A stretch of DNA of 63,801 bases, the filler included, from Licmophora abbreviata (lineage: Eukaryota): assembly GCA_900291995.1 (NCBI GenBank). It is 26 parts of 26 records of this genome, joined end to end, with 100 filler letters (N's around TTAATTAATTAA, not from the genome) between each part and the next. Parts side by side here need not be neighbours in the genome. Positions count along the whole stretch, not along the records: positions 1 to 6,085 come from OLMU01002165.1; positions 6,186 to 10,245 come from OLMU01002166.1; positions 10,346 to 13,569 come from OLMU01002167.1; positions 13,670 to 18,390 come from OLMU01002168.1; positions 18,491 to 21,197 come from OLMU01002169.1; 21 more parts are not named here. The stretch is one strand, 5' to 3'. Shown piece by piece: positions 1 to 63,801 of the stretch; the first letter of the stretch is position 1, and the number at the start of each line of letters is the position of its first letter. A program made the position numbers and the translations under genes. The notes under the pieces are model-generated. The model was not told where the DNA came from and made no database searches. It saw nothing but the letters and a program-made list of their open reading frames with translations.

Positions 1-975
1 GATCGTCCCGGCGGGGCCTTGGGGCGCGTCAGTATCGCCCTCTATCAGGCTCACAAGGCGCTGGGCCGCAACGCGGCCCATCATCTGGGTCAGCAGCGCG
101 ACTGTCGTCACTTCGGGATAGACCACGCGAGCAAGCAAATCGTCATGCATCGTCACGACGGATATATCGTCCGGCACCCGTTTGCCGAGAACATGCAGGC
201 GCGCGATCGCGGCGGCGCCGGTCAAAAGGGTGGCGGCATGGATGGCCGTCACCCCGGCGGCAAGCAACCGGTCGACGCCTTGCGGCACCCTTTCGGGGTC
301 ATAGCCCGCCTCGGCCACCAGATCCTGGCCCCGTTCAAGTCCCGCATCTTCCAGCGCGTCAGACCAGCCTTGCAGGCGCATTTCGCCATTGAACCTCCCC
401 AGGCGCCCGGCCAGATGACCGATGCGGCGATGGCCCAGCTCGATGAGGTGGCTCACGCCATTATGCGCCGCGGCGCGCGTGTCGATCGCCACGCAATTGG
501 GATCGCCGGGCAGAAACCTGTTCAGGATCACATAAGGGCGCCCAGTGCTGGCCAATGTCTGGCGCAGCTTGTCATCCTCATCAAAGCTGGCGATGATAAC
601 GCCTTCGATCAGGTTGACGTTCGACACATCCCGAATGATCGCGCTGCCATTCCCGCCACCGTCATAGGCCACGACCAGCGCGTAGCCCCTGCGCCGCGCT
701 TCGGCCTCGGCACCCAGAATGGCCGACGCAAAGATCGGATTTTCGATCTGGGGAACGACCATCAGAATTGTCAGGGACCGCGATGTCTTGAGAGCGCGTG
801 CGGCCGGATTGGCCTGATATCCGAGCGTATCGGACGCTGCCATGATGCGCGCACGCGTTGCGTCCGAAACGCGCCCCTTGTTCTGCAACACTCTGGACAC
901 AGTGGATATATCCACCCCCGCCGCTTGCGCGACGTCGCGAAGAGTAGCGTACTGCCTGCCAGGTTTGGCGTCCAA
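1..975 (-). CDS. LacI-family transcriptional regulator (3' end runs off the window)
   Basis: Not in the ORF track. Manual minus-strand translation gives the LacI HTH ATLRDVAQAAGVDISTVSRVL and hinge LGYQANPAARALKT, and a C-terminal YPEVTTV. Probable TTG start at 975 after GAGG. Confidence 0.88.
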   Translation of the reverse strand, partial: MDAKPGRQYATLRDVAQAAGVDISTVSRVLQNKGRVSDATRARIMAASDTLGYQANPAARALKTSRSLTILMVVPQIENPIFASAILGAEAEARRRGYALVVAYDGGGNGSAIIRDVSNVNLIEGVIIASFDEDDKLRQTLASTGRPYVILNRFLPGDPNCVAIDTRAAAHNGVSHLIELGHRRIGHLAGRLGRFNGEMRLQGWSDALEDAGLERGQDLVAEAGYDPERVPQGVDRLLAAGVTAIHAATLLTGAAAIARLHVLGKRVPDDISVVTMHDDLLARVVYPEVTTVALLTQMMGRVAAQRLVSLIEGDTDAPQGPAGTI

Positions 976-1521
976 GTTGCAACCTCAGCCGAAAGAGATG
1001 ACGACCGGGCACTCTTGCACCAGAGATGCCCGAGGCCCGCTTCGCAAAGCGTTGTGAGGGCAGCATAGGACCAAAGTCGGCGGAATTCGACTGAAAGAAT
1101 GTCACGCGCTGTCTGGCGCACTAGAGGACATGGCAAAACCGATGGCCGCTGGCGGCCATCGGCAGATTTCGAGCATGGACAGTTGCAGGTCAGATCAAGT
1201 GTCACTCACCGTCCCGAAGGATCAGGAGAACCACCAGCCTTCGGCAAATTTCTGGCCGTCCATGTCGGTATTTTTGGCGATGTCCCGGAGTGTGCCAAGC
1301 TCGCCACAAGATTGCCATGCTAAAGTCAGCTTGGCGCTCCAGCGAATTACAGCGTTGGGAACTTCGCGTGCCTTGATTTCGGCGTGGTGTCGTGTGGCTG
1401 TTCAGGAGCCTGCCGCGTCATGATCGAGTGGCTCGAAGGGATAGTTAACGCTCTGCCTCATAGTCAGCGCCGGCTTGATGATAGTGATCTGCCGGTTGGG
1501 CGTTTATGGCCCTCTGTGATA

Positions 1522-2787
1522 GGGGTGCCGAAATGTAAGCATGGCGCATCACGGTGACACAGCCGCTTTTTTCAAAGCTGTGTCGGGACTCGGCAAGATG
1601 AAATCGACCTTACCCGTCCTTCTGGTTTGCTTGGGTTGGATATTCATGCCGCGTGGCGGGTGTACGACGTGACAATTCCACCGAGCTGGCGCTTGCGGTG
1701 GATCGGACCATCGCGGGCGGGCTTGAAATCGACATGTAATACGTTGTTCCCGATGTCCCGGCCACGATGTGGGCGTTCAAAATTGTAGTGCCGCACCCAG
1801 GTTCTCAGGATGTAATCGAGCTGGGTCCGGCTGAAGCAGACGAAAAAGTCGAGGCATTCACGCTTGATGGTGCCGATGAAGGATTCCGCGAAGGCGTTTG
1901 CGTCTGGCGCCCTGTGTGGGATCTGGATGACCCGAGCGGCCTCAGACGCCCAAACGGTATCGAAGCTTGGGCTGAACTTGGTGTCGGCGTCGCGGATCAG
2001 GAAATCTGGCGTGATCCCCTGTTCAGTGCACCACATCAAAGTGTTGCGGGCCTGCTGGGTCACCCATGCCGAATCCGGGGTATAAGTCGGGGTGCTGCAG
2101 AATACGCGGCGGCTGCCAAGGTGGATGAACACCAGCACATAGGCCGTTCTTGGGCCACGCAGGGTAAACACTGTCTTCGAGAAGAAGTCGCAGGCAACCA
2201 TGGTTTCCATGTGGGCCCTAATAAATGTGGACCAGGGTAGGGTTGGCTTCTTTTTCTGCCTTTCCGGGCTAGGATGGATGCCTACCTCATTCAGGATGCG
2301 TTTGACCGAATTGGCGCCTGCGTAAAGCCCGAGCTTTTTCAGCTCGCCTGCGATCCGCTTGTAACCCCAGAGGAGATTTTCTGATCCAATGCGGATGACG
2401 ACGTCGCGCAGCTCTTGCGTCAGACGTGGCCTCCCGACTGCTTTGAAGGGGCGACCGCTGCGCATCTGGGTCATCCAGCGCTTGTAGGTTGCGGGCTTGG
2501 CGACTTCCAGAAGCCCGTCGACATCATGGCCGCATTCTTCCCCAATGCGGAGCAGTTCGGCTTTTTCGGCTGGCGACAGGATGATCCGTTGGGTCGGGAT
2601 GCGTGCCCGCAGGATCGTGATCTGGGCCTTCAGCAGTCTCAGTTGCGCGTTGTGCCGCGGCATGAAGAACTGATTCAGGAAGACCAGAAGGAGGGATAAG
2701 GTCGAATTCATCTTGCCGTGCTCCACTACGGCGTTTAAAAATGCCGCTATGTCAAGGTGATGTGGATTGCTTACATTTTGGCACCCC
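1522..2787 (-). mobile_element. Insertion sequence, single-ORF rve/DDE type, with ~60 bp imperfect terminal inverted repeats
   Basis: Left end GGGGTGCCGAAATGTAAGCA... matches the reverse complement of the right end GGGGTGCCAAAATGTAAGCA... The repeats enclose one transposase gene. No target-site duplication seen. Confidence 0.85.
1644..2711 (-). CDS. Transposase, integrase core (rve) domain
   Basis: HTH-like ENLLWGYKRIAGELKKLG; DDE motifs ACDFF, IRDAD, AESFIGTIKRECL; HYNFERPH. ATG at 2711, alternative GTG at 2726. Confidence 0.9.
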   Translation of the reverse strand: MNSTLSLLLVFLNQFFMPRHNAQLRLLKAQITILRARIPTQRIILSPAEKAELLRIGEECGHDVDGLLEVAKPATYKRWMTQMRSGRPFKAVGRPRLTQELRDVVIRIGSENLLWGYKRIAGELKKLGLYAGANSVKRILNEVGIHPSPERQKKKPTLPWSTFIRAHMETMVACDFFSKTVFTLRGPRTAYVLVFIHLGSRRVFCSTPTYTPDSAWVTQQARNTLMWCTEQGITPDFLIRDADTKFSPSFDTVWASEAARVIQIPHRAPDANAFAESFIGTIKRECLDFFVCFSRTQLDYILRTWVRHYNFERPHRGRDIGNNVLHVDFKPARDGPIHRKRQLGGIVTSYTRHAA

Positions 2788-3271
2788 GCTCAGGGAAGAA
2801 AAAAACGCCGTGGCGAGCTGATGCCCGCCATTAAGCCGGGGCAGGGCACCTGTTGAGGTATTTGCCCGCACGATGAGCCGCTCGATTGCGACGCGGTAGG
2901 CCGCTTAGTGGCGCAATGATACCCCTCCACCCAAGATAATTGAGCGCGTTTGGATGCCAGACCCATCCCGAAGCAATTGGGCTTCCAACCCCTAGTTCAG
3001 TTAAATTAAATCAATGGCTTAATGGGTGGAGAACGTTGGGTGCCAGACCCACTCCCTCCGCCCCAGAGCAACCGGTGACGCGACCGGGCGATCTGTGGGT
3101 CCTGACCGACCTTGAGGAAAAGTCTAAAAAAGAGATTTCAACGGTGTATCCGATGTGTGTTTAGACTCTGGTCGTTCTGCGCTGCAAGAGCCGGTAGATC
3201 GCGCTTCAAACCCCGCGCCGCGCGCCGCGTGTGCTGGTCGCGTGGATCGCATTCCGGTCAATTCAGCCGCG

Positions 3272-4120
3272 CTATCGGCTTGAGGTGTGGATAGCGCGAA
3301 TGTCCGCCCCCATGCGCCGCGAGATTTTCTCGGCCATTGCCTCCAATGATGTCACGATTTTCCTTTCCTCTTCGGATGTTAGGGCATCAGCGGGTATGCT
3401 GGCAGCTATGCCCGCAACCGGCATGTTCTGGGAATCGAGCACTATTTTGGCGTAACACCGCATGCCGTCTGAAACCTGTTCATTATCAATGGAATAGCCC
3501 AGTTTCTTGAACTGATTCAGCTCTTCAATAAGAGCGTCGAGACTTTGCACACTCGTGGGAGTCAGCGGCTCGGGCAGGCCGTCGGCGTAGAGTCGACGCA
3601 CATCGCTTTCGCGCATTTGCATCAGAAAAGCCTTACCCGTTGCGGTGAAAGCGGCAGGTAACCTCGCACCGACGCTGAAACTGAAGAAACCCTGATATTT
3701 TTCGGAATTCCGTACAGCAAGATACACAACGTCAGCCCCATCGCGGACTGACAATGTGATCGTTGCGCCGGGGAAATCTGAGTCTGAATCCCAGATCGCA
3801 ATGAACTCGTCCATCACATCGATAGATCGACTGAATGCGTTCGACCAACGCATCACGTGAGGTCCGATTCTGAAGCTTTGATCGTCGCGCCTCATGAGCA
3901 TTTCATGCTCGACCAAAGTTGCGCAGATTCCGTACGCCGTGCTTTTGGGTATTCCGACACGTCTGCTTATTTCTGAGATGGTAAGTCGTTCATCAGAAGA
4001 GGAAATCAGGTCCATGATCTGGATTGTCCGGGAGAGCGCCGGAACCAGACGCCGGGATTCTGATGGGCGCTGATTATCAACTTTTTCTTTTTGACTGGTT
4101 AGTTTTTTTAATTTGTCCAT
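3272..4120 (-). CDS. IclR-family transcriptional regulator
   Basis: VPALSRTIQIMDLI...ISEISRRVGIPKSTAY HTH; RLPAAFTATGKAFL and GYSIDNEQ...GMRCYA effector-domain motifs. Confidence 0.93.
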   Translation of the reverse strand: MDKLKKLTSQKEKVDNQRPSESRRLVPALSRTIQIMDLISSSDERLTISEISRRVGIPKSTAYGICATLVEHEMLMRRDDQSFRIGPHVMRWSNAFSRSIDVMDEFIAIWDSDSDFPGATITLSVRDGADVVYLAVRNSEKYQGFFSFSVGARLPAAFTATGKAFLMQMRESDVRRLYADGLPEPLTPTSVQSLDALIEELNQFKKLGYSIDNEQVSDGMRCYAKIVLDSQNMPVAGIAASIPADALTSEEERKIVTSLEAMAEKISRRMGADIRAIHTSSR

Positions 4121-4158
4121 TTGCCATCATCCGGAATAGCGTTCAGAGACGTAGGGAG

Positions 4159-4176
4159 TGTTCAGCCTATTGAACA
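4159..4176. promoter_or_regulatory. Palindrome, candidate IclR operator
   Basis: TGTTCA-GCCTAT-TGAACA, a perfect 6-6-6 inverted repeat between the divergent IclR gene and the operon. Confidence 0.55.
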
Positions 4177-4268
4177 GTTTGCGCGCACGTCAAGAAGGTT
4201 AAACAAGAAAGTTTCTACACCTGACGTTGCGTAAGACGTTCGAAAATAGCATGCGCTTAGGAGGGTGT

Positions 4269-4661
4269 ATGATGCCGATGAGTGTGCGCGATTGGGCGGT
4301 GAAATTCAGCGATGCATCCGACAATGATCCGACCATTGCAGCAATGGCGAAATACTTCACCTGCAAGTACTTGTGGGACATGGAGGATGCCTCGGTCATC
4401 GTCGAAATGGTCGATGGCAAGGTCTACAGCATAAATATTGATCCCGGGCCAATGGACCCCTGGGATTTCGCGCTGAGGGCATCGGCCCATACATGGCGCG
4501 AATTTTCGCGTCCGGTCCCAAAGCCGATGTACCACGGAATATACTCGGCAAGTTTCCGCAAGGACCTGAAGATCGAGGGCAATCACCTGATCCTCATGCA
4601 GAACCTGCGCAATTTCATCGTTCAGTTCGAACTGCTTCGCAAGATCGGCGTTCCGGTCTGA
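4269..4661 (+). CDS. Small protein, probable SCP2 (sterol/lipid carrier)-like fold
   Basis: AGGAGG RBS before ATG 4269; 130 aa; DFALRASAHTW and LKIEGN resemble SCP2-like motifs. Confidence 0.6.
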   Translation: MMPMSVRDWAVKFSDASDNDPTIAAMAKYFTCKYLWDMEDASVIVEMVDGKVYSINIDPGPMDPWDFALRASAHTWREFSRPVPKPMYHGIYSASFRKDLKIEGNHLILMQNLRNFIVQFELLRKIGVPV

Positions 4662-4700
4662 ACCCGCGGCGTCCGCGTACCCGCTCAAGAGGAGGCCAGC

Positions 4701-5549
4701 ATGGCAAAGCATTCACCAGTCATCGGACGCTACGTGACAATCGATGTTGATGGCTGTGAGTACAAGGTGTTCTACCTGCGCAACGGGCAGGGCATACCGC
4801 TGGTCTGTCAGCACACTGCCGGGTGTCACAACCATCAATGGCGCGATCTGCTGGAAGATGCCGAGGTCACCGAGAACTATGACGTCATCGCTTACGACCT
4901 TGCTCGCCATGGCAAGACCGATCCGCCTCTCAACCAAGAGTGGTGGAAGGAGGAATACAAACTTACCGCAGATCACTACATGAAATTCATCAACGCGTTC
5001 TGTGATGCTTTGGAATTGCGTAATCCGATTTTCATGGGGTCTTCGTTCGGCGGCAACGTCGCCCTGCAACTCGCCCTTTATCATCCGGATAGATATCGCG
5101 CGGTGATACCGGTGGAGGCGGCACATTATGCGCCCGGTTTTTATATCGACTGGTGGCACCATCCGCACGCGAACGCAGCGCAGGTTTGCGCCAGCGGTGT
5201 TTGGGATCTGATGGCCCCGCAAAGCCCCGACATGGACCGCTGGCTGACATGGCACTACTACACGCAGGGCTCGGAAACCTTCAAAGGGGACCTGTATTTC
5301 TACTCCGTGGACCATGATCTGCGTGGAAAGCTGGGTGGGATCGACACGTCGCGATGTCCGGTGGTGATGATGACCGGCACATATGACTATCTCACCCCAC
5401 CCGAAGCGACCGAGGAAACGGCCCGCCAGATCCCCGGCGGAATCTACATCGAGATGGAGGACATCGGCCATTTCCCGATGTCGGAAAATTACCCGCTGTT
5501 TCGGAACTACCTGAAAGAAGCTCTTCGTCTGATTGATGAGCGTAGCTGA
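4701..5549 (+). CDS. Alpha/beta-fold hydrolase
   Basis: GAGGAGG RBS; HTAG oxyanion region, YDLARHGK, nucleophile GSSFGG, GTYDYL acid, IGHFPM histidine. Confidence 0.9.
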   Translation: MAKHSPVIGRYVTIDVDGCEYKVFYLRNGQGIPLVCQHTAGCHNHQWRDLLEDAEVTENYDVIAYDLARHGKTDPPLNQEWWKEEYKLTADHYMKFINAFCDALELRNPIFMGSSFGGNVALQLALYHPDRYRAVIPVEAAHYAPGFYIDWWHHPHANAAQVCASGVWDLMAPQSPDMDRWLTWHYYTQGSETFKGDLYFYSVDHDLRGKLGGIDTSRCPVVMMTGTYDYLTPPEATEETARQIPGGIYIEMEDIGHFPMSENYPLFRNYLKEALRLIDERS

Positions 5550-5569
5550 GCACGTATGGAGAGACCCAA

Positions 5570-6693
5570 ATGAAGATCATTGAGTTCAATGAACGTGGTC
5601 AGCAGGTCGAAAGCGAGTCGCGCTCCATAACGCCGTCTTCAGGAACATCTTTCCTTGCAAAAAGCCCGTCCATCCCGAGCCGCCCCAAGGTGTCCGTTAG
5701 CGCGGGCGTCGAGCTTCACATGTTCCAGACGGGCACGCTTCGGACGCGCAAGCACAACATCAAGATGAACCAGGGTGAGGAAATGTGGGAAATACCCGTG
5801 CCTTGGTATCTGTTGAAACACCCCATGGGCAATGTGGTCATAGATGGCGGAAACGCGGCGGAGGTCGCAATCGACAAGCGGGCGCATTGGGGCGATGTGG
5901 TCGACACCTACGATCCGCATATGGGGCTCAAGGAAAACTGTGTCGAGCAGTGCCGCTCTGTCGGCGTGGAGCCCGAAGACGTGCGCTATGTGGTGATGTC
6001 GCATCTTCATCTGGATCATACCGGTGCGGTCGGGCGCTTTCGCAATGCCCAGCATATCGTCCAGCGCGCGGAATATGACTATGCGNNNNNNNNNNNNNNN
6101 NNNNNNNNNNNNNNNNNNNNNNNNNNNNNTTAATTAATTAANNNNNNNNNNNNNNNNNNNNNNNNNNNNNNNNNNNNNNNNNNNNGCGCTATGTGGTGAT
6201 GTCGCATCTTCATCTGGATCATACCGGTGCGGTCGGGCGCTTTCGCAATGCCCAGCATATCGTCCAGCGCGCGGAATATGACTATGCGTTCAACCCGCAG
6301 TGGTTTGCGGCGGGAGGCTATATCCGGGCGGATTTTGATCGTCCAGGCCTCAACTGGAAATTCCTCGGCGGAGAGATGACCGACAATTTCGATCTCTTCG
6401 GTGATGATGTGATCAAGATGATCTTCACGCCCGGTCATTCGCCCGGTCATCAAAGCTTTCTCATCACCTTGCCGAAAACCGGGCCCGTCCTCCTGACGAT
6501 TGATGCGGCCTACACGATGGATCACTTTGAAAACAAGGCGTTACCTGGCTTTCTTACATCCGCCCAAGATGCGGCCAACTCTGTCGCGAAGCTACGTCGG
6601 ATCGCCGAAAGGACTGGCGCCAAGGTAATAGCGGGCCACGACATGCGACAGTGGGAAGGCATGCTTCACGCGCCCAAGTCGTTCTACGCATGA
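5570..6693 (+). CDS. attM: AttM/BlcC-like N-acyl homoserine lactone / gamma-butyrolactone lactonase (metallo-beta-lactamase fold), ~306 aa after closing the gap
   Basis: HLHLDH Zn motif, HNIKMNQG, IDGGNA, TPGHSPGHQS, TIDAAYT, KALPGFL and GHD closely resemble Agrobacterium AttM as I recall it. 5983-6085 is repeated at 6186-6288 across the linker, so this is one gene. Confidence 0.88.
6086..6185. other. Artificial contig linker (first of 25 in the window)
   Basis: N44-TTAATTAATTAA-N44 puts stops in all six frames and recurs identically up to 62117-62216. Confidence 0.97.
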
Positions 6694-6742
6694 ACAAGAT
6701 GCTGCAAGCACGGGCTGGCAGCGCCACCAGGGAGGAGACCCA

Positions 6743-7918
6743 ATGAAACTTTTGAAAACCGCAGCGATGATTGCCGGATTATCGGTGATCGGCGCGATGG
6801 GGGCGCAGGCGGAGGGGCTCGACGAGCTGAACCCCGATGTCGTGGAGCGTCTCTACAACCCCGAGCTGCTGGACCCGATGCAGCCAATCGGCGCCAGCGC
6901 GTTCCGCGATTTCGTGGCGAAAAACCCCCCGCCATGGAAAATCGGCTATGCCAGCTCTTATGCCGGCAATACGTGGCGCGCGGGCGTCATGCAGGAACTG
7001 CAAAACGAGATCATTCCCGAGTGGAAAGAGCTTGGCCTGCTGGACGAGGTGATCATCACTCAGTCTAATCTCAATGACAGCACCCAGATTCAGCAGATGC
7101 GCCAGCTGGTCGATCAGGGTGTGGATGCCATTTTCGTGTGCTGCTCGAACCCGACAGCGCTTAATCAGACCGTGAAATATGCCTATGACAACGGCGTTCC
7201 GGTGTTTTCACTGACCGGCTATCTGACATCGCCCTATTCGGTCAATTCCTCGGTCAACTACCAGGTGGCCGGATTTGAACTGGGCAAATGGATGGCAGAG
7301 GAAATCGGAGGCGCGGGCAATGTTCTCGTCGTCGAGGGCATTCCAGGCACCTCCGGCTCCGACAGCCAGGACCGCGGTATCAAGGCGGGTCTCGCGTCAT
7401 ATCCGGATATCAAGGTCGTCGGTTCGATTGCGGGTATGTGGACTGACCAGGTCGCCCAAGGCGAGGTCCAGAAATGGCTCGCGACCAATCCGGGCAAACT
7501 GGACGGTATCGTGGTGCAATCGGCGGCTGAAATGGGGGTCTTGCGGGCCTTGCAACAATCGGGCCGCGCGGAGGTTCCGATCACCATCGGCGGCGAGCTT
7601 GGAGCGCTTTGCTACTGGCGCAACAATCCCGATTACGTGTCGGCTGTCTATCAGGTCTGGCCGCCTCAGAACGAGGTTCAGCTTATCTGGAACATCATGA
7701 TGCGTACGCTTCAGGGGCAGGGACCGAAGATCCAGTCGATCCTCGTGGACCCCATCCGCATGACCTATGAAGACATCGAAAAACTGGTCCCTGCGGATTG
7801 CAACGAACAGGATCCAGGCTGGCTGCGGGTTGCGCCCGAAGCCTGGGGTTTGGATTCGGCTTTCCTGGACGATTTCTTCCTGCGTCCGGCTGATCCCACC
7901 AAGTTTCTCGAGAAATAA
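6743..7918 (+). CDS. ABC transporter substrate-binding protein, sugar/ribose-type
   Basis: Signal peptide ending AQA; QIQQMRQLVDQGVDAI and VLVVEGIPG periplasmic-binding-protein motifs. Confidence 0.9.
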   Translation: MKLLKTAAMIAGLSVIGAMGAQAEGLDELNPDVVERLYNPELLDPMQPIGASAFRDFVAKNPPPWKIGYASSYAGNTWRAGVMQELQNEIIPEWKELGLLDEVIITQSNLNDSTQIQQMRQLVDQGVDAIFVCCSNPTALNQTVKYAYDNGVPVFSLTGYLTSPYSVNSSVNYQVAGFELGKWMAEEIGGAGNVLVVEGIPGTSGSDSQDRGIKAGLASYPDIKVVGSIAGMWTDQVAQGEVQKWLATNPGKLDGIVVQSAAEMGVLRALQQSGRAEVPITIGGELGALCYWRNNPDYVSAVYQVWPPQNEVQLIWNIMMRTLQGQGPKIQSILVDPIRMTYEDIEKLVPADCNEQDPGWLRVAPEAWGLDSAFLDDFFLRPADPTKFLEK

Positions 7919-7936
7919 GAGAGCCTGACAAGACAA

Positions 7937-7963
7937 GGCAAGGCCGCGTGAGGCGGCCTTGCC
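7937..7963 (+). terminator. GC-rich stem-loop after the SBP gene (mRNA-stabilising or attenuating hairpin)
   Basis: GGCAAGGCCGC-GTGAG-GCGGCCTTGCC, 11-bp perfect stem, no U-tract. Confidence 0.5.
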
Positions 7964-8001
7964 ATCTGCACCAAGATGACCTCCAAGAGTATCGCTCGGA
8001 C

Positions 8002-9786
8002 ATGCAAGCCCCAACCGAAAAGGCCACAACTGCCGCGAGAAGGGAGACCGTGTCGATCAAGGACGTTAAGAAGTTCTTTGGTCCGACCCGCGCGCTCGAC
8101 GGGGTGTCGTTCTCGGCGGTCGAGGGGGAAATCCATGCGATTGTCGGCGGTAACGGATGCGGCAAGAGCACGTTGGCGAAAGTGATTTCAGGTATTCTGC
8201 CAATAGATGGCGGCGCGGTTACCGTGCTGGGAGAAACCCCGAACTCCCCGGCCGAAAGTCGCGCCATCGGCATATCGACCGTCTATCAGGAAGTGCTTGT
8301 GGCGGACGAGAGCACGGTCGTCGATAATGTGTTCATGGGCTCGGACTCCCTTTTTACAAAGTCAGTGTCCTATGACGAAAAGGTGGCGCGTACCGCCCAA
8401 TTGATGAGTGATCTGTCCGGTGAGGACGTGGACCCGCACGGCCTTGTCGGCAACCTCCCCTTGGGCCTCAAACAATGGATCACCATCGCGCGCGGCATGC
8501 TCAGCGCGCCCCGTCTGCTGATCCTCGATGAGAGCTCAGCCGCTCTAGATTTCGACAGCACCGAGCGGTTGTTTCAGAAAATGCGGGACCTTCGCGATGG
8601 TGGCGCGACGATCCTGATCGTGACGCATCGGATCGCCGAGCTCGTGCGCATCGCTGACAGGGCGACGGTGCTGCGCGATGGCCGTGACGTGGCCGTGCTT
8701 GAAAAACAAGAGATCACCGAGCGCAACTTGCTTGCAGCGATGACCGGCGAAGAAGCCGACGCGGCGCATGGCAGTCTTGTCGCGCCCCAGCCCCAGAGCG
8801 GCGAAATCACGATGCGGGCCGATGGCCTTGTGCTTTGGGCGAATGGCAAGAGCTTCGATTTCGAATTACGCAAAGGCGAGATCGTGGGCGTTGCCGGTCT
8901 GGACGGGCAGGGACAGGACAGTTTCGTTCGTGTCCTCGCGGGCGTTCAATCCGCCGAGGCCGGTCTGCCCTTCATCATGACAGCTCAGGGCGAGGCAACT
9001 CCCGTTCGTGACCTGTTCGATGCGGTCGCGGGCCGCGTCGCTTACGTGTCGGGCGATCGCAAGCGTGAAGGAATTTTTGCCAGCCTGTCGATCTTCGAGA
9101 ACATGGTCATGCCGCTCTATGCCCAGAAGAAAAGCGGTGGGGTGCTGGGACTGATCGACTGGGAGACGTTGAATACGATTTTCGATCGGGAAACCAGGAA
9201 TCTTATGATCAAGTTCGGGGTGAAAAGCGACAGGATCACATCACTCTCGGGCGGCAATCAGCAAAAGGTGCTGATCGGGCGGGGCTTTGCGCAACGACCC
9301 AACACGATCGTTCTGAACGACCCCGCGCGCGGCATCGATGTCGGGGCCAAGACGGAACTCTACAAGCACCTGAGAAGTTTCGCGGAAAGCGGCCGGTCGG
9401 TCGTCTACATGTCCTCGGAAATCGAGGAATTTATCGGGTTCGCCACGCGGGTGATCGTGTTCCGCGACGGTGCCCCTTTCGATGCGTTCGACGGCCGGCG
9501 GTTTGACACGAAGCGGGTTCTCGAAGCCATGTTCGGGCAGACCGACGGCAGCGGTCTGGATACGGTCTATGGGCTGACGCCGACGCGCTCGGCCGATGCA
9601 GGCGACAGTGTCACTCCAAGGGATCGCAAAATCGGTTCGGTCGTCTATCCCCCCGCGGATGGCAGCTTGCCGCCGATCCGGGTCGTGCAGACACAACCCG
9701 ATCCCGTTAAGGCTTTCGACCGAAGCAAGATCCGGATCGTCGAATTCGGACGTGATGGCCAGATCGCCCGGCAGGGACGACCATGA
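8002..9786 (+). CDS. Sugar-type ABC ATP-binding protein (two NBDs) with a C-terminal extension
   Basis: Walker A GGNGCGKST, LLILDE, VTHR; second half DRKREG, LSGGNQQK, RGIDVGAK; ~80 extra C-terminal residues. Confidence 0.93.
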   Translation: MQAPTEKATTAARRETVSIKDVKKFFGPTRALDGVSFSAVEGEIHAIVGGNGCGKSTLAKVISGILPIDGGAVTVLGETPNSPAESRAIGISTVYQEVLVADESTVVDNVFMGSDSLFTKSVSYDEKVARTAQLMSDLSGEDVDPHGLVGNLPLGLKQWITIARGMLSAPRLLILDESSAALDFDSTERLFQKMRDLRDGGATILIVTHRIAELVRIADRATVLRDGRDVAVLEKQEITERNLLAAMTGEEADAAHGSLVAPQPQSGEITMRADGLVLWANGKSFDFELRKGEIVGVAGLDGQGQDSFVRVLAGVQSAEAGLPFIMTAQGEATPVRDLFDAVAGRVAYVSGDRKREGIFASLSIFENMVMPLYAQKKSGGVLGLIDWETLNTIFDRETRNLMIKFGVKSDRITSLSGGNQQKVLIGRGFAQRPNTIVLNDPARGIDVGAKTELYKHLRSFAESGRSVVYMSSEIEEFIGFATRVIVFRDGAPFDAFDGRRFDTKRVLEAMFGQTDGSGLDTVYGLTPTRSADAGDSVTPRDRKIGSVVYPPADGSLPPIRVVQTQPDPVKAFDRSKIRIVEFGRDGQIARQGRP

Positions 9787-11363
9787 AGATCGCCGAGATC
9801 AAGGACCCGGTCGCCGTCGAGACCGAGACCGTCGAGACGCCGCGCAGCACTGCAGGGCGGTCGGATCCATCGATGATTGTCCCGATCACCCTGTTTTATG
9901 TGCTCATGATCTTCGCCGTGATCCGCTCCCCAAGCCTGGTCAGCGCATCGGGGATTGGCAGCGCGGTGATCGTGGCAACGCCACTGATCTTGGCGACCTA
10001 TGCGCTGATGGCTTCGGTGATTTCGGGGCGCGGCACGGTCGATCTGTCGATCGGGCCTCTCATCGGGTTCATCAACGTCACGCTCGTCCAGTTGGTGACA
10101 GCGGGATATTTCAGCAATCCCTTCGCGTTTTTCGGCCTCGCCTTCCTGCTGGGGGCGGCCTATCAGCTGATTTTCGCGCTGATTGTGGTGTACGTACGTG
10201 TCCAACCCATCATCGTGTCGCTCAGCGGTTTTCTTGCGCTTTCAGNNNNNNNNNNNNNNNNNNNNNNNNNNNNNNNNNNNNNNNNNNNNTTAATTAATTA
10301 ANNNNNNNNNNNNNNNNNNNNNNNNNNNNNNNNNNNNNNNNNNNNTGTCCAACCCATCATCGTGTCGCTCAGCGGTTTTCTTGCGCTTTCAGGTATCAAT
10401 CTGGTGATCCTGCCGCGCCCGGGTGGCATGGCGCCCGAGTGGATGGCGACCTGGGGGCTGGGAACGACTGTTTTTTCTCCGGTCCTCTGGCTGCTGGTGA
10501 TTGCGACACTGGCGTGGGTCCTGTTTACGCGCACGGCGTTTTACACGCATCTGCGTTTGATGGGGTCAGATGAACGTGCGGCCTACACCTCGGGTGTTCC
10601 CATCGCGATCGTGCGTATCGGCGCGCACATCATTTCAGGTCTTTTCGCCGCCCTTGCCGCCATCACATTTACCGCCCTGATCTCTTCGGGAGATCCATCG
10701 CAGGGCACGACATATACCTTGATTGCCGTCACCGCCTTGGTACTTGGCGGTGCCTCACTGGCGGGGGGCAGGGCAAGCGTTTTCGGCTGCGCTCTTGGGG
10801 CGTTGAACCTCTATCTGATTACCTTCGTGCTGGCCACGTTCAACTTCGGCGCGGTCCAGAGCTTCGTGACCGATCTGGCCTATGGCACGATCCTTGTTGG
10901 CTCGCTGCTTCTGACCCTGGTGCTGCCACTGATCCAACGCTATGCGCGGAACTTTTCGCCGTTGCTCTACTTCGTGGCGCTCGGGGTGGTGGTATTGGGC
11001 GTTGTTCTGCACGCGACATATGATTACGGCACAGTTTCCGATGCTTATGTCGTGCCGCCTTTCCCCGGCCCGCTCGACGCGGTGAGCACCATGCGGGGTA
11101 TGTTCGAGACCGGAGCGCTGGACCCGCAGACCGAAGCGCTGCGCGCGGCTGCGCGACCGCTGATTTGGGGTGTTGTGATCCTCGTGGTGCTGGCCGGGCT
11201 GGCTCGAGTGGCGGTGACCGAAGGCAAGACACGTGACGTCGGCCCGTTGGTGTTTCTCGTGATTGGGCTGATCGTTCTGGTCACGGCCTACTCCATCAGT
11301 CAGCCCGATGGCTTCTCCTTCGGCACCGGCTCGGATGCCCCGCATGAGGAGGGCAATCCATGA
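9783..11363 (+). CDS. ABC permease (RbsC-like), ~477 aa after closing the gap
   Basis: VDLSIG, GSDERAAYTSGV, LVLGGASLAGGRAS. 10199-10245 is repeated at 10346-10392 across the linker. ATGA overlap with the ATPase gene. Confidence 0.9.
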
Positions 11364-12739
11364 GCCAGACAGACGCCAGCCCCCAACAACTGAGCCTTGC
11401 CACCCGCTTGTTGGGGTTGATCGCAGGCGGCATATTGACCCTGCTGAGCGTCATCTTTGGTTTTGTTCAGGATCAACCTGTTCAAAGCATCATTCTTTAT
11501 GCGCTGGCCACGATGGCGCTGTTCTTCTGGGCGTGGAAGTTCATCCTTCCGCATTTTCTGGTCGAACGCGAACATACCGAAGACACGCATGGACCCGGCC
11601 CGTTTCGGCGGATCTGGATCGACTATCGGCCGTCGCTGATCGGTCTGGCGCTGATTGTTCTCGCGTTCTTCATTCTGGCGGCAAGCATCGACGGATTTCT
11701 CAACGGCTGGAACGTCCTGTCGCTGATCATCCTGCTGGCCATCATCGTCGCGACGCGCACGATCGGCCCACTCTTCGAGACGAACCGCTCGGCCTTCATT
11801 GGTATCATGGTCCTGATCGGGCTGTTTTCTGTCGGTGCGATGAATATCGAAGGGTTTTCTTCGGGCTGGAACATCAAGTCGATGCTGCTCTTTGCCTCTT
11901 TTCTTGGCCTTGCGTCGGTCGGGCAGACCCTCGTTGCGCTGTTGGGCGGGCTGGATTTGTCGATCCCCTTCGTGATCGGGGCCGCGAATGTGGGCCTGTT
12001 GTATCTTATCAGCCTCGGGGTGCCGCCATGGCTGGCCTTTTGCATCGTGCTGGTGATCGGGGCGTTGCTGGGGGTGATCAACGGTCTGCTCAGTTATCGT
12101 CTTCAGGGGCAGGCGCTCATCGTGACGCTCGGCACCGGGTTTGCCATTTCGGGCGGTGTTCAGATCATCACGTCCATCGGTACGGCCTATGGCGGCAACG
12201 TCTTCGGCACGGTTCCCGGTTGGCTGTCCAATCTGGCGGCCATGAATGGCAAGACATTCGGCATTCCGGTGCCCGCAGCCATTTTCATCTGGGCTCTGAC
12301 CGCGCTCATCCTGGTCGTGGGGCTCCGCGTCACAGTTTACGGTCGCTATCTCTATGCTCTCGGGGTGAACCGGATATCAGCGAAACGGGTGATGGTCTCG
12401 GAACTGAAATACTGGGTGATGGCCTACACGGTTTCAGGGTTCTTCTCGGCCTTGACCGGAGCGCTTTTGCTTGGCTGGTCGGGGGGCGGCTTCATTGGTG
12501 TGGGCGAGCAGTATCTGTTCCTCACACTGGCGGCTGTGGTCGTCGGGGGGACATCTCTTCTGGGCGGACACGGCGGCTACGGCTTTACCGTCATCGGCGT
12601 TTTGGTGCTTCAGGTCCTGTCGTCGTTCCTCGTCGGAATCGGTCTCGATTATGAATGGCAGCAGTTCATCTACGGCCTGCTGATCTTGCCCATGGTCGCG
12701 CTTTACGCGCGCTCGCCCCACATACGCACGCAGATATGA
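11360..12739 (+). CDS. ABC permease (RbsC-like), 459 aa
   Basis: GQTLVALLGGLDLSI, GRYLYALGVN, AAVVVGGTSLLGGHG; ATGA overlap with the upstream permease. Confidence 0.92.
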   Translation: MSQTDASPQQLSLATRLLGLIAGGILTLLSVIFGFVQDQPVQSIILYALATMALFFWAWKFILPHFLVEREHTEDTHGPGPFRRIWIDYRPSLIGLALIVLAFFILAASIDGFLNGWNVLSLIILLAIIVATRTIGPLFETNRSAFIGIMVLIGLFSVGAMNIEGFSSGWNIKSMLLFASFLGLASVGQTLVALLGGLDLSIPFVIGAANVGLLYLISLGVPPWLAFCIVLVIGALLGVINGLLSYRLQGQALIVTLGTGFAISGGVQIITSIGTAYGGNVFGTVPGWLSNLAAMNGKTFGIPVPAAIFIWALTALILVVGLRVTVYGRYLYALGVNRISAKRVMVSELKYWVMAYTVSGFFSALTGALLLGWSGGGFIGVGEQYLFLTLAAVVVGGTSLLGGHGGYGFTVIGVLVLQVLSSFLVGIGLDYEWQQFIYGLLILPMVALYARSPHIRTQI

Positions 12740-12776
12740 CCGGACTCGAGGATCATATGAATTGGAGGTTCGCTAC

Positions 12777-13484
12777 ATGACCGTCTTTGAAACACCAGAC
12801 CTGACTGCGGCAAGCTATTCTGCGGCCCTCTTCGGATTGATCGCCACGAGTGTGCTCTTGCTGATGGGCACGGCTTGGGTCAGGGGGCACTGGAAGCTGG
12901 TCGTGACGCTGTGCGCCTGCTCCACCATCATCGGGGCACTGGCCGCGTATGAGGCCCGGGCCGCCTGGCAAAGTGGAGCTGTCCCCGTGGTTTACCATTA
13001 TGTCGGCTGGGTCGTGACGATGCCCATTCAGGTGCTGGCGCTCTTCTTCATGGCCAATTGCGTTGGCAAGGTCTCGATGGGCCTGTTCTGGCGGCTGGTC
13101 GTGGTCTCGGTTCTGATGGTTTTCGTTCGCTACCTTGGCGAGGCCGGATACATGCATCCGACCCTTGCCTTCCTCATCGGGTTGATCTTCTGGCTCTACG
13201 TTCTCGGAGAGCTGTTTTTCGGCAAGATGGATCTTGCGATCCGGGATTCTCTGAACAAGCCGGTGATCAGAGGCTACTTCTGGCTGCGTCTGATCGTGAC
13301 CATCGGCTGGGCGATCTATCCGCTTGGCAATTTCATCACCAGCTTTGGCGGGTATGATGACGGTGGCGCCTTAGCAGTCGCCTATAACGTGGCCGATTTC
13401 CTCAATCGAATGGCTTTCGGTGCCGCTGTCTTGTCGGCTGGCATGCTCGCCATGCAGTCAGCCGATGAAAAGGTCCAAGGCTGA
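12777..13484 (+). CDS. Proteorhodopsin-like 7TM opsin lacking the Schiff-base lysine (flotillin-associated rhodopsin type)
   Basis: GGAGG RBS; helix C PVVYHYVGWVVTMP, YLGEAG, helix F IGWAIYPLG, helix G YNVADFLNRMAFG where proteorhodopsins have YNLADFVNKILFG. Confidence 0.88.
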   Translation: MTVFETPDLTAASYSAALFGLIATSVLLLMGTAWVRGHWKLVVTLCACSTIIGALAAYEARAAWQSGAVPVVYHYVGWVVTMPIQVLALFFMANCVGKVSMGLFWRLVVVSVLMVFVRYLGEAGYMHPTLAFLIGLIFWLYVLGELFFGKMDLAIRDSLNKPVIRGYFWLRLIVTIGWAIYPLGNFITSFGGYDDGGALAVAYNVADFLNRMAFGAAVLSAGMLAMQSADEKVQG

Positions 13485-13530
13485 TGCGAATTCCTGATGA
13501 TATGAACACTCTACCTGGAGGGCTGATGCC

Positions 13531-15025
13531 ATGAACGGTGCAGACGTTATTGCAATCATAATCCTTGCCNNNNNNNNNNNNNNNNNNNNNNNNNNNNNNN
13601 NNNNNNNNNNNNNTTAATTAATTAANNNNNNNNNNNNNNNNNNNNNNNNNNNNNNNNNNNNNNNNNNNNCGGCGGACGCTCAACCCTGATCAACTGCGCG
13701 AACTGGTGGTGGGCCGCTTTGTGGACGGCATGGGGGCCGCCTCTGCGGTCATGACGCTGGAAGAGATTCAGGAGAACCGCCGCAAATTCGCGCAGGAAGT
13801 CCGCAAGGAAGTGGCCGAAAGCCTGGCGCTCGACGGGTTGGAGCTTGAATCGGTCTCGCTGACCTCTCTGGATCAGGCCGATATCTCGATGTTCAACCCC
13901 TCGAACACCTTCGACTCCGAAGGTTTGACCCGACTTGTCCAACAGATTGAAAGCCGCAAGAAAACGCGCAACGACATCGAAAAGGACACGGATATCGCGA
14001 TCCGCTCCAAGAACCTTGAGGCCGAGAAAAAGGCCCTCGATATCGGACGGGATACGGAATACGCGCGGCTGTTGAACGAATCCGAGATCTCGATCGAGCG
14101 TGCGCAGCGCAAGGCCGAAATCGCGCGCGAGAACGCAGCGCGGGAGCGCGAGATCGAAGAAATCCGCATCAGCGAGCGTGAACAGGTCGAGCTTGCGCGC
14201 ATCAAGAGCGAAACCGAGATCGAGTCGATGGAGATCAAGCGCCGCGAGCAGATCGAGATCGAAGAACAGCAACGCGAAATCGCGCTGTCGCAGAAATCGA
14301 AGGAACGCTCAGAAGTCCAGGCCCTGACCGAGGAGGCCGTTGCCGCTGCCACTGAGGCGCGCGAACGGGTTCACACGATCCGCGACGTGGAAATTGCCAA
14401 CCGCCATAAGACGGTCGAATTGATCGAAGCGGCCAAAGATGCCGAACGAGAGGCCGTTCGCATGAAGATCCTTGCCGAAGCCGAAGAGCGGGCGGCGCAA
14501 AACCGGGCCGAGGCCGTGCGCATCGCGGCCTCGGCCGAGGAAGAGCGCCTGCGCGTCGAAGCGGAAGGCGCCACCAAGCTCAACGAGGCTGAAAACCTTC
14601 GCTCGGAGGCCAGCCGCCGCAGCGCCTTGCACAAGCGTCTTGTCGATAATCTGCCGTCGATCATCCGCGAAAGCGTCAAACCGATGGAACGGATCGGCGA
14701 GATCAAGATCCTGCACGTGGATGGTCTGCCCGGCTTCTCGAACGCGGCAGGTGGTGGCGGCGAGGGCGGTTCTGGCAAGGGCGAGGGAAGCTCACCTCCG
14801 AGCGAGGGAAATCTTGCCGATCAGGTGGTCCAGTCCGCTCTGAGGTATCGCTCCCAAGCTCCGTTCGTGGACCAACTTCTGGGGGAGATCGGTATGGACC
14901 CCGGGAACATTCACAGACCCGAGGCACTCCGCGATCTTTCCAAGATCGTCTATTCCGAGCCGGCGTCAGCGAGTGATGGACCCGCCCCGAAAGGGCCCAA
15001 GCGTCCATCCGCATCCAAGAAGTGA
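13531..15025 (+). CDS. Flotillin / SPFH band-7 protein (YqiK type), interrupted by an unresolved gap
   Basis: GGAGG RBS and MNGADVIAIIILA before the gap; after it RTLNPDQLRELV..RFVD, GLELESVSLTSLDQ, FNPSNTFDSEGL, AE-rich coiled coil, SVKPMERIGEIKI. The two pieces could belong to two different genes. Confidence 0.88.
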
Positions 15026-15078
15026 TCGCCCTCCCGCAGCCGGCGGCTGCGGGGATAAACTGAACAGGAGGTGCAGCG

Positions 15079-15516
15079 ATGAACGAGCGAGACGATGCCG
15101 TCGACCGGAGCCTTCTGGTATTCGCTGTCTGGGCGGCGATCGGGTCCATCGGGCTTTTGTTGATCATCGAAGGGTTCCAGCAGGACGTTTACTGGATCGC
15201 TTTGACCGGGATTGGCTGCATCATCGCCACGTTTTGTGCGCATATCATCGTCAATGCGGTCTACGGCACGGGCTTCAGTACAGGTGAAACCGCTCTTGGA
15301 CTCACCAGTTTCGGCGTTTTGGTGCTGGTCTTTGTGCTGTCCGTTCTGGCGGGCGGTGCCTCGGCAACGGATTTCTACATCGGGCTGACCCTGTTTGGGA
15401 CGCTGATCGTCGGTTTCCTGACCTATCTGCTGACAAGGCATGGCTTGCGCGGGGCGTTCTCGAAATTTCATGTGGCGGTCGGGCATGACGTGTCTGTTCC
15501 CACCGGGAAGGGATAG
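15079..15516 (+). CDS. Hypothetical membrane protein (~4 TM)
   Basis: AGGAGG RBS, 145 aa, four hydrophobic segments, tightly spaced within the operon. Confidence 0.75.
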   Translation: MNERDDAVDRSLLVFAVWAAIGSIGLLLIIEGFQQDVYWIALTGIGCIIATFCAHIIVNAVYGTGFSTGETALGLTSFGVLVLVFVLSVLAGGASATDFYIGLTLFGTLIVGFLTYLLTRHGLRGAFSKFHVAVGHDVSVPTGKG

Positions 15517-15521
15517 CCTGA

Positions 15522-17462
15522 ATGCCAGCTCCATCGCCTGTCATGTGGATCTTGTTGTTTGGGTTCGTCTATATTGCCGTCGTGCTCTTCTGGGCCCGCC
15601 AGGCTGCCACGGCCAATGGAAACTACCAGAGCTATTTTTCAGCAGGCCACTCTCTGTCGCCTTGGGTCAGCGCGCTGGTGCTGGCCGGCAGTTCGGTGTC
15701 CGCGTGGTTTACCCTTGGCTCTGCCGACATCCTGGCTCGCGACGGCTTCGTTCACGGATATCTCCTGCAGGCTGGTGTCTTGTTGGCGCTGCCCGGCGTC
15801 CTCTTTTTCAAGCGCAGTTGGTTCATCGCGCAACGCTATCGGGTCTCGTCTCAGGCCGAGCTTTTCAAACTGTATTACGACAGCCAGGCCCTTGTCGTGA
15901 TCGTCGCCTGCGTGGCGCTGTTGTTCGCGGTGGGTTTTGCCGGCATGCAACTTCGTGCGATCTCGCAGATCGCATCGTCTGTGTCCGGTGGATCGATCTC
16001 GGCCTTTACCATAGGCTGCGCACTCAGCCTCATACTGCTGGGCTACGTCGTTATCGGCGGGATGCGGGCAATCGGATTCCTTGGTGTCTTGCAGACGGTC
16101 AGCCTGATCTCGGCAACCCTGGTGCTCAGTTTTCTGATCTTGGTCGAGGCGGGCCTGATCGGGGCGATCAACGCGCGGATGCAGGCCTTGGCGGCAGACA
16201 GTGCCGGGGCGCAGGCTTTCGAAGTCAGCGGCGTGATCCAATTCGTGGCAGGGCTCGGGCGGGGTAGTTTCTATGACCATCCTGTTTCGGCTGTCACCAA
16301 TCTGAGTTCCGCCTATGCCCTGCTCGGGATCGGGCTTAGCCCATTCGCCCTGAAGATCGTTCTGTCCACACGCAACACGAAGGCAATTGCCGCTGGACAA
16401 ACCTGGGTTCTGGCGGGGTTCTTTGGCTTGCTTGTTCTTTTGCCCGTCGGTGTCATCGGCGCCGCGGGCCTTGGCCGCCCGGAATTCATCAGCCACAGCT
16501 ATCTGGCGGCTTTGGCACAATCGTCGCCATGGCTTACGGCCTGGGTCGTGCTGGGTTTTGCCGCCGGCATGCAGGTGATGGCCGGATTGGCGCTTCTGGT
16601 AGCGGCAGAAACTGTTGTACGCCATGTCTACAAGCCCTTCTTCGCAAGCGCGATGTCGCGCAGGCAGACTGTCACCCTGACCCGGATCTTTGTGGCTGTT
16701 CTGGCGGTTGGTGTCGTGTTGATGGCCTTTCTTGCACCGGTCAGCACGTCGGCTCTGGGGGCTTTTGCGCTCTCGGCATCGGCGCAGTTGTTGATCCCGA
16801 TGCTGGGTCTGTGCTGGTTCGGCTGGATGACACGCCCTGCCGTTCTGGCTGGCGTGGGCTTCGGTTTGTTCGCGGCTTTCGTGACCGATGCGCTCGGGAT
16901 CGGCATTCTTGGCTATCTGGGGCTGGACGTGCCATGGGGCCGCTATCCCTGGACCATCCATTCGGCCGCGTGGGGCCTGTTTTTCAATATTCTCGTGTGT
17001 CTGCTTGTCTCGGCTATCAGCCAGAACGCCGCCAGAACCGAGTTTCGGGAGCATCTGCGGGCCTTTGTTTCCGAGGCATTGAGCGGGCAGGGCACGGCTC
17101 CCTTGAACAGCTATGCCTGGGCGGCCGGACTTGCTTGGGGATTTCTTGCCGTGGGGCCGGGGCTGATTTTTGGGAATTATGCCTTTGTCGGTGATGACGG
17201 CTGGAGCATGGATTTTCCATCGCTTTGGGTCTGGGCCATGCTGTTCTGGCTTCTGGGCGTGACCCTTGTTTGGCTTCTCGCGTACCGAATGCAGATGGCG
17301 TCGCATGTCGAGTTGGACATCACATCCTATGAGCCCCCCCCGACCCTGCGGCCCGACCAATCCGCCGCAGAGGCGCGACGTCTGAGAAGCCTGATCATGT
17401 TTGCTCTGGCAGGTGCGGGATTGGTCATCCTAACGGTTTGGAGTTTTGGGGGTGCGGGATGA
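15522..17462 (+). CDS. Sodium:solute symporter (SSS) family protein
   Basis: YFSAGHSLSPW, SVSAWFTLG, YVVIGGMRAIG..LQ; many TM helices; 646 aa. Confidence 0.88.
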   Translation: MPAPSPVMWILLFGFVYIAVVLFWARQAATANGNYQSYFSAGHSLSPWVSALVLAGSSVSAWFTLGSADILARDGFVHGYLLQAGVLLALPGVLFFKRSWFIAQRYRVSSQAELFKLYYDSQALVVIVACVALLFAVGFAGMQLRAISQIASSVSGGSISAFTIGCALSLILLGYVVIGGMRAIGFLGVLQTVSLISATLVLSFLILVEAGLIGAINARMQALAADSAGAQAFEVSGVIQFVAGLGRGSFYDHPVSAVTNLSSAYALLGIGLSPFALKIVLSTRNTKAIAAGQTWVLAGFFGLLVLLPVGVIGAAGLGRPEFISHSYLAALAQSSPWLTAWVVLGFAAGMQVMAGLALLVAAETVVRHVYKPFFASAMSRRQTVTLTRIFVAVLAVGVVLMAFLAPVSTSALGAFALSASAQLLIPMLGLCWFGWMTRPAVLAGVGFGLFAAFVTDALGIGILGYLGLDVPWGRYPWTIHSAAWGLFFNILVCLLVSAISQNAARTEFREHLRAFVSEALSGQGTAPLNSYAWAAGLAWGFLAVGPGLIFGNYAFVGDDGWSMDFPSLWVWAMLFWLLGVTLVWLLAYRMQMASHVELDITSYEPPPTLRPDQSAAEARRLRSLIMFALAGAGLVILTVWSFGGAG

Positions 17463-17531
17463 TGTTTTGCCCAAAAAGCACAGAGGCCTGTCCGGGCTTT
17501 GCGTGCAGAAACACTGGATGAAGGATCACTC

Positions 17532-18787
17532 ATGACGCCGTTCACATTCAACACCTCGCCCAGCATTCGATTTGGTGCCGGAATGATTGCCAATCTGGGT
17601 GACATCGTGCGCGCAGAAATCGGTACGCGGGTGCTTCTGGTGACCGATCCCGGCATGATGGCGACCGGGATCGTGGATCGGGTCTGCGATGTGCTCCGGA
17701 CGGCAGAGGTGGACGTCGTGCTCTATGCCGATGTTCAGGCTGATCCGCCGGAAGCGGTCATCGAGGCGGCGACACAGGCCGCCAAAACCGGCTCTGTCGA
17801 GGGGGTCGTCGGTCTTGGGGGCGGTTCGTCGCTTGACGTGGCCAAGTTGGCGGCGCTCTTGGCAACCGGACAGCAAAACCTTTCCGACGTCTACGGTGTG
17901 GGGAATGCCCGTGGCCCCAAACTTCCGTTGATCCTGATCCCGACAACCTCGGGCACCGGGTCTGAAGTGACGCCAATCTCGATCGTGACGACCGGCAAGA
18001 GCGAGAAGATGGGCGTGGTCTCGCCGGTTATCCTGCCCGAGATCGCCTTGCTCGATCCCGATCTGACACTGGGTCTGCCCCCCCATGTCACGGCCGCGAC
18101 CGGTATCGATGCCATGGTCCACGCCATCGAGGCTTACGCCTCGGCCAGCCCAAACAACAATCCCGTGTCCCGCAGTCTGGCCAAAGAGGCTCTGCGATTG
18201 ATGGGCGGTGCTCTGGAGCGGGCCGTCACGACGCCAGATGACATCGCGGCGCGTACAGACATGCTTCTGGGGTCGATGCTGGCCGGACAGGCTTTCGCCA
18301 ACTCGCCGGTTGCCGCCGTGCACGCGCTGGCCTATCCGATCGGTGGTCATTTCAAGGTGCCGCACGGGTTGTCGAATGCGCTCGTTCTTCNNNNNNNNNN
18401 NNNNNNNNNNNNNNNNNNNNNNNNNNNNNNNNNNTTAATTAATTAANNNNNNNNNNNNNNNNNNNNNNNNNNNNNNNNNNNNNNNNNNNNCATGTGCTGC
18501 GCTCCAATGCCGTGACCTCGCCCGAACCTTACGCCGAGATCGCCGCCTGCGCCTTTCCCGCACTTGAAGGGCTGGCGTCACAGGCGGCTGCTTCGGCCTT
18601 TATTGAGGCGATGCAAGACCTTTCGAAAAGATGTGGCTTGCAGCAGCACTTGCGCGATGTCGGCATTGCGCAGGACGATCTGCCCCTTCTGGCCCGTGAT
18701 GCGATGAACCAGACACGGCTGCTCGTGAACAATCCGCGTCCTTTGACCGAGGCGGATGCGCTGGCGATCTATCAGGCGGCTTGGTAG
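17532..18787 (+). CDS. Iron-containing alcohol dehydrogenase (split by a linker)
   Basis: GLGGGSSLD, PTTSGTGSE, DAMVHAIE, HALAY, HGLSNA; C-terminus NNPRPL after the linker. Confidence 0.92.
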
Positions 18788-19068
18788 GCATGCTGAAAGA
18801 CGGGATCTGCGTGACCGCATGACAGGGGACAGCACATTCAAACAGACGCTGTGCCGTTTGAATGCACGTCGGTTGGCCTGTTTTGAAAATACCTCTTGCG
18901 TCTCACGAAATAAGCCGGATCTGATGCCGGCGACCGTGTTCCTTTGCGAGTCAATGCTTTGCCCGATCCACAAATTCGCAAACGTCACGCCGACCTTGTC
19001 TTCTCGTGTCGATCGGACCGATTTCGATAGGGTTAGATATGATGCCTGAGCTGGGTAGCTGATCCGAC

Positions 19069-20004
19069 ATGAAATATTTCCCTCATCCGATCACCAAGAT
19101 AAACCTCAAACTTATCCAGGGATTTGTACTTGTAGCTCAGCAAAAGAGCTTTAAGCGCGCCGCGGATTTGTCAGGATTCACGCAATCGGCAATGAGCGCG
19201 CAGATCCGCACTCTGGAAGAGCAGTTGGGGACCCCCTTGTTCAATCGAACAACCCGGCATGTGGAAATGACCAAAGAGGGTGAACACCTGTTCAAAAGTG
19301 CAAAACACGCCATGGAAGAGATCAGTGCAAGCCTTCTGGATATTCAGAACGCGATTGATCTCAAGGTGGGGCATGTGGACATCGTCTGTTCACCGGCCTT
19401 TGCCATGGGCGGCCTTGGCGAGCTGATCGCGGAATTCAGCAAGGAATGCACCGATATCAGCATATCCATCCGTGAAGCGAGCATTGACGGTATCGTGAGC
19501 GCCCTCATGGTTGATGGGTTCGATTTCGGTATCGGACCAATGGTCGATGTGCCAGACCTCGACTTCGACCCTTTAATCAGTGATCCGATCGTGGCGGTGT
19601 ATCCAAGAGCCATGATTACGACGCGGGCAAAAAGCGTGTCCATCGAAGATCTGGCCAAATTGCCGCTTTTGTTGCTGCATAAATCGACGTCACTCAGACA
19701 GCAATTGGACGCGATTGCCTCCGAGAAAGGTGTCATGCTGCACGGGCAATACGAATTTTCTCAACCCTCGACGCTGGTTGCAATGGCCGAAGCTGGTCTG
19801 GGCGTTGCGTTGGTGCCAGAGGCCGTTGCGCGGCAGCGCCATCTGGTCGCGTCGAGCATTCTCAAGATCCGAGATGTGAAACTGAGGCGCATGTATGCGA
19901 TTATCACTCCGGCAGCGAAAAACCTTTCACCAGCCGCGCGTCGGATGGTTCAAATCCTGAAAAGCAAGAGCGGGACCCACGGAAAGGTTTTGCTAGATCA
20001 ATGA
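19069..20004 (+). CDS. LysR-family transcriptional regulator
   Basis: SFKRAA..TQSAMSAQIRTLEEQLGTPLFNRTTR; AGLGVALVP. Confidence 0.93.
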   Translation: MKYFPHPITKINLKLIQGFVLVAQQKSFKRAADLSGFTQSAMSAQIRTLEEQLGTPLFNRTTRHVEMTKEGEHLFKSAKHAMEEISASLLDIQNAIDLKVGHVDIVCSPAFAMGGLGELIAEFSKECTDISISIREASIDGIVSALMVDGFDFGIGPMVDVPDLDFDPLISDPIVAVYPRAMITTRAKSVSIEDLAKLPLLLLHKSTSLRQQLDAIASEKGVMLHGQYEFSQPSTLVAMAEAGLGVALVPEAVARQRHLVASSILKIRDVKLRRMYAIITPAAKNLSPAARRMVQILKSKSGTHGKVLLDQ

Positions 20005-20130
20005 CTGCTGCGATGTCAGAGGACTGGGAGAAATTCGACTCAACCATCCCCATGGGCCGCATGTTAGAGCCGCGCGACATCGCAAGTGTTGCGCTTTATC
20101 CTGCGTCTTACGAGGCCGCGTCGTTCAAGG
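20001..20130 (+). pseudogene. C-terminal remnant of a short-chain dehydrogenase
   Basis: KFDSTIPMGRMLEPRDIASVALYPASYEAASF resembles the SDR C-terminal IPxGR..P.DIA.A.LxLAS..ASF; no N-terminal part present. Confidence 0.55.
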
Positions 20131-20188
20131 CCGAATGCGTCGTGCGGCCTCTAGGGTCAGCCGGTACCGTGGGGTGCAGTCCTCAGCA

Positions 20189-20644
20189 TCAGCCCGCGTC
20201 GCGTTCTGTTATGATGAGCCGCTCAAGCAAGGCTCGCATCCCATCCGGAATGGTGACGGGGCGGCTCGTCTCTCGGTCCACATATACGTGGACAAAGCGC
20301 CCTTGCGCCGATGCGGTACCGCTGTCGCTACCGAACACGGCAAGCTCATAAGTCACGCTGGAATTGCCAAGACGGCCCACACGCAACCCGACCTCGATCG
20401 CTTCAGGGAAGGCTACGGGAGAAAAATAATTGCATTCGGAATGAGCCACCAGCCCGGTTACCGTGCTGCGCCGAATGTCCAGAACACCGCCTCGGATCAG
20501 ATATTCGTTCACCGCCGTGTCGAAAAACGAATAATAGGCGACATTGTTAACGTGCAAGTAGGCGTCATTGTCCATCCACCGGGTACTTATCGGGCAGAAA
20601 TGGGCAAATGCATCGCGGTGTTCGGGGATAGGACGATTGCTCAT
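20189..20644 (-). CDS. Acyl-CoA thioesterase (hotdog, 4HBT/YbgC family)
   Basis: TRWMDNDAYLHVNNVAYYSFFD; LGNSSVTY; FVHVYVD. Confidence 0.9.
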   Translation of the reverse strand: MSNRPIPEHRDAFAHFCPISTRWMDNDAYLHVNNVAYYSFFDTAVNEYLIRGGVLDIRRSTVTGLVAHSECNYFSPVAFPEAIEVGLRVGRLGNSSVTYELAVFGSDSGTASAQGRFVHVYVDRETSRPVTIPDGMRALLERLIITERDAG

Positions 20645-21060
20645 CAATTGCTCCAAATCACTGCGTGTTCTATCAGTTGAAACCAGCTCTTTTCACTGCA
20701 TCACGGAATTATCTGGACTGTCCAGAGAATATGGCTGGTGGACAATCATCATGAAAAGATAAGGGCTCCATCGAGGTTCCAAGACGCAGCTTGGCTGCAA
20801 TCCGTTTTGACCTAGCGCGCGGTAAAATTATACCTTGCTGATCTGCATGCACTGCTTGTTGAGCCATCCTTCGTTACGGTGCGCATGCGCTGGTCCCGTG
20901 GCAGAGCGCGCTGCCGCGTAACATGCGCATCATGCAGGGATTCGGCAAAGGCCGGATTACAAAGCCCATGGCCCTGTCACCCGGATCTTTGTGCCGGCTG
21001 TCCCTGTAATGTCTGCCGCTGCCGACAGGGCAAGGTAACCTGCCGCCACACCACAGGGCC

Positions 21061-21843
21061 CTAGTCTGCGGCACTCTGTGCGAGCGATGCCGTGTCCAAC
21101 CCGGATTGATGGAGGATTTCATCTACAACGTAATCGACACCCGTTCCCTTGCGAAGAGATGTCATGAAAAACGGTCTGCCACCGCGCATGCCCGTCGNNN
21201 NNNNNNNNNNNNNNNNNNNNNNNNNNNNNNNNNNNNNNNNNTTAATTAATTAANNNNNNNNNNNNNNNNNNNNNNNNNNNNNNNNNNNNNNNNNNNNTGT
21301 CATGAAAAACGGTCTGCCACCGCGCATGCCCGTCGCGTCGCGCTGCATCACGTCAAGCGATGCGCCGACATGCGGGGCCAGATCGATCTTGTTAATGATG
21401 AGAATGTCGGATCGGGTCAGGGCCGGGCCACCTTTGCGCGGAATGTCTTCGCCCGCGGCCACATCGATTACATAGATCGTCAAATCGGCCAGTTCCGGAC
21501 TGAAGGTGGCGGACAGATTGTCACCGCCGGATTCGATCAGAATGATATCGAGATCGGCATGCCGTGCCTGCATCTCGGCCACCGCCGCCAGATTGATCGA
21601 GGCGTCCTCGCGGATCGCGGTGTGCGGGCAACCGCCGGTTTCCACGCCCAACACGCGGTCGGCGGGCAGGATCTGCATCCGCATCAGCGCTTCGGCATCT
21701 TCCTGCGTGTAGATATCGTTGGTGATGACGGCGATGGAAAACCGCGCTTTCAGGGTCTCGGCAAGGCGCGCGGTGAGGGTTGTCTTGCCCGCGCCGACAG
21801 GGCCGCCGATCCCGATGCGCAGAGGGCCATTGAGGTTGGTCAT
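21061..21843 (-). CDS. ureG: Urease accessory GTPase UreG (split by a linker with overlapping flanks)
   Basis: [27 protein letters not shown]-terminus continues left of the linker to TAG at 21061. Confidence 0.95.
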
Positions 21844-22487
21844 GACTGAAAAAGCCTCGGTTGCTGGGTTTCGTGGAGCAGGGATGCGATATCCGACAGG
21901 AATACATTGCTATAGAGGTCGCGGGCTTGGGCCTTGACCTCTTCCTGCGCGATCCGCTGGCAGAGGGGGGAAAGGGCCGCGAGCACGGCTTGTCCTTCGG
22001 TCTGACCCAGTGGACAGATCCGCACCGCCGCAAGGATCAGGTTCGAGGCAAAGCTCTGCAGATAAAGACCCGCCGCGTCATATCCGTCGATCCCTTGAAG
22101 TGCTGCCGCACGCCCCACCGCCACAGGCAGAACCACATCCGGCAAGTTCAGGCCCCAGACCGCGTTGGTCGTGCGCACAAAGGCCGAGCCTTGCCGCTGT
22201 GCTTCGCGCTGTCGTTCCTGCGAGCAGGCGAAGGCGCGGGCCTCCGCATCAAGCGTCAGGATATCCGCACACCCTTCGGCGCGATAGGCCCGCCAGAGAA
22301 ACCCGGCGTCAGCCCGTCCCGAGCCGTGTTCCAGCACATCCTCCATCCAGATTTGCAGGCTGCCCGCGTCATGCACCGCCCCTTGCGCCATTGCGGTTTC
22401 AAGCCCGTGTGAATACGCGAACCCTCCAAGCGGATAGTTTGGCGACAGCCATTGCGACAGCGTCAAGAGACCTGAGTCAATGGGCAT
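21840..22487 (-). CDS. ureF: Urease accessory protein UreF
   Basis: [40 protein letters not shown]. Confidence 0.93.
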
Positions 22488-23084
22488 GTGCGCTGGCCCC
22501 GTGGTCATGCCCGTGTGTGCGCCCGTGGCCATAGGCGCCGCCTTCGGGGGTGAAGGGCGCAAGTGCAGGTGCTAGGCTGGCGCCCAGATGCTCCAGCATG
22601 TGAGCGATCACCGGATCGTTCTGGATCACAAGGCGGTTCGCCTCGATCTGGCAGGGCGTGTGCCGGTTGCCGATATGCCAGGCGAGCCGTGGCNNNNNNN
22701 NNNNNNNNNNNNNNNNNNNNNNNNNNNNNNNNNNNNNTTAATTAATTAANNNNNNNNNNNNNNNNNNNNNNNNNNNNNNNNNNNNNNNNNNNNGTGCCGG
22801 TTGCCGATATGCCAGGCGAGCCGTGGCAGATCCGGGCCGGTGACGATCAGCACCTCCTCTGCTGCGGCACAGACCATCACCCGGCTACCATCCTCAAGCT
22901 CAAGCGCGTCGCCGTCATCCAACGAAGTGCTTTGCGCCAGATCGACGATGAAATCGCGCCCGTCATCGGTGCTCAGACGTTTGCGGCGCAGAAAACGTTC
23001 GTCGTAATCCAGTGTGCAAGGCTCGGCCGGTCCGGACCAATCGCCCTTGCGGATCAGACGCTGTGCAATGGGAAGTGCCGGCAT
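22477..23084 (-). CDS. ureE: Urease accessory protein UreE (split by a linker)
   Basis: LDYDERFLRRKRL, LAWHIGNRH, PEGGAYGHGRTHGHDH His-rich tail. Confidence 0.93.
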
Positions 23085-23094
23085 CTTGGTCCCC

Positions 23095-24641
23095 TCAGAA
23101 CATGAAATAGCGTTGCGCCATCGGCAGCACCTTGGCGGGTTGGCATGTCAGCAATTCGCCATCGGCGCGCACCTCGTAGGTTTCGGGATTGACCTCGATA
23201 TGGGGCGTCGCGTTGTTCAGGAGCAGGTCTTTCTTGCCTATATTGCGGGTATTGCGCACCGCAAGCGTGCGCTTGGCCAGCCCGAGAGAGGCGCCGATGC
23301 CTTCGGCTTGTGCGGCTTCTGAAACGAAGGTGACGGCGGAATGTTCAACCGATCGGCCATAGGCGCCGAACATCGGTCGGCTGTAGACCGGCTGCGGCGT
23401 CGGGATCGAGGCGTTGGGATCGCCCATTTGCGCCATGACAATGCTGCCGCCCATAAGGACCATCTCGGGCTTCACGCCGAAAAAGGCCGGGTTCCACAGG
23501 ACCAGATCGGCGCGCTTGCCGATCTCGATGCTGCCGATCTCATGGGCGATGCCGTGGGCGATTGCGGGGTTGATGGTGTATTTCGCGATATAGCGGCGGA
23601 CGCGCAGGTTGTCGTTCTCTCCGGTCTCGTCGCTGAGCCTGCCGCGCTGCTTTTTCATCTTGTCTGCGGTCTGCCATGTGCGGATGATCACCTCGCCCAC
23701 ACGGCCCATCGCCTGACTGTCCGAGGCAATGATCGAAAACGCGCCCATGTCGTGCAGGATGTCTTCGGCGGCGATGGTTTCGCGGCGGATGCGGCTTTCG
23801 GCAAAGGCCACATCCTCGGGGATCGACTTGTCGAGATGGTGGCAGACCATCAGCATGTCGAGATGCTCTTCCAGCGTGTTGACGGTGAAGGGGCGCGTCG
23901 GGTTGGTCGACGAGGGCAGGACATGATCCTCGCCGCAGATGCGGATGATATCCGGTGCATGGCCGCCGCCTGCTCCCTCGGTATGGAAGGCGTGGATCGT
24001 GCGACCCTTGATGGCGGCAAGGGTGTTTTCCACAAAGCCGCTTTCATTCAGCGTATCGGTGTGGATCATCACCTGCACGTCCAGCGCATCCGCAACCCCC
24101 AGACAGCAGTCGATGGCGCCAGGCGTCGTGCCCCAGTCCTCATGCAGCTTGAGCGCGCATGCCCCGGCCAGCACCTGTTCTTCCAAGGCCGCAGGCAATG
24201 AGGCGTTGCCCTTGCCAGCAAATGCCAGGTTCATCGGGAAGACATCCGCCGCCTGCAGCATGCGCCCGATATGCCAAGGACCCGGTGTGCAGGTCGTGGC
24301 CAGCGTTCCATGCGCGGGACCGGTGCCGCCGCCCAGCATCGTGGTCAGGCCGGAATGCAGCGCGTCGTCGATCTGCTGCGGGCAGATGAAGTGGATATGG
24401 CTGTCGAAGCCGCCTGCGGTCAGGATGCGCCCCTCGCCGGCAATCGCCTCGGTGCCGGGACCGACGATGATGTCGACGCCGGGCTGCGTGTCGGGGTTTC
24501 CGGCTTTGCCGATGGCGTGGATGCGCCCATCGCGAAGGCCCACATCGGCCTTGTAGATGCCCGTGTGATCGACGATCAGCGCATTGGTGATGACCGTATC
24601 CACCGCGCCCGCCGCGCGTGTCACCTGGCTTTGGCCCATCC
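23095..24641 (-). CDS. ureC: Urease subunit alpha (5' end in gap)
   Basis: [53 protein letters not shown]. Confidence 0.98.
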
Positions 24642-24741
24642 NNNNNNNNNNNNNNNNNNNNNNNNNNNNNNNNNNNNNNNNNNNNTTAATTAATTAANNN
24701 NNNNNNNNNNNNNNNNNNNNNNNNNNNNNNNNNNNNNNNNN

Positions 24742-25029
24742 CTGTTGGTTGAAGCCGAAAATGCGCCGTGCGCCCGAAATCGGGATCAGGGCGACTTCGC
24801 GGCGCTGGCCCGGCTCGAAACGCACGGCGGTGCCTGCGGCGATGTCGAGACGCAGGCCGCGTGCAGCGTCCCGGTCGAAATCGAGGGCGGGGTTTGCTTC
24901 GGCGAAATGGTAATGGCTGCCCACCTGAACCGGCCGGTCGCCAGTATTGGCGACCATCAGCACGGTTTGCTCGGCGCCCGCGTTCAGCGTCAGATAGCCT
25001 TCGGCGGGGAACACCTCGCCGGGGATCAT
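24742..25029 (-). CDS. ureB: Urease subunit beta (3' end in gap)
   Basis: [37 protein letters not shown]. Confidence 0.96.
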
Positions 25030-25211
25030 GCGGGCACCTTCCTGATATCGCGCAGAAGCGTCAGGGCCAGCACCGCGGTCCAGGTCAGAAGCAGCAGCAG
25101 CGCGGCTGGAAGCCATGATCGCATCGCATCATCAAGGACGATGGGCGCGACATCCGCCACGGCGGGCATCGTGGCGGCCAGAAGAACGAAGGGCAGGACA
25201 AGAGGCAGCAT
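25026..25211 (-). CDS. Small hydrophobic protein between ureA and ureB
   Basis: AAGGAG RBS, 61 aa, signal-like N-terminus plus one TM segment, ATGA overlap with ureB. Confidence 0.55.
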
Positions 25212-25236
25212 GGAAATGTCTCCTTCTTTGGCAGGA

Positions 25237-25539
25237 TCAGCGGATCGGGTTATGAACGGTCACAAGCTTGGTGCCATCGGGAAAGGTGGCCTCCACCTGC
25301 ACATCGTGGATCATTTCGGGAACGCCCTCCATGCACTGCTCGCGGGTGACGACCTGTGCGCCAGCTTCCATCATGTCGGCGACACTGCGTCCGTCGCGCG
25401 CCCCCTCGACAACAGCATCGGTGATGAGCGCGATCGCCTCGGGGTGGTTGAGCAGAACGCCGCGCGCAAGGCGCTTGCGGGCGACTTCGGCGGCCATGGC
25501 AATCAGCAACTTGTCTTTCTCTCGGGGCGTCAGGTTCAT
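25237..25539 (-). CDS. ureA: Urease subunit gamma
   Basis: [35 protein letters not shown]. Confidence 0.98.
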
Positions 25540-25542
25540 GGA

Positions 25543-26337
25543 TCACAATCTCCAGGAAATGGGCAGGGATGCATCGCTCAGCGCATCTAGGATCGGCAAA
25601 AGATGTGTGCGCAACTCGAATCCGTCCGGGCAGACCAGCCGCACGGTCAGGGTGGTTTCGTTCAGAAGTCCGGCCCCGCCGTTCGCGGGCAGATACTCGC
25701 GGACCAGGGCCAGACGGGCAGGGGCGTCGGGCGCCACATAAAGCAGGCTGGCTATGGCAGCGGCCCCCGCGGCCACCGCCGGGCGCGACAGCTGGGCCGC
25801 AATATCGCCCGACAGCAAAATGCCGTCCAGATACAGAGGACTGCCATCGCGCGTCACCTCGATCCGGTCGCGAAAGCTGCCTTGGGTCACCTGTTCGCCC
25901 ATCAGGGCGCGTCCGAAAATTACCGGCTCGACCATCAGCAGCCGCGCCTCCGCGTCCAGATCGATGCTCAGCCGGCGGTCGATTGCGCAGCCGTCAAAAA
26001 GGATCAACTCCTGTGGAAGCCAATGCAGCATGGCGTTCTTGCCGACACTCAGCCGCGTGCGCACATGCGCCGTTTCACCCGGCAAAGCCCGGTAGGCGCG
26101 TTCCGCCGCCTGTGTCGTCAAGCTGAGCCGAGTGCCTTCTCCTGCATGAGCGGTCAGCTGGAACCGGTCGCCCCCCGCCAGCCCGCCTGCCGTGTTGACG
26201 ACGATACATTCCAACTGGTCGCGGGTTCGAGGAAACACCGCCTTGAACGCACCGGACTGCCGCAAGCCATCGATCGCGCTGCGCCCGCCTACATGCTTTG
26301 AGGACAGGACGATTTCGCCGCGCGCACGTGGTTGCAA
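25543..26337 (-). CDS. ureD: Urease accessory protein UreD
   Basis: NTAGGLAGGD, TTQAAERAYR, WLPQELILF, FGRALMGE; start uncertain. Confidence 0.93.
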   Translation of the reverse strand: MQPRARGEIVLSSKHVGGRSAIDGLRQSGAFKAVFPRTRDQLECIVVNTAGGLAGGDRFQLTAHAGEGTRLSLTTQAAERAYRALPGETAHVRTRLSVGKNAMLHWLPQELILFDGCAIDRRLSIDLDAEARLLMVEPVIFGRALMGEQVTQGSFRDRIEVTRDGSPLYLDGILLSGDIAAQLSRPAVAAGAAAIASLLYVAPDAPARLALVREYLPANGGAGLLNETTLTVRLVCPDGFELRTHLLPILDALSDASLPISWRL

Positions 26338-26467
26338 CGATCCGCGAAGATTTGAGGGCTGCAGGGTTATGACGATGCTCCGCGCAAGATGTTGTGCGTC
26401 ATCTTCACCATGCGGCGGCTGCGGGCGAGAGGCGCGCTGATCATCGGGTATCGTTTTGAGTAGGTGG

Positions 26468-26484
26468 TGCTCAGTAATTAGGCG
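26468..26484. promoter_or_regulatory. Possible NtrC-type binding site upstream of ureD
   Basis: TGCTCA-GTAAT-TAGGCG resembles the TGC-N11-GCA NtrC dyad; imperfect. Confidence 0.3.
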
Positions 26485-26663
26485 ACTTGCATCAAAACCA
26501 CTCTCTTTGTAATCACCGAGAGTCTGTGCGATGGCCGGGATCGCGATGGTGACGGGGTCGGGCNNNNNNNNNNNNNNNNNNNNNNNNNNNNNNNNNNNNN
26601 NNNNNNNTTAATTAATTAANNNNNNNNNNNNNNNNNNNNNNNNNNNNNNNNNNNNNNNNNNNN

Positions 26664-27074
26664 CGTCTCGGCGATCTCCTGAATGCGGTTGCGCACCTTG
26701 TCGTCGCGCCGGAACGCCAGAGCCCCGAAAACGCCGTGGCCCTTTGGATAGCTCAGCTCGAGATTTTCGAAGACGGTCAGATCCTCGTAGACTGAAGGGG
26801 TCTGGAATTTCCGTCCGACGCCGGCATGAACGATCTGGTCCTCGCGCATGGTCAGCAGTTCCTTGTCCTTGAACGTCACGCTGCCGCTGGTGGCGCGCGT
26901 GCGTCCGCAGATCAGATCGAGCACCGTGGTCTTTCCCGCGCCGTTCGGGCCGATGATGACCCGGCATTCGTTGGGTTCGACGTAGAAGCTCAGATCATCC
27001 ACCGCCGTGAACCCGTCGAAGGACACGGTCAGCCCCTCGACCTTTAGGATGAAGCGTTCGTTGGGCACATTCAT
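26664..27074 (-). CDS. urtD: Urea ABC transporter ATP-binding protein UrtD (3' end, and probably urtE, in gap)
   Basis: VSFDGFTAV, GPNGAGKTT, GVGRKFQTPSVYE. Confidence 0.92.
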
Positions 27075-27101
27075 CTGTCGTTTCCTTCTGGATCGATGGG
27101 C

Positions 27102-28345
27102 CTATTCGGCCGGGGTGCTTTGGCTGGCGGACTTCGGTGCGCCGCGTGGAGCGAACAAGGCCTTCAGGCGTGGCTCGATATGCTGGCTCCAGATGCCGGC
27201 CAGCCCATTCGGAAACAGCATGACGACGGCGATGAACAGTCCTCCAAGCCCCAGGAGCCACAGCTCGGGAAAGCTTTCCGATAACGAGGTCTTGGCCCAG
27301 TTGACCAGCAACGCGCCGTAGACGGCTCCGAGGATTGAAAGACCGTCCCCCGACCGCGCAGAAGATCACCATTTCGATCGAGGGCACGATCCCCACCAGC
27401 GTGGGCGACATGAAGCCCACCTGCAGCGTGAACATCGCGCCGCCAATCCCTGCGAAGGCTGCGCCAAGGCAAAAAATGAAGATCTTGAAGCCGGCCACGT
27501 CATAACCCGAGAACCGCACGCGATCTTCCTGGTCGCGCATCGCGATCAGCAACCGGCCCAGCTTGGACTTGCGTACGAATTGCGCGATGAAGAGCACCAC
27601 GAAGAGCAGCGCGCCATTGACGAAATAGAGCACCTCCTTGGCCTCTTCGGTGCGGATGTCCCAACCCAACAGCGTGCGCAGGTCGGTGATGCCGTTGACG
27701 CCCCCGGTATAGCCCTGCTGCCCGATGATGAGGATGGTCAGGATCGCGGCGAAAGCCTGTGTGATGATGGCGAAATACACGCCCCCAACGCGCCGCTTGA
27801 ACATCGCGACCCCGATGATGAAGGCAAAGATGACCGGCACCGCGACCACCGCGAAAAGCGAAAAGGCGAGGCTATGGAAGGGTTGCCACCAGATCGGCAA
27901 CTCGGTCAGCTGGTTCCAGTCCATGAAATCCGGGATGCCGGGGGTGGACTGGATCGAGGTGTTCTCAGGCGTCGACGCTTCGAGCTTGAGGAACATTGCC
28001 ATGCAATATCCGCCAAGCCCGAAGAACACGCCCTGTCCGAGGCTCAGGATGCCACCCGCGCCCCAGCACAGCACAAGGCCGACCGCGACGAAGGCATAGG
28101 TGAGATATTTGCCGAACAGGTTGAGGCGGAAGCTGTCCAGCGCCATCGGCAGGGCGATGAAGATGATTAGCGCGAGAATGGCGAAACCGATCAGTTCCGA
28201 ACGCGTCAGGAAGNNNNNNNNNNNNNNNNNNNNNNNNNNNNNNNNNNNNNNNNNNNNTTAATTAATTAANNNNNNNNNNNNNNNNNNNNNNNNNNNNNNN
28301 NNNNNNNNNNNNNAGTTCCGAACGCGTCAGGAAGGTGGATTTCAT
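27102..28345 (-). CDS. urtC: Urea ABC transporter permease UrtC (linker, plus apparent +1 frameshift near 27342)
   Basis: WGAGGILSLGQG, PDFMDWN, GVYFAIITQA, RDQEDRVRFSGY; the C-terminal frame continues in ORF 27102-27311. Confidence 0.92.
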
Positions 28346-28357
28346 GATCGTGTCTCC

Positions 28358-29284
28358 TTACTTGCGCAGCTTGAGGGTAAAGAGACCCTGCGGGCGGATC
28401 ATCAGGATGCCGACGACCGTCAGAAGGGTGAGAACCTTGGCCATCGAGCCGGAGAGGAAGAACTCCATGATCGACTGGGCCTGGCTGATGGAAAACGCAC
28501 TGGCGATAGTGCCCAGAAGGCTGCCGGCGCCGCCGAAGACCACCACAAGGAAGGTGTCGACAATGTAAAGCTGGCCCGCTGTCGGACCGGTCGAGCCGAT
28601 CATCGTGAAGGCCGACCCGGCCACACCCGCCACACCGCAGCCGATCCCGAAGGTCAGTCTGTCGGTCCAGGCGGTGTTGATGCCCACGGCATCGGCCATC
28701 ACCCGGTTCTGGTTGATCGCGCGCACCTGCTTGCCCCAGTTGGAGCGATACATCATGATCCAGACGCCAAAGCTGATCGTGACAGCGAGGATCATCACGA
28801 AAATTCCGTTGATCGGCACTTCGATCATGTCGGTCAGCGGAAGTGAGCCCATCATCCAGTCAGGGATCGACACGCCCACCTCGCGCGCGCCAAAGACGCT
28901 GCGATAGATCTGCTGCAGAATGAGGCTCAGTCCCCAAGTTGCCAGCAACGTGTCGAGCGGCCGTTTGTAGAGATGGCGTATCAGCGCCCATTCGACAAAA
29001 AGCCCGAGCGCGCCCGAGGCCAGGAATGCAAATATCATCGCCACAAAGAAATACATCCCGAACAAGGCGGGCATGTAATCGGCGAAGATATTGGACATGA
29101 TGTAGGTGACATAGGCTCCGAGGATCATGAATTCGCCATGCGCCATGTTGATGACGCCCATCTGCCCGAAGATGATGGCAAGCCCGAGCGCCATGAGCAC
29201 GAAGACGGAAAAGAGAATGAGCCCGGCGAACCCCTGCATCGCAAAAATCGCGCCCAGCTCGGACATGGAATAATCGGCAAACAT
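28358..29284 (-). CDS. urtB: Urea ABC transporter permease UrtB
   Basis: GQMGVINMAHGEF, RPLDTLLATWGLSL, FLVVVFGG. Confidence 0.94.
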   Translation of the reverse strand: MFADYSMSELGAIFAMQGFAGLILFSVFVLMALGLAIIFGQMGVINMAHGEFMILGAYVTYIMSNIFADYMPALFGMYFFVAMIFAFLASGALGLFVEWALIRHLYKRPLDTLLATWGLSLILQQIYRSVFGAREVGVSIPDWMMGSLPLTDMIEVPINGIFVMILAVTISFGVWIMMYRSNWGKQVRAINQNRVMADAVGINTAWTDRLTFGIGCGVAGVAGSAFTMIGSTGPTAGQLYIVDTFLVVVFGGAGSLLGTIASAFSISQAQSIMEFFLSGSMAKVLTLLTVVGILMIRPQGLFTLKLRK

Positions 29285-29368
29285 GCGTGCCTCCGACGGT
29301 CGGTTGAAAGGGGGAAAGATGCGCGGCCCGGACAATGGAACCCGGACCGCGCGGGGAGTAATCCCTCG

Positions 29369-30640
29369 TTACTGGTAGCCTTCCGGGAAGGGGTTCGGCT
29401 CGACCAGTTCGGCCGTCTCAAAGACCACCTCGTACTGACCGTCCGCCTGTGCGCGGCCAACGCGGGTCTTTGACCACAGGTGGTGGTTTTCATGCACCTT
29501 CACATAGCCTTCGGGCGCCGAGGTGAGCTCGATCCCCGGGCTTGCGGCACGTACCTTGTCGACATCGAAGCTGCCAGCGGCCTCAACGGCGGCTTTCCAC
29601 AGCCACGGACCCAGATAGGCGGCCTGCGTCACATCGCCGATCACAATGTCGTCGCCCCACATCTCCTTGAATGCCTTGACGAATTCGATGTTGTTGGGGT
29701 TGTCGAGCGACTGGAAGTATTTCATGCAGGCATAGGCGCCTTCGATATTCTCGCCGCCGATGCCGCGGATCTCGTCCTCGGTCACCGAGATCGTCAGCAG
29801 CAGGGGGGCTTCTTCGGTCAGGTCGATGCCGGCCGCCTTCAGCTGCTTGTAGAAGGCCACGTTCGAACCGCCCACGACGATCGCATAGATCACGTCTGGC
29901 TTGCGCAGGCGGATCTTGTTGATGACCGAGTTGAACTGCGTGTGGCCAAGCGGGTAATATTCCTCGCCGACAACTTCACAGCCGTCCATGAAGTTCTCGA
30001 TATGCTTGCGGGCAATCTTGTTCGAGGTGCGCGGCCAGATGTAATCGGACCCCAGCAGATAGAACGACTTCGCGCCCTTGGTCTGGTTGACCCAGTCGAG
30101 CCCGGCGATGATCTGCTGGGTGGCTTCCTGACCTGTGTAGATGACGTTGGGGCTTTGCTCGAGACCCTCGTAGAAGGTCGGGTAGTATAGGAACCCGTTA
30201 TGCTGCTCGAACACCGGCAGCACGGCTTTGCGGCTGGCCGAGGTCCAGCAGCCCATGACCGACGCGACCTTGTCGTTGACCAGAAGCTTGCGGGCCTTTT
30301 CCGCGAAAGTCGGCCAATCCGAGGCGCCGTCTTCCTGGATATACTCGATCTTGCGGCCAAGGATGCCGCCCTGGGCGTTGATCTGCTCGATCGCCAGTTT
30401 CTCGGCCTGAACCGATCCTGTTTCCGAGATCGCCATCGTGCCTGTGACAGAATGAAGAATGCCGATCGTCACGGTGTCGTCGGTCACCGCAAGGCCGGTG
30501 GTGTTCACCGCGGATGTAGGAAAATCCGAGGCTTTGAGGCCTTTGGGCATGAACAGCGAGGCAGTCAGCGCCGTACCGCCGGCAAGGACCGCGCGGCGCG
30601 ACACGCCATTGGATTTCGGGGTGGAATTCTCTTCAGACAT
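29369..30640 (-). CDS. urtA: Urea ABC transporter substrate-binding protein UrtA, Tat-type signal
   Basis: SRRAVL twin-arginine; LHSVTGTMAISE, EDGASDWPTFAEKA, GCWTSASRKAV, FYEGLE. Confidence 0.95.
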   Translation of the reverse strand: MSEENSTPKSNGVSRRAVLAGGTALTASLFMPKGLKASDFPTSAVNTTGLAVTDDTVTIGILHSVTGTMAISETGSVQAEKLAIEQINAQGGILGRKIEYIQEDGASDWPTFAEKARKLLVNDKVASVMGCWTSASRKAVLPVFEQHNGFLYYPTFYEGLEQSPNVIYTGQEATQQIIAGLDWVNQTKGAKSFYLLGSDYIWPRTSNKIARKHIENFMDGCEVVGEEYYPLGHTQFNSVINKIRLRKPDVIYAIVVGGSNVAFYKQLKAAGIDLTEEAPLLLTISVTEDEIRGIGGENIEGAYACMKYFQSLDNPNNIEFVKAFKEMWGDDIVIGDVTQAAYLGPWLWKAAVEAAGSFDVDKVRAASPGIELTSAPEGYVKVHENHHLWSKTRVGRAQADGQYEVVFETAELVEPNPFPEGYQ

Positions 30641-30727
30641 GGTGGCTCCTTTTCGGGTGATAAATTTTTGGGCGATTGCCTTGATGCCCGCTTGTGAAAA
30701 GGATGTCGTGAAATGCTGCAGTGCAGT

Positions 30728-30745
30728 ATACGTCGAATGACGTAT
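30728..30745. promoter_or_regulatory. Palindrome, candidate response-regulator site upstream of urtA
   Basis: ATACGTC-GAAT-GACGTAT, perfect 7-4-7 inverted repeat between divergent urtA and the kinase gene. Confidence 0.5.
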
Positions 30746-30865
30746 TCCAGTGCGCGTTTCGAGCAGTATCCTCAACCCCGCGAACAGAAGCGGTAAAACC
30801 AACTGACCCATCGGGCATCAGGGTAGGCGCGCCGCAAAAAACCAGAGCGGCGGAAGGCTCCGAGG

Positions 30866-33800
30866 ATGGTCACGGCACTGAAGGCCACGCGCGAAAAGCG
30901 CACCTATAATCGTTGGGTGGCCAATGAGACGATGGAAGATTTCGCCCTGCGCTTCACCGCGCGGCGGGCCCGTCGCTGGAGCTATGCAAGGGTCGCCAAT
31001 ACGGCGATCGGCTCGATCTCGTTTCTGGCGCTCGAAGCGATCGGCGCGACCATCACGGTCACGTACGGGTTCGACATCGCCATCGCCGCGATCATGCTTG
31101 TGGGGGCGATCCTTTTTCTGACCAGTTTGCCGATCTCCTATTATGCGGCGCGGCATGGTCTGGATATCGACCTGCTGACCCGGGGGGCCGGCTTCGGATA
31201 TCTGGGATCGACCATCACATCGCTAATCTATGCCTCTTTCACCTTCATCTTTTTCGCGCTCGAGGCGGCGATCCTCGCGCTGGCGCTGGAGTTCTGTCTC
31301 GGGATACCGCTTTTCCTTGGCTATGTGGGCAGTTCGCTGATCGTGATCCCTCTGGTCATCCACGGGTTTTCAAAGATCTCCACCTTCCAGACATGGACCC
31401 AGCCCTTATGGGTCCTGCTGCATATCCTGCCCTTCGTTCTGCTGGCTCTGGTCGGTTATGATATCGACGGCTGGACCAGCTTTGCAGGCGCCTCCGACGT
31501 GCCCGACAGCTCACGGCTTTTGATGTTGGGCGCGGCGTCGGGGGTGATCTTCTCGCTGATCGCGCAAATCGGCGAGCAGGTCGATTTCCTGCGCTTTCTG
31601 CCGGAACCGCGCAGCCCTCAGGAGCGGCGCAAGTGGTGGCTGGCCTTGATCGCGGCAGGGCCGGGCTGGTCGATCCTCGGCGTCGTCAAGATGGTGGCGG
31701 GCTCGTATCTGGTGACGCTTGCCTTGCGCGATTCCGTCCCTGTCGATGAAGCCACGGATCCGACGCGCATGTATTACGTCGCTTTCGATCAAGTCCTCGA
31801 TGCGCCCGGTGTCATCCTCGCGCTGACCGGTGTGTTCGTGATCCTGTCGCAGCTCAAGATCAACGTGACCAACGCCTATGCCGGATCAATTGCATGGTCG
31901 AACTTTTTCTCCCGACTGACCCAAAGCCATCCGGGGCGTGTGGTCTGGCTGGTGTTCAACGTGGCTATTGCGCTGATGCTGATGGAGTTGGGGGTGTTTC
32001 GCGGTCTGGAACATATCCTGTCGCTCTATTCCCATGTTGCCGTGGCCTGGATCGGGGCGCTGGTGGCCGATCTGGTGGTCAACAAGCCCCTTGGGCTCAG
32101 CCCCAAGGGGATCGAGTTTCGCAGATCGCATCTTTACGATGTGAACCCGGTCGGCATCGGGTCTATGATCTGCGCCTGTATCCTGTCGCTGGTGGCGTTC
32201 TCGGGCCTGTTGGGTGCTGGGGCGCAGGCGTTTTCGTCCTTCATCGCGCTTGGCACCGCTTTCGTGCTCGCGCCAGTGATCGCCTTTGCCACGGGTGGGA
32301 AATATTACCTTGCCCGCGTTGACGACGAACCGCGTCCCAAGGGCCTGCAGCAGTGCCGGGTCTGCGAATACCGGTTCGATGCCGAAGACATGAGCGACTG
32401 TCCCTTTCATCAAGGAGCGATCTGTTCGCTGTGCTGTACGCTGGATACGGCCTGCCATGATCATTGCAAGCCCCATGCCCGGCTGGACAATTCCGTGCGC
32501 GACGTGCTCGACCGCAGATTTTCGCCTCGGGTCGCCAAGGCGCTCATGTCGCGCATGTCGCGGTTCCTGATCTGGACGTTGGTTCTGTCCGGCGCGTTCG
32601 GTGCCTTGCTGGTGGCCATCCGCTCGGTTTCGGGCGCGCAGAACTTCGATGCGATCCTGACGATCATCTTCGGGACGGTCCTGATCGGGATCGGGATTTT
32701 CGTCTGGATGTTCATTCTGATCGGAGAAAGCCAGCAAAACGCTCGTGCCGAAGCCAAACGCCAGACGGATCGCCTGCTCAAGGAAATCCGCGCCCATGAT
32801 CGCACCGACCGCGCCCTGCAAGAGGCCAAGGAAAAAGCCGAGGCCGCCAATCTTGCCAAGACACGCTACATGACCGGCCTCAGCCATGAATTGCGCACGC
32901 CGCTCAATGCAATCTACGGCTTTGCGCAATTGTTGGAGAAAGATCCGGGCCTTGCGCCCTGGCGTCCGTCGATCACCAGCATCCGGCGCTCGAGCGAGCA
33001 TCTCGCCGGTCTGATCGAGGGGCTTCTGGACATCTCCCGGATCGAGGCAGGGCGGCTCGACCTCACCCGTGACCGGGTCAATCTGCGCATGTTCCTCAAG
33101 CAGGTGGCGTCGATTTTTCAGGACGAGGCGCGCAAGAAGGGCATCGACTTCAGGGTGACGACCCATGGCTTTCTGCCGACATTGGTGGGAACCGATGAAA
33201 AGCGGTTGCGGCAGATCATCATCAATCTTTTGTCCAACGCGATCCGCTATACCGATAGCGGTGTCGTGAGCTTCGATCTGACCTATCGCAACGAAGTGGC
33301 GATCATCACGGTCTCCGATACCGGGATCGGCATATCCCCCGATAACATGACCCGCATCTGGCGCCCCTTCGAGCGTGCAGGCCAGACCAGCGGCCCGGGA
33401 TCGGGGCTGGGACTGACGATCACGAAACTGCTGGTCGAAATTCTGGGCGGCGATATCGACGTCACCAGCGCGCCGGGGCAGGGCAGCACCTTTCGGGTGC
33501 GCATGATGCTGCCGTCGATCTTGCCAAGCGTGTTCGATGGCAACGACGTGGCCGCCGATGCCCCCTCGCTTCCGGTGATCGGATATGAGGGGCAACGCAA
33601 GACCGTCCTTGTGGTGGATGACGATCTCGATCATCTGGCGCTCGCCGAAAGCTATCTGAGCCGGCTTGNNNNNNNNNNNNNNNNNNNNNNNNNNNNNNNN
33701 NNNNNNNNNNNNTTAATTAATTAANNNNNNNNNNNNNNNNNNNNNNNNNNNNNNNNNNNNNNNNNNNNGGCGCCCGATATGTTCTTGCTGGACATCGACA

Positions 33801-34234
33801 TGCCCGATCAGGATGGCTGGTCTCTGGCACGGGAGTTGCGCGACGGCCCGCATCGCAACATCCCGATCGTCATGGTCTCGGGCCACGCCAATGACGAGGG
33901 GCGCGGCAGCTTCGATACAGGATTGCACGACGCCTTCATCGCCAAGCCGTACAATCTCGATGATCTGCTGCTTCAGATCGCCGAGTTGCTGAAGATCAAG
34001 TTGATCCTGGAAGATCAGGATTCTGACACCGAACACACCTTCAAGCCCCTCTCCATGTCGGATCGGGAGACGCTGATCTCCAATGCGCTGATCGGTCATG
34101 CCAGTGCCTTGCGCAGCAAGCTGGCGGAATTGAAGCTGACCCGGTCAGCCCCGCCCGAGCTATTGCAAGCGCTGCAGGACCGTATGGACGTCTTCGATCT
34201 GGAGGGGATCGTGACATATTTGGAAGAGGCGTGA
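30866..34234 (+). CDS. Hybrid histidine kinase with N-terminal permease-like domain and C-terminal receiver (split by a linker)
   Basis: Multi-TM N-terminus; Cys-rich linker; SHELRTPLN, NLLSNAIRYT, DTGIG, GSGLGL; receiver VVDDD...LLDIDMP. Confidence 0.92.
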
Positions 34235-34235
34235 C

Positions 34236-35135
34236 ATGAACCCCAGTGACTTTGAGGCCCGTAGCATCGCGCTGGTGGTGGATGATAACCCGGAATCGCT
34301 CGGGATGGTCTCCGCGGCACTGGAAAGCCATGGCATGACAGTGCTTGTGGCGCGCGACGGGCGGTCCGCGATCAATCTGACGCACAGGGTGCAGCCCGAT
34401 GTGATCCTGATGGATGCGATGATGCCCGAGATGGATGGATTCGAGACCTGCCGCGCGCTCAAGTTCGGGCCAAATCCAGTCTTGGCTCCGATCATCTTCA
34501 TGACCGGGCTCAGCGATCAGGAACATATCGTGAAAGGGCTGCGTGCAGGGGGTGTTGATTACATCACCAAACCCGTCGAGCTGGATGAGATGATTGCGCG
34601 GCTGAGCACGCATATCGTCAATTCCAAGCTCATTCAAAGCGCGCGTGATGCGCTGGATTCCTGTGGCAGGGCCATTCTTGCCTTCGATCAGCAGGGTGAG
34701 CTGGCCTGGGGCTCGCAAAAGGCGCTTGGCTATTTTTCATCTATCGCGGGCGATATCCCCATGACCGAGCTCAAGGGATGGATCGCGGGCTGCGTCGAAA
34801 ATCCCCTGTCCGCCATCGCGCCATACGCGCACGGGGCGACGAGTTTTCATTTCGTGGGCGTTTCGATCGCCCGCGATTATCTGGTCAAGATCACCCTGCT
34901 CGAGGGTGCCAGCAACGAAGAGAAGCTGCCCGCGGCCTTCGATCTGACAGCGCGTGAATCCGAAGTGTTGTTCTGGTTGACCCTTGGCAAGACCAATCGC
35001 GACATCAGCGCAATTCTCGATCTGAGTGCGCGAACGGTCAACAAGCACCTCGAACAGGTGTTCCAGAAGATGGGGGTCGATAACAGAACCTCCGCCGCCG
35101 TTCTGGCGGATCGTGTTCTGGCGCGTGAAGGCTAA
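34236..35135 (+). CDS. Response regulator, REC plus LuxR-type HTH
   Basis: VVDDNP, LMDAMMP, DYITKP; LTARESEVL..GKTNRDIS..RTVNKHL. Confidence 0.93.
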   Translation: MNPSDFEARSIALVVDDNPESLGMVSAALESHGMTVLVARDGRSAINLTHRVQPDVILMDAMMPEMDGFETCRALKFGPNPVLAPIIFMTGLSDQEHIVKGLRAGGVDYITKPVELDEMIARLSTHIVNSKLIQSARDALDSCGRAILAFDQQGELAWGSQKALGYFSSIAGDIPMTELKGWIAGCVENPLSAIAPYAHGATSFHFVGVSIARDYLVKITLLEGASNEEKLPAAFDLTARESEVLFWLTLGKTNRDISAILDLSARTVNKHLEQVFQKMGVDNRTSAAVLADRVLAREG

Positions 35136-35136
35136 A

Positions 35137-35179
35137 GCGTTCCGCCTTTGACCTGAGGCATCAGCTAAAGGCGGAACGC
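35137..35179 (+). terminator. Hairpin after the response regulator
   Basis: GCGTTCCGCCTTT...AAAGGCGGAACGC, 13-bp stem between convergent genes. Confidence 0.55.
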
Positions 35180-35369
35180 GCGCAACGATTGAACGGAACA
35201 CTGCATTTCGCGAAAATCTGTGAGTCAGGTTTTTCGCGAAACGCTTTAAAGCCTGACAGTGTTCTTACGGATCGTCCTGTCCGGACCGATCATCTCGAAC
35301 ACCTTGACCCGACCGATCCGCGATAGGCGAGGGCAGGGCGCCAAACCCCGTTCTGCGCCCGCAATCCGC

Positions 35370-37224
35370 TCATGCAGCCCCGCGGTTCCAGTCGGTGCCG
35401 GGCACGGCGGCCAACAGGTTGCGGGTATACTCGGCCTTCGGGTTGAGAAACACCTCGGCCACCGGCCCGATTTCCACCAGCTTGCCGCGTTGCATCACCG
35501 CCACCCTGTCACAAAGCTGTGCGGCCACCCGCATGTCATGGGTGATGAACATCAGCGACAGATGCAGCCGCTTTTGCAGATCGCGCAGCAATNNNNNNNN
35601 NNNNNNNNNNNNNNNNNNNNNNNNNNNNNNNNNNNNTTAATTAATTAANNNNNNNNNNNNNNNNNNNNNNNNNNNNNNNNNNNNNNNNNNNNCGCGCAGC
35701 AATTCCAGCACCTGCGCCTGGATCGACACATCCAGCGCCGACACCGCCTCGTCGGCGATGATCAGGTCCGGGTCCATCGCCAGCGCGCGCGCGATGCCGA
35801 TACGCTGCCGCTGGCCGCCGGAAAACTCATGCGGATAGCGGTCTGCGGCGCCGGCATCCAGCTCCACGATCTCCAGCAATTCGCGGGCGCGCGCATGGGC
35901 CTTGTCGCGCGAAACACCTTGCACGATTGGCCCTTCGCAAAGCGCGTGCAGAATGGTCTTGCGCGGATTGAGCGAGGCATAAGGATCCTGAAAGATCATC
36001 TGCACCCGCCTGCGCGCGCGGCGCAGCTCATCGGCGCTCAGGGCTGTCATGTTCTGCCCGTCCAGCAGGATTTCGCCCGAATCCGCCTCGACCAGCCGCA
36101 CGATGGCGCGGCCCACGGTGGATTTTCCCGACCCGGATTCGCCCACGATCCCCAGCACCTCGCCGCGCGCGATGCTGAACGACACATCGTCGATCGCTGT
36201 CACGCTGCGCTTGGGCCGAAAGAGCCCGCCCGAGGTGACAAAGGTCTTGCGCAGATTGCGCACCTCCAGCACCGCCGGACCCGAGACCGGCTCGGGGCTT
36301 GGCACGTGATCCGACGGGATCGCCTCCAGCAGCGCCTTGGTATAGGCGTGCTTCGGCGTCTTCAGCACGTCGGCGACCGGCCCCTGTTCCACGATCTCGC
36401 CATAGCGCATCACGATCACGCGGTCGGCGATTTCCGCCACCACGCCGAAATCATGGGTGATGAACATCACCGACATGCCGTGCCGATGCTGGATCGTCTT
36501 GATAAGCTCCAGTATCTGCGCCTGCGTGGTCACATCCAACGCCGTGGTCGGTTCGTCCGCGATCAGGATCGCGGGGTCCAGCGCCAGCGCCATGGCGATC
36601 ATGGCCCGCTGCCTTTGCCCGCCCGACAACTGGAAGGGATAGGCGCGGATGATCTTTTCAGGATCGGGAAGCCCGACCTCCTTTATCAGCGCAAGCGCCT
36701 TGTCGCGCCGCTCGGACGGGGTATGACGGTTATGGGCCTCGTAGACTTCGGCGATCTGATCGCCGATGCGCATCAGCGGGTTGAGCGCGGTCATCGGTTC
36801 CTGAAAGATCATTCCGATCCGGTCGCCGCGCAGCTTGCGCCGCTCGTGATCGGGCAGGGCAAGCATGTCGCGCCCCTCGAAATGGGCGGTGCCGCGCGCC
36901 ACCTCCACCTGATCCGGCAAGAGCCCCATCAGCGCATTGGCGGTCATCGACTTGCCAGACCCGGATTCGCCCACCACACAGAGGATCTCTCCTGCATTGA
37001 GATCGAAGCCGATATTCTGCACCGCATAGTCGCGGTCCGCACCGCGCGGCAAGGAAATCGCCAGATCGCGGATTTNNNNNNNNNNNNNNNNNNNNNNNNN
37101 NNNNNNNNNNNNNNNNNNNTTAATTAATTAANNNNNNNNNNNNNNNNNNNNNNNNNNNNNNNNNNNNNNNNNNNNCGCGCGGCAAGGAAATCGCCAGATC
37201 GCGGATTTTCAGGACAGGCTCCAT
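35370..37224 (-). CDS. Peptide/nickel-type ABC ATP-binding protein, two NBDs (split by two linkers)
   Basis: Two GESGSGKS Walker A motifs; LSGGQRQR and FSGGQRQR; ADEPTTALD. Confidence 0.93.
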
Positions 37225-37225
37225 C

Positions 37226-38065
37226 TCAGCGTCCCTTTCTGGCTAGTCGCGGATTGAGCGCATCGTTCAGCCCCTCACCGATCAGGTTCAGTGCCAGCAC
37301 CGTCAAGAGGATCGCCACACCGGGAATGAAACTCAGCCACCATGCGCTGCGGATCACGGTGCGCGCGGCCCCGATCATGTACCCCCAGCTCATGATATTG
37401 GGATCGCCCAGACCAAGAAACGACAACGAGCTTTCCAGCAATATCGCCGTGGCCACCATCAACGAGGCCATCACGATGATCGGTGACATCGCATTGGGAA
37501 GGATATGCCCGAACAGGATGCGCGTGTTCGACAGCCCCGCCAGTCTTGCGGCATCGACAAATTCGCGCTTGCGCAGCGACAGCACCTCGGCCCGCACAAG
37601 CCGGGCGACGGGTGGCCAGCTGACAATGGCGATGGCCAGAGTGATCGTCGGCAGGGTCGGCTCCATGATCGCCACCAGCACGATCGCCAGTGCGAAATTC
37701 GGGATCGTCTGGAAAAACTCTGTAAAGCGCATCGCGCCATCATCGACCAGACCGCCATAAAAGCCGGCAAACGCCCCAAGCGGCACACCGATCAGCAGCG
37801 CCACCAGTGTCGACACGAGCCCAACGATCAGCGACACGCGCGCGCCATGCACCAGCCCCGAGGCGACATCGCGCCCCAGCGTGTCGGTACCAAGCGGGAA
37901 TCCGTCCACGCTGAACGGTGGCAGGAACGGGCGTTGGACCATCTTCCAGGGGCTCTCGGGATACAGCAGCGGCGCCAGCACCGCCAGCAGCGCCACCGTA
38001 ATCAGGATCACCGCCCCGATCACGGCGCCCCGGTTGCGCGAAAACCGTTTGAGGAAATCCATCAT
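37226..38065 (-). CDS. Peptide ABC permease (DppC/OppC-like)
   Basis: LGTDTLGRD, EFVDAARLAG, SLSFLGLG. Confidence 0.93.
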   Translation of the reverse strand: MMDFLKRFSRNRGAVIGAVILITVALLAVLAPLLYPESPWKMVQRPFLPPFSVDGFPLGTDTLGRDVASGLVHGARVSLIVGLVSTLVALLIGVPLGAFAGFYGGLVDDGAMRFTEFFQTIPNFALAIVLVAIMEPTLPTITLAIAIVSWPPVARLVRAEVLSLRKREFVDAARLAGLSNTRILFGHILPNAMSPIIVMASLMVATAILLESSLSFLGLGDPNIMSWGYMIGAARTVIRSAWWLSFIPGVAILLTVLALNLIGEGLNDALNPRLARKGR

Positions 38066-38075
38066 GCCTGCCTCC

Positions 38076-39041
38076 TCATATCCGCGGATCGATCAGCCGA
38101 TAGACGATATCGGTGATGATGTTGAAGGCGATGACCATCGCCGCCGACACAAGAAACACCCCCAGAAGCGTGTTGTAATCCCGTGCCGTCAGGCTTTCGA
38201 ACATCAGCCGCCCGATACCGGGCCAGGCAAAGACCGTCTCGGTCAGAACCGCGCCACCCACCAGCTGCCCCGCCTGCAGACCCGCCAGCGTGACCACCGG
38301 CAACAGCGCGTTGCGCAGGATATGACGCCGCCGGATCACCCCTTCGCCAAGGCCTTTGGCGCGGGCGGTCTTGACGAAATCCATCTGGCTCACCTCCAGC
38401 ACCGAGGATCGCGTCATCCGCAGATAGACCGCCATGAAGAACAGCCCAAGCGTCAGCGCTGGCAGGAACAGGTGCCGCAACCGGTCCAGCACCAGATCGA
38501 GCCCAGTCAGATCGGCGCCCACCGTCCCATAGCCGAAGGCCGGAAACCAACCGAGCTTGACGGAAAACAGGACCACCGCCATCAGCGCGACCCAGAACAG
38601 CGGCGTGGCATAAAACAGCAGCGCAATCGAGGTGATCGCCGAATCCCCCCAACGGCCCTGCCGTGCCGCAGCCGCCAGACCGAACACGATCCCCAACAGC
38701 AGCGACATGCCGAACGCCGTGAGCGTCAGAAGCAGAGTCGCGGGCAGCCGGTCAAGGATCAGGTCCAGCACCGGCATCTGCTGACGGTAGGAATATCCCA
38801 GATCCAGCTGCACCACCCCCGAGACATAATTCCAGAACTGCACATAAAGCGGCTGGTCCAGCCCGAACCGCTCGCGCAATTGGGCGATGAATTGCTCATC
38901 GGCAGCCCCTGCCTCGCCCGCCATGACCATCGCCGGATCGCCGGGGGCGGCATGAATGAGAAAGAAATTCAGAACGACGATCAGCAACAGCGTGACCGCC
39001 GCCTTTGCGGCACGCCCGAAAATGGCGGAGAGAAGTGTCAT
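38076..39041 (-). CDS. Peptide ABC permease (DppB/OppB-like)
   Basis: PGDPA, GLDQPLYVQ, TARAKGL, ETVFAWPGIG, DPRI. Confidence 0.94.
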   Translation of the reverse strand: MTLLSAIFGRAAKAAVTLLLIVVLNFFLIHAAPGDPAMVMAGEAGAADEQFIAQLRERFGLDQPLYVQFWNYVSGVVQLDLGYSYRQQMPVLDLILDRLPATLLLTLTAFGMSLLLGIVFGLAAAARQGRWGDSAITSIALLFYATPLFWVALMAVVLFSVKLGWFPAFGYGTVGADLTGLDLVLDRLRHLFLPALTLGLFFMAVYLRMTRSSVLEVSQMDFVKTARAKGLGEGVIRRRHILRNALLPVVTLAGLQAGQLVGGAVLTETVFAWPGIGRLMFESLTARDYNTLLGVFLVSAAMVIAFNIITDIVYRLIDPRI

Positions 39042-39132
39042 GTGATCGTTCTGCCCGGATATCTGGAATGGTCAGGACGCAAAGACGGCCAGCCCGGTAT
39101 CTTCCGGACCGGCCGCCCTGTCGGCAAGGGGC

Positions 39133-40127
39133 TTACTTCTCGATCCACGCGTCGCGCAGACCGTCATTGATGCCGATCGCGGTGGTCACAAGGTCCTTGA
39201 CCTCGCAGCGGTAGATCGTCGGAAACTCGATCTCCAGAAGCCATGCCACGGGCACGTCATCGACCAGCGTCTGCTGGATCTCGGTATAGATCTCCTGACG
39301 CGCCTCCGGGGTGGCGGCGACGGCGGCCTCGGCGAACATCGCGTCGACCTCTTCATTGGCATAGCCCGCAACGTTGTTCCACGGGCTGCCCTTGGCGATG
39401 TTGGTGGACAGATAGCTGCGCGCCACGCCGAGGGCCGGATCGCCATACTGGTAGAGATAAGTGAAGGCGATGTCGAAATCCCATTCGGCCTGTTTCTGGT
39501 TCCAGCCAGCCACGTCGGTGGCCACGACCTCGGCATTGATGCCCACCTCGGACAGGTTCTGCTTCATCGCCTCGGCCCACCGCTGCCAGGTTTCGCCATA
39601 GGGCAGGGGCAGGATGCGCACCGGTTCTCCGTCATAGCCCATCTCGGCCAGCAATTCGCGGGCCTTGTCGGGATCGGTGTCATACATGATCGTGTCGTCG
39701 GTATAGAAATTGGTCTTGGACGACACCGGGCTGGTGGCGACCTTGCCGAACCCGTTCCAGATCACATCCTTCACGAATTCGCGGTCCATGGCATACATCA
39801 CCGNNNNNNNNNNNNNNNNNNNNNNNNNNNNNNNNNNNNNNNNNNNNTTAATTAATTAANNNNNNNNNNNNNNNNNNNNNNNNNNNNNNNNNNNNNNNNN
39901 NNNGATTTCGCCAGCGACGGCTGCGGGTTCAGATCGGTGTCATAGCGCAAGAGGCTTTCATAGATGTCCCCGGCAACTAGCTGGGTGGGGCCGTTCTGTA
40001 CAAGCCCCAGCATCAGGCTGGGCGGCTCAGGCTGCACGACGATGTCAAGCCGACCGCCCGCGTCCTGCGCGATTGCGGGCACGGCCAGACCCATGGTCAG
40101 GATCGACGTGGTAAAAATCTTCTTCAT
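39133..40127 (-). CDS. Peptide ABC substrate-binding protein, family 5 (middle in gap)
   Basis: Signal peptide MKKIF...AIA; IYESLL..D..LNPQPSLA; YAMDRE; IQQTLVDDVP. Confidence 0.9.
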
Positions 40128-40388
40128 CTGTGGCTCCCTGTTGAAGGTCTGCTTCGGGTGCAGTCTCGCCCGTGGTTTCGACACCGGCGCCGCCCCCTCG
40201 GCCTTGGTCCTTGCGTCACGCGCGCCCGGTGGATTTTTCACCCTTCGGCGCGGTCCGGCGATGTTTGCCCTTGATCCCCGCAAGCGAGGGTCGATAGGGC
40301 AATACGCATAGGGTCAGTTCAGCTTCTGGCCCTCACGGAGTCAAGGCAAATTGTCGACAGACGACAATTTCAGGGATAGCTTGCGACC

Positions 40389-41078
40389 ATGCCGATGGAA
40401 TCTGAACCACTCTTTCCGCCTCTTGCCCGCGATGCGCTCTCGCAGCGTATTGCCCGCATCCTGGCCGATGCCATCGTGTCCGGGCAGCTCAAACCCGGTG
40501 ACAGGGTGGCCGAATCCGTGATCGCCCGCGATCTCGGCGTCAGCCGTGCGCCCGTCCGCGAGGCGGGCCGGCTGCTGGAAAGTGCGGGGCTTCTGGTCTC
40601 CAAGGCCAATCGCGGGTTCTTCGTGCGCACCATAGATGCCGAAGACCTCGATGCTCTGTATGAGCTGCGCCTGTGCATCGAACGCGAAGCCGCCGCCCGT
40701 GTCGTGCGCGAGGGCAGGCTGGCCGACATCCTCGATCCGCTGCGCGCGCTGATCGAACAGATGGTGGCCCTGTCTGACGAAAAAAGGCTGATGCACCAGA
40801 TCGTGGTCGATCTGCAATTTCACCGGCTGATCGTGGAGACCAGCGGCAACAAACGCTTTCTGGCGGTGTTCGACAAGCTGGCCTCTGAAATTCAGGCCTG
40901 CACCGCGCTGATCGAACGGGTGTTCGACGAGCCGGGGATGATCGCGCGCAATCACTACCTCATCATCGAGGCGCTCGAAACCGGCGATCCCGAACAGGCC
41001 CGTGCCGCGATGGATTACCATATCGGCGTCGCCCGCAAGGCCGTGGTCGAGCATTTCCGCAAGCTCGAGGCCGAAGGC
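40389..41078 (+). CDS. GntR-family (FCD) regulator, 3' end in gap
   Basis: IVSGQLKPGDRV..LGVSRAPVREA; DLQFHRLIV; H..IIEAL. Confidence 0.92.
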
Positions 41079-41178
41079 NNNNNNNNNNNNNNNNNNNNNN
41101 NNNNNNNNNNNNNNNNNNNNNNTTAATTAATTAANNNNNNNNNNNNNNNNNNNNNNNNNNNNNNNNNNNNNNNNNNNN

Positions 41179-41313
41179 CACCGGCAGGCCGCCGTCGATC
41201 AGTGCGCGCGCCAGCCCTTCGGCCCGCGTGGCATCCTCGATCACCAGAACCGGAATGACCGGCGCCAGCCCGCACAGGCGCCGGGTCTCGGCGCTGGCCT
41301 GCTGCGGGGTCAT
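41179..41313 (-). CDS. eda: KDPG/KHG aldolase, 5' fragment
   Basis: APVIPVLVIED..A..LARALIDGGLPV directly downstream of edd. Confidence 0.85.
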
Positions 41314-42800
41314 GACGTGCCCTCGCTCGGCAACAAGGGCGAGGCACCTTGCGTTGCCGGTCCCGCGCATTGCCGGAACAGCTCGAACAATTCCCGTCCG
41401 ATCCCGTGGGTGTTTGCGCTCAGATCGGGGCTTGCCGCGTCTCGCTCCAGCGCGCCATCGGTCAGCACCTCGAGCCGGCCCGCCTTGGCATCGACCCGGA
41501 TCACATCCCCATCCCGCAGCTTTGCCAGCGGCCCGCCAAGCGTGGCCTCGGGGCTGACATGCAACGCGGCAGGCACCTTGCCCGAAGCGCCAGACATGCG
41601 CCCATCCGTGACCAGCGCCACTTTCAATCCCCGGTCCAGCAGCACCGACAACAGCGGCGTCAGCGCGTGCAGCTCCGGCATCCCGTTGGCGCGCGGCCCC
41701 TGAAACCGGACCACGACGACGCAATCCTCGGTGAACTCACCTGCGCGGAACGCCTCTTTGACCGCCTCCTGATCGTGAAACACGCGGGCAGGGGCCTCGA
41801 CCACATGCAGATCGGGTGCCACCGCCGACACCTTCATGATGCCCGAACCCAGGTTGCCGCTCAGATCCTGCAAGCCGCCGGTGGCTTGAAACGGATCACC
41901 CACCGGGCGCAGGATTTTTTCGTTTCGGCTGTGATCCGGACCGTCGCCCCAAACCAGCGCATCCTCTCTCAGCGTCGGCTCTTTCGTGTAGCGCTCCAGC
42001 CCCGGCCCGGCGATGGTCTGCACATCCTCGATGCAGCAACCCCGCCTCCAGCAATTGCCCGATCATGAAGGCAAGCCCGCCTGCGGCGTGGAAATGGTTC
42101 ACATCCGCCAGCCCATTGGGATACACCTTGGCCATCAGCGGCGTCACCGCCGAGATGTCGGCGAAATCCTGCGGCTCCAGGATGATGCCCGCAGCACGCG
42201 CCATGGCTGGCAGATGCAGCACCAGGTTGGTCGATCCCCCAGTTGCCATCAGCCCCACCATCCCGTTGACGAAGGCGCGCGCGTCCAGCACCTCGGCCAC
42301 CGGGATATATTCGTTGCCAAGCGCCGTGATCGCCAGCGCGCGGGCGGTTGCCGCCCGGGTCAGCGCATCGCGCAGTGGCGTGCCGGGATTGACGAAACTC
42401 GCCCCTGGAAGATGCAGCCCCATGAACTCCATCAGCATCTGGTTGGTGTTGGCCGTTCCGTAAAAGGTGCAGGTGCCGGGCCCGTGATAGCTTTCCATCT
42501 CGGCGCGCATCAGCTCGTCGCGGCCGATCTCNNNNNNNNNNNNNNNNNNNNNNNNNNNNNNNNNNNNNNNNNNNNTTAATTAATTAANNNNNNNNNNNNN
42601 NNNNNNNNNNNNNNNNNNNNNNNNNNNNNNNCCTCGCTCATCGCGGCATAGGCATGGGCCTGGTTGCCGCAACTCAGATGCGCGCGGCGCGGGCCATCCT
42701 CGGCGGCCTTGCGGACCCGCTCGAGGTAGGGGCCGCGCGTCCGCGCCGAGCGGTCCCGGATACGGGCCGTGAGGGCGTCGATTTTGGGGTGCAGGGTCAT
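41310..42800 (-). CDS. edd: Phosphogluconate dehydratase (gap, plus apparent +1 frameshift near 42030)
   Basis: [57 protein letters not shown]. Confidence 0.95.
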
Positions 42801-42855
42801 GCTGGGTCCGGCTGAAGTGACGTTAGCGGTAACGTAACATCGCCGCGCGCCGGTT

Positions 42856-43830
42856 TCAAACCGATCCGAAGCGATCCGCGCGATAGGGGGACAGATCGAT
42901 ATTCGGCCCCGCCCCGCGCAGCAGGTCCGCCATGATCCTCCCCGTGCGCGGCGCCATCATGAACCCGTAATGCGAATGCCCGAAGGCCCCGTAAAGGCCC
43001 GGATGTCCCGGCATCTCTCCGATCACCGGCAGGCTGTCGGGAAAGGACGGGCGCACACCGCTCCATGTGGTGACCGCCGCGCTCCCCAGCCCCGGCACCA
43101 TTTGCCGCGCCAATCCGGCGATGGTCTCGGCGCGGCGCGGATCGGGCAGGGCATCAAGGCCTCCGAATTCCGCCGTGCCCGCGGCGCGCAGCCCGCCCTC
43201 CATGCTGCTTGCCACGAATTTGCGATCCGTATCCATCACCGAATTGCGCAAAGTCACGCCCGGATCGGCGAACATCACGTGATAGCCGCGCTCGGCCTCC
43301 AGCGGCAGTCTCAACCCAAGCGGCGCCAGAAGCCGCGCCGACCATGCCCCCGCCGACACCACGACCCGCGCCGCGTGCACCGTTTCGCCCTCGCATTCGA
43401 TCTGCCAGCCGCCCTCGGCACAGGGGCGCAGCGCGCGCACCTCGCGCTGCAGCACCTCGCCGCCCAAGGCCCGCAGCTTCTCCGCCAGCACTGCCATCAG
43501 CCGCCCCGGCGACAGCGCGCGCGCCTGTCCGTGCACCACCACCGCGGCGCGGAACTCGGGCGACAGATCCGGCTCCATCTCGCGCAGCGCGTCCGCCCCG
43601 ATCACCTCGACCCTTGCCCCGGCCATGCGGCGCAATTCGGCATCAAGCCCTCGGTCACTCGCCAGAGCGGGATCGCGATGGGCCAGCACATAGCAACTGT
43701 CGCGCACCAGTCTCTCATGGCCGGTGCCCTCGAGGTGGCGACGGTAAAGATCGACGCACCCCGCCGTCAGCCCGTCCATCGCCGCGGACACCGCCCTTGC
43801 GCGCGCCTCGTTGCCATTCAGCACGAAGCG
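42856..43830 (-). CDS. FAD-dependent oxidoreductase, D-amino acid dehydrogenase (DadA) family, 5' end in gap
   Basis: VVVSAGAWS, ERGYHV, RAAGTAEF, WSGVRPSFPDSLPVIG, FGHSHYG. Confidence 0.88.
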   Translation of the reverse strand, partial: RFVLNGNEARARAVSAAMDGLTAGCVDLYRRHLEGTGHERLVRDSCYVLAHRDPALASDRGLDAELRRMAGARVEVIGADALREMEPDLSPEFRAAVVVHGQARALSPGRLMAVLAEKLRALGGEVLQREVRALRPCAEGGWQIECEGETVHAARVVVSAGAWSARLLAPLGLRLPLEAERGYHVMFADPGVTLRNSVMDTDRKFVASSMEGGLRAAGTAEFGGLDALPDPRRAETIAGLARQMVPGLGSAAVTTWSGVRPSFPDSLPVIGEMPGHPGLYGAFGHSHYGFMMAPRTGRIMADLLRGAGPNIDLSPYRADRFGSV

Positions 43831-43930
43831 NNNNNNNNNNNNNNNNNNNNNNNNNNNNNNNNNNNNNNNNNNNNTTAATTAATTAANNNNNNNNNNNNNN
43901 NNNNNNNNNNNNNNNNNNNNNNNNNNNNNN

Positions 43931-46014
43931 CCCATCCGGTCGATGAAATAACCCGCCACCGCCGTGCCGATGGCAAAGACGCCCGCGGCACAGGTCAGCG
44001 ATACCTGCAGGAAGGACATCAGCGTGAAATATTCCGGCAGCACGATCAGGATCACCGGCGCATAGACAAAGACCATCGGCACCAGCAACTTGCCCAATCC
44101 CAGCGTGAAGGCATTCAGCCCCGTGCGGAACGGATTGGCGCCCGCGATTCCCGCCGCCGCATAGGCCGAGGCGCAGACCGGCGGGGTGATCTCGGATATG
44201 ACACCGTAATAGAGCACGAACATATGCGTCGCCAGCGGCGGCACGCCAAGCTGGGTCAGCGCCGGCGTCGCGACCGCGACCAGCATGATGTAAAGCGCCG
44301 TGGTCGGAAGGCCCGCGCCCATCAGGATGCACGCCATCGCAATCAGCACGAGCGAGATGAATTGCTGCAGCGCACTCAATGAGAACGCCTCGGCGGGGAT
44401 CCAGCCCACGAAGGGATGCAGCCAGGCGGCCATGTCGGCGGCCCCGTTGGTGACCATGAACCCCATGCGGAACCCGACGCCCGTGGTGTTGATGACCCCC
44501 ACCACGATCCCCACCGCGGCCGAGGCCGCGCCAACCGCCAGCGCATATTGGACACCCACATGAAAGCTGTCCAGCAAGTCTTTGAAATCCTTGCGTTCAT
44601 TGCGATGAAGCGAGCCGATGATCGTGAGCGCCGCAAGGATGCCTGCAAGCGTTGCGGAAAAGCCTTCGCCACTGGCGGGCGACGCTTTCCAGAAGATGAA
44701 GGCCAAGAGACCCAAGGGAATGGCCAGCGTCAGGGGGCGGTCAAAGCCACAGAAACCCACCACGATGCACAACAGCAGCCCCATGAAGGCGGCCATGTTC
44801 GGCGAATAGCCCGAAAACAGCACGATCAGCAGCGCGATCAGCGGAATGATCGTGTACCAGCCATCCTTCCAGACCTGCAGGAACTTGGGCAGCTCCTCCT
44901 TGGGATAGGCCTTGAGGCCCAGCCGTTTCGCGGTGAAATGCACGATCGACAACACGCCGATGTAATGCATGAGCGCGGGCACGATCGCCGCGATCACGAT
45001 GGTGGTATAGGGCACCTCCAGATATTCGGCCATCAGGAAGCTCGCCGCGCCCATGATCGGCGGCGTGATCTGGCCGCCTGCGGATGAGGCCGCCTCGACC
45101 CCGCCCGCGAAATAGCCCGGATAGCCCATCTTTTTCATGTTGGGGATGGTCAGCGACCCGGTCGAGACGGTGTTGGCGATGGAACTGCCCGAAATCGTGC
45201 CGAAAAACGCCGATGACACGACCGACACCTTGGCCGGCCCCCCGGTATAGCGCCCCGCCAGCATCATCGCGTTATCGACAAAGAACTGTCCCAGCCCCAT
45301 GCGCTGCGCCACCACGCCGAACAGCACGAAATGGAACACCACGGTCGAGACCACCCAGAGCGTGATGCCGAAAATCCCTTCCGAGGGGAAATACATGTTG
45401 TTGACAAACTGGTGCCAGTCCACACCCGGATGCTGCAGGATCTGTACCGGCATCGACGGGCCGAACAGGGCATAGCACATGAACACCACGATAATCAGTG
45501 GCAGAACGAAGCCGATGGTGCGCCGCGCGATCTCCAGCGTTGCGAAAATCAGGATGGTGCCAAGGATCACATCCGGCGTTGTCGGATTGCCCTGTCTCAG
45601 CGCCTGTTCGGGGATATCCAGACCGAACATGTCGAACCCGCGCCAGCTGATCCACAAAAACAGCGCTGCCAGCATCCCCGCCAGCGCGATGGCCCAGTCA
45701 TAGAGCGGCACATTGCCCGGCTTGAGAAGTCCCGCCCCCTCATAAGATAGGCTTGCCGGGGTCCGCTTGACTGGGAAATAAATGAAGATGAACAGGAACA
45801 GCCCTGCCAGATGGATGCCCATATGCACATGATCCACCGGCGTTCCGAACCCCGCGGTCCAGACATGATAGGCGGCAAACAGGATCGTGGCCCAATAGAT
45901 CGCAGTCTTCAGCGTCGGCCCGTTGTCGCGGGTATTGAGCGCGCTGTCATATTTCTTTTCCAGCTCTTCAAGCTGCCTTGCGTCCAGGGTCGAGGACGTG
46001 CGATCGCTGGCCAT
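43931..46014 (-). CDS. TRAP transporter fused permease (4TM/12TM), 3' end in gap
   Basis: GGPAKVSV, GTISGSSIAN, EAASSAGGQITPPIMGA, GAGLPTT, ITPPVC. Confidence 0.93.
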
Positions 46015-46125
46015 GGGGCGCTTCCTTGGCAATGATGTCGGGGGTAGGCCGAACGCGGCGCAGCGCGCCCGGCCCGAAAATCGGGCCAGCCCCTTGGGGC
46101 CGGCCCCTGCACGGTCAGAGCCGGT

Positions 46126-47232
46126 TCACTGGATCATGCCGGCTTCGCGATAGAAGCGCTCGGCACCCGGATGCAACGGCACGCCGATGCCGTCGACACC
46201 GTCAAGCGCGGTTTCCTTCGTGATGACCTTGGCCTTGGGGTGGCCATTGTCCAGCAGCTTGCGGGCGGTATCCGACCACAGCGCCTTGGTGATCTCATAG
46301 ATCAGCTCTTCGTCCTGATTGGCATTGGTGACAAGGATGCCCGACACCGCCAGCGTGTCCACATCGTAATCCACACCCGGATAGGTGCCGGCGGGAATCT
46401 GTGACTTGATGTAGTAAGGCACCGCCTCGTTTCCGGCGGTCAACTCTTCCTCGGACCAGTCATACAGCTCCATGCCCTTGGTGTTGTCGAGCTGGATCAT
46501 CGCGGCAACCGGCGTGCCCGCAGCATAGAAATAGGCGTCAAGCTGACCATCGGCCAAACGCTCGGCGCTCTGGGTGTTGTTCAGTTCGGCCTCTTCGATA
46601 TTGTCGCGGGTGATGCCTTGGGTCGCAAGGATCAGCTCGACCGCGATCTGCGTGCCTGATCCGGCCTGTGCGATCCCCACGCGCTTGCCTTCNNNNNNNN
46701 NNNNNNNNNNNNNNNNNNNNNNNNNNNNNNNNNNNNTTAATTAATTAANNNNNNNNNNNNNNNNNNNNNNNNNNNNNNNNNNNNNNNNNNNNCTCTCCAG
46801 CTTGGCGCCCTTGGGTAGCACCAGATGCAGGTCTTCGGGGAACAGGTTGGCAATCACCCGCAGATCGGGCTTGGCATTGCCCTCGAAGACACCTGTGCCG
46901 TTATAGGCGAAATGCAGCGTGGCGGCGCCCGTGAGGCCCGATTCCATCTGCCCGGCCTGCACCGCATTAACGTTATGCGCCGAGGCGTTGGTCGATTGCG
47001 CGATAGCCACCAGACCCGGCACGCCGCAATTGCCGCCCTCTTCGCAGGGGCGCGATCCGGGCGGGTTCGAGATGGCGTTGGCAATGATGCCGCCGATCGG
47101 GAAATAGGTGCCCCCGGCGCTGCCAGTGCCGATGCGGAAGAATTTCATGTCCTGCGCCACGGCGGGCAGGGCCAGCCCGATACCGGCCACCGTGGCGATG
47201 GCGATGTTTCTGAACGTTCTGGTATGTTTCAT
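46126..47232 (-). CDS. TAXI-family TRAP solute-binding protein (split by a linker)
   Basis: IGTGSAGGTYFPIG, GSGTQ, PAGTYPG, PLHPGAERFYRE. Confidence 0.93.
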
Positions 47233-47399
47233 GGGTTTTGGTGCTCCCTGAGAATAAGGTGATACGTCGCCGGTTTTCCCCGGCTTTTTGCACAGCAGTA
47301 CGGTCTTGCCGCCTGATGGTCTCAGGGTGCCAACTCAATTGCATAAACACAAATTCAAAGTTTATTGAATATCATAAAAAATCTTTATAATTATCACTC

Positions 47400-48350
47400 A
47401 TGAACATCGTGCAACTTTTCGCGTTTCGTGAAGTCATGCTGTCGGGGTCCGTCTCGCAGGCGGCGCGCAATCTGGGGCGCACCCAGCCCGCGATCAGCAC
47501 CGCCATCGCCGCCCTCGAAACCGAAGTGGGCATGCACCTCTTCGAGCGGCGCTCGCGCCGGCTCCATCCCGTGCCCGAGGCGCATTACCTTCTGGCCGAG
47601 GTGACGGACATCCTCGACAAGCTCGACACCGCACGCCAGAACCTGCGCAACCTCAAGGCGCTGACCCGGGGCGAGCTGCGCATCGTCGCCATGCCCGGCC
47701 CATCGGTGTTTCTGGTGCCGCGCCTTGTCAGCCGCCTGACCAGCGCGCACAAGGATATCCGCACCACGATCCTCACCCGCAGCTCGCCTCAGGTGCATCA
47801 GCTGATCTCGACGCAATCCTACGATCTCGGCATCGCTGATCTGGGGGCAAGGATCGGCGGCACCTCCCAGCTGGTCACGCCCTTGCCCACCTCGACGCGC
47901 TGCCTTTGCGCCGTGCCTGCCGCCGATCCGCTGGCGAGCCTTGATGTCATAACCCCTGCCGATCTCGATGGCCGCCCGATGGCCGCGCTGCATCAAAGTC
48001 ACTCCACCCACCGCGACACCCGCGCGGCCTTCGCCGCGGCAGGGGCCACGTTCGATCTGCGCTACGAGACGCAGTATTTCATCCCTCTTCTGAATTTCGT
48101 CGAACTGGGGTTGGCCTGTTCGGTGGTCGATGTGCTCAGCGCCGAAAGCTACCAAAGCTATCGCGGGGCGGATCAACAGGGCATCGTCTTTCGCCCGTTC
48201 CGTCCTGAAATCACCGTCGATTTTCATATCCTGACACCGGCGCACCGCCCGCCGTCGCATCTGGCCTCGGCCTTCATCGCTCTCTGGCAGGACGAGGTCT
48301 CGCAGATCAACGCAACGCTTCGCGACGGCGCGGGTGCGCCGCGCGCTTGA
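47400..48350 (+). CDS. LysR-family transcriptional regulator
   Basis: GSVSQAARNLGRTQPAIS..LETEVG..LFER; divergent from the TAXI gene. Confidence 0.93.
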   Translation: MNIVQLFAFREVMLSGSVSQAARNLGRTQPAISTAIAALETEVGMHLFERRSRRLHPVPEAHYLLAEVTDILDKLDTARQNLRNLKALTRGELRIVAMPGPSVFLVPRLVSRLTSAHKDIRTTILTRSSPQVHQLISTQSYDLGIADLGARIGGTSQLVTPLPTSTRCLCAVPAADPLASLDVITPADLDGRPMAALHQSHSTHRDTRAAFAAAGATFDLRYETQYFIPLLNFVELGLACSVVDVLSAESYQSYRGADQQGIVFRPFRPEITVDFHILTPAHRPPSHLASAFIALWQDEVSQINATLRDGAGAPRA

Positions 48351-48360
48351 CCATCATCAA
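48347..48360. promoter_or_regulatory. FNR/FixK-type box
   Basis: TTGAC-CATC-ATCAA versus consensus TTGAT-N4-ATCAA; overlaps the LysR stop codon. Confidence 0.4.
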
Positions 48361-48917
48361 TGCGGCGCGGCGCGACGTTTCCATCATGCCATCCAACCAG
48401 CATCAGCCGGTCCGCGAGCCGATCACCCTGCGGATCGCCCTGCGGATCGCGCGGCATCTGCCCAGATGGAGTCCACAGCCATGTCCCAAAAGACATCCGA
48501 TGCATCCACAGCCAGCCCCGGCCAGGCGCAAACCCCGGCCAGAACCACCGATATGTCGGGGCAGGGGGCGAGCCTGCTTCCCGGTCTCCGCCCCAAGATC
48601 GACCGCCTCTTTATCACGTCAGGATGACACNNNNNNNNNNNNNNNNNNNNNNNNNNNNNNNNNNNNNNNNNNNNTTAATTAATTAANNNNNNNNNNNNNN
48701 NNNNNNNNNNNNNNNNNNNNNNNNNNNNNNCCTCGCTCACCACTCAAGCGCGCCTTCAAGACCCGGCCACATAGCGCGCAGTCGGGGATCAATGCGGTGG
48801 CCCCGGTCATGGATCCTGCTCGTCCATATCACTTTCGAAACACGCTCGCGCCGGCCCCTCATGGCCCGCATGCGGTGCAATCCATCCCGCCACATCGCCG
48901 CTTTTCAGGACTTGGCG

Positions 48918-48931
48918 TTGCCCATGGTCAA
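48918..48931. promoter_or_regulatory. FNR/FixK-like box upstream of the BON gene
   Basis: TTGCC-CATG-GTCAA about 70 nt upstream of ATG 49004. Confidence 0.4.
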
Positions 48932-49003
48932 TGCCGATATCACCGGTCCGCCGCAGTCTGAGCCGTGCCGGACAACGGCTCTCTGATGACGGAGGATGAT
49001 GGC

Positions 49004-49651
49004 ATGAAAGACACTGATCTTCAGCAGGATATTCTGGACGCGCTCGATTTCGAGCCAAGCATCGACGCCGCCGATATAGGCGTTTGCGTGGACGAAGGTG
49101 TGGTCACGCTCACCGGGCATGTGACGACCTTCGCCGAACGCGCGACCGCCGAAAAGGTCACGATGTGCGTCAAGGGCGTGCGCGGCATCGTCGTCGATAT
49201 CGAGGTGCGCCCCATAGGCACGCACCGGACGGCCGATGACGATATCGCCAAGCGCATCCTGCACATATTGGAATGGAACACCTCGGTCCCGGAAAACGCC
49301 ATTCGGGTCAAGGTGCATAACGGCTGGGTGACGCTCAGCGGGGATGTCCAATGGAACTTCCAGAAACAGGCCGCCGCCCGCGCGATCCGGGGTCTGGCGG
49401 GAATGACGGGCCTGACCAACGCGATTTCGATCAGCCCCGCCTTCAGCCCCTCGGACGTGCATGAGCGGATCGAGAACGCGTTGCGCCGTGATGCCGAGCT
49501 TGAAGCCTCGGGAATCAGGATCACGGTCGAGTCCGGGCATGTGATCCTGTCGGGGCATGTGCGCCACATCAAGGAACGCCAGACCGCCGAGCGCGCGGCA
49601 TGGTCGGTGCCCGGTGTCAAATCCGTCGAGGATCGGATCTCGGTCTCCTGA
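49004..49651 (+). CDS. BON-domain protein (three BON repeats, OsmY-like)
   Basis: GVVTLTGHV, GWVTLSGDV, GHVILSGHV, AWSVPGVKSVEDRI. Confidence 0.92.
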   Translation: MKDTDLQQDILDALDFEPSIDAADIGVCVDEGVVTLTGHVTTFAERATAEKVTMCVKGVRGIVVDIEVRPIGTHRTADDDIAKRILHILEWNTSVPENAIRVKVHNGWVTLSGDVQWNFQKQAAARAIRGLAGMTGLTNAISISPAFSPSDVHERIENALRRDAELEASGIRITVESGHVILSGHVRHIKERQTAERAAWSVPGVKSVEDRISVS

Positions 49652-49792
49652 GCTTCGGTTCCCCGCACGCTCGCGCCCGGCAAGCGCATCATGGGCCGGC
49701 TCTAAGCCCGCGCTTGCCGGGTCGCCCGGGATCGCGGCGCGCCCATTCGGGCAGCGATCGTTCGACAAAATCTCACCAAAAAGTCAAAATTA

Positions 49793-50641
49793 TTGCAAAA
49801 TGCGATCATCGCTGCTTTGCTCGATACTGGCATACAACAGTCGACGAGGCGCAATTTGTCCGAAAATCAGACCGGCACGACCGTGCTTGTAGTGGAAGAC
49901 GAGCGTGATGTCCGTGCCTGCCTTCGCAGCGGCTTGCAGGATTGCGGCTTTGACGTGCTCGAAGCCGAGTCCCGTGAAAGTGCCCTCGACATGATCCGTC
50001 GCAATCCCGTGGATCTGGTGACGCTCGATCTGTGCCTGGGGTCTGATGACGGGCTTGATCTGGCGCGCGAGCTGCGCGAGGCGCGCAACGTGCCCATTAT
50101 CATCGTCACGGCGCTCGGCGCGCCTCAGGACAGGGTGCGCGGGCTGGAAAACGGTGCCGACGACTACATCACCAAGCCGTTCCACCTTTCCGAGGTGGTG
50201 ATGCGCATGACCAAGGTGCTGCGCCGCTACGAGCTCGAAGCCTCCGCCAGCGCCGACACCGGCCCCGACTTGCCTCACCTTTTGGATTTCGACCATTGCG
50301 TGTTCGACACCCGTCGGCGCTTCGTGCGCAAACTCGATGGTCGCTCTATCGACCTCACCGACACTGAACTGCGCCTTCTGGAACTCTTTGTCCGCCATCC
50401 CGGACGCGTGCTCAGCCGTGACGAGATATCCCTCGCGCTGCGCGGTCAGGCCTGGTCTCCGCTCGACCGGACGATCGATGGTCATGTCGCCCGCCTGCGC
50501 CGGAAGATCGACCCGGGCCATGACGAACCGCTGCTGATCCGCTCGGTGCGCGGCGTGGGCTATGTCTTCACCGGCGAGGTCTGTCCCGAGACGGGTCCCG
50601 ACGGTCCAGCGCCCGGCGCAATGCCCGCGCAAGATTGCTGA
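49793..50641 (+). CDS. OmpR-family response regulator (start uncertain)
   Basis: VVEDE, LVTLD, GADDYITKPF, DRTIDGHVARLRRKI, VRGVGY. Confidence 0.92.
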   Translation: MQNAIIAALLDTGIQQSTRRNLSENQTGTTVLVVEDERDVRACLRSGLQDCGFDVLEAESRESALDMIRRNPVDLVTLDLCLGSDDGLDLARELREARNVPIIIVTALGAPQDRVRGLENGADDYITKPFHLSEVVMRMTKVLRRYELEASASADTGPDLPHLLDFDHCVFDTRRRFVRKLDGRSIDLTDTELRLLELFVRHPGRVLSRDEISLALRGQAWSPLDRTIDGHVARLRRKIDPGHDEPLLIRSVRGVGYVFTGEVCPETGPDGPAPGAMPAQDC

Positions 50642-51846
50642 TCGGGTGGGGCTTGGGCAGGATCTCCACCGTCTCAAGCGTCTCATCGGCATTCTTGCGC
50701 AGGATCTGCGTGCTATCCGCCGTCGTCAGCAGCACCGCCATGTCGGGGTAATCGCGCCTCACCCTCTGAACCAGGGACAGCCCGCTTTCCGGACCGGGCA
50801 TCGCAAAATCCGAAAACACCAGATCCACCGGCTCGCCGCGCGCCAGCACCGCAAGCGCCTCGGTCGCGTCGCGTGCCTCTATCGCCACATACCCGAGGAT
50901 TTCCAACCGTTTGAGACCCGCCTCGCGGACATCGCGGTTGTCCTCGACCAGCAACACGACCTCGCCATGACCATGCATCGGCTCTGCCTCCGCGCCCGTA
51001 GCCGGCTCCTCGCCCTGCGCCTCGCCTGTGTCGCGCGGCAGAAAAAGCGCCACCTGCGTGCCTTTGCCCGGGTCGCTGTCGATCCTCATGAACCCGTCCA
51101 GCCGGCTGACAAAGGATGCCGTGCTGGTCAGGCCAAGCCCGGTGCCCCGGCCCTTGGGCTTGGTGGTGAAGAAAGGCTCCATCGCCTGCGCCGCCACCTC
51201 GTCGGACATGCCGGTGCCACTGTCGCGCATCTCGATGCAGACGAAANNNNNNNNNNNNNNNNNNNNNNNNNNNNNNNNNNNNNNNNNNNNTTAATTAATT
51301 AANNNNNNNNNNNNNNNNNNNNNNNNNNNNNNNNNNNNNNNNNNNNATATCGAACATCCCGAACTGCGCCGCCTGCGCCGCCAGCCTCAGGCGCGCTTCG
51401 CTCTCGCGCAGCCAGTGTTCGGTCCGCTTGCTGTCGGTGATATCCTGCGTGCAGATCGTCACACCGCCCGGCACTCCCGGCCCGTCATACCAGGGCTGAA
51501 CCTCCCAGCCGAGCCATTGCACCCGGCCATCGGGATGCACGATCCGGTCCTCGGCCCGGGCGACGCTCTCTCCGCTCAGGGCCAGTTCATGCGCGTGATG
51601 CCAGCGCTCCGGCAGGGCGCCGAACAGCTCGTAATGACACCGCCCGCGCAAATCCCCGTCGCCCAGACCGTGGCTCTCGGCCCAACGGCGGCTATAGGCA
51701 AGATAGCGCATCTGCCGATCCAGAACCGCCATCGCCACAGGCGCCTGTTCGATGAACGCAAAGGCCTGCGGCCCGCTCTCAAGCCGGGGCAGGTGGCCGC
51801 TGGCCGGGGTTTTGCCCTCGTGGCCGGGGTCAGGATCATCATCCAT
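50568..51846 (-). CDS. PAS-domain hybrid histidine kinase (middle in gap)
   Basis: PAS FIEQAPVAMAVLD; DSGTGM, EPFFTTK, GTGLGL; receiver LVEDN..VFSDFAMP. Confidence 0.9.
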
Positions 51847-52156
51847 GCTGTCTCACCTTCGGCTTCAGGATCGCGCGGGCCAGCCGTTTTCTCCCAGCCC
51901 CTTTTCTAATGGTAAGGCCGGGATCGTGCACAATTCTACACATTTCTGTTTTTGAATTCTTCATGATTCGCGCGTTCAGTAAATGGCGGCACATCGGGTG
52001 AAGGTGCCGTCTGCAAAACAGGGAGGGTGAATTAGACCGGCTAAAAACCGGTTTCCTTATGATCACTGGTGCGACATGCGCTTCATCGGATCATCCGGCT
52101 TGTGGCCGGGCTTTGTCCGCTGGAGTCATCCGCGCCGATTTTAGTCAGGGGGTGAC

Positions 52157-53040
52157 ATGACCGTTGTATCGCTTCAGAACACCAGTCAATCGATCTGTAA
52201 TGAGTGCCCCGTTAAAGAAATTGCCTTATGCCATTACGCCGATCCAGCCACTCGCTCCGAACTGTGTCGACTGTTGCACAGTGCCAGCTTTTCACGTGGC
52301 CAATCCATCATCATGCAAGGGGATGCCGCGAAAACCCTCGGGATTGTGACCTCGGGTGTGGTCAAGACAGTCTTCATGACCGAGGACGGGGATACCCAGG
52401 TGCTCGGCCTGCTGTTTCCCGGCGATTTCGTGGGCCGGGCGTTTGAGCCCGAAATGCGCTTTTCCTACGAGGCGGCGACCGACGTGACCATGTGCTCGGT
52501 CAATCGCCGGTCCTTCGAAAGCCTTCTGTCGCGCTCGCCCTCGCTCGAGCGTGGCTATCTCGTGACGACGCTGGCGCAGATGGACGCGATGCGCAGCTGG
52601 ACCTGTCTTCTGCGCGGGCGCACCGCGCGGCAGCGGGTGGCGGCCTATCTGCTCTTTCGCTCCGCCACCGAAGACACCGCCGACGCCTATGTCGAAACCA
52701 TAGGTGACAGGCTGGTGCTCAACCTGCGGCTCAGCCGGATCGACCTGGCCAGCCTGCTGGACATGACGCCGGAAACCTTTTGCCGTTGCCTTCACGCTNN
52801 NNNNNNNNNNNNNNNNNNNNNNNNNNNNNNNNNNNNNNNNNNTTAATTAATTAANNNNNNNNNNNNNNNNNNNNNNNNNNNNNNNNNNNNNNNNNNNNCC
52901 TTCACGCTCTGGCCGATCAGGGGGCAGTGCATGTCTGTGCGCCGCATCTGATCGAGGTTTTGGACAGCGCCCGGCTCGAGGACTTGGCCGGGCCGTCGCT
53001 CGAAGGGCTGGTCGAATACCCGCAACGCGCCGTGGGATGA
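52157..53040 (+). CDS. Crp/Fnr-family regulator, FnrL-like (split by a linker with overlapping flanks)
   Basis: C-x2-C-x7-C (CNECPVKEIALC) plus VTMC; LLFPGDFVG; HTH LSRIDLASLLDMTPETFCR; ends ...QRAVG-TGA at 53040. Confidence 0.88.
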
Positions 53041-53058
53041 CCGGCCTCTCCCGGTGCG

Positions 53059-53122
53059 TCGCCGCCAGCGGCGCACCGGACCATCGCCGCCAGCGGCGCA
53101 CCGGACCATCTCCGCCAGCGGC
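53059..53122. repeat. 25-bp tandem repeat, two full copies plus a partial third
   Basis: TCGCCGCCAGCGGCGCACCGGACCA at 53059-53083 and 53084-53108, degenerate partial copy after. Confidence 0.85.
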
Positions 53123-53132
53123 CAGCTGGGCC

Positions 53133-53555
53133 TCAGCCGGGCCAGAGCCTGCGAATATCGGCGGGCAGGGATTGGCGGATATCGGTCACCTCTCCCTCCG
53201 AGATGCGGGCGCTCAGCAGGCGGAACACCTCCGTGATGTCCTCCTCGCCGCGATATTCCGCATCCCTCTCCAGCCGTTCGCTCACCCGCGCGACAAACGC
53301 CGCCGCCGTGCGTTCCGCCCGGCTTGCGGGAGCCCAGTTTTCATAGAACAGCCCCCGGATCAGCAAGGGCAGTTGCGCCGACATCTGCGCCGCCTCGTTG
53401 ACACTCAGCAGATCGCGCAGCGCCGTCAGGGTGGATCGCAACAGCATCAGCACCTGCCGTTTGTCGGCCCAATCCAGCCGCTCGGCCAGATCGTTGATCC
53501 ATTCATGGGTCAGTTGAACCGTGTGGTCGATCACTTCCAAACCCTGCGTGCTCAT
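53133..53555 (-). CDS. DUF2267-family protein
   Basis: IDHTVQLTHEWI, LTALRDLL..EAAQMSAQLPLLIRGLFYENW, ISEGEV..LPADIRRLWP. Confidence 0.85.
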   Translation of the reverse strand: MSTQGLEVIDHTVQLTHEWINDLAERLDWADKRQVLMLLRSTLTALRDLLSVNEAAQMSAQLPLLIRGLFYENWAPASRAERTAAAFVARVSERLERDAEYRGEEDITEVFRLLSARISEGEVTDIRQSLPADIRRLWPG

Positions 53556-53612
53556 GGGATGCGTCCTTTTCGTGATGCCCCGACAGCATCGCATCACTGG
53601 CGCGCAGATGCG

Positions 53613-53626
53613 TTGACAGCCGTCAA
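53613..53626. promoter_or_regulatory. FNR/FixK-type box between divergent DUF2267 and HPF-CSD genes
   Basis: TTGAC-AGCC-GTCAA perfect dyad; second weaker site TTGCG-GCCC-GTCAA at 53650-53663. Confidence 0.65.
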
Positions 53627-53804
53627 ACCGTAGACGGCCCGCCGGGCCATTGCGGCCCGTCAATGCCGCCACGTCGCCGCCTTGGCATCCTTGCACCGGG
53701 CAGCCGGATGAGGCACGCGCCGTCCGGTCCATGCGTCGCGGGCCGGTCGCTGCGGGCCGCGGGGCCGCCCGCGCGTCACGCTCAAGTCAAAGGATCATCG
53801 CCCC

Positions 53805-54377
53805 ATGCAGACACCGCTCGAACTCACCTTCCGCCACATGGACCAGGACGACGCCCTGCGCGCGTTGATCGAGACGCGCGTGACCCAACTCGATGCGCTC
53901 TTCGACGGGATCACCAGCTGCCATGTCACCCTGCAACCGGGCCATAACCGGCACCGGCAGGGCAATCTCTACGAGGTGACCATCGAGCTGCGCGTGCCCG
54001 GCACCGAACTTGTGGTGCATCCCACCAAGGGCGACGTGCCCGCCCATGAACACCCCCAGGTCGCGATCCGCGATGCCTTCACCGCGATCGAGCGTCAACT
54101 GCGCGCCCACAAGCAGCGGATCTCCGGCGAGGTCAAGCAGCATGAGGGCATGTTGCAGGGCCGCATCGCCCAGATCGACCACGCCGCCGATTTCGGCCAG
54201 ATCGCAACCACCGACAACCGGCTGATCTATTTTCACCGCAACGCGGTGGTGGATGGCGATTTCGACGCGCTCAGCCTGCGCGACCCGGTGGAACTGGTGG
54301 TCAACAGCCGCGACAGCGCCATCGGCCCGCAAGCCAGCACCGTCCGCCCGATCGGCGCGCAGGAATACGAACCCTGA
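53805..54377 (+). CDS. HPF/RaiA-family ribosome-associated protein with C-terminal cold-shock domain
   Basis: MQTPLELTFRH, ITSCHV, AIRDAF..IERQL; CSD-like FGQIAT..IYFHRNAV, GPQASTV. Confidence 0.88.
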   Translation: MQTPLELTFRHMDQDDALRALIETRVTQLDALFDGITSCHVTLQPGHNRHRQGNLYEVTIELRVPGTELVVHPTKGDVPAHEHPQVAIRDAFTAIERQLRAHKQRISGEVKQHEGMLQGRIAQIDHAADFGQIATTDNRLIYFHRNAVVDGDFDALSLRDPVELVVNSRDSAIGPQASTVRPIGAQEYEP

Positions 54378-54436
54378 CCCGGCGGCGCGGGATCAACACC
54401 GGATCAGCGCCGGATCACATATGGGGCAGGGCGCGC

Positions 54437-54883
54437 CTATTCGCTCCAGTCATGCACATGCACGTCCCGCCCCGAATGCCCCTTGAGAATGCTCACCGCC
54501 TTCTCCTTGCGCTCGTCGTCCTTGACGCGCACCCATAACAGGATGCCGCCATGGCGGATCTGGTTCTCGTAATACTCCTTGTGATGCCGGCCTACGCGCC
54601 GCGCCAGCAGCGTGCCGATCACCGCCGCAGGCCCGCCACCAATCGCAATCGCCGCGATCGAGGCCGCCAGCGTGCTCACCGGCGTCAGCAAAGCGGCCAT
54701 AGCGATATAGGAGCCAAGGAAAAAGAACCCGCCCGCGATGGCCCCCTCCAGCTCGCCCATCGCCTCTTCCGAGACGAAATGCGCCCTTGGCGCATGCGGG
54801 TCATCCTCAAGATCCTCGGACCGCCAAAAGGCGCGGCCCAGCTTGGCCTCCAGCGCCTTTGTGACCCCAAAAGGCTCATGTCA
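54437..54883 (-). CDS. Hypothetical membrane protein (general-stress-protein-like), 5' end in gap, apparent homopolymer frameshift near 54858
   Basis: Gly/Ala-rich TM region followed by YYENQIRHGGILLWVRV...ILKGHSGRDVHVH. Confidence 0.65.
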
Positions 54884-55084
54884 NNNNNNNNNNNNNNNNN
54901 NNNNNNNNNNNNNNNNNNNNNNNNNNNTTAATTAATTAANNNNNNNNNNNNNNNNNNNNNNNNNNNNNNNNNNNNNNNNNNNNCGCGCGACGAATGCGCC
55001 TATTCGCGCGGCGACGGCACCTATGTGATCCGGCCTTGCCCGTGATCTGGCACTGCACGTGATCGCGCGCAGACCGGCGCTTCC

Positions 55085-58000
55085 TCAGTAATCGCGCTCG
55101 AAGAAAATCCCGATCCCGGTATCGCCATCGGTGCCGACGCTGCCGCGCACGGTGACGCTGCGGCTCAGATCGAGGTTCAGGTCGACTTTCTGATTGCCGT
55201 CGCTGTCGGCGGTCACCTCGGAATAGACATTCTCCGAGATATAAGCCCCGGCGGTAAAGGCGGTCGCGCCTTCGGCGGTGCTCGTGACATCCAGATTGCT
55301 CAGGCCAAGCGCATTGCGCACCCCCCCGAACAGCCCGCCATCCAGCCCCCCGGTCAGCGTGGCCACCGCTGCGGCCAGCTGTGCCGCCTGAAACGGCGAG
55401 ATGTCGTCGATGCCGCGCCCGAAGATCAGCCGCGAGACCACTTCTTCCTGTGGCAACTCCGGGCTCGACGCGAAGATGATCTCGGGCGCGCTGGCAAGGC
55501 CGCGGATGATGACCTGCACGGTCATGTCCTCCACATCGGTCTCGGCGACGAATTCCAGATAAGGGTCGAAGGCACCGCGCAGATCGATCACACCCGAGGT
55601 CAGCGTCAGCCTCTGGCCCAGGATATCCAGCCGCCCGCGCTGCAACTGGAAGGTTCCACTCGGGACCACGTTGGTTGTCGTACCCTGTATCCGCAAGCTG
55701 CCGCCCAGTTCCGCATCCAGCCCGCGACCGCGCACGAAAATGCGGTTCGGCGCGCTGATGGTGATGTCCAGGTTGCGGCCCGGTCCCGGCGGGCTCTCCT
55801 CTTCCGCGATCAGCCCCGCGTTGCGGCGGGTCCGCGTCACATAATCCGGCGGGTTGATATGCCGGATCTGAGGCAAAAGCCCCACATTCGCCGTTGTGCT
55901 GGTCGGCACCCGGATTTCTGTCTGCCCCAGCACCAGATCGCCCCTCATTAAGGCCGCTCCCGCGACCGGCCCGGTCAGGTTGATCGTGCCACTGACCTCG
56001 GTGCGGTAGAGATCGGGATCGCTGTGCCCCACGGAGGTCAGTGTCGCGACAACATCCGCAGGGTAGGGCGCGGCAAGCCCGATTGTCCCCGCCGCACGGA
56101 TCGTGCCGCCTTCGCGGCCCAGCGCGCTCATGTCCAACGCCGCGCTTGCACCGCTCAGCGTGATCCGTCCCGTCAGATCGTCCAACGCGGCGTTCAGCGT
56201 CGGAAAGGACACCTGTCCCCCCGACAGATCGATGCGCCCCGACACCGACGACAGCGCCGGTGCACCGTCGATGGACAGATCATAGCGCGCCGTTCCCGAC
56301 ACCGATCTCGGCGCGATGAAGGCATTGGCCAGCCCAAGCGGCAGCGTGCCACTCGCCTTCAGCGCCAGCCTCTGGCCCAGATCGGCGATGCTCCCCGTCA
56401 GCTTCGCGGTGGTGCCGCCGGGACCGGTCAGCCCCAGATCGACGCCGATATCGCGCCCCGTCTCGTCGCGCAGCATGATCTGCCCCGCCGCCTCGACCGG
56501 CCCGGAAAAGCCCGGCGCCAGCAGCGCCAGATCGTCGAGCCGCCCATTCACGGTGATGGGCGCGCTCGGCTGGCTGCCGCGTGCCGACAGCGACACGCGC
56601 CTGCTTTCGACGCTCAGCACGTCGAGCACGATCCGCGCGTCCTGTCGCCTGACCTTNNNNNNNNNNNNNNNNNNNNNNNNNNNNNNNNNNNNNNNNNNNN
56701 TTAATTAATTAANNNNNNNNNNNNNNNNNNNNNNNNNNNNNNNNNNNNNNNNNNNNTCATCGAGCCGTCCCGACAGATCCGCCTCCAGCGCCGAATTCCA
56801 GATCTGCAGCCGGTCCAGAACCGTGCCCGTCTCGTTGCGCCGCGCCGTGGCGCGCAGCCGCGTTTGCGGCGCCAGCACCGGATCAAGCCGCGCCACATCG
56901 AGCGCCAGCGCTTCGGTCTCGGCCTCCAGCGCCAGATCGAACGCCCCCCCCAGAAGCGTGCCTTGCCCCTGAACCGTCGTGTCGATCCGGCCCGCCAGAT
57001 CGCGCCCCGCAAGCCCTGCAAACCGTCCCAGATCCGCCGCCCTCAGCGTCGCGCGCCCCCGCAGTGGAAAGCCCTCGCCAAGCCCGTCAAGCTCGCCCAC
57101 CGCGCGCAGCTCGGCATTGCCGCTGCTCACATCGAGCCGGGTGATCTCCAGCGCCGCACCCTCCTGCCAGCGCATCTCGAGCCGCCCCTCGGGCGCCGCA
57201 CCCACCGCCTCGCTGAGTGCGGCATCGCTCTGGTCCACAAAACCGCGCAGCCCGAAATCCAGCTCCGCCACAAGACGGCGCACCTCACCGCGCAGGATCT
57301 GGCCACGCCCCTCAAGCCGCGCTTCGCCGATCCGCAGCCCCTCGCGTTGCAGCTCATCCACCACCGCGCTCGCCTGCCAGCCCTGACCCTCGGCCGCATC
57401 ATAGCGCGCGCTCAGATCGGCCCGCCGCAGCCGCGTCGGCGGGCCTGCCACCGGCAACCGCAGCAGCGCGCCGCCCGCATCCAGCCCTCCGTCCAGCGTC
57501 ACCCGCACCGGCCAGCCCGCGGCATCAAGTTCCAGCGCGCCCTTCAGGTGCAGCCGCTCCGTCGCAAGCGTCACATCTTCGATCACCGTGCCGCCCTCGG
57601 GCCGGGTCTGCCCGATCAGCCGAAGCTGCGACCTGTCCCCGAAAAACCCCTGCAGTTCGGGCGTGAAGAAGGGGCGCACATCCCCGCCAAGCCGCGCCTC
57701 GAAACGCCGCGCGCCGGTCTCGGGATCGCCCTGCAAGCGCAGCGTGCCGGTCAGCCGTGGCACCTCGTTGCGCAAGAGCGTCAGCCGTGCCTCGTAATCG
57801 TCCAGCGGCGCCTCGCCCGCAAGCGCCAGCCCAAGCGCGGGCCGACCGGGCAGGTTCATAAGCCCCGCCACGATGCCGCCCGGGCCTTCATTTACATCCA
57901 GATCGACCGCCAAGATACGGGTTTCATTTGAATAACTGGCATTCAGACTCAACCCCCCGTCACCATCCAGCCGCGTGACCTCCAGATCGGCGGCCCCGTC

Positions 58001-58638
58001 ACCGGCGTCCAGCGATACCGCGCCCTGAATCGACAGCGCCACCGCCTCGCCCAGAACCGGGGCGCCCAAGCCCACCCGCTCGATGCTGATCTGCCCGATA
58101 TTCACAGCTACCGGCAATTCCGGCAGCGCAAAGGGCCGGGCCACGGCATCCTCCGGCTCCAGCCCGCCCACGGGCACCGGCTGGCGGGGCATGATGATCT
58201 CGGCGGCGGTCAGCCGGTTGACCTCCAGCCGCCCGCGCAGCAGCGCGCTGCGCGTCCAGTCGAGCGTCACATCGCGCAGGGTCAGCCAGACGCCCTCGCC
58301 ATCGGCGATGGTCAATTCCTCAAGACTGGCCTGCGACGACAGCGCGNNNNNNNNNNNNNNNNNNNNNNNNNNNNNNNNNNNNNNNNNNNNTTAATTAATT
58401 AANNNNNNNNNNNNNNNNNNNNNNNNNNNNNNNNNNNNNNNNNNNNCTCAAGACTGGCCTGCGACGACAGCGCGCCGCGAAATCCCGTGATCCGCACGTC
58501 GCGGCCCACATCCGACAGGTTGTCCTCGATGAAGCCCTGCAACAGACCGCGCTCCCGGTCGTCCTCTTGGGCAAAGGCTCCGGGGGCCGCGACGACCGCC
58601 CAGAGGATCAGCGCCAATATGGTCCAGAAACTCCGCAT
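55085..58638 (-). CDS. tamB: Translocation and assembly module TamB (split by two linkers)
   Basis: DGEGVWL..LDWTRSALL; RIFVRGRGLDAELGG; SSPELPQEEV; GAYISENVY; IFFERDY. Confidence 0.92.
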
Positions 58639-60509
58639 CAAAAGGCCTGCCCGATCCCGATATAAACCTCGATCCCGCCGCTGTCCTTGTTGTCCAGCGC
58701 CGTGGCCACATCCAGCCGGATCGGCCCGATCCCCGTGTCATAGCGCAGGCCAAGCCCCGCCCCGCTATGCCAGTCGCCATTCTCGGTGCCCCAGCTGTCC
58801 GCGCCGACAAAGCCCAAATCGTAAAACCCCACCAGCGACACGCCATACCGCATCTCGGCGCGCAGCTCTCCCGACAGCGCCAGAAACGAGCGCCCGCCGA
58901 TGCTGCGCCCGGCCCCAAGATCGACCGACAGCGATTGATAGGGCTGGCCGCGCACCGTTCCGGCGCCGCCCGAATAGAACAGCATCCCCGGCGGCACCTC
59001 GGTCGCCGCCGCGCCCGAAACCGAGCCGATCTGCGCGCGCCCCGCCAGAACGAAGCGGTCATTCTCGCCAAAGCCCAGAAAGCCCCGCGCATCGGCGTAA
59101 AGTCTGGTGCCGCTCGCGCTGCCGTTCACCCCTGCAAAGGGCGTGGCCTGCACATCCAAAAAGGCGCCATCCTTGGCGTTCAGCGGATCGTCCCTTGTGT
59201 CCCATGTCGCGCGCAGCGGGAACAGCACATGCTCAAGTGTGCGCGAGCCCAGATCGTCATCCACCTCCGAATAGCGATAGGCGATCCCGGCTTCGCCGCT
59301 CAGCTCGTCGGAAAAGCGATGCGTCAGACCGGCGCCGATCTCGGCGCTGCGCTCGCGGTAATCCGGCTCATCTTCCTCGGCCAGCGCAAAGCTCAGAAAC
59401 AGGCCCGTATCGCGCGTGAATGTCGCGGGCCGGTCCAGCCGCGCCGATAGGCTGTAATCCATCCCGCCTGAGTCGCCGCCGATCCCGCCCAGTTCGGCAT
59501 CCACCCGAAAGCGCTCGGCCCCGCCGAACAGGTTGCGATGTAACCAGAACCCCGACAGCGTAACCCCCTCCAGCGAGGATAGCTCGGCGCCAAACCCGAT
59601 GCGCCGGGGGCGTTCATCGGCGACCTGCGCCTCGATATCGAGCGTGTTGCCCGGCCCGATCTCCTCGGCCTCCTGCAGCGCCACCGAGCGGAACGCGCCT
59701 GTCCGGCGCAGCCGGTCGGCGGCCTCGCTGACCTCGTCCGGCGTATAGACCTCTCCCGTCGGCAGGCCCGCGATTTCGCGGATGCGATCGGGGCGCACGC
59801 GCCCGGTTTCGGTCACCAGCAGATCCCCGAAGCGCAGCCTTGGTCCGGGGCGCAGCCGGATATCGGCGGCCAGCATGGCGATATNNNNNNNNNNNNNNNN
59901 NNNNNNNNNNNNNNNNNNNNNNNNNNNNTTAATTAATTAANNNNNNNNNNNNNNNNNNNNNNNNNNNNNNNNNNNNNNNNNNNNGGCCTTGGCATGGCCC
60001 GCCGCGCGCCAGCCATTGATCCCGGCGGTGGTCGCCGCCTCGATCATCCCGACCTCGGCGGTCTTTCCCACGGCGAAACCCTCGGGCAGGGCGGTGCCCG
60101 GCGCCAGCGGCGTGACCGAGGCTTGCGAAAAGGTGAATTTCGGACCGGCAAGCACCGTGATCGTGATGCGCTCGATCCGGTCGATCCGGCTCAGCGGGTC
60201 GATCTCGGCGGCTTCGCGGCCATCCACGCTGATCGTCACGTCGCCGCCATAAAGCCCCGCACCATACAGAACGCCGACCATGCGCGCATAATCCGCGCGC
60301 GCGGCGGCCACAAGATCCTGCGGAGTAGGGGCCTCGTCACGCCGCGCCGCCGCCAGAACAAGCGACGCCGACGTCAGTTGCTCGGTCAGCTTTTCCGGCG
60401 CGCCCGGCGCTTGCAATGTCAATTCCGTGGCCCGAACCGCCTGCGCCGACAGCATGAGCGCCACCAGCATCGGCATAAATCGCCGGCCCTTCACAAATGA
60501 TTCGAACAA
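58638..60509 (-). CDS. tamA: TamA / Omp85-family outer membrane protein (split by a linker)
   Basis: HRNLFGGAE, FYSGGAGTVRG, GLRYDTGIGPIRLDVA, YIGIGQAF. Confidence 0.93.
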
Positions 60510-60592
60510 AAGTCAGCTCCGTTACTGCGCCGCAGTCTACCTGAACTTCACCGGGCTGCGAGCCGATAGCCGGGGCAGGGGCCGAAATGCGC

Positions 60593-62116
60593 TCAGATCG
60601 CTTTGCCGGACTTGGCCAGCTCGGACTCCAGCGCCTTTTCAACCGCGCCGCGCGGCTTGGTGAACCGTGCCAGCAGGTCATAAAGCACCGGCGTCACCAG
60701 CAGCATCATCGCCGTGGCGAAAAGCAGCCCCGCGATGATGACCGTGCCGATGGCGTTGCGGCTTTCCGCGCCCGCCCCCGTCGCCAGAACCAGCGGCAGC
60801 GCGCCCAGCACCGTCGACACGACCGTCATCACGATCGGCCTGAGCCGCAGTACCGAGGCCTGCAGCACCGCCTCGCGGACATCCTTGCCCTCGTCGCGCA
60901 GCTGGTTGGCGAATTCCACGATCAGGATGCCGTTCTTGGCCACCAGCCCGATCAGCAGGATGATCCCGATCTGACTGTAGACATTGATCGACAGCCCCGT
61001 CAGCGCCATCGCATAGATCGCCCCCGCCACGCCCGCAGGTACCGTCAGCATGATCGTCACCGGATGCACGAAACTTTCGAATTGCGCCGCCAGCACGAGG
61101 AACACGATCAGGATCGACAGCGCAAAGACCAGACCCACCCCCGCCGACGTGTCCTTGAACGTGCGCGACTGCCCCTGATAGCCCAGCGCCGCCTCCGCAG
61201 GCAGGATCTCGGCCGCCGCCTCCTCGATCCGGGTCAGCACCGTGCCCAGATCGGCCCCCGGCGCCAGCGCCCCCGACAGCTGGATCGACGGCAGCCGGTC
61301 GAACCGGCGCAGCGACGGCGCCGCCGCATTCTCGGTCACCGTCACCAGCGCGCCCAACGGCACCAGCGTCTCGCCATCGCCCGAGCGCACGAAGATGTTG
61401 TTGATATCCGACGGCGTGCGCCGGTCCTCTTCCTCGGCCTGCGCGATCACCGGATATTCGCGCCCCCGGCTCACGAAAGTGGTCACCTCGCGCGACGCCA
61501 GCATCGTCTGCAGCGTATTGGCCACCGTCTCGACCGAGATGCCCAGGTCATCGGCGCGTTCGCGGTCGATGGTCACATCGAGCTGCGGCAGGTTTTCCTC
61601 GAAGTTGATCTCCGGATTCACCAGCCCCTCGATCTCTTCCGCACGGCTCAGAAGCGCCTGTGCCCATTCCTTCACATCGCCGAATTCCGGCCCGCCGATC
61701 ACCACCTGCACCGGGGTCGAATTGCCGCGCAGGCCCAACCCCGCAGGCGTCACCGGAAAGCCGCGTGCGACGGTCACCTGGGCCATCTGCGGGATCAGCC
61801 GTGTCACCACATCCGAGACCGGCACGCTCCGCTCGTCCCAGGGCGCCAGCCGGAACACCACGAAACTGCGCCACGCGCGGTTGCCCCAGCCGGTGAAGGT
61901 GAACACTGTCTCGACGATGCCTTCCTCGCGCAGAGGTGCAAGGATCTCCTCGACCTGCCGTGCGGCCTGATCGGTATAGGCCAGCGTGCTGCCCTGCGGC
62001 GCGGTCAGCGGCACGAACCCCACGCCCCGGTCCTCGCGCGGGGCCAGTTCCCTCGGCAGCCCATCATAGAACAGATACGCCCCCGCCGTCGCCCCGAAGG
62101 CCAGCACCAGCACCAC
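60593..62116 (-). CDS. RND efflux permease (AcrB family), 5' half in gap
   Basis: PREDRG, LVLAAQFES, GLVAKNGILIVEFA, RLRPIVMT. Confidence 0.94.
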   Translation of the reverse strand: MVLVLAFGATAGAYLFYDGLPRELAPREDRGVGFVPLTAPQGSTLAYTDQAARQVEEILAPLREEGIVETVFTFTGWGNRAWRSFVVFRLAPWDERSVPVSDVVTRLIPQMAQVTVARGFPVTPAGLGLRGNSTPVQVVIGGPEFGDVKEWAQALLSRAEEIEGLVNPEINFEENLPQLDVTIDRERADDLGISVETVANTLQTMLASREVTTFVSRGREYPVIAQAEEEDRRTPSDINNIFVRSGDGETLVPLGALVTVTENAAAPSLRRFDRLPSIQLSGALAPGADLGTVLTRIEEAAAEILPAEAALGYQGQSRTFKDTSAGVGLVFALSILIVFLVLAAQFESFVHPVTIMLTVPAGVAGAIYAMALTGLSINVYSQIGIILLIGLVAKNGILIVEFANQLRDEGKDVREAVLQASVLRLRPIVMTVVSTVLGALPLVLATGAGAESRNAIGTVIIAGLLFATAMMLLVTPVLYDLLARFTKPRGAVEKALESELAKSGKAI

Positions 62117-62216
62117 NNNNNNNNNNNNNNNNNNNNNNNNNNNNNNNNNNNNNNNNNNNNTTAATTAATTAANNNNNNNNNNNNNNNNNNNNNNNNNNNN
62201 NNNNNNNNNNNNNNNN

Positions 62217-62782
62217 CTCATCAATGCCATTTTCTGCAATGTGCTGGTCAGCGAGGTGCGCTCGGCCTGCGCTGCCTTGGCACCTATAGAGATCGCTTCG
62301 CTGGAGAGCCGCCGAATGGCCGGTGTCAGAGCATTCGTCGCATCCAGAAGCGTGGCCCGCTCTGCTATCAACGCGGCGTCGGACGTGTCGAAAAACGGAA
62401 GCATGCCGGTCAGTTCGGAAAAAATGATGTCCAGCTGTTGATCCGCCGCCGAGCCATTCAGAGCGGCGCGGTAACCCGATCCGTTTTTCATCGCGTTCGC
62501 GCGGCTGTAGAGGATATCGAACCGCTGCCGCGCATGCGTGATCGTGTCTTCGGTCGGGTCTTCCAGCCGCTCGAGGGCCGTGGCCAGCTTGATCTGCTCG
62601 ACCTCAAGCTGCGACATCGTCCACTGGATATTGTCGATCGGCGTGCTGCCGTAATGATCCAGTTTGACGAAGACCTGCACCGCAAGAAAGGCAGTCACGA
62701 TCATGCAAACCAAGGACATCGACCCAAAAATGGTGATCTGAACCTTGCGCCGTGAAAGCCGTTTCTGGGTGGTTGAGAACAT
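62217..62782 (-). CDS. Membrane sensor N-terminus with DcpA-like periplasmic domain (output domain in gap)
   Basis: TM helix, then WTMSQLEVE (WX7E) and RFDILYSR; start of a second TM at the gap; directly downstream of the PruR-like gene. Confidence 0.7.
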
Positions 62783-62820
62783 CTTCAATGATAAGGTCCG
62801 TCTGTGGCCAAGTCTGCAAA

Positions 62821-63330
62821 CTATCGTTTCACGATGATCCGGTCCAGTTGCCATATGCTGCGGGAATAATGGATTTCGTTCCGGTAGGCGGGATTTTCGT
62901 CCCAATCAAACACCAACCACAATGGTCCCTTGTCGCGCAGCAACATCTCTTGCCCGTTGCGTTCATAGGCGAGCAGCGCGCCGCCGGGGTAAATATCGTT
63001 TACTGGAATTTCCACCCGGTAATCATTGATGGCAACAAGTTCCAAGGTGCCTGTCGTGATGCCGTGGTGAGCCAGCAAGGTGGCCAGCCAGACCCCCGAA
63101 AAGACTTGAGGTTCCAGTGTCCATAATGTCGTCGTCTCGAAGGATGCGACCGGCAGGGCGCGCAAGTCCGACAATGTCATTCGAACGGGTAAGATGCTGT
63201 TTTCGGACGATGATTGCGGCTGCTCGGTGTGGATCGATAGGATGACCGGTGTCTGCTCCGCCATGGCGGCAGGGGCACATGGGACCGATAAAGAGAGACA
63301 CATCAAACCTATGAACGAGACCGCCTTCAC
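62821..63330 (-). CDS. PruR-like periplasmic pterin-binding protein (molybdopterin-oxidoreductase-like fold)
   Basis: Signal peptide; TTTLW, FSGVWL, AINDY, RDKGPLWLV, RSIWQL. Confidence 0.78.
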   Translation of the reverse strand: MKAVSFIGLMCLSLSVPCAPAAMAEQTPVILSIHTEQPQSSSENSILPVRMTLSDLRALPVASFETTTLWTLEPQVFSGVWLATLLAHHGITTGTLELVAINDYRVEIPVNDIYPGGALLAYERNGQEMLLRDKGPLWLVFDWDENPAYRNEIHYSRSIWQLDRIIVKR

Positions 63331-63456
63331 GCGCCTGAAACCTCATGTCTTCGGCAAACTCCTGAGGACAGGATACGGTTGTTTGGCGACATCTCGCCAG
63401 CATTTTTCTATGCTTGCGGGTAATATGCGCATACACTTTCGCGCAAGAGGCCTGTA

Positions 63457-63472
63457 TTAAACCGGCGTTAAC
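63457..63472. promoter_or_regulatory. CtrA-type binding site
   Basis: TTAA-ACCGGCG-TTAAC matches TTAA-N7-TTAAC, in a divergent intergenic region. Confidence 0.6.
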
Positions 63473-63536
63473 CCTAACAGATGCATGGTTGCGTCTCGAC
63501 GATGCCGACAGAAACCGGGTGCTTGCAGGAGGGCTC

Positions 63537-63801
63537 ATGCATAAGCTGTTGCTGGCTGATGATCACGGGCTTGTGCGTGAAACGATCGCGGATTACCTGC
63601 GATCGCAGGGTGGATTTGCGGTCTCGGCTGCCGGGTCGCTGGATGAGGCCATGGCGATCGAAACCGAGCAGGGGCCGCATGACCTTGTTTTGCTTGATTA
63701 TTCGATGCCGGGCATGGACACGTTGGCCGGGTTGGCGCGGATGAAAGAGCATGCCGGGGGTCCTGTGGCGATCCTGTCGGGGACGGCGTCGGCCGATGTG
63801 G
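63537..63801 (+). CDS. Response regulator receiver domain, NarL/LuxR-like (runs off the window)
   Basis: Not in the ORF track. AGGAGG RBS; MHKLLLADDHGLVRE...DLVLLDYSMPGM...VAILSG. Confidence 0.88.
   Translation, partial: MHKLLLADDHGLVRETIADYLRSQGGFAVSAAGSLDEAMAIETEQGPHDLVLLDYSMPGMDTLAGLARMKEHAGGPVAILSGTASADV

Follow-up and report, generated by a model that had tools for sequence, protein, structure and literature searches.

Within the 63.8-kb window, by which we mean the whole stretch of DNA analysed here, twelve genes lie in one orientation between positions 4269 and 18787, opposite a gene encoding an IclR-family regulator. The first-pass annotation had reported eleven or more such co-oriented genes, and the identities it gave them were borne out by gene calls and family searches; of the "several" ATGA overlaps it mentioned, two were found, at the ATPase/permease 1 and permease 1/permease 2 junctions. 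The locus comprises the following features.

3272..4120, minus strand: IclR-family regulator, BlcR-like (Pfam HTH_IclR and IclR_C)
4159..4176, no strand: perfect palindrome TGTTCA-N6-TGAACA, likely IclR operator
4269..4661, plus strand: SCP2-like small protein, 130 aa (predicted-structure matches)
4701..5549, plus strand: alpha/beta hydrolase (Pfam Abhydrolase_1)
5570..6693, plus strand: AttM/BlcC-family metallo-lactonase, 306 aa in L001 (NCBIfam NF045700; linker 6086-6185 inside)
5570..5611, plus strand: N-terminal peptide tag of the lactonase (MKIIEF-x3-G-x2-VE)
6743..7918, plus strand: CUT2 (sugar-type) ABC periplasmic binding protein (Pfam Peripla_BP_4)
7937..7963, plus strand: 11-bp GC-rich hairpin in the binding-protein/ATPase spacer (folding)
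8002..9786, plus strand: ABC ATPase, two nucleotide-binding domains plus a tail of about 90 residues (Pfam ABC_tran, two stretches)
9727..9765, plus strand: C-terminal peptide tag of the ATPase (KIRIVEFG-x2-G)
9783..11363, plus strand: ABC permease 1, 477 aa in L001 (Pfam BPD_transp_2; linker 10246-10345 inside)
11360..12739, plus strand: ABC permease 2, 459 aa (Pfam BPD_transp_2, residues 172-443)
12762..13484, plus strand: lysine-less flotillin-associated rhodopsin (Pfam Bac_rhodopsin; start perhaps the ATG at 12777)
13532..15025, plus strand: flotillin, 566 aa in L001 (Pfam Band_7 and Flot on the full-length L001 protein)
15079..15516, plus strand: small membrane protein with 4 TM segments, its gene separated from the symporter gene by 5 nt
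15522..17462, plus strand: sodium/solute symporter family protein, 646 aa (Pfam SSF)
17499..18787, plus strand: iron-containing alcohol dehydrogenase (Fe-ADH), BlcB-like (Pfam Fe-ADH and ADH_Fe_C; linker 18391-18490 inside)

The draft window consists of 26 contigs separated by 25 linkers of N44-TTAATTAATTAA-N44, four of which fall within the operon (6086-6185, 10246-10345, 13570-13669 and 18391-18490). As reference we used a 491-kb contig of Roseovarius litoreus DSM 28249 (L001), which shares 95-96% nucleotide identity with the operon and, compared with the window, is contiguous across all four operon joins. Relative to L001, the contig ends overlap by 103 nt at the first join and by 47 nt at the second, whereas the window lacks 306 nt at the third (L001 10809-11114, within the flotillin SPFH domain) and 2 nt at the fourth. 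The join at 13570-13669, singled out earlier as a possible scaffolding error, is therefore right, because L001 passes uninterrupted through the same region.

The operon is a Roseovarius version of a gene cluster that has already been published, the flotillin-associated rhodopsin (FAR) cluster (Haro-Moreno 2023, PMC10308929). In Table S2 of that study, with clusters from SAR11, HIMB59 and Pseudothioglobus, the rhodopsin and flotillin are accompanied by enzymes (alpha/beta hydrolase, the N-acyl homoserine lactonase AttM and iron alcohol dehydrogenase), by transport proteins (a sodium/solute symporter, and a sugar-type ABC binding protein with 14-TM permeases) and by a protein with an SCP2 domain (PMC10308929). 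The first-pass annotation had presented the locus as a candidate new system and knew of no description of this combination; the same gene families in Table S2 overturn both statements. According to that table, ABC and symporter genes are common to all three marine lineages, a 466-aa, 14-TM counterpart of permease 2 and the symporter counterpart are both marked 'All', and the SAR11 counterpart of the small ORF is annotated as SCP2 superfamily (PMC10308929). Ring- or amide-opening enzymes of other FAR clusters include a dimethylformamidase-like pair and PxpA (PMC10308929), and because these clusters carry other enzymes, the conserved core of opsin, flotillin and transporters is not lactone-specific.

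The gene order recurs in other genomes, as the proposal of a joint module had called for. It is kept from lactonase to Fe-ADH, symporter included, in all six opsin-anchored loci, five of which also keep the IclR, SCP2 and hydrolase genes, and the order is complete as far as the 4-TM gene in 58 of 80 hydrolase-anchored loci, most of the others being cut by contig ends. Eleven loci (L076-L086) are rearranged; their flotillin gene still adjoins those for the SCP2-like protein and the hydrolase, and the opsin gene lies directly upstream of it in the five inspected. Carriers include cultured Hoeflea, Ensifer, Rhizobium and Roseiarcus, soil and root bacteria, and plasmids.

The closest PDB match of the opsin is 9R21, the flotillin-associated rhodopsin PsFAR (E 2e-46), compared with E 1.5e-31 for the best non-FAR rhodopsin. 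Opsin R216 aligns with PsFAR K213, so that an arginine replaces the Schiff-base lysine; lysine-less relatives have been described whose residue at this site is Q, T, L or R (PMC10308929). In an alignment of the window protein and its 120 closest homologs (121 sequences), H79, G82 and R123 are each kept in 121 sequences, D212 in 120 and R216 in 119. The opsin is thus a FAR-clade protein with arginine instead of the retinal lysine. The flotillin gene starts 47 nt 3' of the opsin gene; its full-length L001 product scores 55.8 bits for Band_7 and 119.3 bits for Flot, and is encoded by the sole Flot-domain gene of the R. litoreus genome. Five isolate genomes (R. litoreus, Hoeflea alexandrii, Ensifer adhaerens Lc04, Roseiarcus fermentans and Zhengella mangrovi) each have one Bac_rhodopsin match, at the FAR locus. 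A search of these five for the retinal-synthesis gene PF15461 gave no matches, and likewise none in control genomes. The absence of the lysine, the clade-wide H79, G82, R123 and R216, and the lack of a second rhodopsin in the five genomes point to an opsin that functions independently of light.

Similarity to the Agrobacterium blcR/blcABC system, first put forward as an analogy, is backed by homology. Along its whole length, the regulator shares 36% identity with A. fabrum pAt BlcR (E 8e-60); the Fe-ADH shares 52%, likewise along its whole length, with that of the pAt blc operon, BlcB (E 2e-132), and the lactonase 59% with pAt AttM/BlcC; judged by sequence, the three are homologs of BlcR, BlcB and BlcC. 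The blc set is incomplete here, since neither the operon nor the rest of the window encodes a semialdehyde dehydrogenase; a BlcA-like enzyme, 62% identical, is encoded elsewhere in the R. litoreus genome, outside the operon. The IclR gene is present in 68 of the 80 hydrolase-anchored loci. The palindrome at 4159-4176 is the sole perfect match to TGTTCA-N6-TGAACA in the window, and of 68 orthologous IclR/SCP2 spacers 58 contain GTTC-N8-GAAC, compared with 0.2 in shuffles; some of the other ten spacers show, by eye, two-sided variants such as GTCCA..TGGAC. This conservation makes the palindrome in the divergent promoter region a likely IclR operator.

The lactonase scores 422 bits against the AttM equivalog NF045700 (cut-off 390), named 'AttM family quorum-quenching N-acyl homoserine lactonase', its residues 46-305 match the N-acylhomoserine lactonase 9khq (E 5e-108), and its HLHLDH motif is invariant in the lactonase alignment. 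Upstream of this domain lies a peptide tag that recurs in the importer ATPase. The pattern M[KR][IVL][IVL][ESD][FY] opens 65 of 67 lactonase orthologs, and all 72 orthologous ATPase tails carry the tag motif, next to a linker that varies; a six-frame search of the window gave exactly two matches, at the lactonase N-terminus and in the ATPase tail. The N-terminal tag is missing from pAt AttM and 9khq, both of which align only from residue 46-47. The model gives lactonase residues 1-46 a pLDDT of 41-46 and places short strands at 4-6 and 12-14, as if the tag were mounted on a flexible linker of about 45 residues. Its presence in both proteins suggests that the lactonase is co-located with the importer.

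The binding protein matches Peripla_BP_4 (133 bits) and has CUT2 sugar-binding proteins as its best PDB relatives (E 7e-25), and it reaches no NCBIfam equivalog cut-off; the NCBIfam matches of the ATPase, whose start at ATG 8002 is that of L001, are CUT2 ATPases, every one under its cut-off. Permease 1 continues about 150 residues past the end of the ribose-permease model, and permease 2 has an N-terminal extension of about 140 residues. The symporter has only weak NCBIfam matches. The 4-TM protein has no Pfam or NCBIfam family, and its Atlas neighbours are unnamed clusters. Of the 80 loci, 61 contain it (32-97% identity); in most loci the flanking sequence stops just after this gene.

At the 5' end of the operon, the small ORF 4269-4661 has no Pfam or NCBIfam match. 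The top PDB matches of its AlphaFold model (mean pLDDT 74.6) are all SCP2 proteins, UbiJ-SCP2 and T. thermophilus SCP2 among them, and are weak (E 1.9e-3 to 2.5e-2, TM 0.45-0.60); all but one of the 80 loci (79) encode the protein, with 60-100% identity. The alpha/beta hydrolase, best matched in NCBIfam by 3-oxoadipate enol-lactonase far under the cut-off, has GSSFG, D229 and H257 invariant in its alignment and is the best conserved protein of the cluster (79-99% identity across 80 loci and several classes). The blc analogy leaves these two proteins, the best conserved in the cluster, unexplained.

Contigs of a relative about 93% identical cover the operon in four RNA libraries, and one of them reaches from the ATPase to the Fe-ADH gene through opsin and flotillin. 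The transporter, opsin and flotillin junctions, at which separate transcripts would have spoken against a joint operon, are thus bridged; such contigs do not prove a single transcript, they are compatible with DNA carry-over, and the four runs may stem from one campaign. Three runs have contigs that break off in the IclR/SCP2 spacer, two of them with adapter ends, and contigs from three runs stop at most about 150 nt from the hairpin at 7937-7963. The spacer holding this hairpin, which is without a U tract, folds at -33 kcal/mol (z -3.4; none of 200 shuffles as good).

Our best explanation combines a single IclR-controlled operon in Roseovarius with a lactone-uptake mechanism in which opsin and flotillin act as organisers, and we give this joint reading an even chance of being correct. 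The IclR protein would repress the operon at the palindrome until a pathway intermediate is present; by analogy with BlcR, the inducer may be a hydroxy acid or the corresponding semialdehyde. The substrate, a small lactone-type ring compound, would enter through the sugar-type ABC importer, through the symporter and its 4-TM partner, or through both, and the AttM-type lactonase, held at the importer by its tag, would open the ring during entry. The resulting hydroxy acid would be oxidised by the Fe-ADH, and an unlinked semialdehyde dehydrogenase would carry out the final step, while the SCP2-like protein and the hydrolase may deal with a hydrophobic or ester moiety of the substrate. Opsin and flotillin, earlier proposed to serve the lactone module as sensor or platform, may do so as a retinal-free, light-independent pair that holds both transporters together with the tethered enzyme in a single membrane patch.

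Other readings were weighed against this one. Opsin and flotillin could form a self-contained membrane-microdomain module that merely travels with the other genes on a mobile island, sharing no task with them. The cluster is plasmid-borne in Hoeflea sp. IMCC20628 and Martelella sp. AD-3, an IS transposase marks its left border at the point where R. litoreus homology stops, the enzyme set varies among FAR clusters, and in a survey of 201 family genomes, one per genus, FAR is present at 99% identity in only one (G001), three further genomes having a rhodopsin-like match of 35-36% identity. Such mere co-travel is nonetheless unlikely: the opsin gene keeps its place between permease 2 and flotillin in the 58 loci of unchanged order and stays immediately 5' of flotillin in the five rearranged ones, spacers measure 22-53 nt, one RNA-library contig joins permease, opsin, flotillin and symporter genes, and ABC and symporter genes accompany FAR in all three marine lineages (Table S2, PMC10308929). 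The authors of the FAR study proposed that FAR forms a hetero-complex with a proton-pumping proteorhodopsin of the same cell and adjusts that pump to dim light, their marine hosts always having a proteorhodopsin paralog (PMC10308929). For the FAR clade found here this is contradicted, because a second rhodopsin is absent from all five isolate genomes, and hosts include soil and root bacteria; we consider it very improbable.

Two further readings concern the substrate. AHL signals of neighbours might be imported and inactivated by the lactonase, with the SCP2-like protein and the hydrolase processing the acyl chain. The equivalog score, the name of the closest solved relative and an SCP2 fold suited to a lipid-like ligand favour such quenching, as does the cleavage of many AHLs by BlcC reported in PMC5924552; the same source gives GBL, GHB and SSA, not AHLs, as inducers of the Agrobacterium blc operon and calls the quenching role of BlcC debated. 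Catabolism is the better fit for an Fe-ADH with 52% identity to BlcB and for a binding protein of the sugar type, and we judge quenching improbable. Alternatively, a sugar or polyol could be imported, as the CUT2 monosaccharide importers that best match the binding protein, ATPase and permeases would allow, and be oxidised by the dehydrogenase to a sugar lactone that the lactonase opens, the lactone being an intermediate and not the nutrient. This seems quite unlikely, given that the dehydrogenase is nearest the 4-hydroxybutyrate-oxidising blc enzyme (52%) and not near sugar dehydrogenases, that the lactonase is an AttM equivalog, and that tethering it at the importer fits a substrate arriving as a lactone.

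The host of the operon is related to a marine bacterium that can be cultured, and its genes for lactone breakdown resemble those of Agrobacterium; the job of a light-blind rhodopsin is therefore now open to laboratory testing.

ORF calling and family scans of the window bore out the gene list of the first-pass annotation, and its underlying observation, a series of co-oriented, tightly spaced genes opposite an IclR regulator gene, was confirmed. Twelve plus-strand genes, separated by spacers of 5-83 nt and in two cases joined by ATGA overlaps, face the regulator gene.

Genes of the operon and its divergent regulator (window coordinates, strand, assignment)
3272-4120, minus strand: IclR gene (Pfam), facing the twelve plus-strand genes
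4269-4661, plus strand: 130-aa protein without a Pfam match, SCP2-like by fold
4701-5549, plus strand: alpha/beta hydrolase
5570-6693, plus strand: lactonase of the metallo-beta-lactamase fold
6743-7918, plus strand: Peripla_BP_4 binding protein
8002-9786, plus strand: ABC ATPase with two nucleotide-binding domains
9783-11363, plus strand: BPD_transp_2 permease 1
11360-12739, plus strand: BPD_transp_2 permease 2
12762-13484, plus strand: Bac_rhodopsin protein (opsin)
13532-15025, plus strand: flotillin
15079-15516, plus strand: 4-TM protein
15522-17462, plus strand: sodium/solute symporter family protein
17499-18787, plus strand: iron-type alcohol dehydrogenase (Fe-ADH)

The window is a draft of 26 contigs connected by 25 linkers of the form N44-TTAATTAATTAA-N44, four of which fall inside operon genes. 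A 491-kb contig of Roseovarius litoreus DSM 28249 (L001) matches it at 95-96% nucleotide identity from window position 3069 onward and crosses all four joins. Measured against L001, the contig ends at the first two joins in the operon overlap by 103 and 47 nt, and the draft lacks 306 nt of the flotillin SPFH domain at the join 13570-13669 and 2 nt at the join 18391-18490. The concern that the join 13570-13669 might be wrong proved unfounded, since L001 runs continuously through it. At the linkers 6086-6185 and 10246-10345, and at others, the same 47-103 nt are repeated on both contig ends; these repeats are assembly artefacts, and ORF callers therefore see duplicated peptide ends (e.g. for the lactonase and permease 1). 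To the left of 3069 the window is unlike L001 and carries an integrase-core (rve_3) transposase gene (1644-2726); the operon borders a strain-specific insertion. A LysR gene (19069-20004) adjoins the operon in both the window and L001, but was rejected as a member and probably lies outside the unit, because it has no match in the related loci L002-L006. A promoter and terminator scan of the operon on L001 yielded nothing above chance, with 4 promoter-like sites against 6.1 expected and 17 terminator-like sites against 13.6, and in the same scan no terminator marked the operon end.

The first-pass annotation had presented this gene combination as undescribed. That claim fails, because the same families are listed in Table S2 of Haro-Moreno et al. 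(2023, mSystems; PMC10308929), who named the flotillin-associated rhodopsins (FARs) and described a conserved "FAR gene cluster" in SAR11 (Pelagibacterales), HIMB59 and Pseudothioglobus. Besides rhodopsin and flotillin, that table has a 129-aa protein of the SCP2 superfamily and, as enzymes, a 284-aa alpha/beta hydrolase, an N-acyl homoserine lactonase and an iron alcohol dehydrogenase; its transport proteins include a sodium/solute symporter, a sugar-type ABC binding protein and ABC permeases with 14 TM segments (PMC10308929). The sequences printed in it are strikingly similar to the window proteins when compared by eye. As in the published clusters, the rhodopsin gene lies directly upstream of a same-strand flotillin gene and is accompanied by the same families. 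The window cluster is thus not a new system; it is a further member of the FAR clusters already published, and its place in that family is very probable. What stands of the earlier interpretation are the gene identities and the homology to the Agrobacterium blc genes (36, 52 and 59% identity); its description as a new, undescribed system does not.

The window cluster also departs from those descriptions in several respects. Its ABC genes sit between the lactonase and the opsin genes on one strand, a gene order unlike that of the published FAR clusters, and it has an IclR regulator with a conserved candidate operator, where the FAR supplements name none. The dimethylformamidase-like small/large pair marked "All" in Table S2 (PMC10308929) has no counterpart family among the proteins encoded at 3272-18787. 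The host differs as well: it is a marine Roseovarius of 57% GC without a streamlined genome, a close relative of it is in culture, and the isolate genomes searched contain no proteorhodopsin paralog. The strings "lacton-", "quorum" and "Rhizobi-" occur 0 times each in the main text of PMC10308929, as does "IclR" in its supplements, and a joint treatment of rhodopsin, flotillin and lactonase was not found in the literature searched.

The best PDB relatives of the opsin are the flotillin-associated rhodopsins 9r21 (E 2e-46, over residues 13-233) and 9r23 (E 3e-46), ahead of the best other rhodopsins in the same search (E 1.5e-31 and 3.5e-31); its clade membership rests on these pairwise scores. 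Alignment with PsFAR (PDB 9R21; Kovalev et al. 2025, bioRxiv 10.1101/2025.04.29.651185) places R216 opposite the retinal lysine K213, M87 opposite H84 and R123 opposite E120, so that the H84 position, at which an aromatic residue is said to be conserved in FARs, is occupied by Met. Key residues were counted in the window opsin and the 120 homologs nearest to it (the best 120 of 911 matches). H79, at the proteorhodopsin Arg position, G82, at the position of the counter-ion Asp, and R123 are each present in 121 of 121 sequences, D212 in 120 and R216 in 119. A scan of representatives clustered at 50% identity, used for the key-residue table only, gave 604 matches at E <= 0.001; in the nearest full-length representative clusters the lysine position is R, L or K and the E120 position is R or E, and ordinary D-T-E proteorhodopsins in the same scan have K and G there, respectively. 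A broken gene would not keep such fixed residues; the opsin is a conserved protein, predicted to be retinal-free. Consistent with a FAR arrangement, the opsin stop codon (13484) is followed on the same strand by the flotillin ATG (13532), an adjacency kept in all six opsin-anchored loci.

PsFAR, a retinal-free FArhodopsin solved by cryo-EM, belongs to the same seven-helix family and its gene also lies beside a flotillin gene, but it keeps K213, and its pocket is blocked by H84 and E120, whereas the window opsin has R216, Met and an invariant Arg at the three positions. Rh-noK, a xanthorhodopsin-like protein of marine Betaproteobacteria, shares with the window opsin the natural loss of the Schiff-base lysine; its genes, however, are reported to lie in tandem with a working proteorhodopsin, and pumping is regained once the lysine is restored (PMC10308929; 2025 preprint). 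The window clade differs from Rh-noK in having no pump in the isolate genomes searched and in that counter-ion and pocket residues are replaced too, the proteorhodopsin-type Arg and Asp of helix C being His and Gly in the window opsin. Relatives that lack the lysine and have Q, T, L or R in its place, the last as in the window opsin, have been reported from freshwater metagenomes (PMC10308929).

A published hypothesis holds that FARs assist the proteorhodopsin of the same cell, a paralog reported as constant in marine hosts (PMC10308929). For hosts of lysine-less FARs its authors state that they could not assess this paralog, having no isolates (PMC10308929), and for that reason we did not treat it as defining. 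According to a 2025 preprint, all FAR producers are uncultivated (bioRxiv 10.1101/2025.04.29.651185). We searched five isolate genomes carrying the cluster (R. litoreus, Hoeflea alexandrii, Ensifer adhaerens Lc04, Roseiarcus fermentans and Zhengella mangrovi) with Bac_rhodopsin (PF01036); every one of the five gave a single match, which lies at the FAR locus. Because the FAR is the only rhodopsin in all five genomes, a helper role towards proteorhodopsin is very unlikely for this clade. A search for retinal synthesis (PF15461, BCD/Blh) was uninformative, with matches in 0/5 isolate genomes but also in 0/14 control genomes.

To place the catabolic genes, we compared the operon with the blcR-blcABC locus (attJ-attKLM) on the At plasmid of Agrobacterium fabrum (pAt), where blcABC degrades gamma-butyrolactone (GBL) via 4-hydroxybutyrate (GHB) and succinic semialdehyde (SSA) and is de-repressed by these compounds, according to a review (PMC5924552). 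The window lactonase scores 422 bits against the NCBIfam AttM equivalog NF045700 (cut-off 390), matches a solved N-acylhomoserine lactonase at E 5e-108 and is 59% identical to pAt AttM. The annotated order on pAt is blcR (minus strand), succinate-semialdehyde dehydrogenase (SSADH), iron alcohol dehydrogenase and attM. Over 271 residues the window IclR protein shares 36% identity with BlcR (E 8e-60), and its gene is likewise divergently oriented, and the Fe-ADH is 52% identical over 386 residues (E 2e-132) to the pAt enzyme encoded between the SSADH and attM genes. Against the NCBIfam 4-hydroxybutyrate dehydrogenase model the Fe-ADH reaches 250 bits, under the cut-off of 500, and it is best described as a BlcB-like homolog with a putative substrate.

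The two loci have in common a divergent IclR gene, an Fe-ADH and an AttM lactonase, and differ in gene order and in BlcA, which is found in blc only; the pAt locus, for its part, is without the transporters, opsin, flotillin, SCP2-like protein and hydrolase of the window operon. No tblastn match to the BlcA semialdehyde dehydrogenase was obtained at E <= 1e-5 in the operon or the whole window, and the R. litoreus genome encodes BlcA homologs of 62% and 53% identity on contigs other than that of the operon.

The spacer between the IclR and SCP2 genes contains a perfect palindrome, TGTTCAGCCTATTGAACA, at 4159-4176, the only perfect match in the window. The pattern GTTC-N8-GAAC recurs in 58 of the 68 spacers from orthologous loci, where shuffles predict 0.2, and among the other ten some show, by eye, variants altered on both half-sites. 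It is most simply interpreted as a putative operator of the IclR protein. A second near-palindrome with one mismatch (13890-13907, inside the flotillin gene) is within chance expectation and was discarded.

The conservation of the cluster was assessed in two sets of loci. Six opsin-anchored loci, from Roseovarius, Phyllobacteriaceae, Nitratireductor and alphaproteobacterial MAGs, all keep the order lactonase to Fe-ADH, and five of the six also keep IclR, SCP2 and hydrolase; in the remaining one (L006) these three gave no match. Hydrolase-anchored relatives were obtained from 121 species genomes, of which the best 80 were compared within a 10-kb flank that ends at the 4-TM gene. The full order IclR (minus strand), SCP2, hydrolase, lactonase, binding protein, ATPase, permease 1, permease 2, opsin, flotillin and 4-TM is kept in 58 of these best 80, and most of the remaining loci are truncated at the end of a contig. 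The order is rearranged in eleven loci (L076-L086), where SCP2 and hydrolase come behind flotillin as in SAR11; in the five of these that were inspected, an opsin match of 38-50% identity directly precedes flotillin.

Among the cultured carriers are Hoeflea alexandrii, Zhengella mangrovi, Roseiarcus fermentans, Rhizobium aquaticum, Ensifer adhaerens Lc04, Ciceribacter, Stappia and Gellertiella. A 123-kb plasmid of Hoeflea sp. IMCC20628 bears the entire cluster by its annotation, adjoining an IS5 transposase, and a plasmid of Martelella sp. AD-3 has a lactonase match (67% identity over full length). When the family of the window organism was sampled at one genome per genus, an opsin match (E <= 1e-10) was found in 4 of 201 genomes, and only the nearest of those four has the FAR itself, the other three matches being 35-36% identical. 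This patchy carriage and the plasmid sites therefore indicate that the cluster is a patchy, mobile accessory unit. The rhodopsin-like genes 35-36% identical to the window opsin belong to other genera of the family (sampled genomes G016, G097 and G102).

The lactonase and the ABC ATPase share a short peptide motif, hereafter the tag. The lactonase starts with MKIIEFNERGQQVE, and KIRIVEFGRDGQI lies a few residues short of the ATPase C-terminus; in a six-frame search of the 63.8-kb window, the pattern [IVM][RK][IV][IVL][ED][FY][DGN] has exactly two matches, at these two ends. Among orthologs the tag is found at the start of 65 of 67 lactonases, the remaining two having Q for E or a GTG start, and in 72 of 72 ATPase tails, with flanking linkers that are not conserved. 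The tag and its linker are an addition to the enzyme, because Agrobacterium AttM and the solved lactonase homolog align from residue 46-47 only; pAt AttM has no N-terminal tag, unlike the window lactonase. An AlphaFold model of the lactonase gives pLDDT 41-46 for residues 1-46, with short strands at 4-6 and 12-14, and this segment is predicted to be a flexible tail bearing a hairpin-like element. The simplest reading of these sequence patterns is that the tag may anchor the lactonase to the importer, either by direct contact or via a receptor common to both. Complex predictions of the full-length ATPase and lactonase returned ipSAE 0.00 in two runs without controls, and provide no evidence either way on tag binding.

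Roseovarius-type ATPase tails also contain a weaker second motif, P-I-[RK]-[VIL]-V-[EQ], about 20 residues upstream of the tag (window ~9670-9700; L013, L020 and L029), and the tails of loci L076-L083 carry two full tag copies. On the Hoeflea sp. IMCC20628 plasmid (L088, 14001-14936), the RefSeq attM model begins at 14166 and so misses the start at 14001, which lies upstream and bears the tag; public annotation therefore hides the tag. Permease 1 is missing from the feature table of the same plasmid.

The importer has the make-up of a CUT2 system, with a Peripla_BP_4 binding protein, one two-NBD ATPase and two BPD_transp_2 permeases, and additions to it. The ATPase ends in an atypical tail of ~90 residues (9520-9786), which carries the tag, and the permeases (9783-12739) exceed CUT2 models by ~140-150 residues, at the C-terminus in permease 1 and at the N-terminus in permease 2. 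The SAR11 permease listed in Table S2 (466 aa, 14 TM; PMC10308929) has such additions too. The flotillin, examined at full length in L001, has the domain set of the family, with an N-terminal membrane anchor, SPFH/Band_7 (55.8 bits, residues 38-183) and Flot (119.3 bits, residues 390-524); it is not a FloT ortholog, because it scores 75.6 bits against the NCBIfam FloT equivalog, far under the cut-off of 700. The cluster flotillin is the sole Flot-domain gene in R. litoreus and Roseiarcus, and the other three isolate genomes carry 2-4. A model of the 130-aa protein (mean pLDDT 74.6) gave no Foldseek match at E <= 0.001, and its best PDB matches, all of the SCP2 fold, are weak (E 1.9e-3 upward, TM up to 0.60), so that the tentative SCP2 assignment rests on weak but consistent top fold matches. 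For the 4-TM protein, the Protein Atlas returned only clusters without names.

Contigs from four RNA libraries, algae-associated metatranscriptomes of one year and possibly of one campaign, cover the operon in a ~93%-identical relative. One contig of 8,637 nt spans L001 6534-15170, from the ATPase through the permeases, opsin, flotillin, 4-TM and symporter genes into the Fe-ADH gene, and includes the flotillin stretch missing from the window; a contig of another run starts in the binding-protein gene and reaches the opsin gene. Contigs of three runs are interrupted in the IclR/SCP2 spacer, in two of them with ends made of sequencing adapter, as expected from divergent transcripts and not from contaminating DNA. 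We regard these contigs as supportive, not decisive, and they cannot prove a single transcript. Contig depths vary along the operon, but as one figure per contig they cannot rank genes. Between the binding-protein and ATPase genes lies a GC-rich, 11-bp hairpin without a U tract (window 7937-7963; L001 5323-5349), in a spacer with a folding energy of -33 kcal/mol (z -3.4), and contigs of three runs end within ~150 nt of it. This hairpin may be an intercistronic stabiliser or a processing site favouring the upstream genes.

Taken together, these data describe a conserved unit that is probably a single, IclR-repressed operon, in which a predicted retinal-free opsin of the FAR clade and a flotillin are embedded among two transport systems. 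At the level of the operon, a small lactone-type compound would be taken up and its ring opened at the importer by the tethered lactonase; the Fe-ADH would then oxidise the opened product, and a dehydrogenase encoded elsewhere would channel it into central metabolism. The SCP2-like protein and the hydrolase might treat a hydrophobic or ester part of the substrate, and the opsin and flotillin might organise a membrane patch. We consider this reading, taken as a whole, evenly poised; its weak points are a sugar-like binding protein, the two proteins of highest conservation, which it leaves unexplained, and an enzyme set that varies among FAR clusters.

A broader proposal, which we put forward as speculative and think rather unlikely, is that FAR clusters encode a membrane-bound uptake-and-hydrolysis assembly. 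The tag would act in it as a portable docking signal that brings a ring-opening enzyme to the transporter under a flotillin scaffold, and the opsin oligomer would be re-used as a light-independent structural or gating subunit. The tag would then be a beta-hairpin-like element common to the ATPase tail and to whichever ring-opening enzyme is encoded alongside, in a logic comparable to that of cargo-loading peptides.

Returning to the cluster itself, the value of these results is practical: they place it in culturable hosts and remove one published hypothesis for this clade. The complete cluster is found in the culturable R. litoreus DSM 28249, Hoeflea, Ensifer adhaerens, Rhizobium and Roseiarcus, sometimes on plasmids. 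It comes with an identifiable repressor, a candidate operator and enzymes that are homologs of those in a pathway whose inducers are known, which points to concrete compounds, mutants and binding assays. Through the tag common to the lactonase and the ATPase, the way in which the components are kept together becomes open to experiment. The proposed assembly, if true, would provide the first assigned job for a naturally retinal-free rhodopsin and a first defined client set for a bacterial flotillin.

Follow-up and report, generated by a model that had tools for sequence, protein, structure and literature searches.

The window analyzed here, a stretch of 63,801 nucleotides, filler included, from the Licmophora abbreviata assembly GCA_900291995.1, holds 50 masked runs of 44 N that hide parts of the sequence. 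It encodes a lysine-less flotillin-associated rhodopsin (FAR) within a cluster of transport, catabolic and regulatory genes (Table 1). The FAR frame is intact and preceded by a good ribosome-binding site, as had been stated in an earlier note made on this DNA from the sequence alone. On the same strand, the flotillin start codon lies 47 nt past the FAR stop (13484 to 13532); the unmasked flotillin orthologue at the related locus L008 comprises 566 residues. The apparent split of the lactonase frame is due solely to the masked runs at 6086–6185. The L008 lactonase orthologue scores 422.2 bits against the AttM family model NF045700 (cut-off 390), the window copy being partly masked, while the iron-containing alcohol dehydrogenase (Fe-ADH) reaches 250 bits against the 4-hydroxybutyrate dehydrogenase model, whose cut-off is 500. 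The IclR regulator falls below all equivalog cut-offs, and no succinic semialdehyde dehydrogenase was seen within the cluster.

Table 1 Features of the FAR gene cluster, in coordinates of the window.
Feature	Position	Strand	Basis and remarks
IclR-family regulator, divergently transcribed	3272–4120	-	under all equivalog cut-offs
Alpha/beta hydrolase, 3-oxoadipate enol-lactonase-like	4701–5549	+	under family cut-off
AttM/BlcC-family metallo-lactonase	5570–6693	+	Pfam Lactamase_B on both halves
Periplasmic binding protein (Peripla_BP_4)	6743–7918	+	
Double ABC ATPase, sugar-importer type	8002–9786	+	start by offset from L008; longest ORF from 7948
ABC importer permease 1 (BPD_transp_2)	9783–11363	+	interrupted by masked runs 10246–10345
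ABC importer permease 2 (BPD_transp_2), N-terminal extension of ~170 aa	11360–12739	+	ends 37 nt before FAR start
GGAGG ribosome-binding site, 8 nt 5' of FAR ATG	12764–12768	+	sequence reading
Lysine-less flotillin-associated rhodopsin (FAR, Arg type), 235 aa	12777–13484	+	open frame, Pfam Bac_rhodopsin match
Flotillin (N-terminal TM helix, SPFH, Flot domain)	13532–15025	+	Pfam Flot 9.9e-35; masked runs 13570–13669
Sodium:solute symporter family (SSF) transporter, 646 aa	15522–17462	+	
Iron-containing alcohol dehydrogenase	17499–18446	+	3' part enters masked runs 18391–18490; L008 orthologue 401 aa

The rhodopsin profile search that the earlier note had proposed returned a match to Pfam Bac_rhodopsin (PF01036) with an E-value of 2.6e-18 and 66.8 bits (cut-off 24.6), in which FAR residues 13–218 correspond to profile positions 6–217 of 224. 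At the Schiff-base Lys position, the HMMER alignment places Arg211 (codon CGA, 13407–13409), with the preceding Asp kept as D207, both as previously read by eye; the DFLNR of FAR is aligned with DFLNK in PsFAR (K213) and DFVNK in the proteorhodopsin PsPR. In a 78-row alignment, helix C contributes the key residues H74, G77, T81, M82, Q85 and A88, helix D contributes R118, and the helix G residue D207 is followed by R211; the proteorhodopsin representatives have R, D, T, V, Q/L, E, G, D and K in these columns. The substitutions R94 to His, D97 to Gly and E108 to Ala, together with Gln at 105, had all been noticed before and reappear here as H74, G77, A88 and Q85. The accompanying remark that T101 is kept applies to the window protein, which has Thr81; Ser occupies this position in 120 of 121 sequences, so Thr is the exception. 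In place of the DTE motif and Schiff-base Lys of a proton pump, FAR has G77, T81, A88 and R211, and Arg211 also replaces the Lys of a retinal-binding rhodopsin; judged by these residues, FAR is an opsin-fold protein and not a retinal-binding rhodopsin. Halorhodopsins carry a TSA motif, which the G-S/T-A motif of FAR resembles, and an assignment to that group was rejected because anion pumping requires retinal.

The best solved relative of FAR by sequence is PsFAR (9r21), with an E-value of 2e-46. The AF2 model (pLDDT 93.4, pTM 0.90) is predicted to adopt the same fold: its top Foldseek matches were all microbial rhodopsins, with 9r21 the best at TM 0.94 and an rmsd of 1.4 Å over 233 columns, and proteorhodopsins at TM 0.86. 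For the phylogeny with proteorhodopsins and FArhodopsins, likewise suggested earlier, we used a quick method on 57 rows, after removing 21 of the 78 rows for partial coverage. Arg-type (23 rows) and Leu-type (4 rows) sequences, the latter including a sister subclade within the same genus with Leu at the Lys site, formed one clade (SH-aLRT 99). Its sister (91) was a protein that keeps Lys and has a PsFAR match of 7.8e-95, and the whole group was nested among proteorhodopsins. Alignment and tree place the protein in the FAR clade within the proteorhodopsins, on a lysine-less branch and within its Arg subtype. FAR is a member of the FArhodopsins described in 2023, for which a lysine-less Arg variant had already been reported. 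We also considered whether the two types differ by a strict charge swap, with H74, M82 and R211 of the Arg type exchanged for R74, H82 and L211 in the Leu type, and rejected this because the representative P0130 combines R74 with R211.

PsFAR, from Pseudothioglobus, binds no retinal despite keeping its Lys; H84 and E120 block its retinal pocket, and S54 is said to stabilize the free Lys (Kovalev et al. 2025, bioRxiv 10.1101/2025.04.29.651185). It shares with FAR a long helix G, and its D209 and Q87 correspond to D207 and Q85, whereas K213, R76 and D79 are replaced by R211, H74 and G77. In the alignment, the blockers H84 and E120 correspond to M82 and R118. Kovalev et al. report aromatic residues at the H84 position in all FARs (bioRxiv 10.1101/2025.04.29.651185), whereas FAR has Met there, which would block less rigidly. 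S54 corresponds to Gly53, so the internal network of FAR differs from the one solved for PsFAR. The buried charges of FAR are net positive (R118, R211 and H74 versus D207). PsFAR also co-exists with a proton-pumping paralogue, which FAR does not.

Lysine-less FArhodopsins with Gln, Thr, Leu or Arg at the Lys site were described by Haro-Moreno et al. (2023, mSystems, PMC10308929), in whose Table S4 this clade appears under the label 'Freshwater unknown taxon' (a branch of their Fig. 3A). Rows of that table such as Tobar13m-C806, a contig identical with our locus L039, carry the motifs VVYHYVGW, SMPLQV, VRYLGE and ADILNRMAFG. Those sequences came from short metagenomic contigs on which the taxon was unnamed and the presence of a second rhodopsin undecidable, whereas the carriers found here are named and have neither a second rhodopsin nor blh. 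The marine data of that study held only Lys-bearing FARs, whereas the window FAR is from a Roseovarius. Sections 14, 15, 17 and 18 of that paper are silent on the cluster's AttM lactonase and IclR regulator. Members of the marine FArhodopsin subgroup retain Lys and have a bona fide proteorhodopsin elsewhere in the genome; FAR has Arg at this site and is the single rhodopsin of 38 of 39 carrier genomes. Proton-pumping proteorhodopsins (GPR/BPR, e.g., 7b03 and 4kly) share the Pfam family, the fold (TM 0.86) and 28–29% identity in structural alignment with FAR, which lacks the Schiff-base Lys, the D97-type acceptor, the E108-type donor and R94, and whose carriers lack blh. Rh-noK proteins, too, combine the fold of a microbial rhodopsin with loss of the retinal Lys, but they are xanthorhodopsin-related and their genes stand in tandem with that of a functional rhodopsin (PMC10308929), whereas FAR falls in the proteorhodopsin/FAR clade and has a permease and a flotillin, and no rhodopsin, as neighbors.

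The gene order around FAR is conserved. In all 47 genome loci compared we found a single order, namely the IclR gene divergent from hydrolase, AttM lactonase, binding protein, ATPase, permeases, FAR, flotillin and symporter, often followed by Fe-ADH, and the majority of absences lay at contig ends. Flotillin was present at every locus, followed by the symporter (46), permease 2 (45), ATPase and permease 1 (44 each), binding protein and lactonase (43 each), hydrolase and IclR (42 each) and Fe-ADH (33). This synteny is kept across two orders, and the FAR–flotillin spacer ranges from -4 to 81 nt (45 loci). BPD_transp_2 permeases upstream and an SSF symporter downstream form the context of a FArhodopsin. 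The cluster of the Leu-type sister retains the ABC importer, FAR, flotillin and symporter, and within its 20 kb no match to AttM or Fe-ADH was found; hence, the constant company of FAR is the transporters and flotillin, and Arg and the lactonase are not family-wide partners. Consensus scans of the L008 cluster for promoters and terminators did not exceed chance: 2 promoter-like sites were returned where 5.2 were expected, and 15 terminator-like sites where 13.0 were expected. Contigs from a relative, ~94% identical over permease 2, FAR and the start of flotillin, were present in all four of four algae-associated metatranscriptome runs, and one RNA-library contig of 8637 nt covers this whole stretch; such contigs are a weak hint of transcription, and no proof of it or of a single transcript.

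To assess conservation, we compared FAR with its 120 closest database homologues (64–93% identity, n = 121 with the query). The Lys site is Arg in 118 sequences, Val in two and Cys in one; H74, G77, Q85 and R118 are each invariant, D207 is kept in 120 and M82 in 116. Within the protein, invariance is highest at the positions that line the pocket. Because Arg recurs at the Lys site to this extent and the neighboring key residues are near-invariant, the Lys-to-Arg replacement, as read from these alignments, is not a chance lesion. The dN/dS ratio of FAR was 0.036 against its nearest orthologue, with a median of 0.18 and a maximum of 0.37 over 738 pairs, and 707 database proteins matched FAR at E <= 1e-10. 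FAR is under strong purifying selection; relaxed selection on the window copy, which the earlier note had named as evidence against its own reading, was not seen.

Genome-wide statements rest on the nearest genome (G001) and on those reached via related loci. Carriers belong to Roseovarius, Rhizobium, Ensifer, Hoeflea and their relatives within the Rhodobacterales and Hyphomicrobiales, and their genomes measure 2.9–8.0 Mb. Cultured strains are among them; the Roseovarius litoreus type strain, Rhizobium aquaticum, Ensifer adhaerens Lc04 and Hoeflea alexandrii are culturable carriers. In 38 of 39 carrier genomes, whose completeness is known for some, FAR is the single Bac_rhodopsin match, and the 39th holds FAR alone, as two adjacent pieces. 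In one metagenome-assembled genome (MAG; L054/G100), the FAR gene lies in two frames. The blh family (PF15461) was found in none of 43 genomes with a lysine-less FAR, whereas both Lys-rhodopsin control genomes scored, and no heliorhodopsin was found in G001. In the partly masked window, none of the 51 ORF translations compared with Pfam matched carotenoid- or retinal-synthesis families, in line with the earlier statement that the window lacks such genes. Because Lys is missing, M82 and R118 stand at the positions of the PsFAR blockers and blh is absent, FAR probably binds no retinal and its pocket is probably occluded. The light-independent seven-helix protein proposed in the earlier note is therefore well supported by the missing Lys, the absence of blh, the single rhodopsin per genome and the retinal-free state of PsFAR; that note overlooked both that the downstream gene is a flotillin and that the protein belongs to the FArhodopsins.

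In NfeD–SPFH gene pairs, such as yuaF–floT of Bacillus subtilis, the gene of a membrane protein immediately precedes a flotillin/SPFH gene on the same strand. FAR and flotillin stand in a like position, which suggests an analogy, although sequence and fold are unrelated. The sole Flot-domain gene of G001 is the orthologue of the FAR-linked flotillin, and a search that returned NfeD-domain proteins for 11 of 14 reference genomes, used as controls, found none in this genome. The N-terminal TM helix of the flotillin is ~95% column-identical among 42 orthologues from two orders. Complex prediction of FAR (25 rows) with flotillin residues 1–235 (25 rows), run without controls, scored 0.00 in both runs and gives no verdict. 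The association suggested by this genomic context makes FAR most likely a retinal-free partner of flotillin.

Taken together, we consider it somewhat probable that FAR is a retinal-free, light-inert protein of opsin fold whose pocket is filled by its own residues and which acts as an intramembrane partner of flotillin in organizing a transporter microdomain. Following the alignment, the ancestral retinal pocket would be filled by the side chains of R211 in place of Lys, M82 where PsFAR has H84, and R118 where PsFAR has E120. D207 would pair with R211 and hold the fold without a chromophore, Arg211 thus being mainly structural, a permanently charged substitute for Lys. Like PsFAR, FAR is probably a pentamer. 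Its genomic association suggests that it partners flotillin within the membrane, and the two may organize a microdomain around the ABC importer and the symporter, which would feed a catabolic route of lactone or hydroxy-acid type.

Alternatively, FAR could be a chemoreceptive or ligand-binding opsin, whose pocket, formed by R211, R118, H74 and D207, takes up an anion or else a carboxylate of amphipathic character, for instance a hydroxy acid, a fatty acid, a ring-opened lactone or an acyl-homoserine, so that a substrate of the operon is sensed or handed over. The net-positive core, with Gly in place of the D97-type counterion, and the exceptional invariance of the pocket-lining positions are consistent with this. 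So is the company of an AttM lactonase above cut-off, an enol-lactonase-like hydrolase and an IclR regulator, which resembles blcABC/BlcR, a lactone system of Agrobacterium (PMC5924552). The entry 8cnk, 'retinal-free proteoopsin bound to decanoate', indicates that the pocket of a proteorhodopsin without retinal is able to accommodate a carboxylate. However, the equivalent positions of PsFAR plug the pocket (bioRxiv 10.1101/2025.04.29.651185), no transducer or signaling domain is fused to or adjacent to FAR, and the Leu-type sister keeps the transporter–FAR–flotillin core with neither the Arg nor, within 20 kb, AttM. We therefore regard ligand binding as unlikely, though worth keeping in mind.

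Less probable still, FAR might be a lipid scramblase or another modifier of membrane properties, moving or ordering lipids independently of retinal and confined to a microdomain by flotillin. Proteorhodopsin has been reported to confer a light-independent benefit on E. coli via scramblase activity (PMC10730872), and flotillins are scaffolds of lipid microdomains (PMC10308929). Such a role would explain why FARs persist with Lys, Arg, Leu, Gln or Thr at the Lys site, but it leaves unexplained both the invariance of the buried H74, R118, D207 and R211 and the fixed linkage to one ABC importer and symporter. We would likewise call it a long shot that the Arg-type FAR is a chemoreceptive opsin, whose invariant R118, R211, H74 and D207 would bind a carboxylate derived from a lactone, an acyl-homoserine or some other anionic amphiphile, and at the same time the obligate partner of flotillin within the membrane, in the place that NfeD proteins have beside other SPFH genes, where it would gate the importer and Na+ symporter or assemble them into a microdomain that responds to substrate.

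Two further proposals fare much worse. FAR might assist a co-resident proton-pumping proteorhodopsin by tuning it within a hetero-oligomer, as proposed for marine FARs, which were without exception accompanied by a bona fide proteorhodopsin in the same genome (Haro-Moreno et al., PMC10308929). For the Arg-type clade this is contradicted by the carrier genomes, in which FAR is the sole Bac_rhodopsin match (or, in the 39th, present just as its two halves; completeness is known for some), by the lack of blh among the 43 carriers and by the lack of a heliorhodopsin in G001, and we hold it to be very improbable. The other proposal is that FAR is a decaying proteorhodopsin relic becoming a pseudogene: a dead pump would be expected to lose its Lys, its D97 counterion and its E108 donor, as is the case here, and the one MAG with the gene in two frames might point the same way. 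This is refuted by the dN/dS values, the number of homologues, the invariance of the replacement residues themselves and the synteny across two orders.

FArhodopsins are a recently described and abundant group, treated in the literature we draw on as a feature of streamlined aquatic bacteria, with assistance to a co-resident proton pump as the main hypothesis. Because Table S4 of PMC10308929 holds the same clade, the named genomes with an AttM lactonase cluster, the absence of blh, the single rhodopsin and the dN/dS values are additions to a known group and not a new kind of protein. What is new here is the lysine-less Arg branch in named and partly cultured Roseovarius, Rhizobium, Ensifer, Hoeflea and relatives, and since these carriers have no other rhodopsin or retinal-forming enzyme, they provide evidence against the pump-helper idea for this branch. 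Culturable carriers and a putative 10-gene operon with an identifiable lactonase bring the function of FAR within reach of ordinary genetics. If the chemoreceptive reading were true, FAR would be a bacterial opsin that acts on a chemical signal instead of light.

The protein encoded by the opsin gene (hereafter FAR, for flotillin-associated rhodopsin) is a protein of opsin fold, predicted to be retinal-free, that is under purifying selection and whose gene stays linked to those of a flotillin and of two transport systems. It matches Pfam Bac_rhodopsin (E 2.6e-18), in agreement with the earlier note, which had recognised an opsin lacking its Schiff-base lysine. Where solved relatives have their Schiff-base Lys, FAR has Arg211 (codon CGA, 13407–13409), helix G reading DFLNR in FAR versus DFLNK or DFVNK in those relatives. 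Aligned with other sequences (78 rows in all), FAR carries H74, G77, T81, M82, Q85, A88, R118, D207 and R211 in the functional columns, where proteorhodopsin representatives have R, D, T, V, Q/L, E, G, D and K; the residue changes first read by eye (Lys to Arg, with the helix C R, D and E replaced and the Thr and Q kept) are thus all correct.

Among solved structures, the closest in sequence is the Pseudothioglobus FArhodopsin PsFAR (PDB 9r21, E 2e-46), with proteorhodopsins at 1e-31 or weaker. An AlphaFold2 model of FAR (pLDDT 93.4, pTM 0.90) likewise finds 9r21 as its best fold match (TM 0.94, rmsd 1.4 Å; proteorhodopsins TM 0.86). In a quick IQ-TREE phylogeny of 57 rows, each spanning 195 or more of the 210 core positions (the other 21 of the 78, being partial, were left out), 23 Arg-type and four Leu-type proteins, named after the residue at the lysine site, form one clade (SH-aLRT 99). 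Its sister (SH-aLRT 91) is a Lys-bearing protein matching PsFAR at 7.8e-95, and both are nested among proteorhodopsins, so that the protein groups with flotillin-associated rhodopsins inside the proteorhodopsins. FArhodopsins were defined by Haro-Moreno et al (2023; PMC10308929), who reported lysine-less members with Q, T, L or R at this site and describe them as always adjoining flotillin where contigs are long enough. In Table S4 of that paper, rows labelled "Freshwater unknown taxon" share the helix C and helix G motifs of FAR, and one of its contigs, Tobar13m-C806, is among our loci (L039). Given these published FArhodopsins, the same clade in Table S4 and the work on PsFAR, the kind of protein is already known, and FAR is a new member of the group.

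The lysine-less state of Arg-type FAR is a conserved one and no lesion. Database proteins matching FAR at E ≤ 1e-10 number 707; among the query and the best 120 of these (64–93% identity), 118 of 121 have Arg at the lysine site, two have Val and one has Cys. H74, G77, Q85 and R118 are each found in 121/121, D207 in 120 and M82 in 116, while position 81 is Ser in 120, Thr81 of the query being the exception. By the Nei-Gojobori method, comparison with the nearest orthologue gives a dN/dS of 0.036, and 738 pairs (dS 0.05–1.5) give a median of 0.18 and a maximum of 0.37, indicating purifying selection rather than the relaxed selection that would have undercut the earlier reading. At one locus (L054, G100:C1:158263-158878), from a Mesorhizobium MAG whose contig name points to long-read assembly, FAR lies in two adjacent frames, which reflects either pseudogenisation or an error in the sequence.

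Relatives of FAR were found at 47 genome loci; these belong to Rhodobacterales and Hyphomicrobiales, and include many MAGs as well as cultured strains. The opsin is 99% identical in Roseovarius litoreus DSM 28249, the nearest named record; other named carriers are Hoeflea alexandrii, Zhengella mangrovi, Rhizobium aquaticum, Rhizobium terricola, Gellertiella hungarica, Ensifer adhaerens, Metarhizobium album, Pararhizobium antarcticum and a Stappia strain, and one locus lies on a Martelella plasmid (record title). At 2.9–8.0 Mb (39 genomes searched), the carrier genomes are not streamlined. FAR is the sole Bac_rhodopsin match in 38 of the 39, the last (G100) having two adjacent half-matches, both of FAR itself. 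The retinal-forming dioxygenase family PF15461 was found in none of the 43 lysine-less FAR genomes (39 Arg-type, G027 and three Leu-type; completeness is stated for some only) and present in both positive controls, chosen for Lys-bearing rhodopsins. No heliorhodopsin was found in the nearest genome searched (G001, 99% complete). PsFAR itself binds no retinal despite its kept Lys (Kovalev et al, 2025; bioRxiv 10.1101/2025.04.29.651185). This likeness, the missing Lys and carriers without PF15461 or another rhodopsin support the light-independent role put forward in the earlier note. In the same genus as G001, where any rhodopsin match occurs in only 6 of 37 genomes, one genome (G010) carries a xanthorhodopsin-like Lys-bearing rhodopsin with blh ~4 kb downstream (G010:C142:16892-17560, 21395-22117); within this genus, then, some species carry light-using opsins and others retinal-free ones.

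A tblastn survey of the genes of the unmasked orthologous reference (L008) against the 47 loci recovered, at all loci, the gene order listed below from IclR to the Fe-alcohol dehydrogenase, with most absences falling at contig ends.

Features of the FAR cluster, in gene order, and their occurrence among 47 loci
Feature	Position	Strand	Detail	Loci
Integrase core ORF	1644-2726	-	rve_3; upstream of cluster	
IclR			divergent	42/47
Alpha/beta hydrolase	4701-5549		L008 2275-3123	42/47
Metallo-lactonase			AttM family	43/47
Binding protein				43/47
ABC ATPase			double	44/47
Permease 1	9783-11363		about 477 aa in L008	44/47
Permease 2	11360-12739		459 aa	45/47
GGAGG	8 nt upstream of FAR ATG	+	read from sequence	
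FAR	12777-13484	+	Arg type, 235 aa, intact ORF	46/47 (at least half length)
Flotillin	13532-15025	+	Pfam Flot 9.9e-35 + SPFH piece	47/47
Na+/solute symporter				46/47
Fe-alcohol dehydrogenase (Fe-ADH)				33/47

In the window, masked runs of 44 N occur in pairs, 50 runs in all (for example 6086–6185, 10246–10345, 13570–13669 and 18391–18490), none of them within FAR. Genes crossed by these runs appear split or frameshifted here and are intact in orthologues. Masking does not keep the original lengths: compared with L008, the lactonase region gains 203 nt and permease 1 gains 147 nt, and the flotillin loses 207 nt, so the apparent splits in lactonase, permease 1, flotillin and Fe-ADH are masking artefacts.

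NCBIfam assigns the lactonase to the AttM family (422 bits, cut-off 390); below cut-off, the nearest models are 3-oxoadipate enol-lactonases for the hydrolase, and ErcA and 4-hydroxybutyrate dehydrogenase for the dehydrogenase. In Agrobacterium, gamma-butyrolactone and acyl-homoserine lactones are broken down by the AttM/BlcC system, whose repressor BlcR is of IclR type (PMC5924552). Across both orders the hydrolase is clearly more conserved than FAR (62–79%) or the other cluster genes, sharing 83–91% identity with the L008 copy at 40 of the 41 further loci with this gene (60% at L041). Both permeases are long; in permease 2 the BPD_transp_2 match begins no earlier than residue 172, so this protein has an N-terminal membrane extension absent from ordinary sugar-type permeases. 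The Leu-type proteins, found in three genomes of G001's genus (G003, G025 and G035; L005, L006, L007 and L055), have Leu in place of the lysine and, where PsFAR has H84, likewise His (RAVHQARDL pattern). The G025 cluster keeps the binding protein, ATPase, hydrolase, two permeases, FAR, flotillin and symporter, with no AttM or Fe-ADH match in the 20 kb searched; the importer, flotillin and symporter, and not the lactonase, are therefore the invariant company of lysine-less FARs. Downstream of the window's cluster (21250–30811 and 30866–35132) lie urease genes (UreF, alpha subunit and UreD), a urea-type ABC importer, a histidine kinase and a LuxR-type response regulator; possible urea-degrading genes are noted for marine FAR clusters in PMC10308929. 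Four RNA runs from algae-associated metatranscriptomes (X15, X16, X18 and X19) contain contigs ~94% identical to 11400–13560, covering permease 2, FAR and the flotillin start; a single contig of 8637 nt spans this stretch from end to end.

The cluster flotillin is the sole Flot-domain gene of G001, which also lacks an NfeD-domain protein (a control search scored in 11 of 14 genomes). NfeD–SPFH gene pairs provide the comparison here. The flotillin N-terminal transmembrane helix and SPFH start (13532–13569; L008 10755–10880) are ~95% column-identical in 42 orthologues from two orders, a near-invariance unusual for a simple membrane anchor. On these grounds, we propose that FAR is an intramembrane partner of flotillin, which it would join in the membrane to arrange a microdomain for the ABC importer and the symporter.

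In PsFAR, the pocket is filled by H84 and E120 (Kovalev et al, 2025; bioRxiv 10.1101/2025.04.29.651185). The alignment places M82 and R118 of FAR at these positions, R118 being present in every lysine-less row examined, Leu type included. R118, M82 and R211 thus probably fill the former retinal pocket with their own side chains, and a D207–R211 contact would take over from that of Asp and Lys. Against such filling, Met82 differs from the aromatic residue said in that preprint to be universal at the H84 position, and PsFAR S54 is Gly in FAR. The pocket may instead bind an anion or carboxylate, as proposed in the earlier note; its net positive core leaves room for one, and a solved entry is titled "retinal-free proteoopsin bound to decanoate". 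A light-independent scramblase role, as reported for a proteorhodopsin in PMC10730872, could be a further possibility by analogy. Assistance to a co-resident proton pump, proposed for marine FARs in PMC10308929, which could not tell whether the freshwater lysine-less forms had other rhodopsins alongside, does not fit the Arg branch, given its carriers' single Bac_rhodopsin match and lack of PF15461.

In the FAR tree, the Roseovarius protein is nested in a Hyphomicrobiales clade (SH-aLRT 99), separate from other Rhodobacterales, which take different positions. With the integrase ORF and the sparse occurrence of rhodopsins within G001's genus, this suggests that the cluster has moved between orders. 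Literature searches on FArhodopsins, flotillin-linked rhodopsins and Rh-noK found none placing FARs in these carrier taxa, and a search combining rhodopsin, flotillin and Rhizobium returned nothing. What the window adds to the family is its carriers and cluster context, including culturable strains usable for tests of function.
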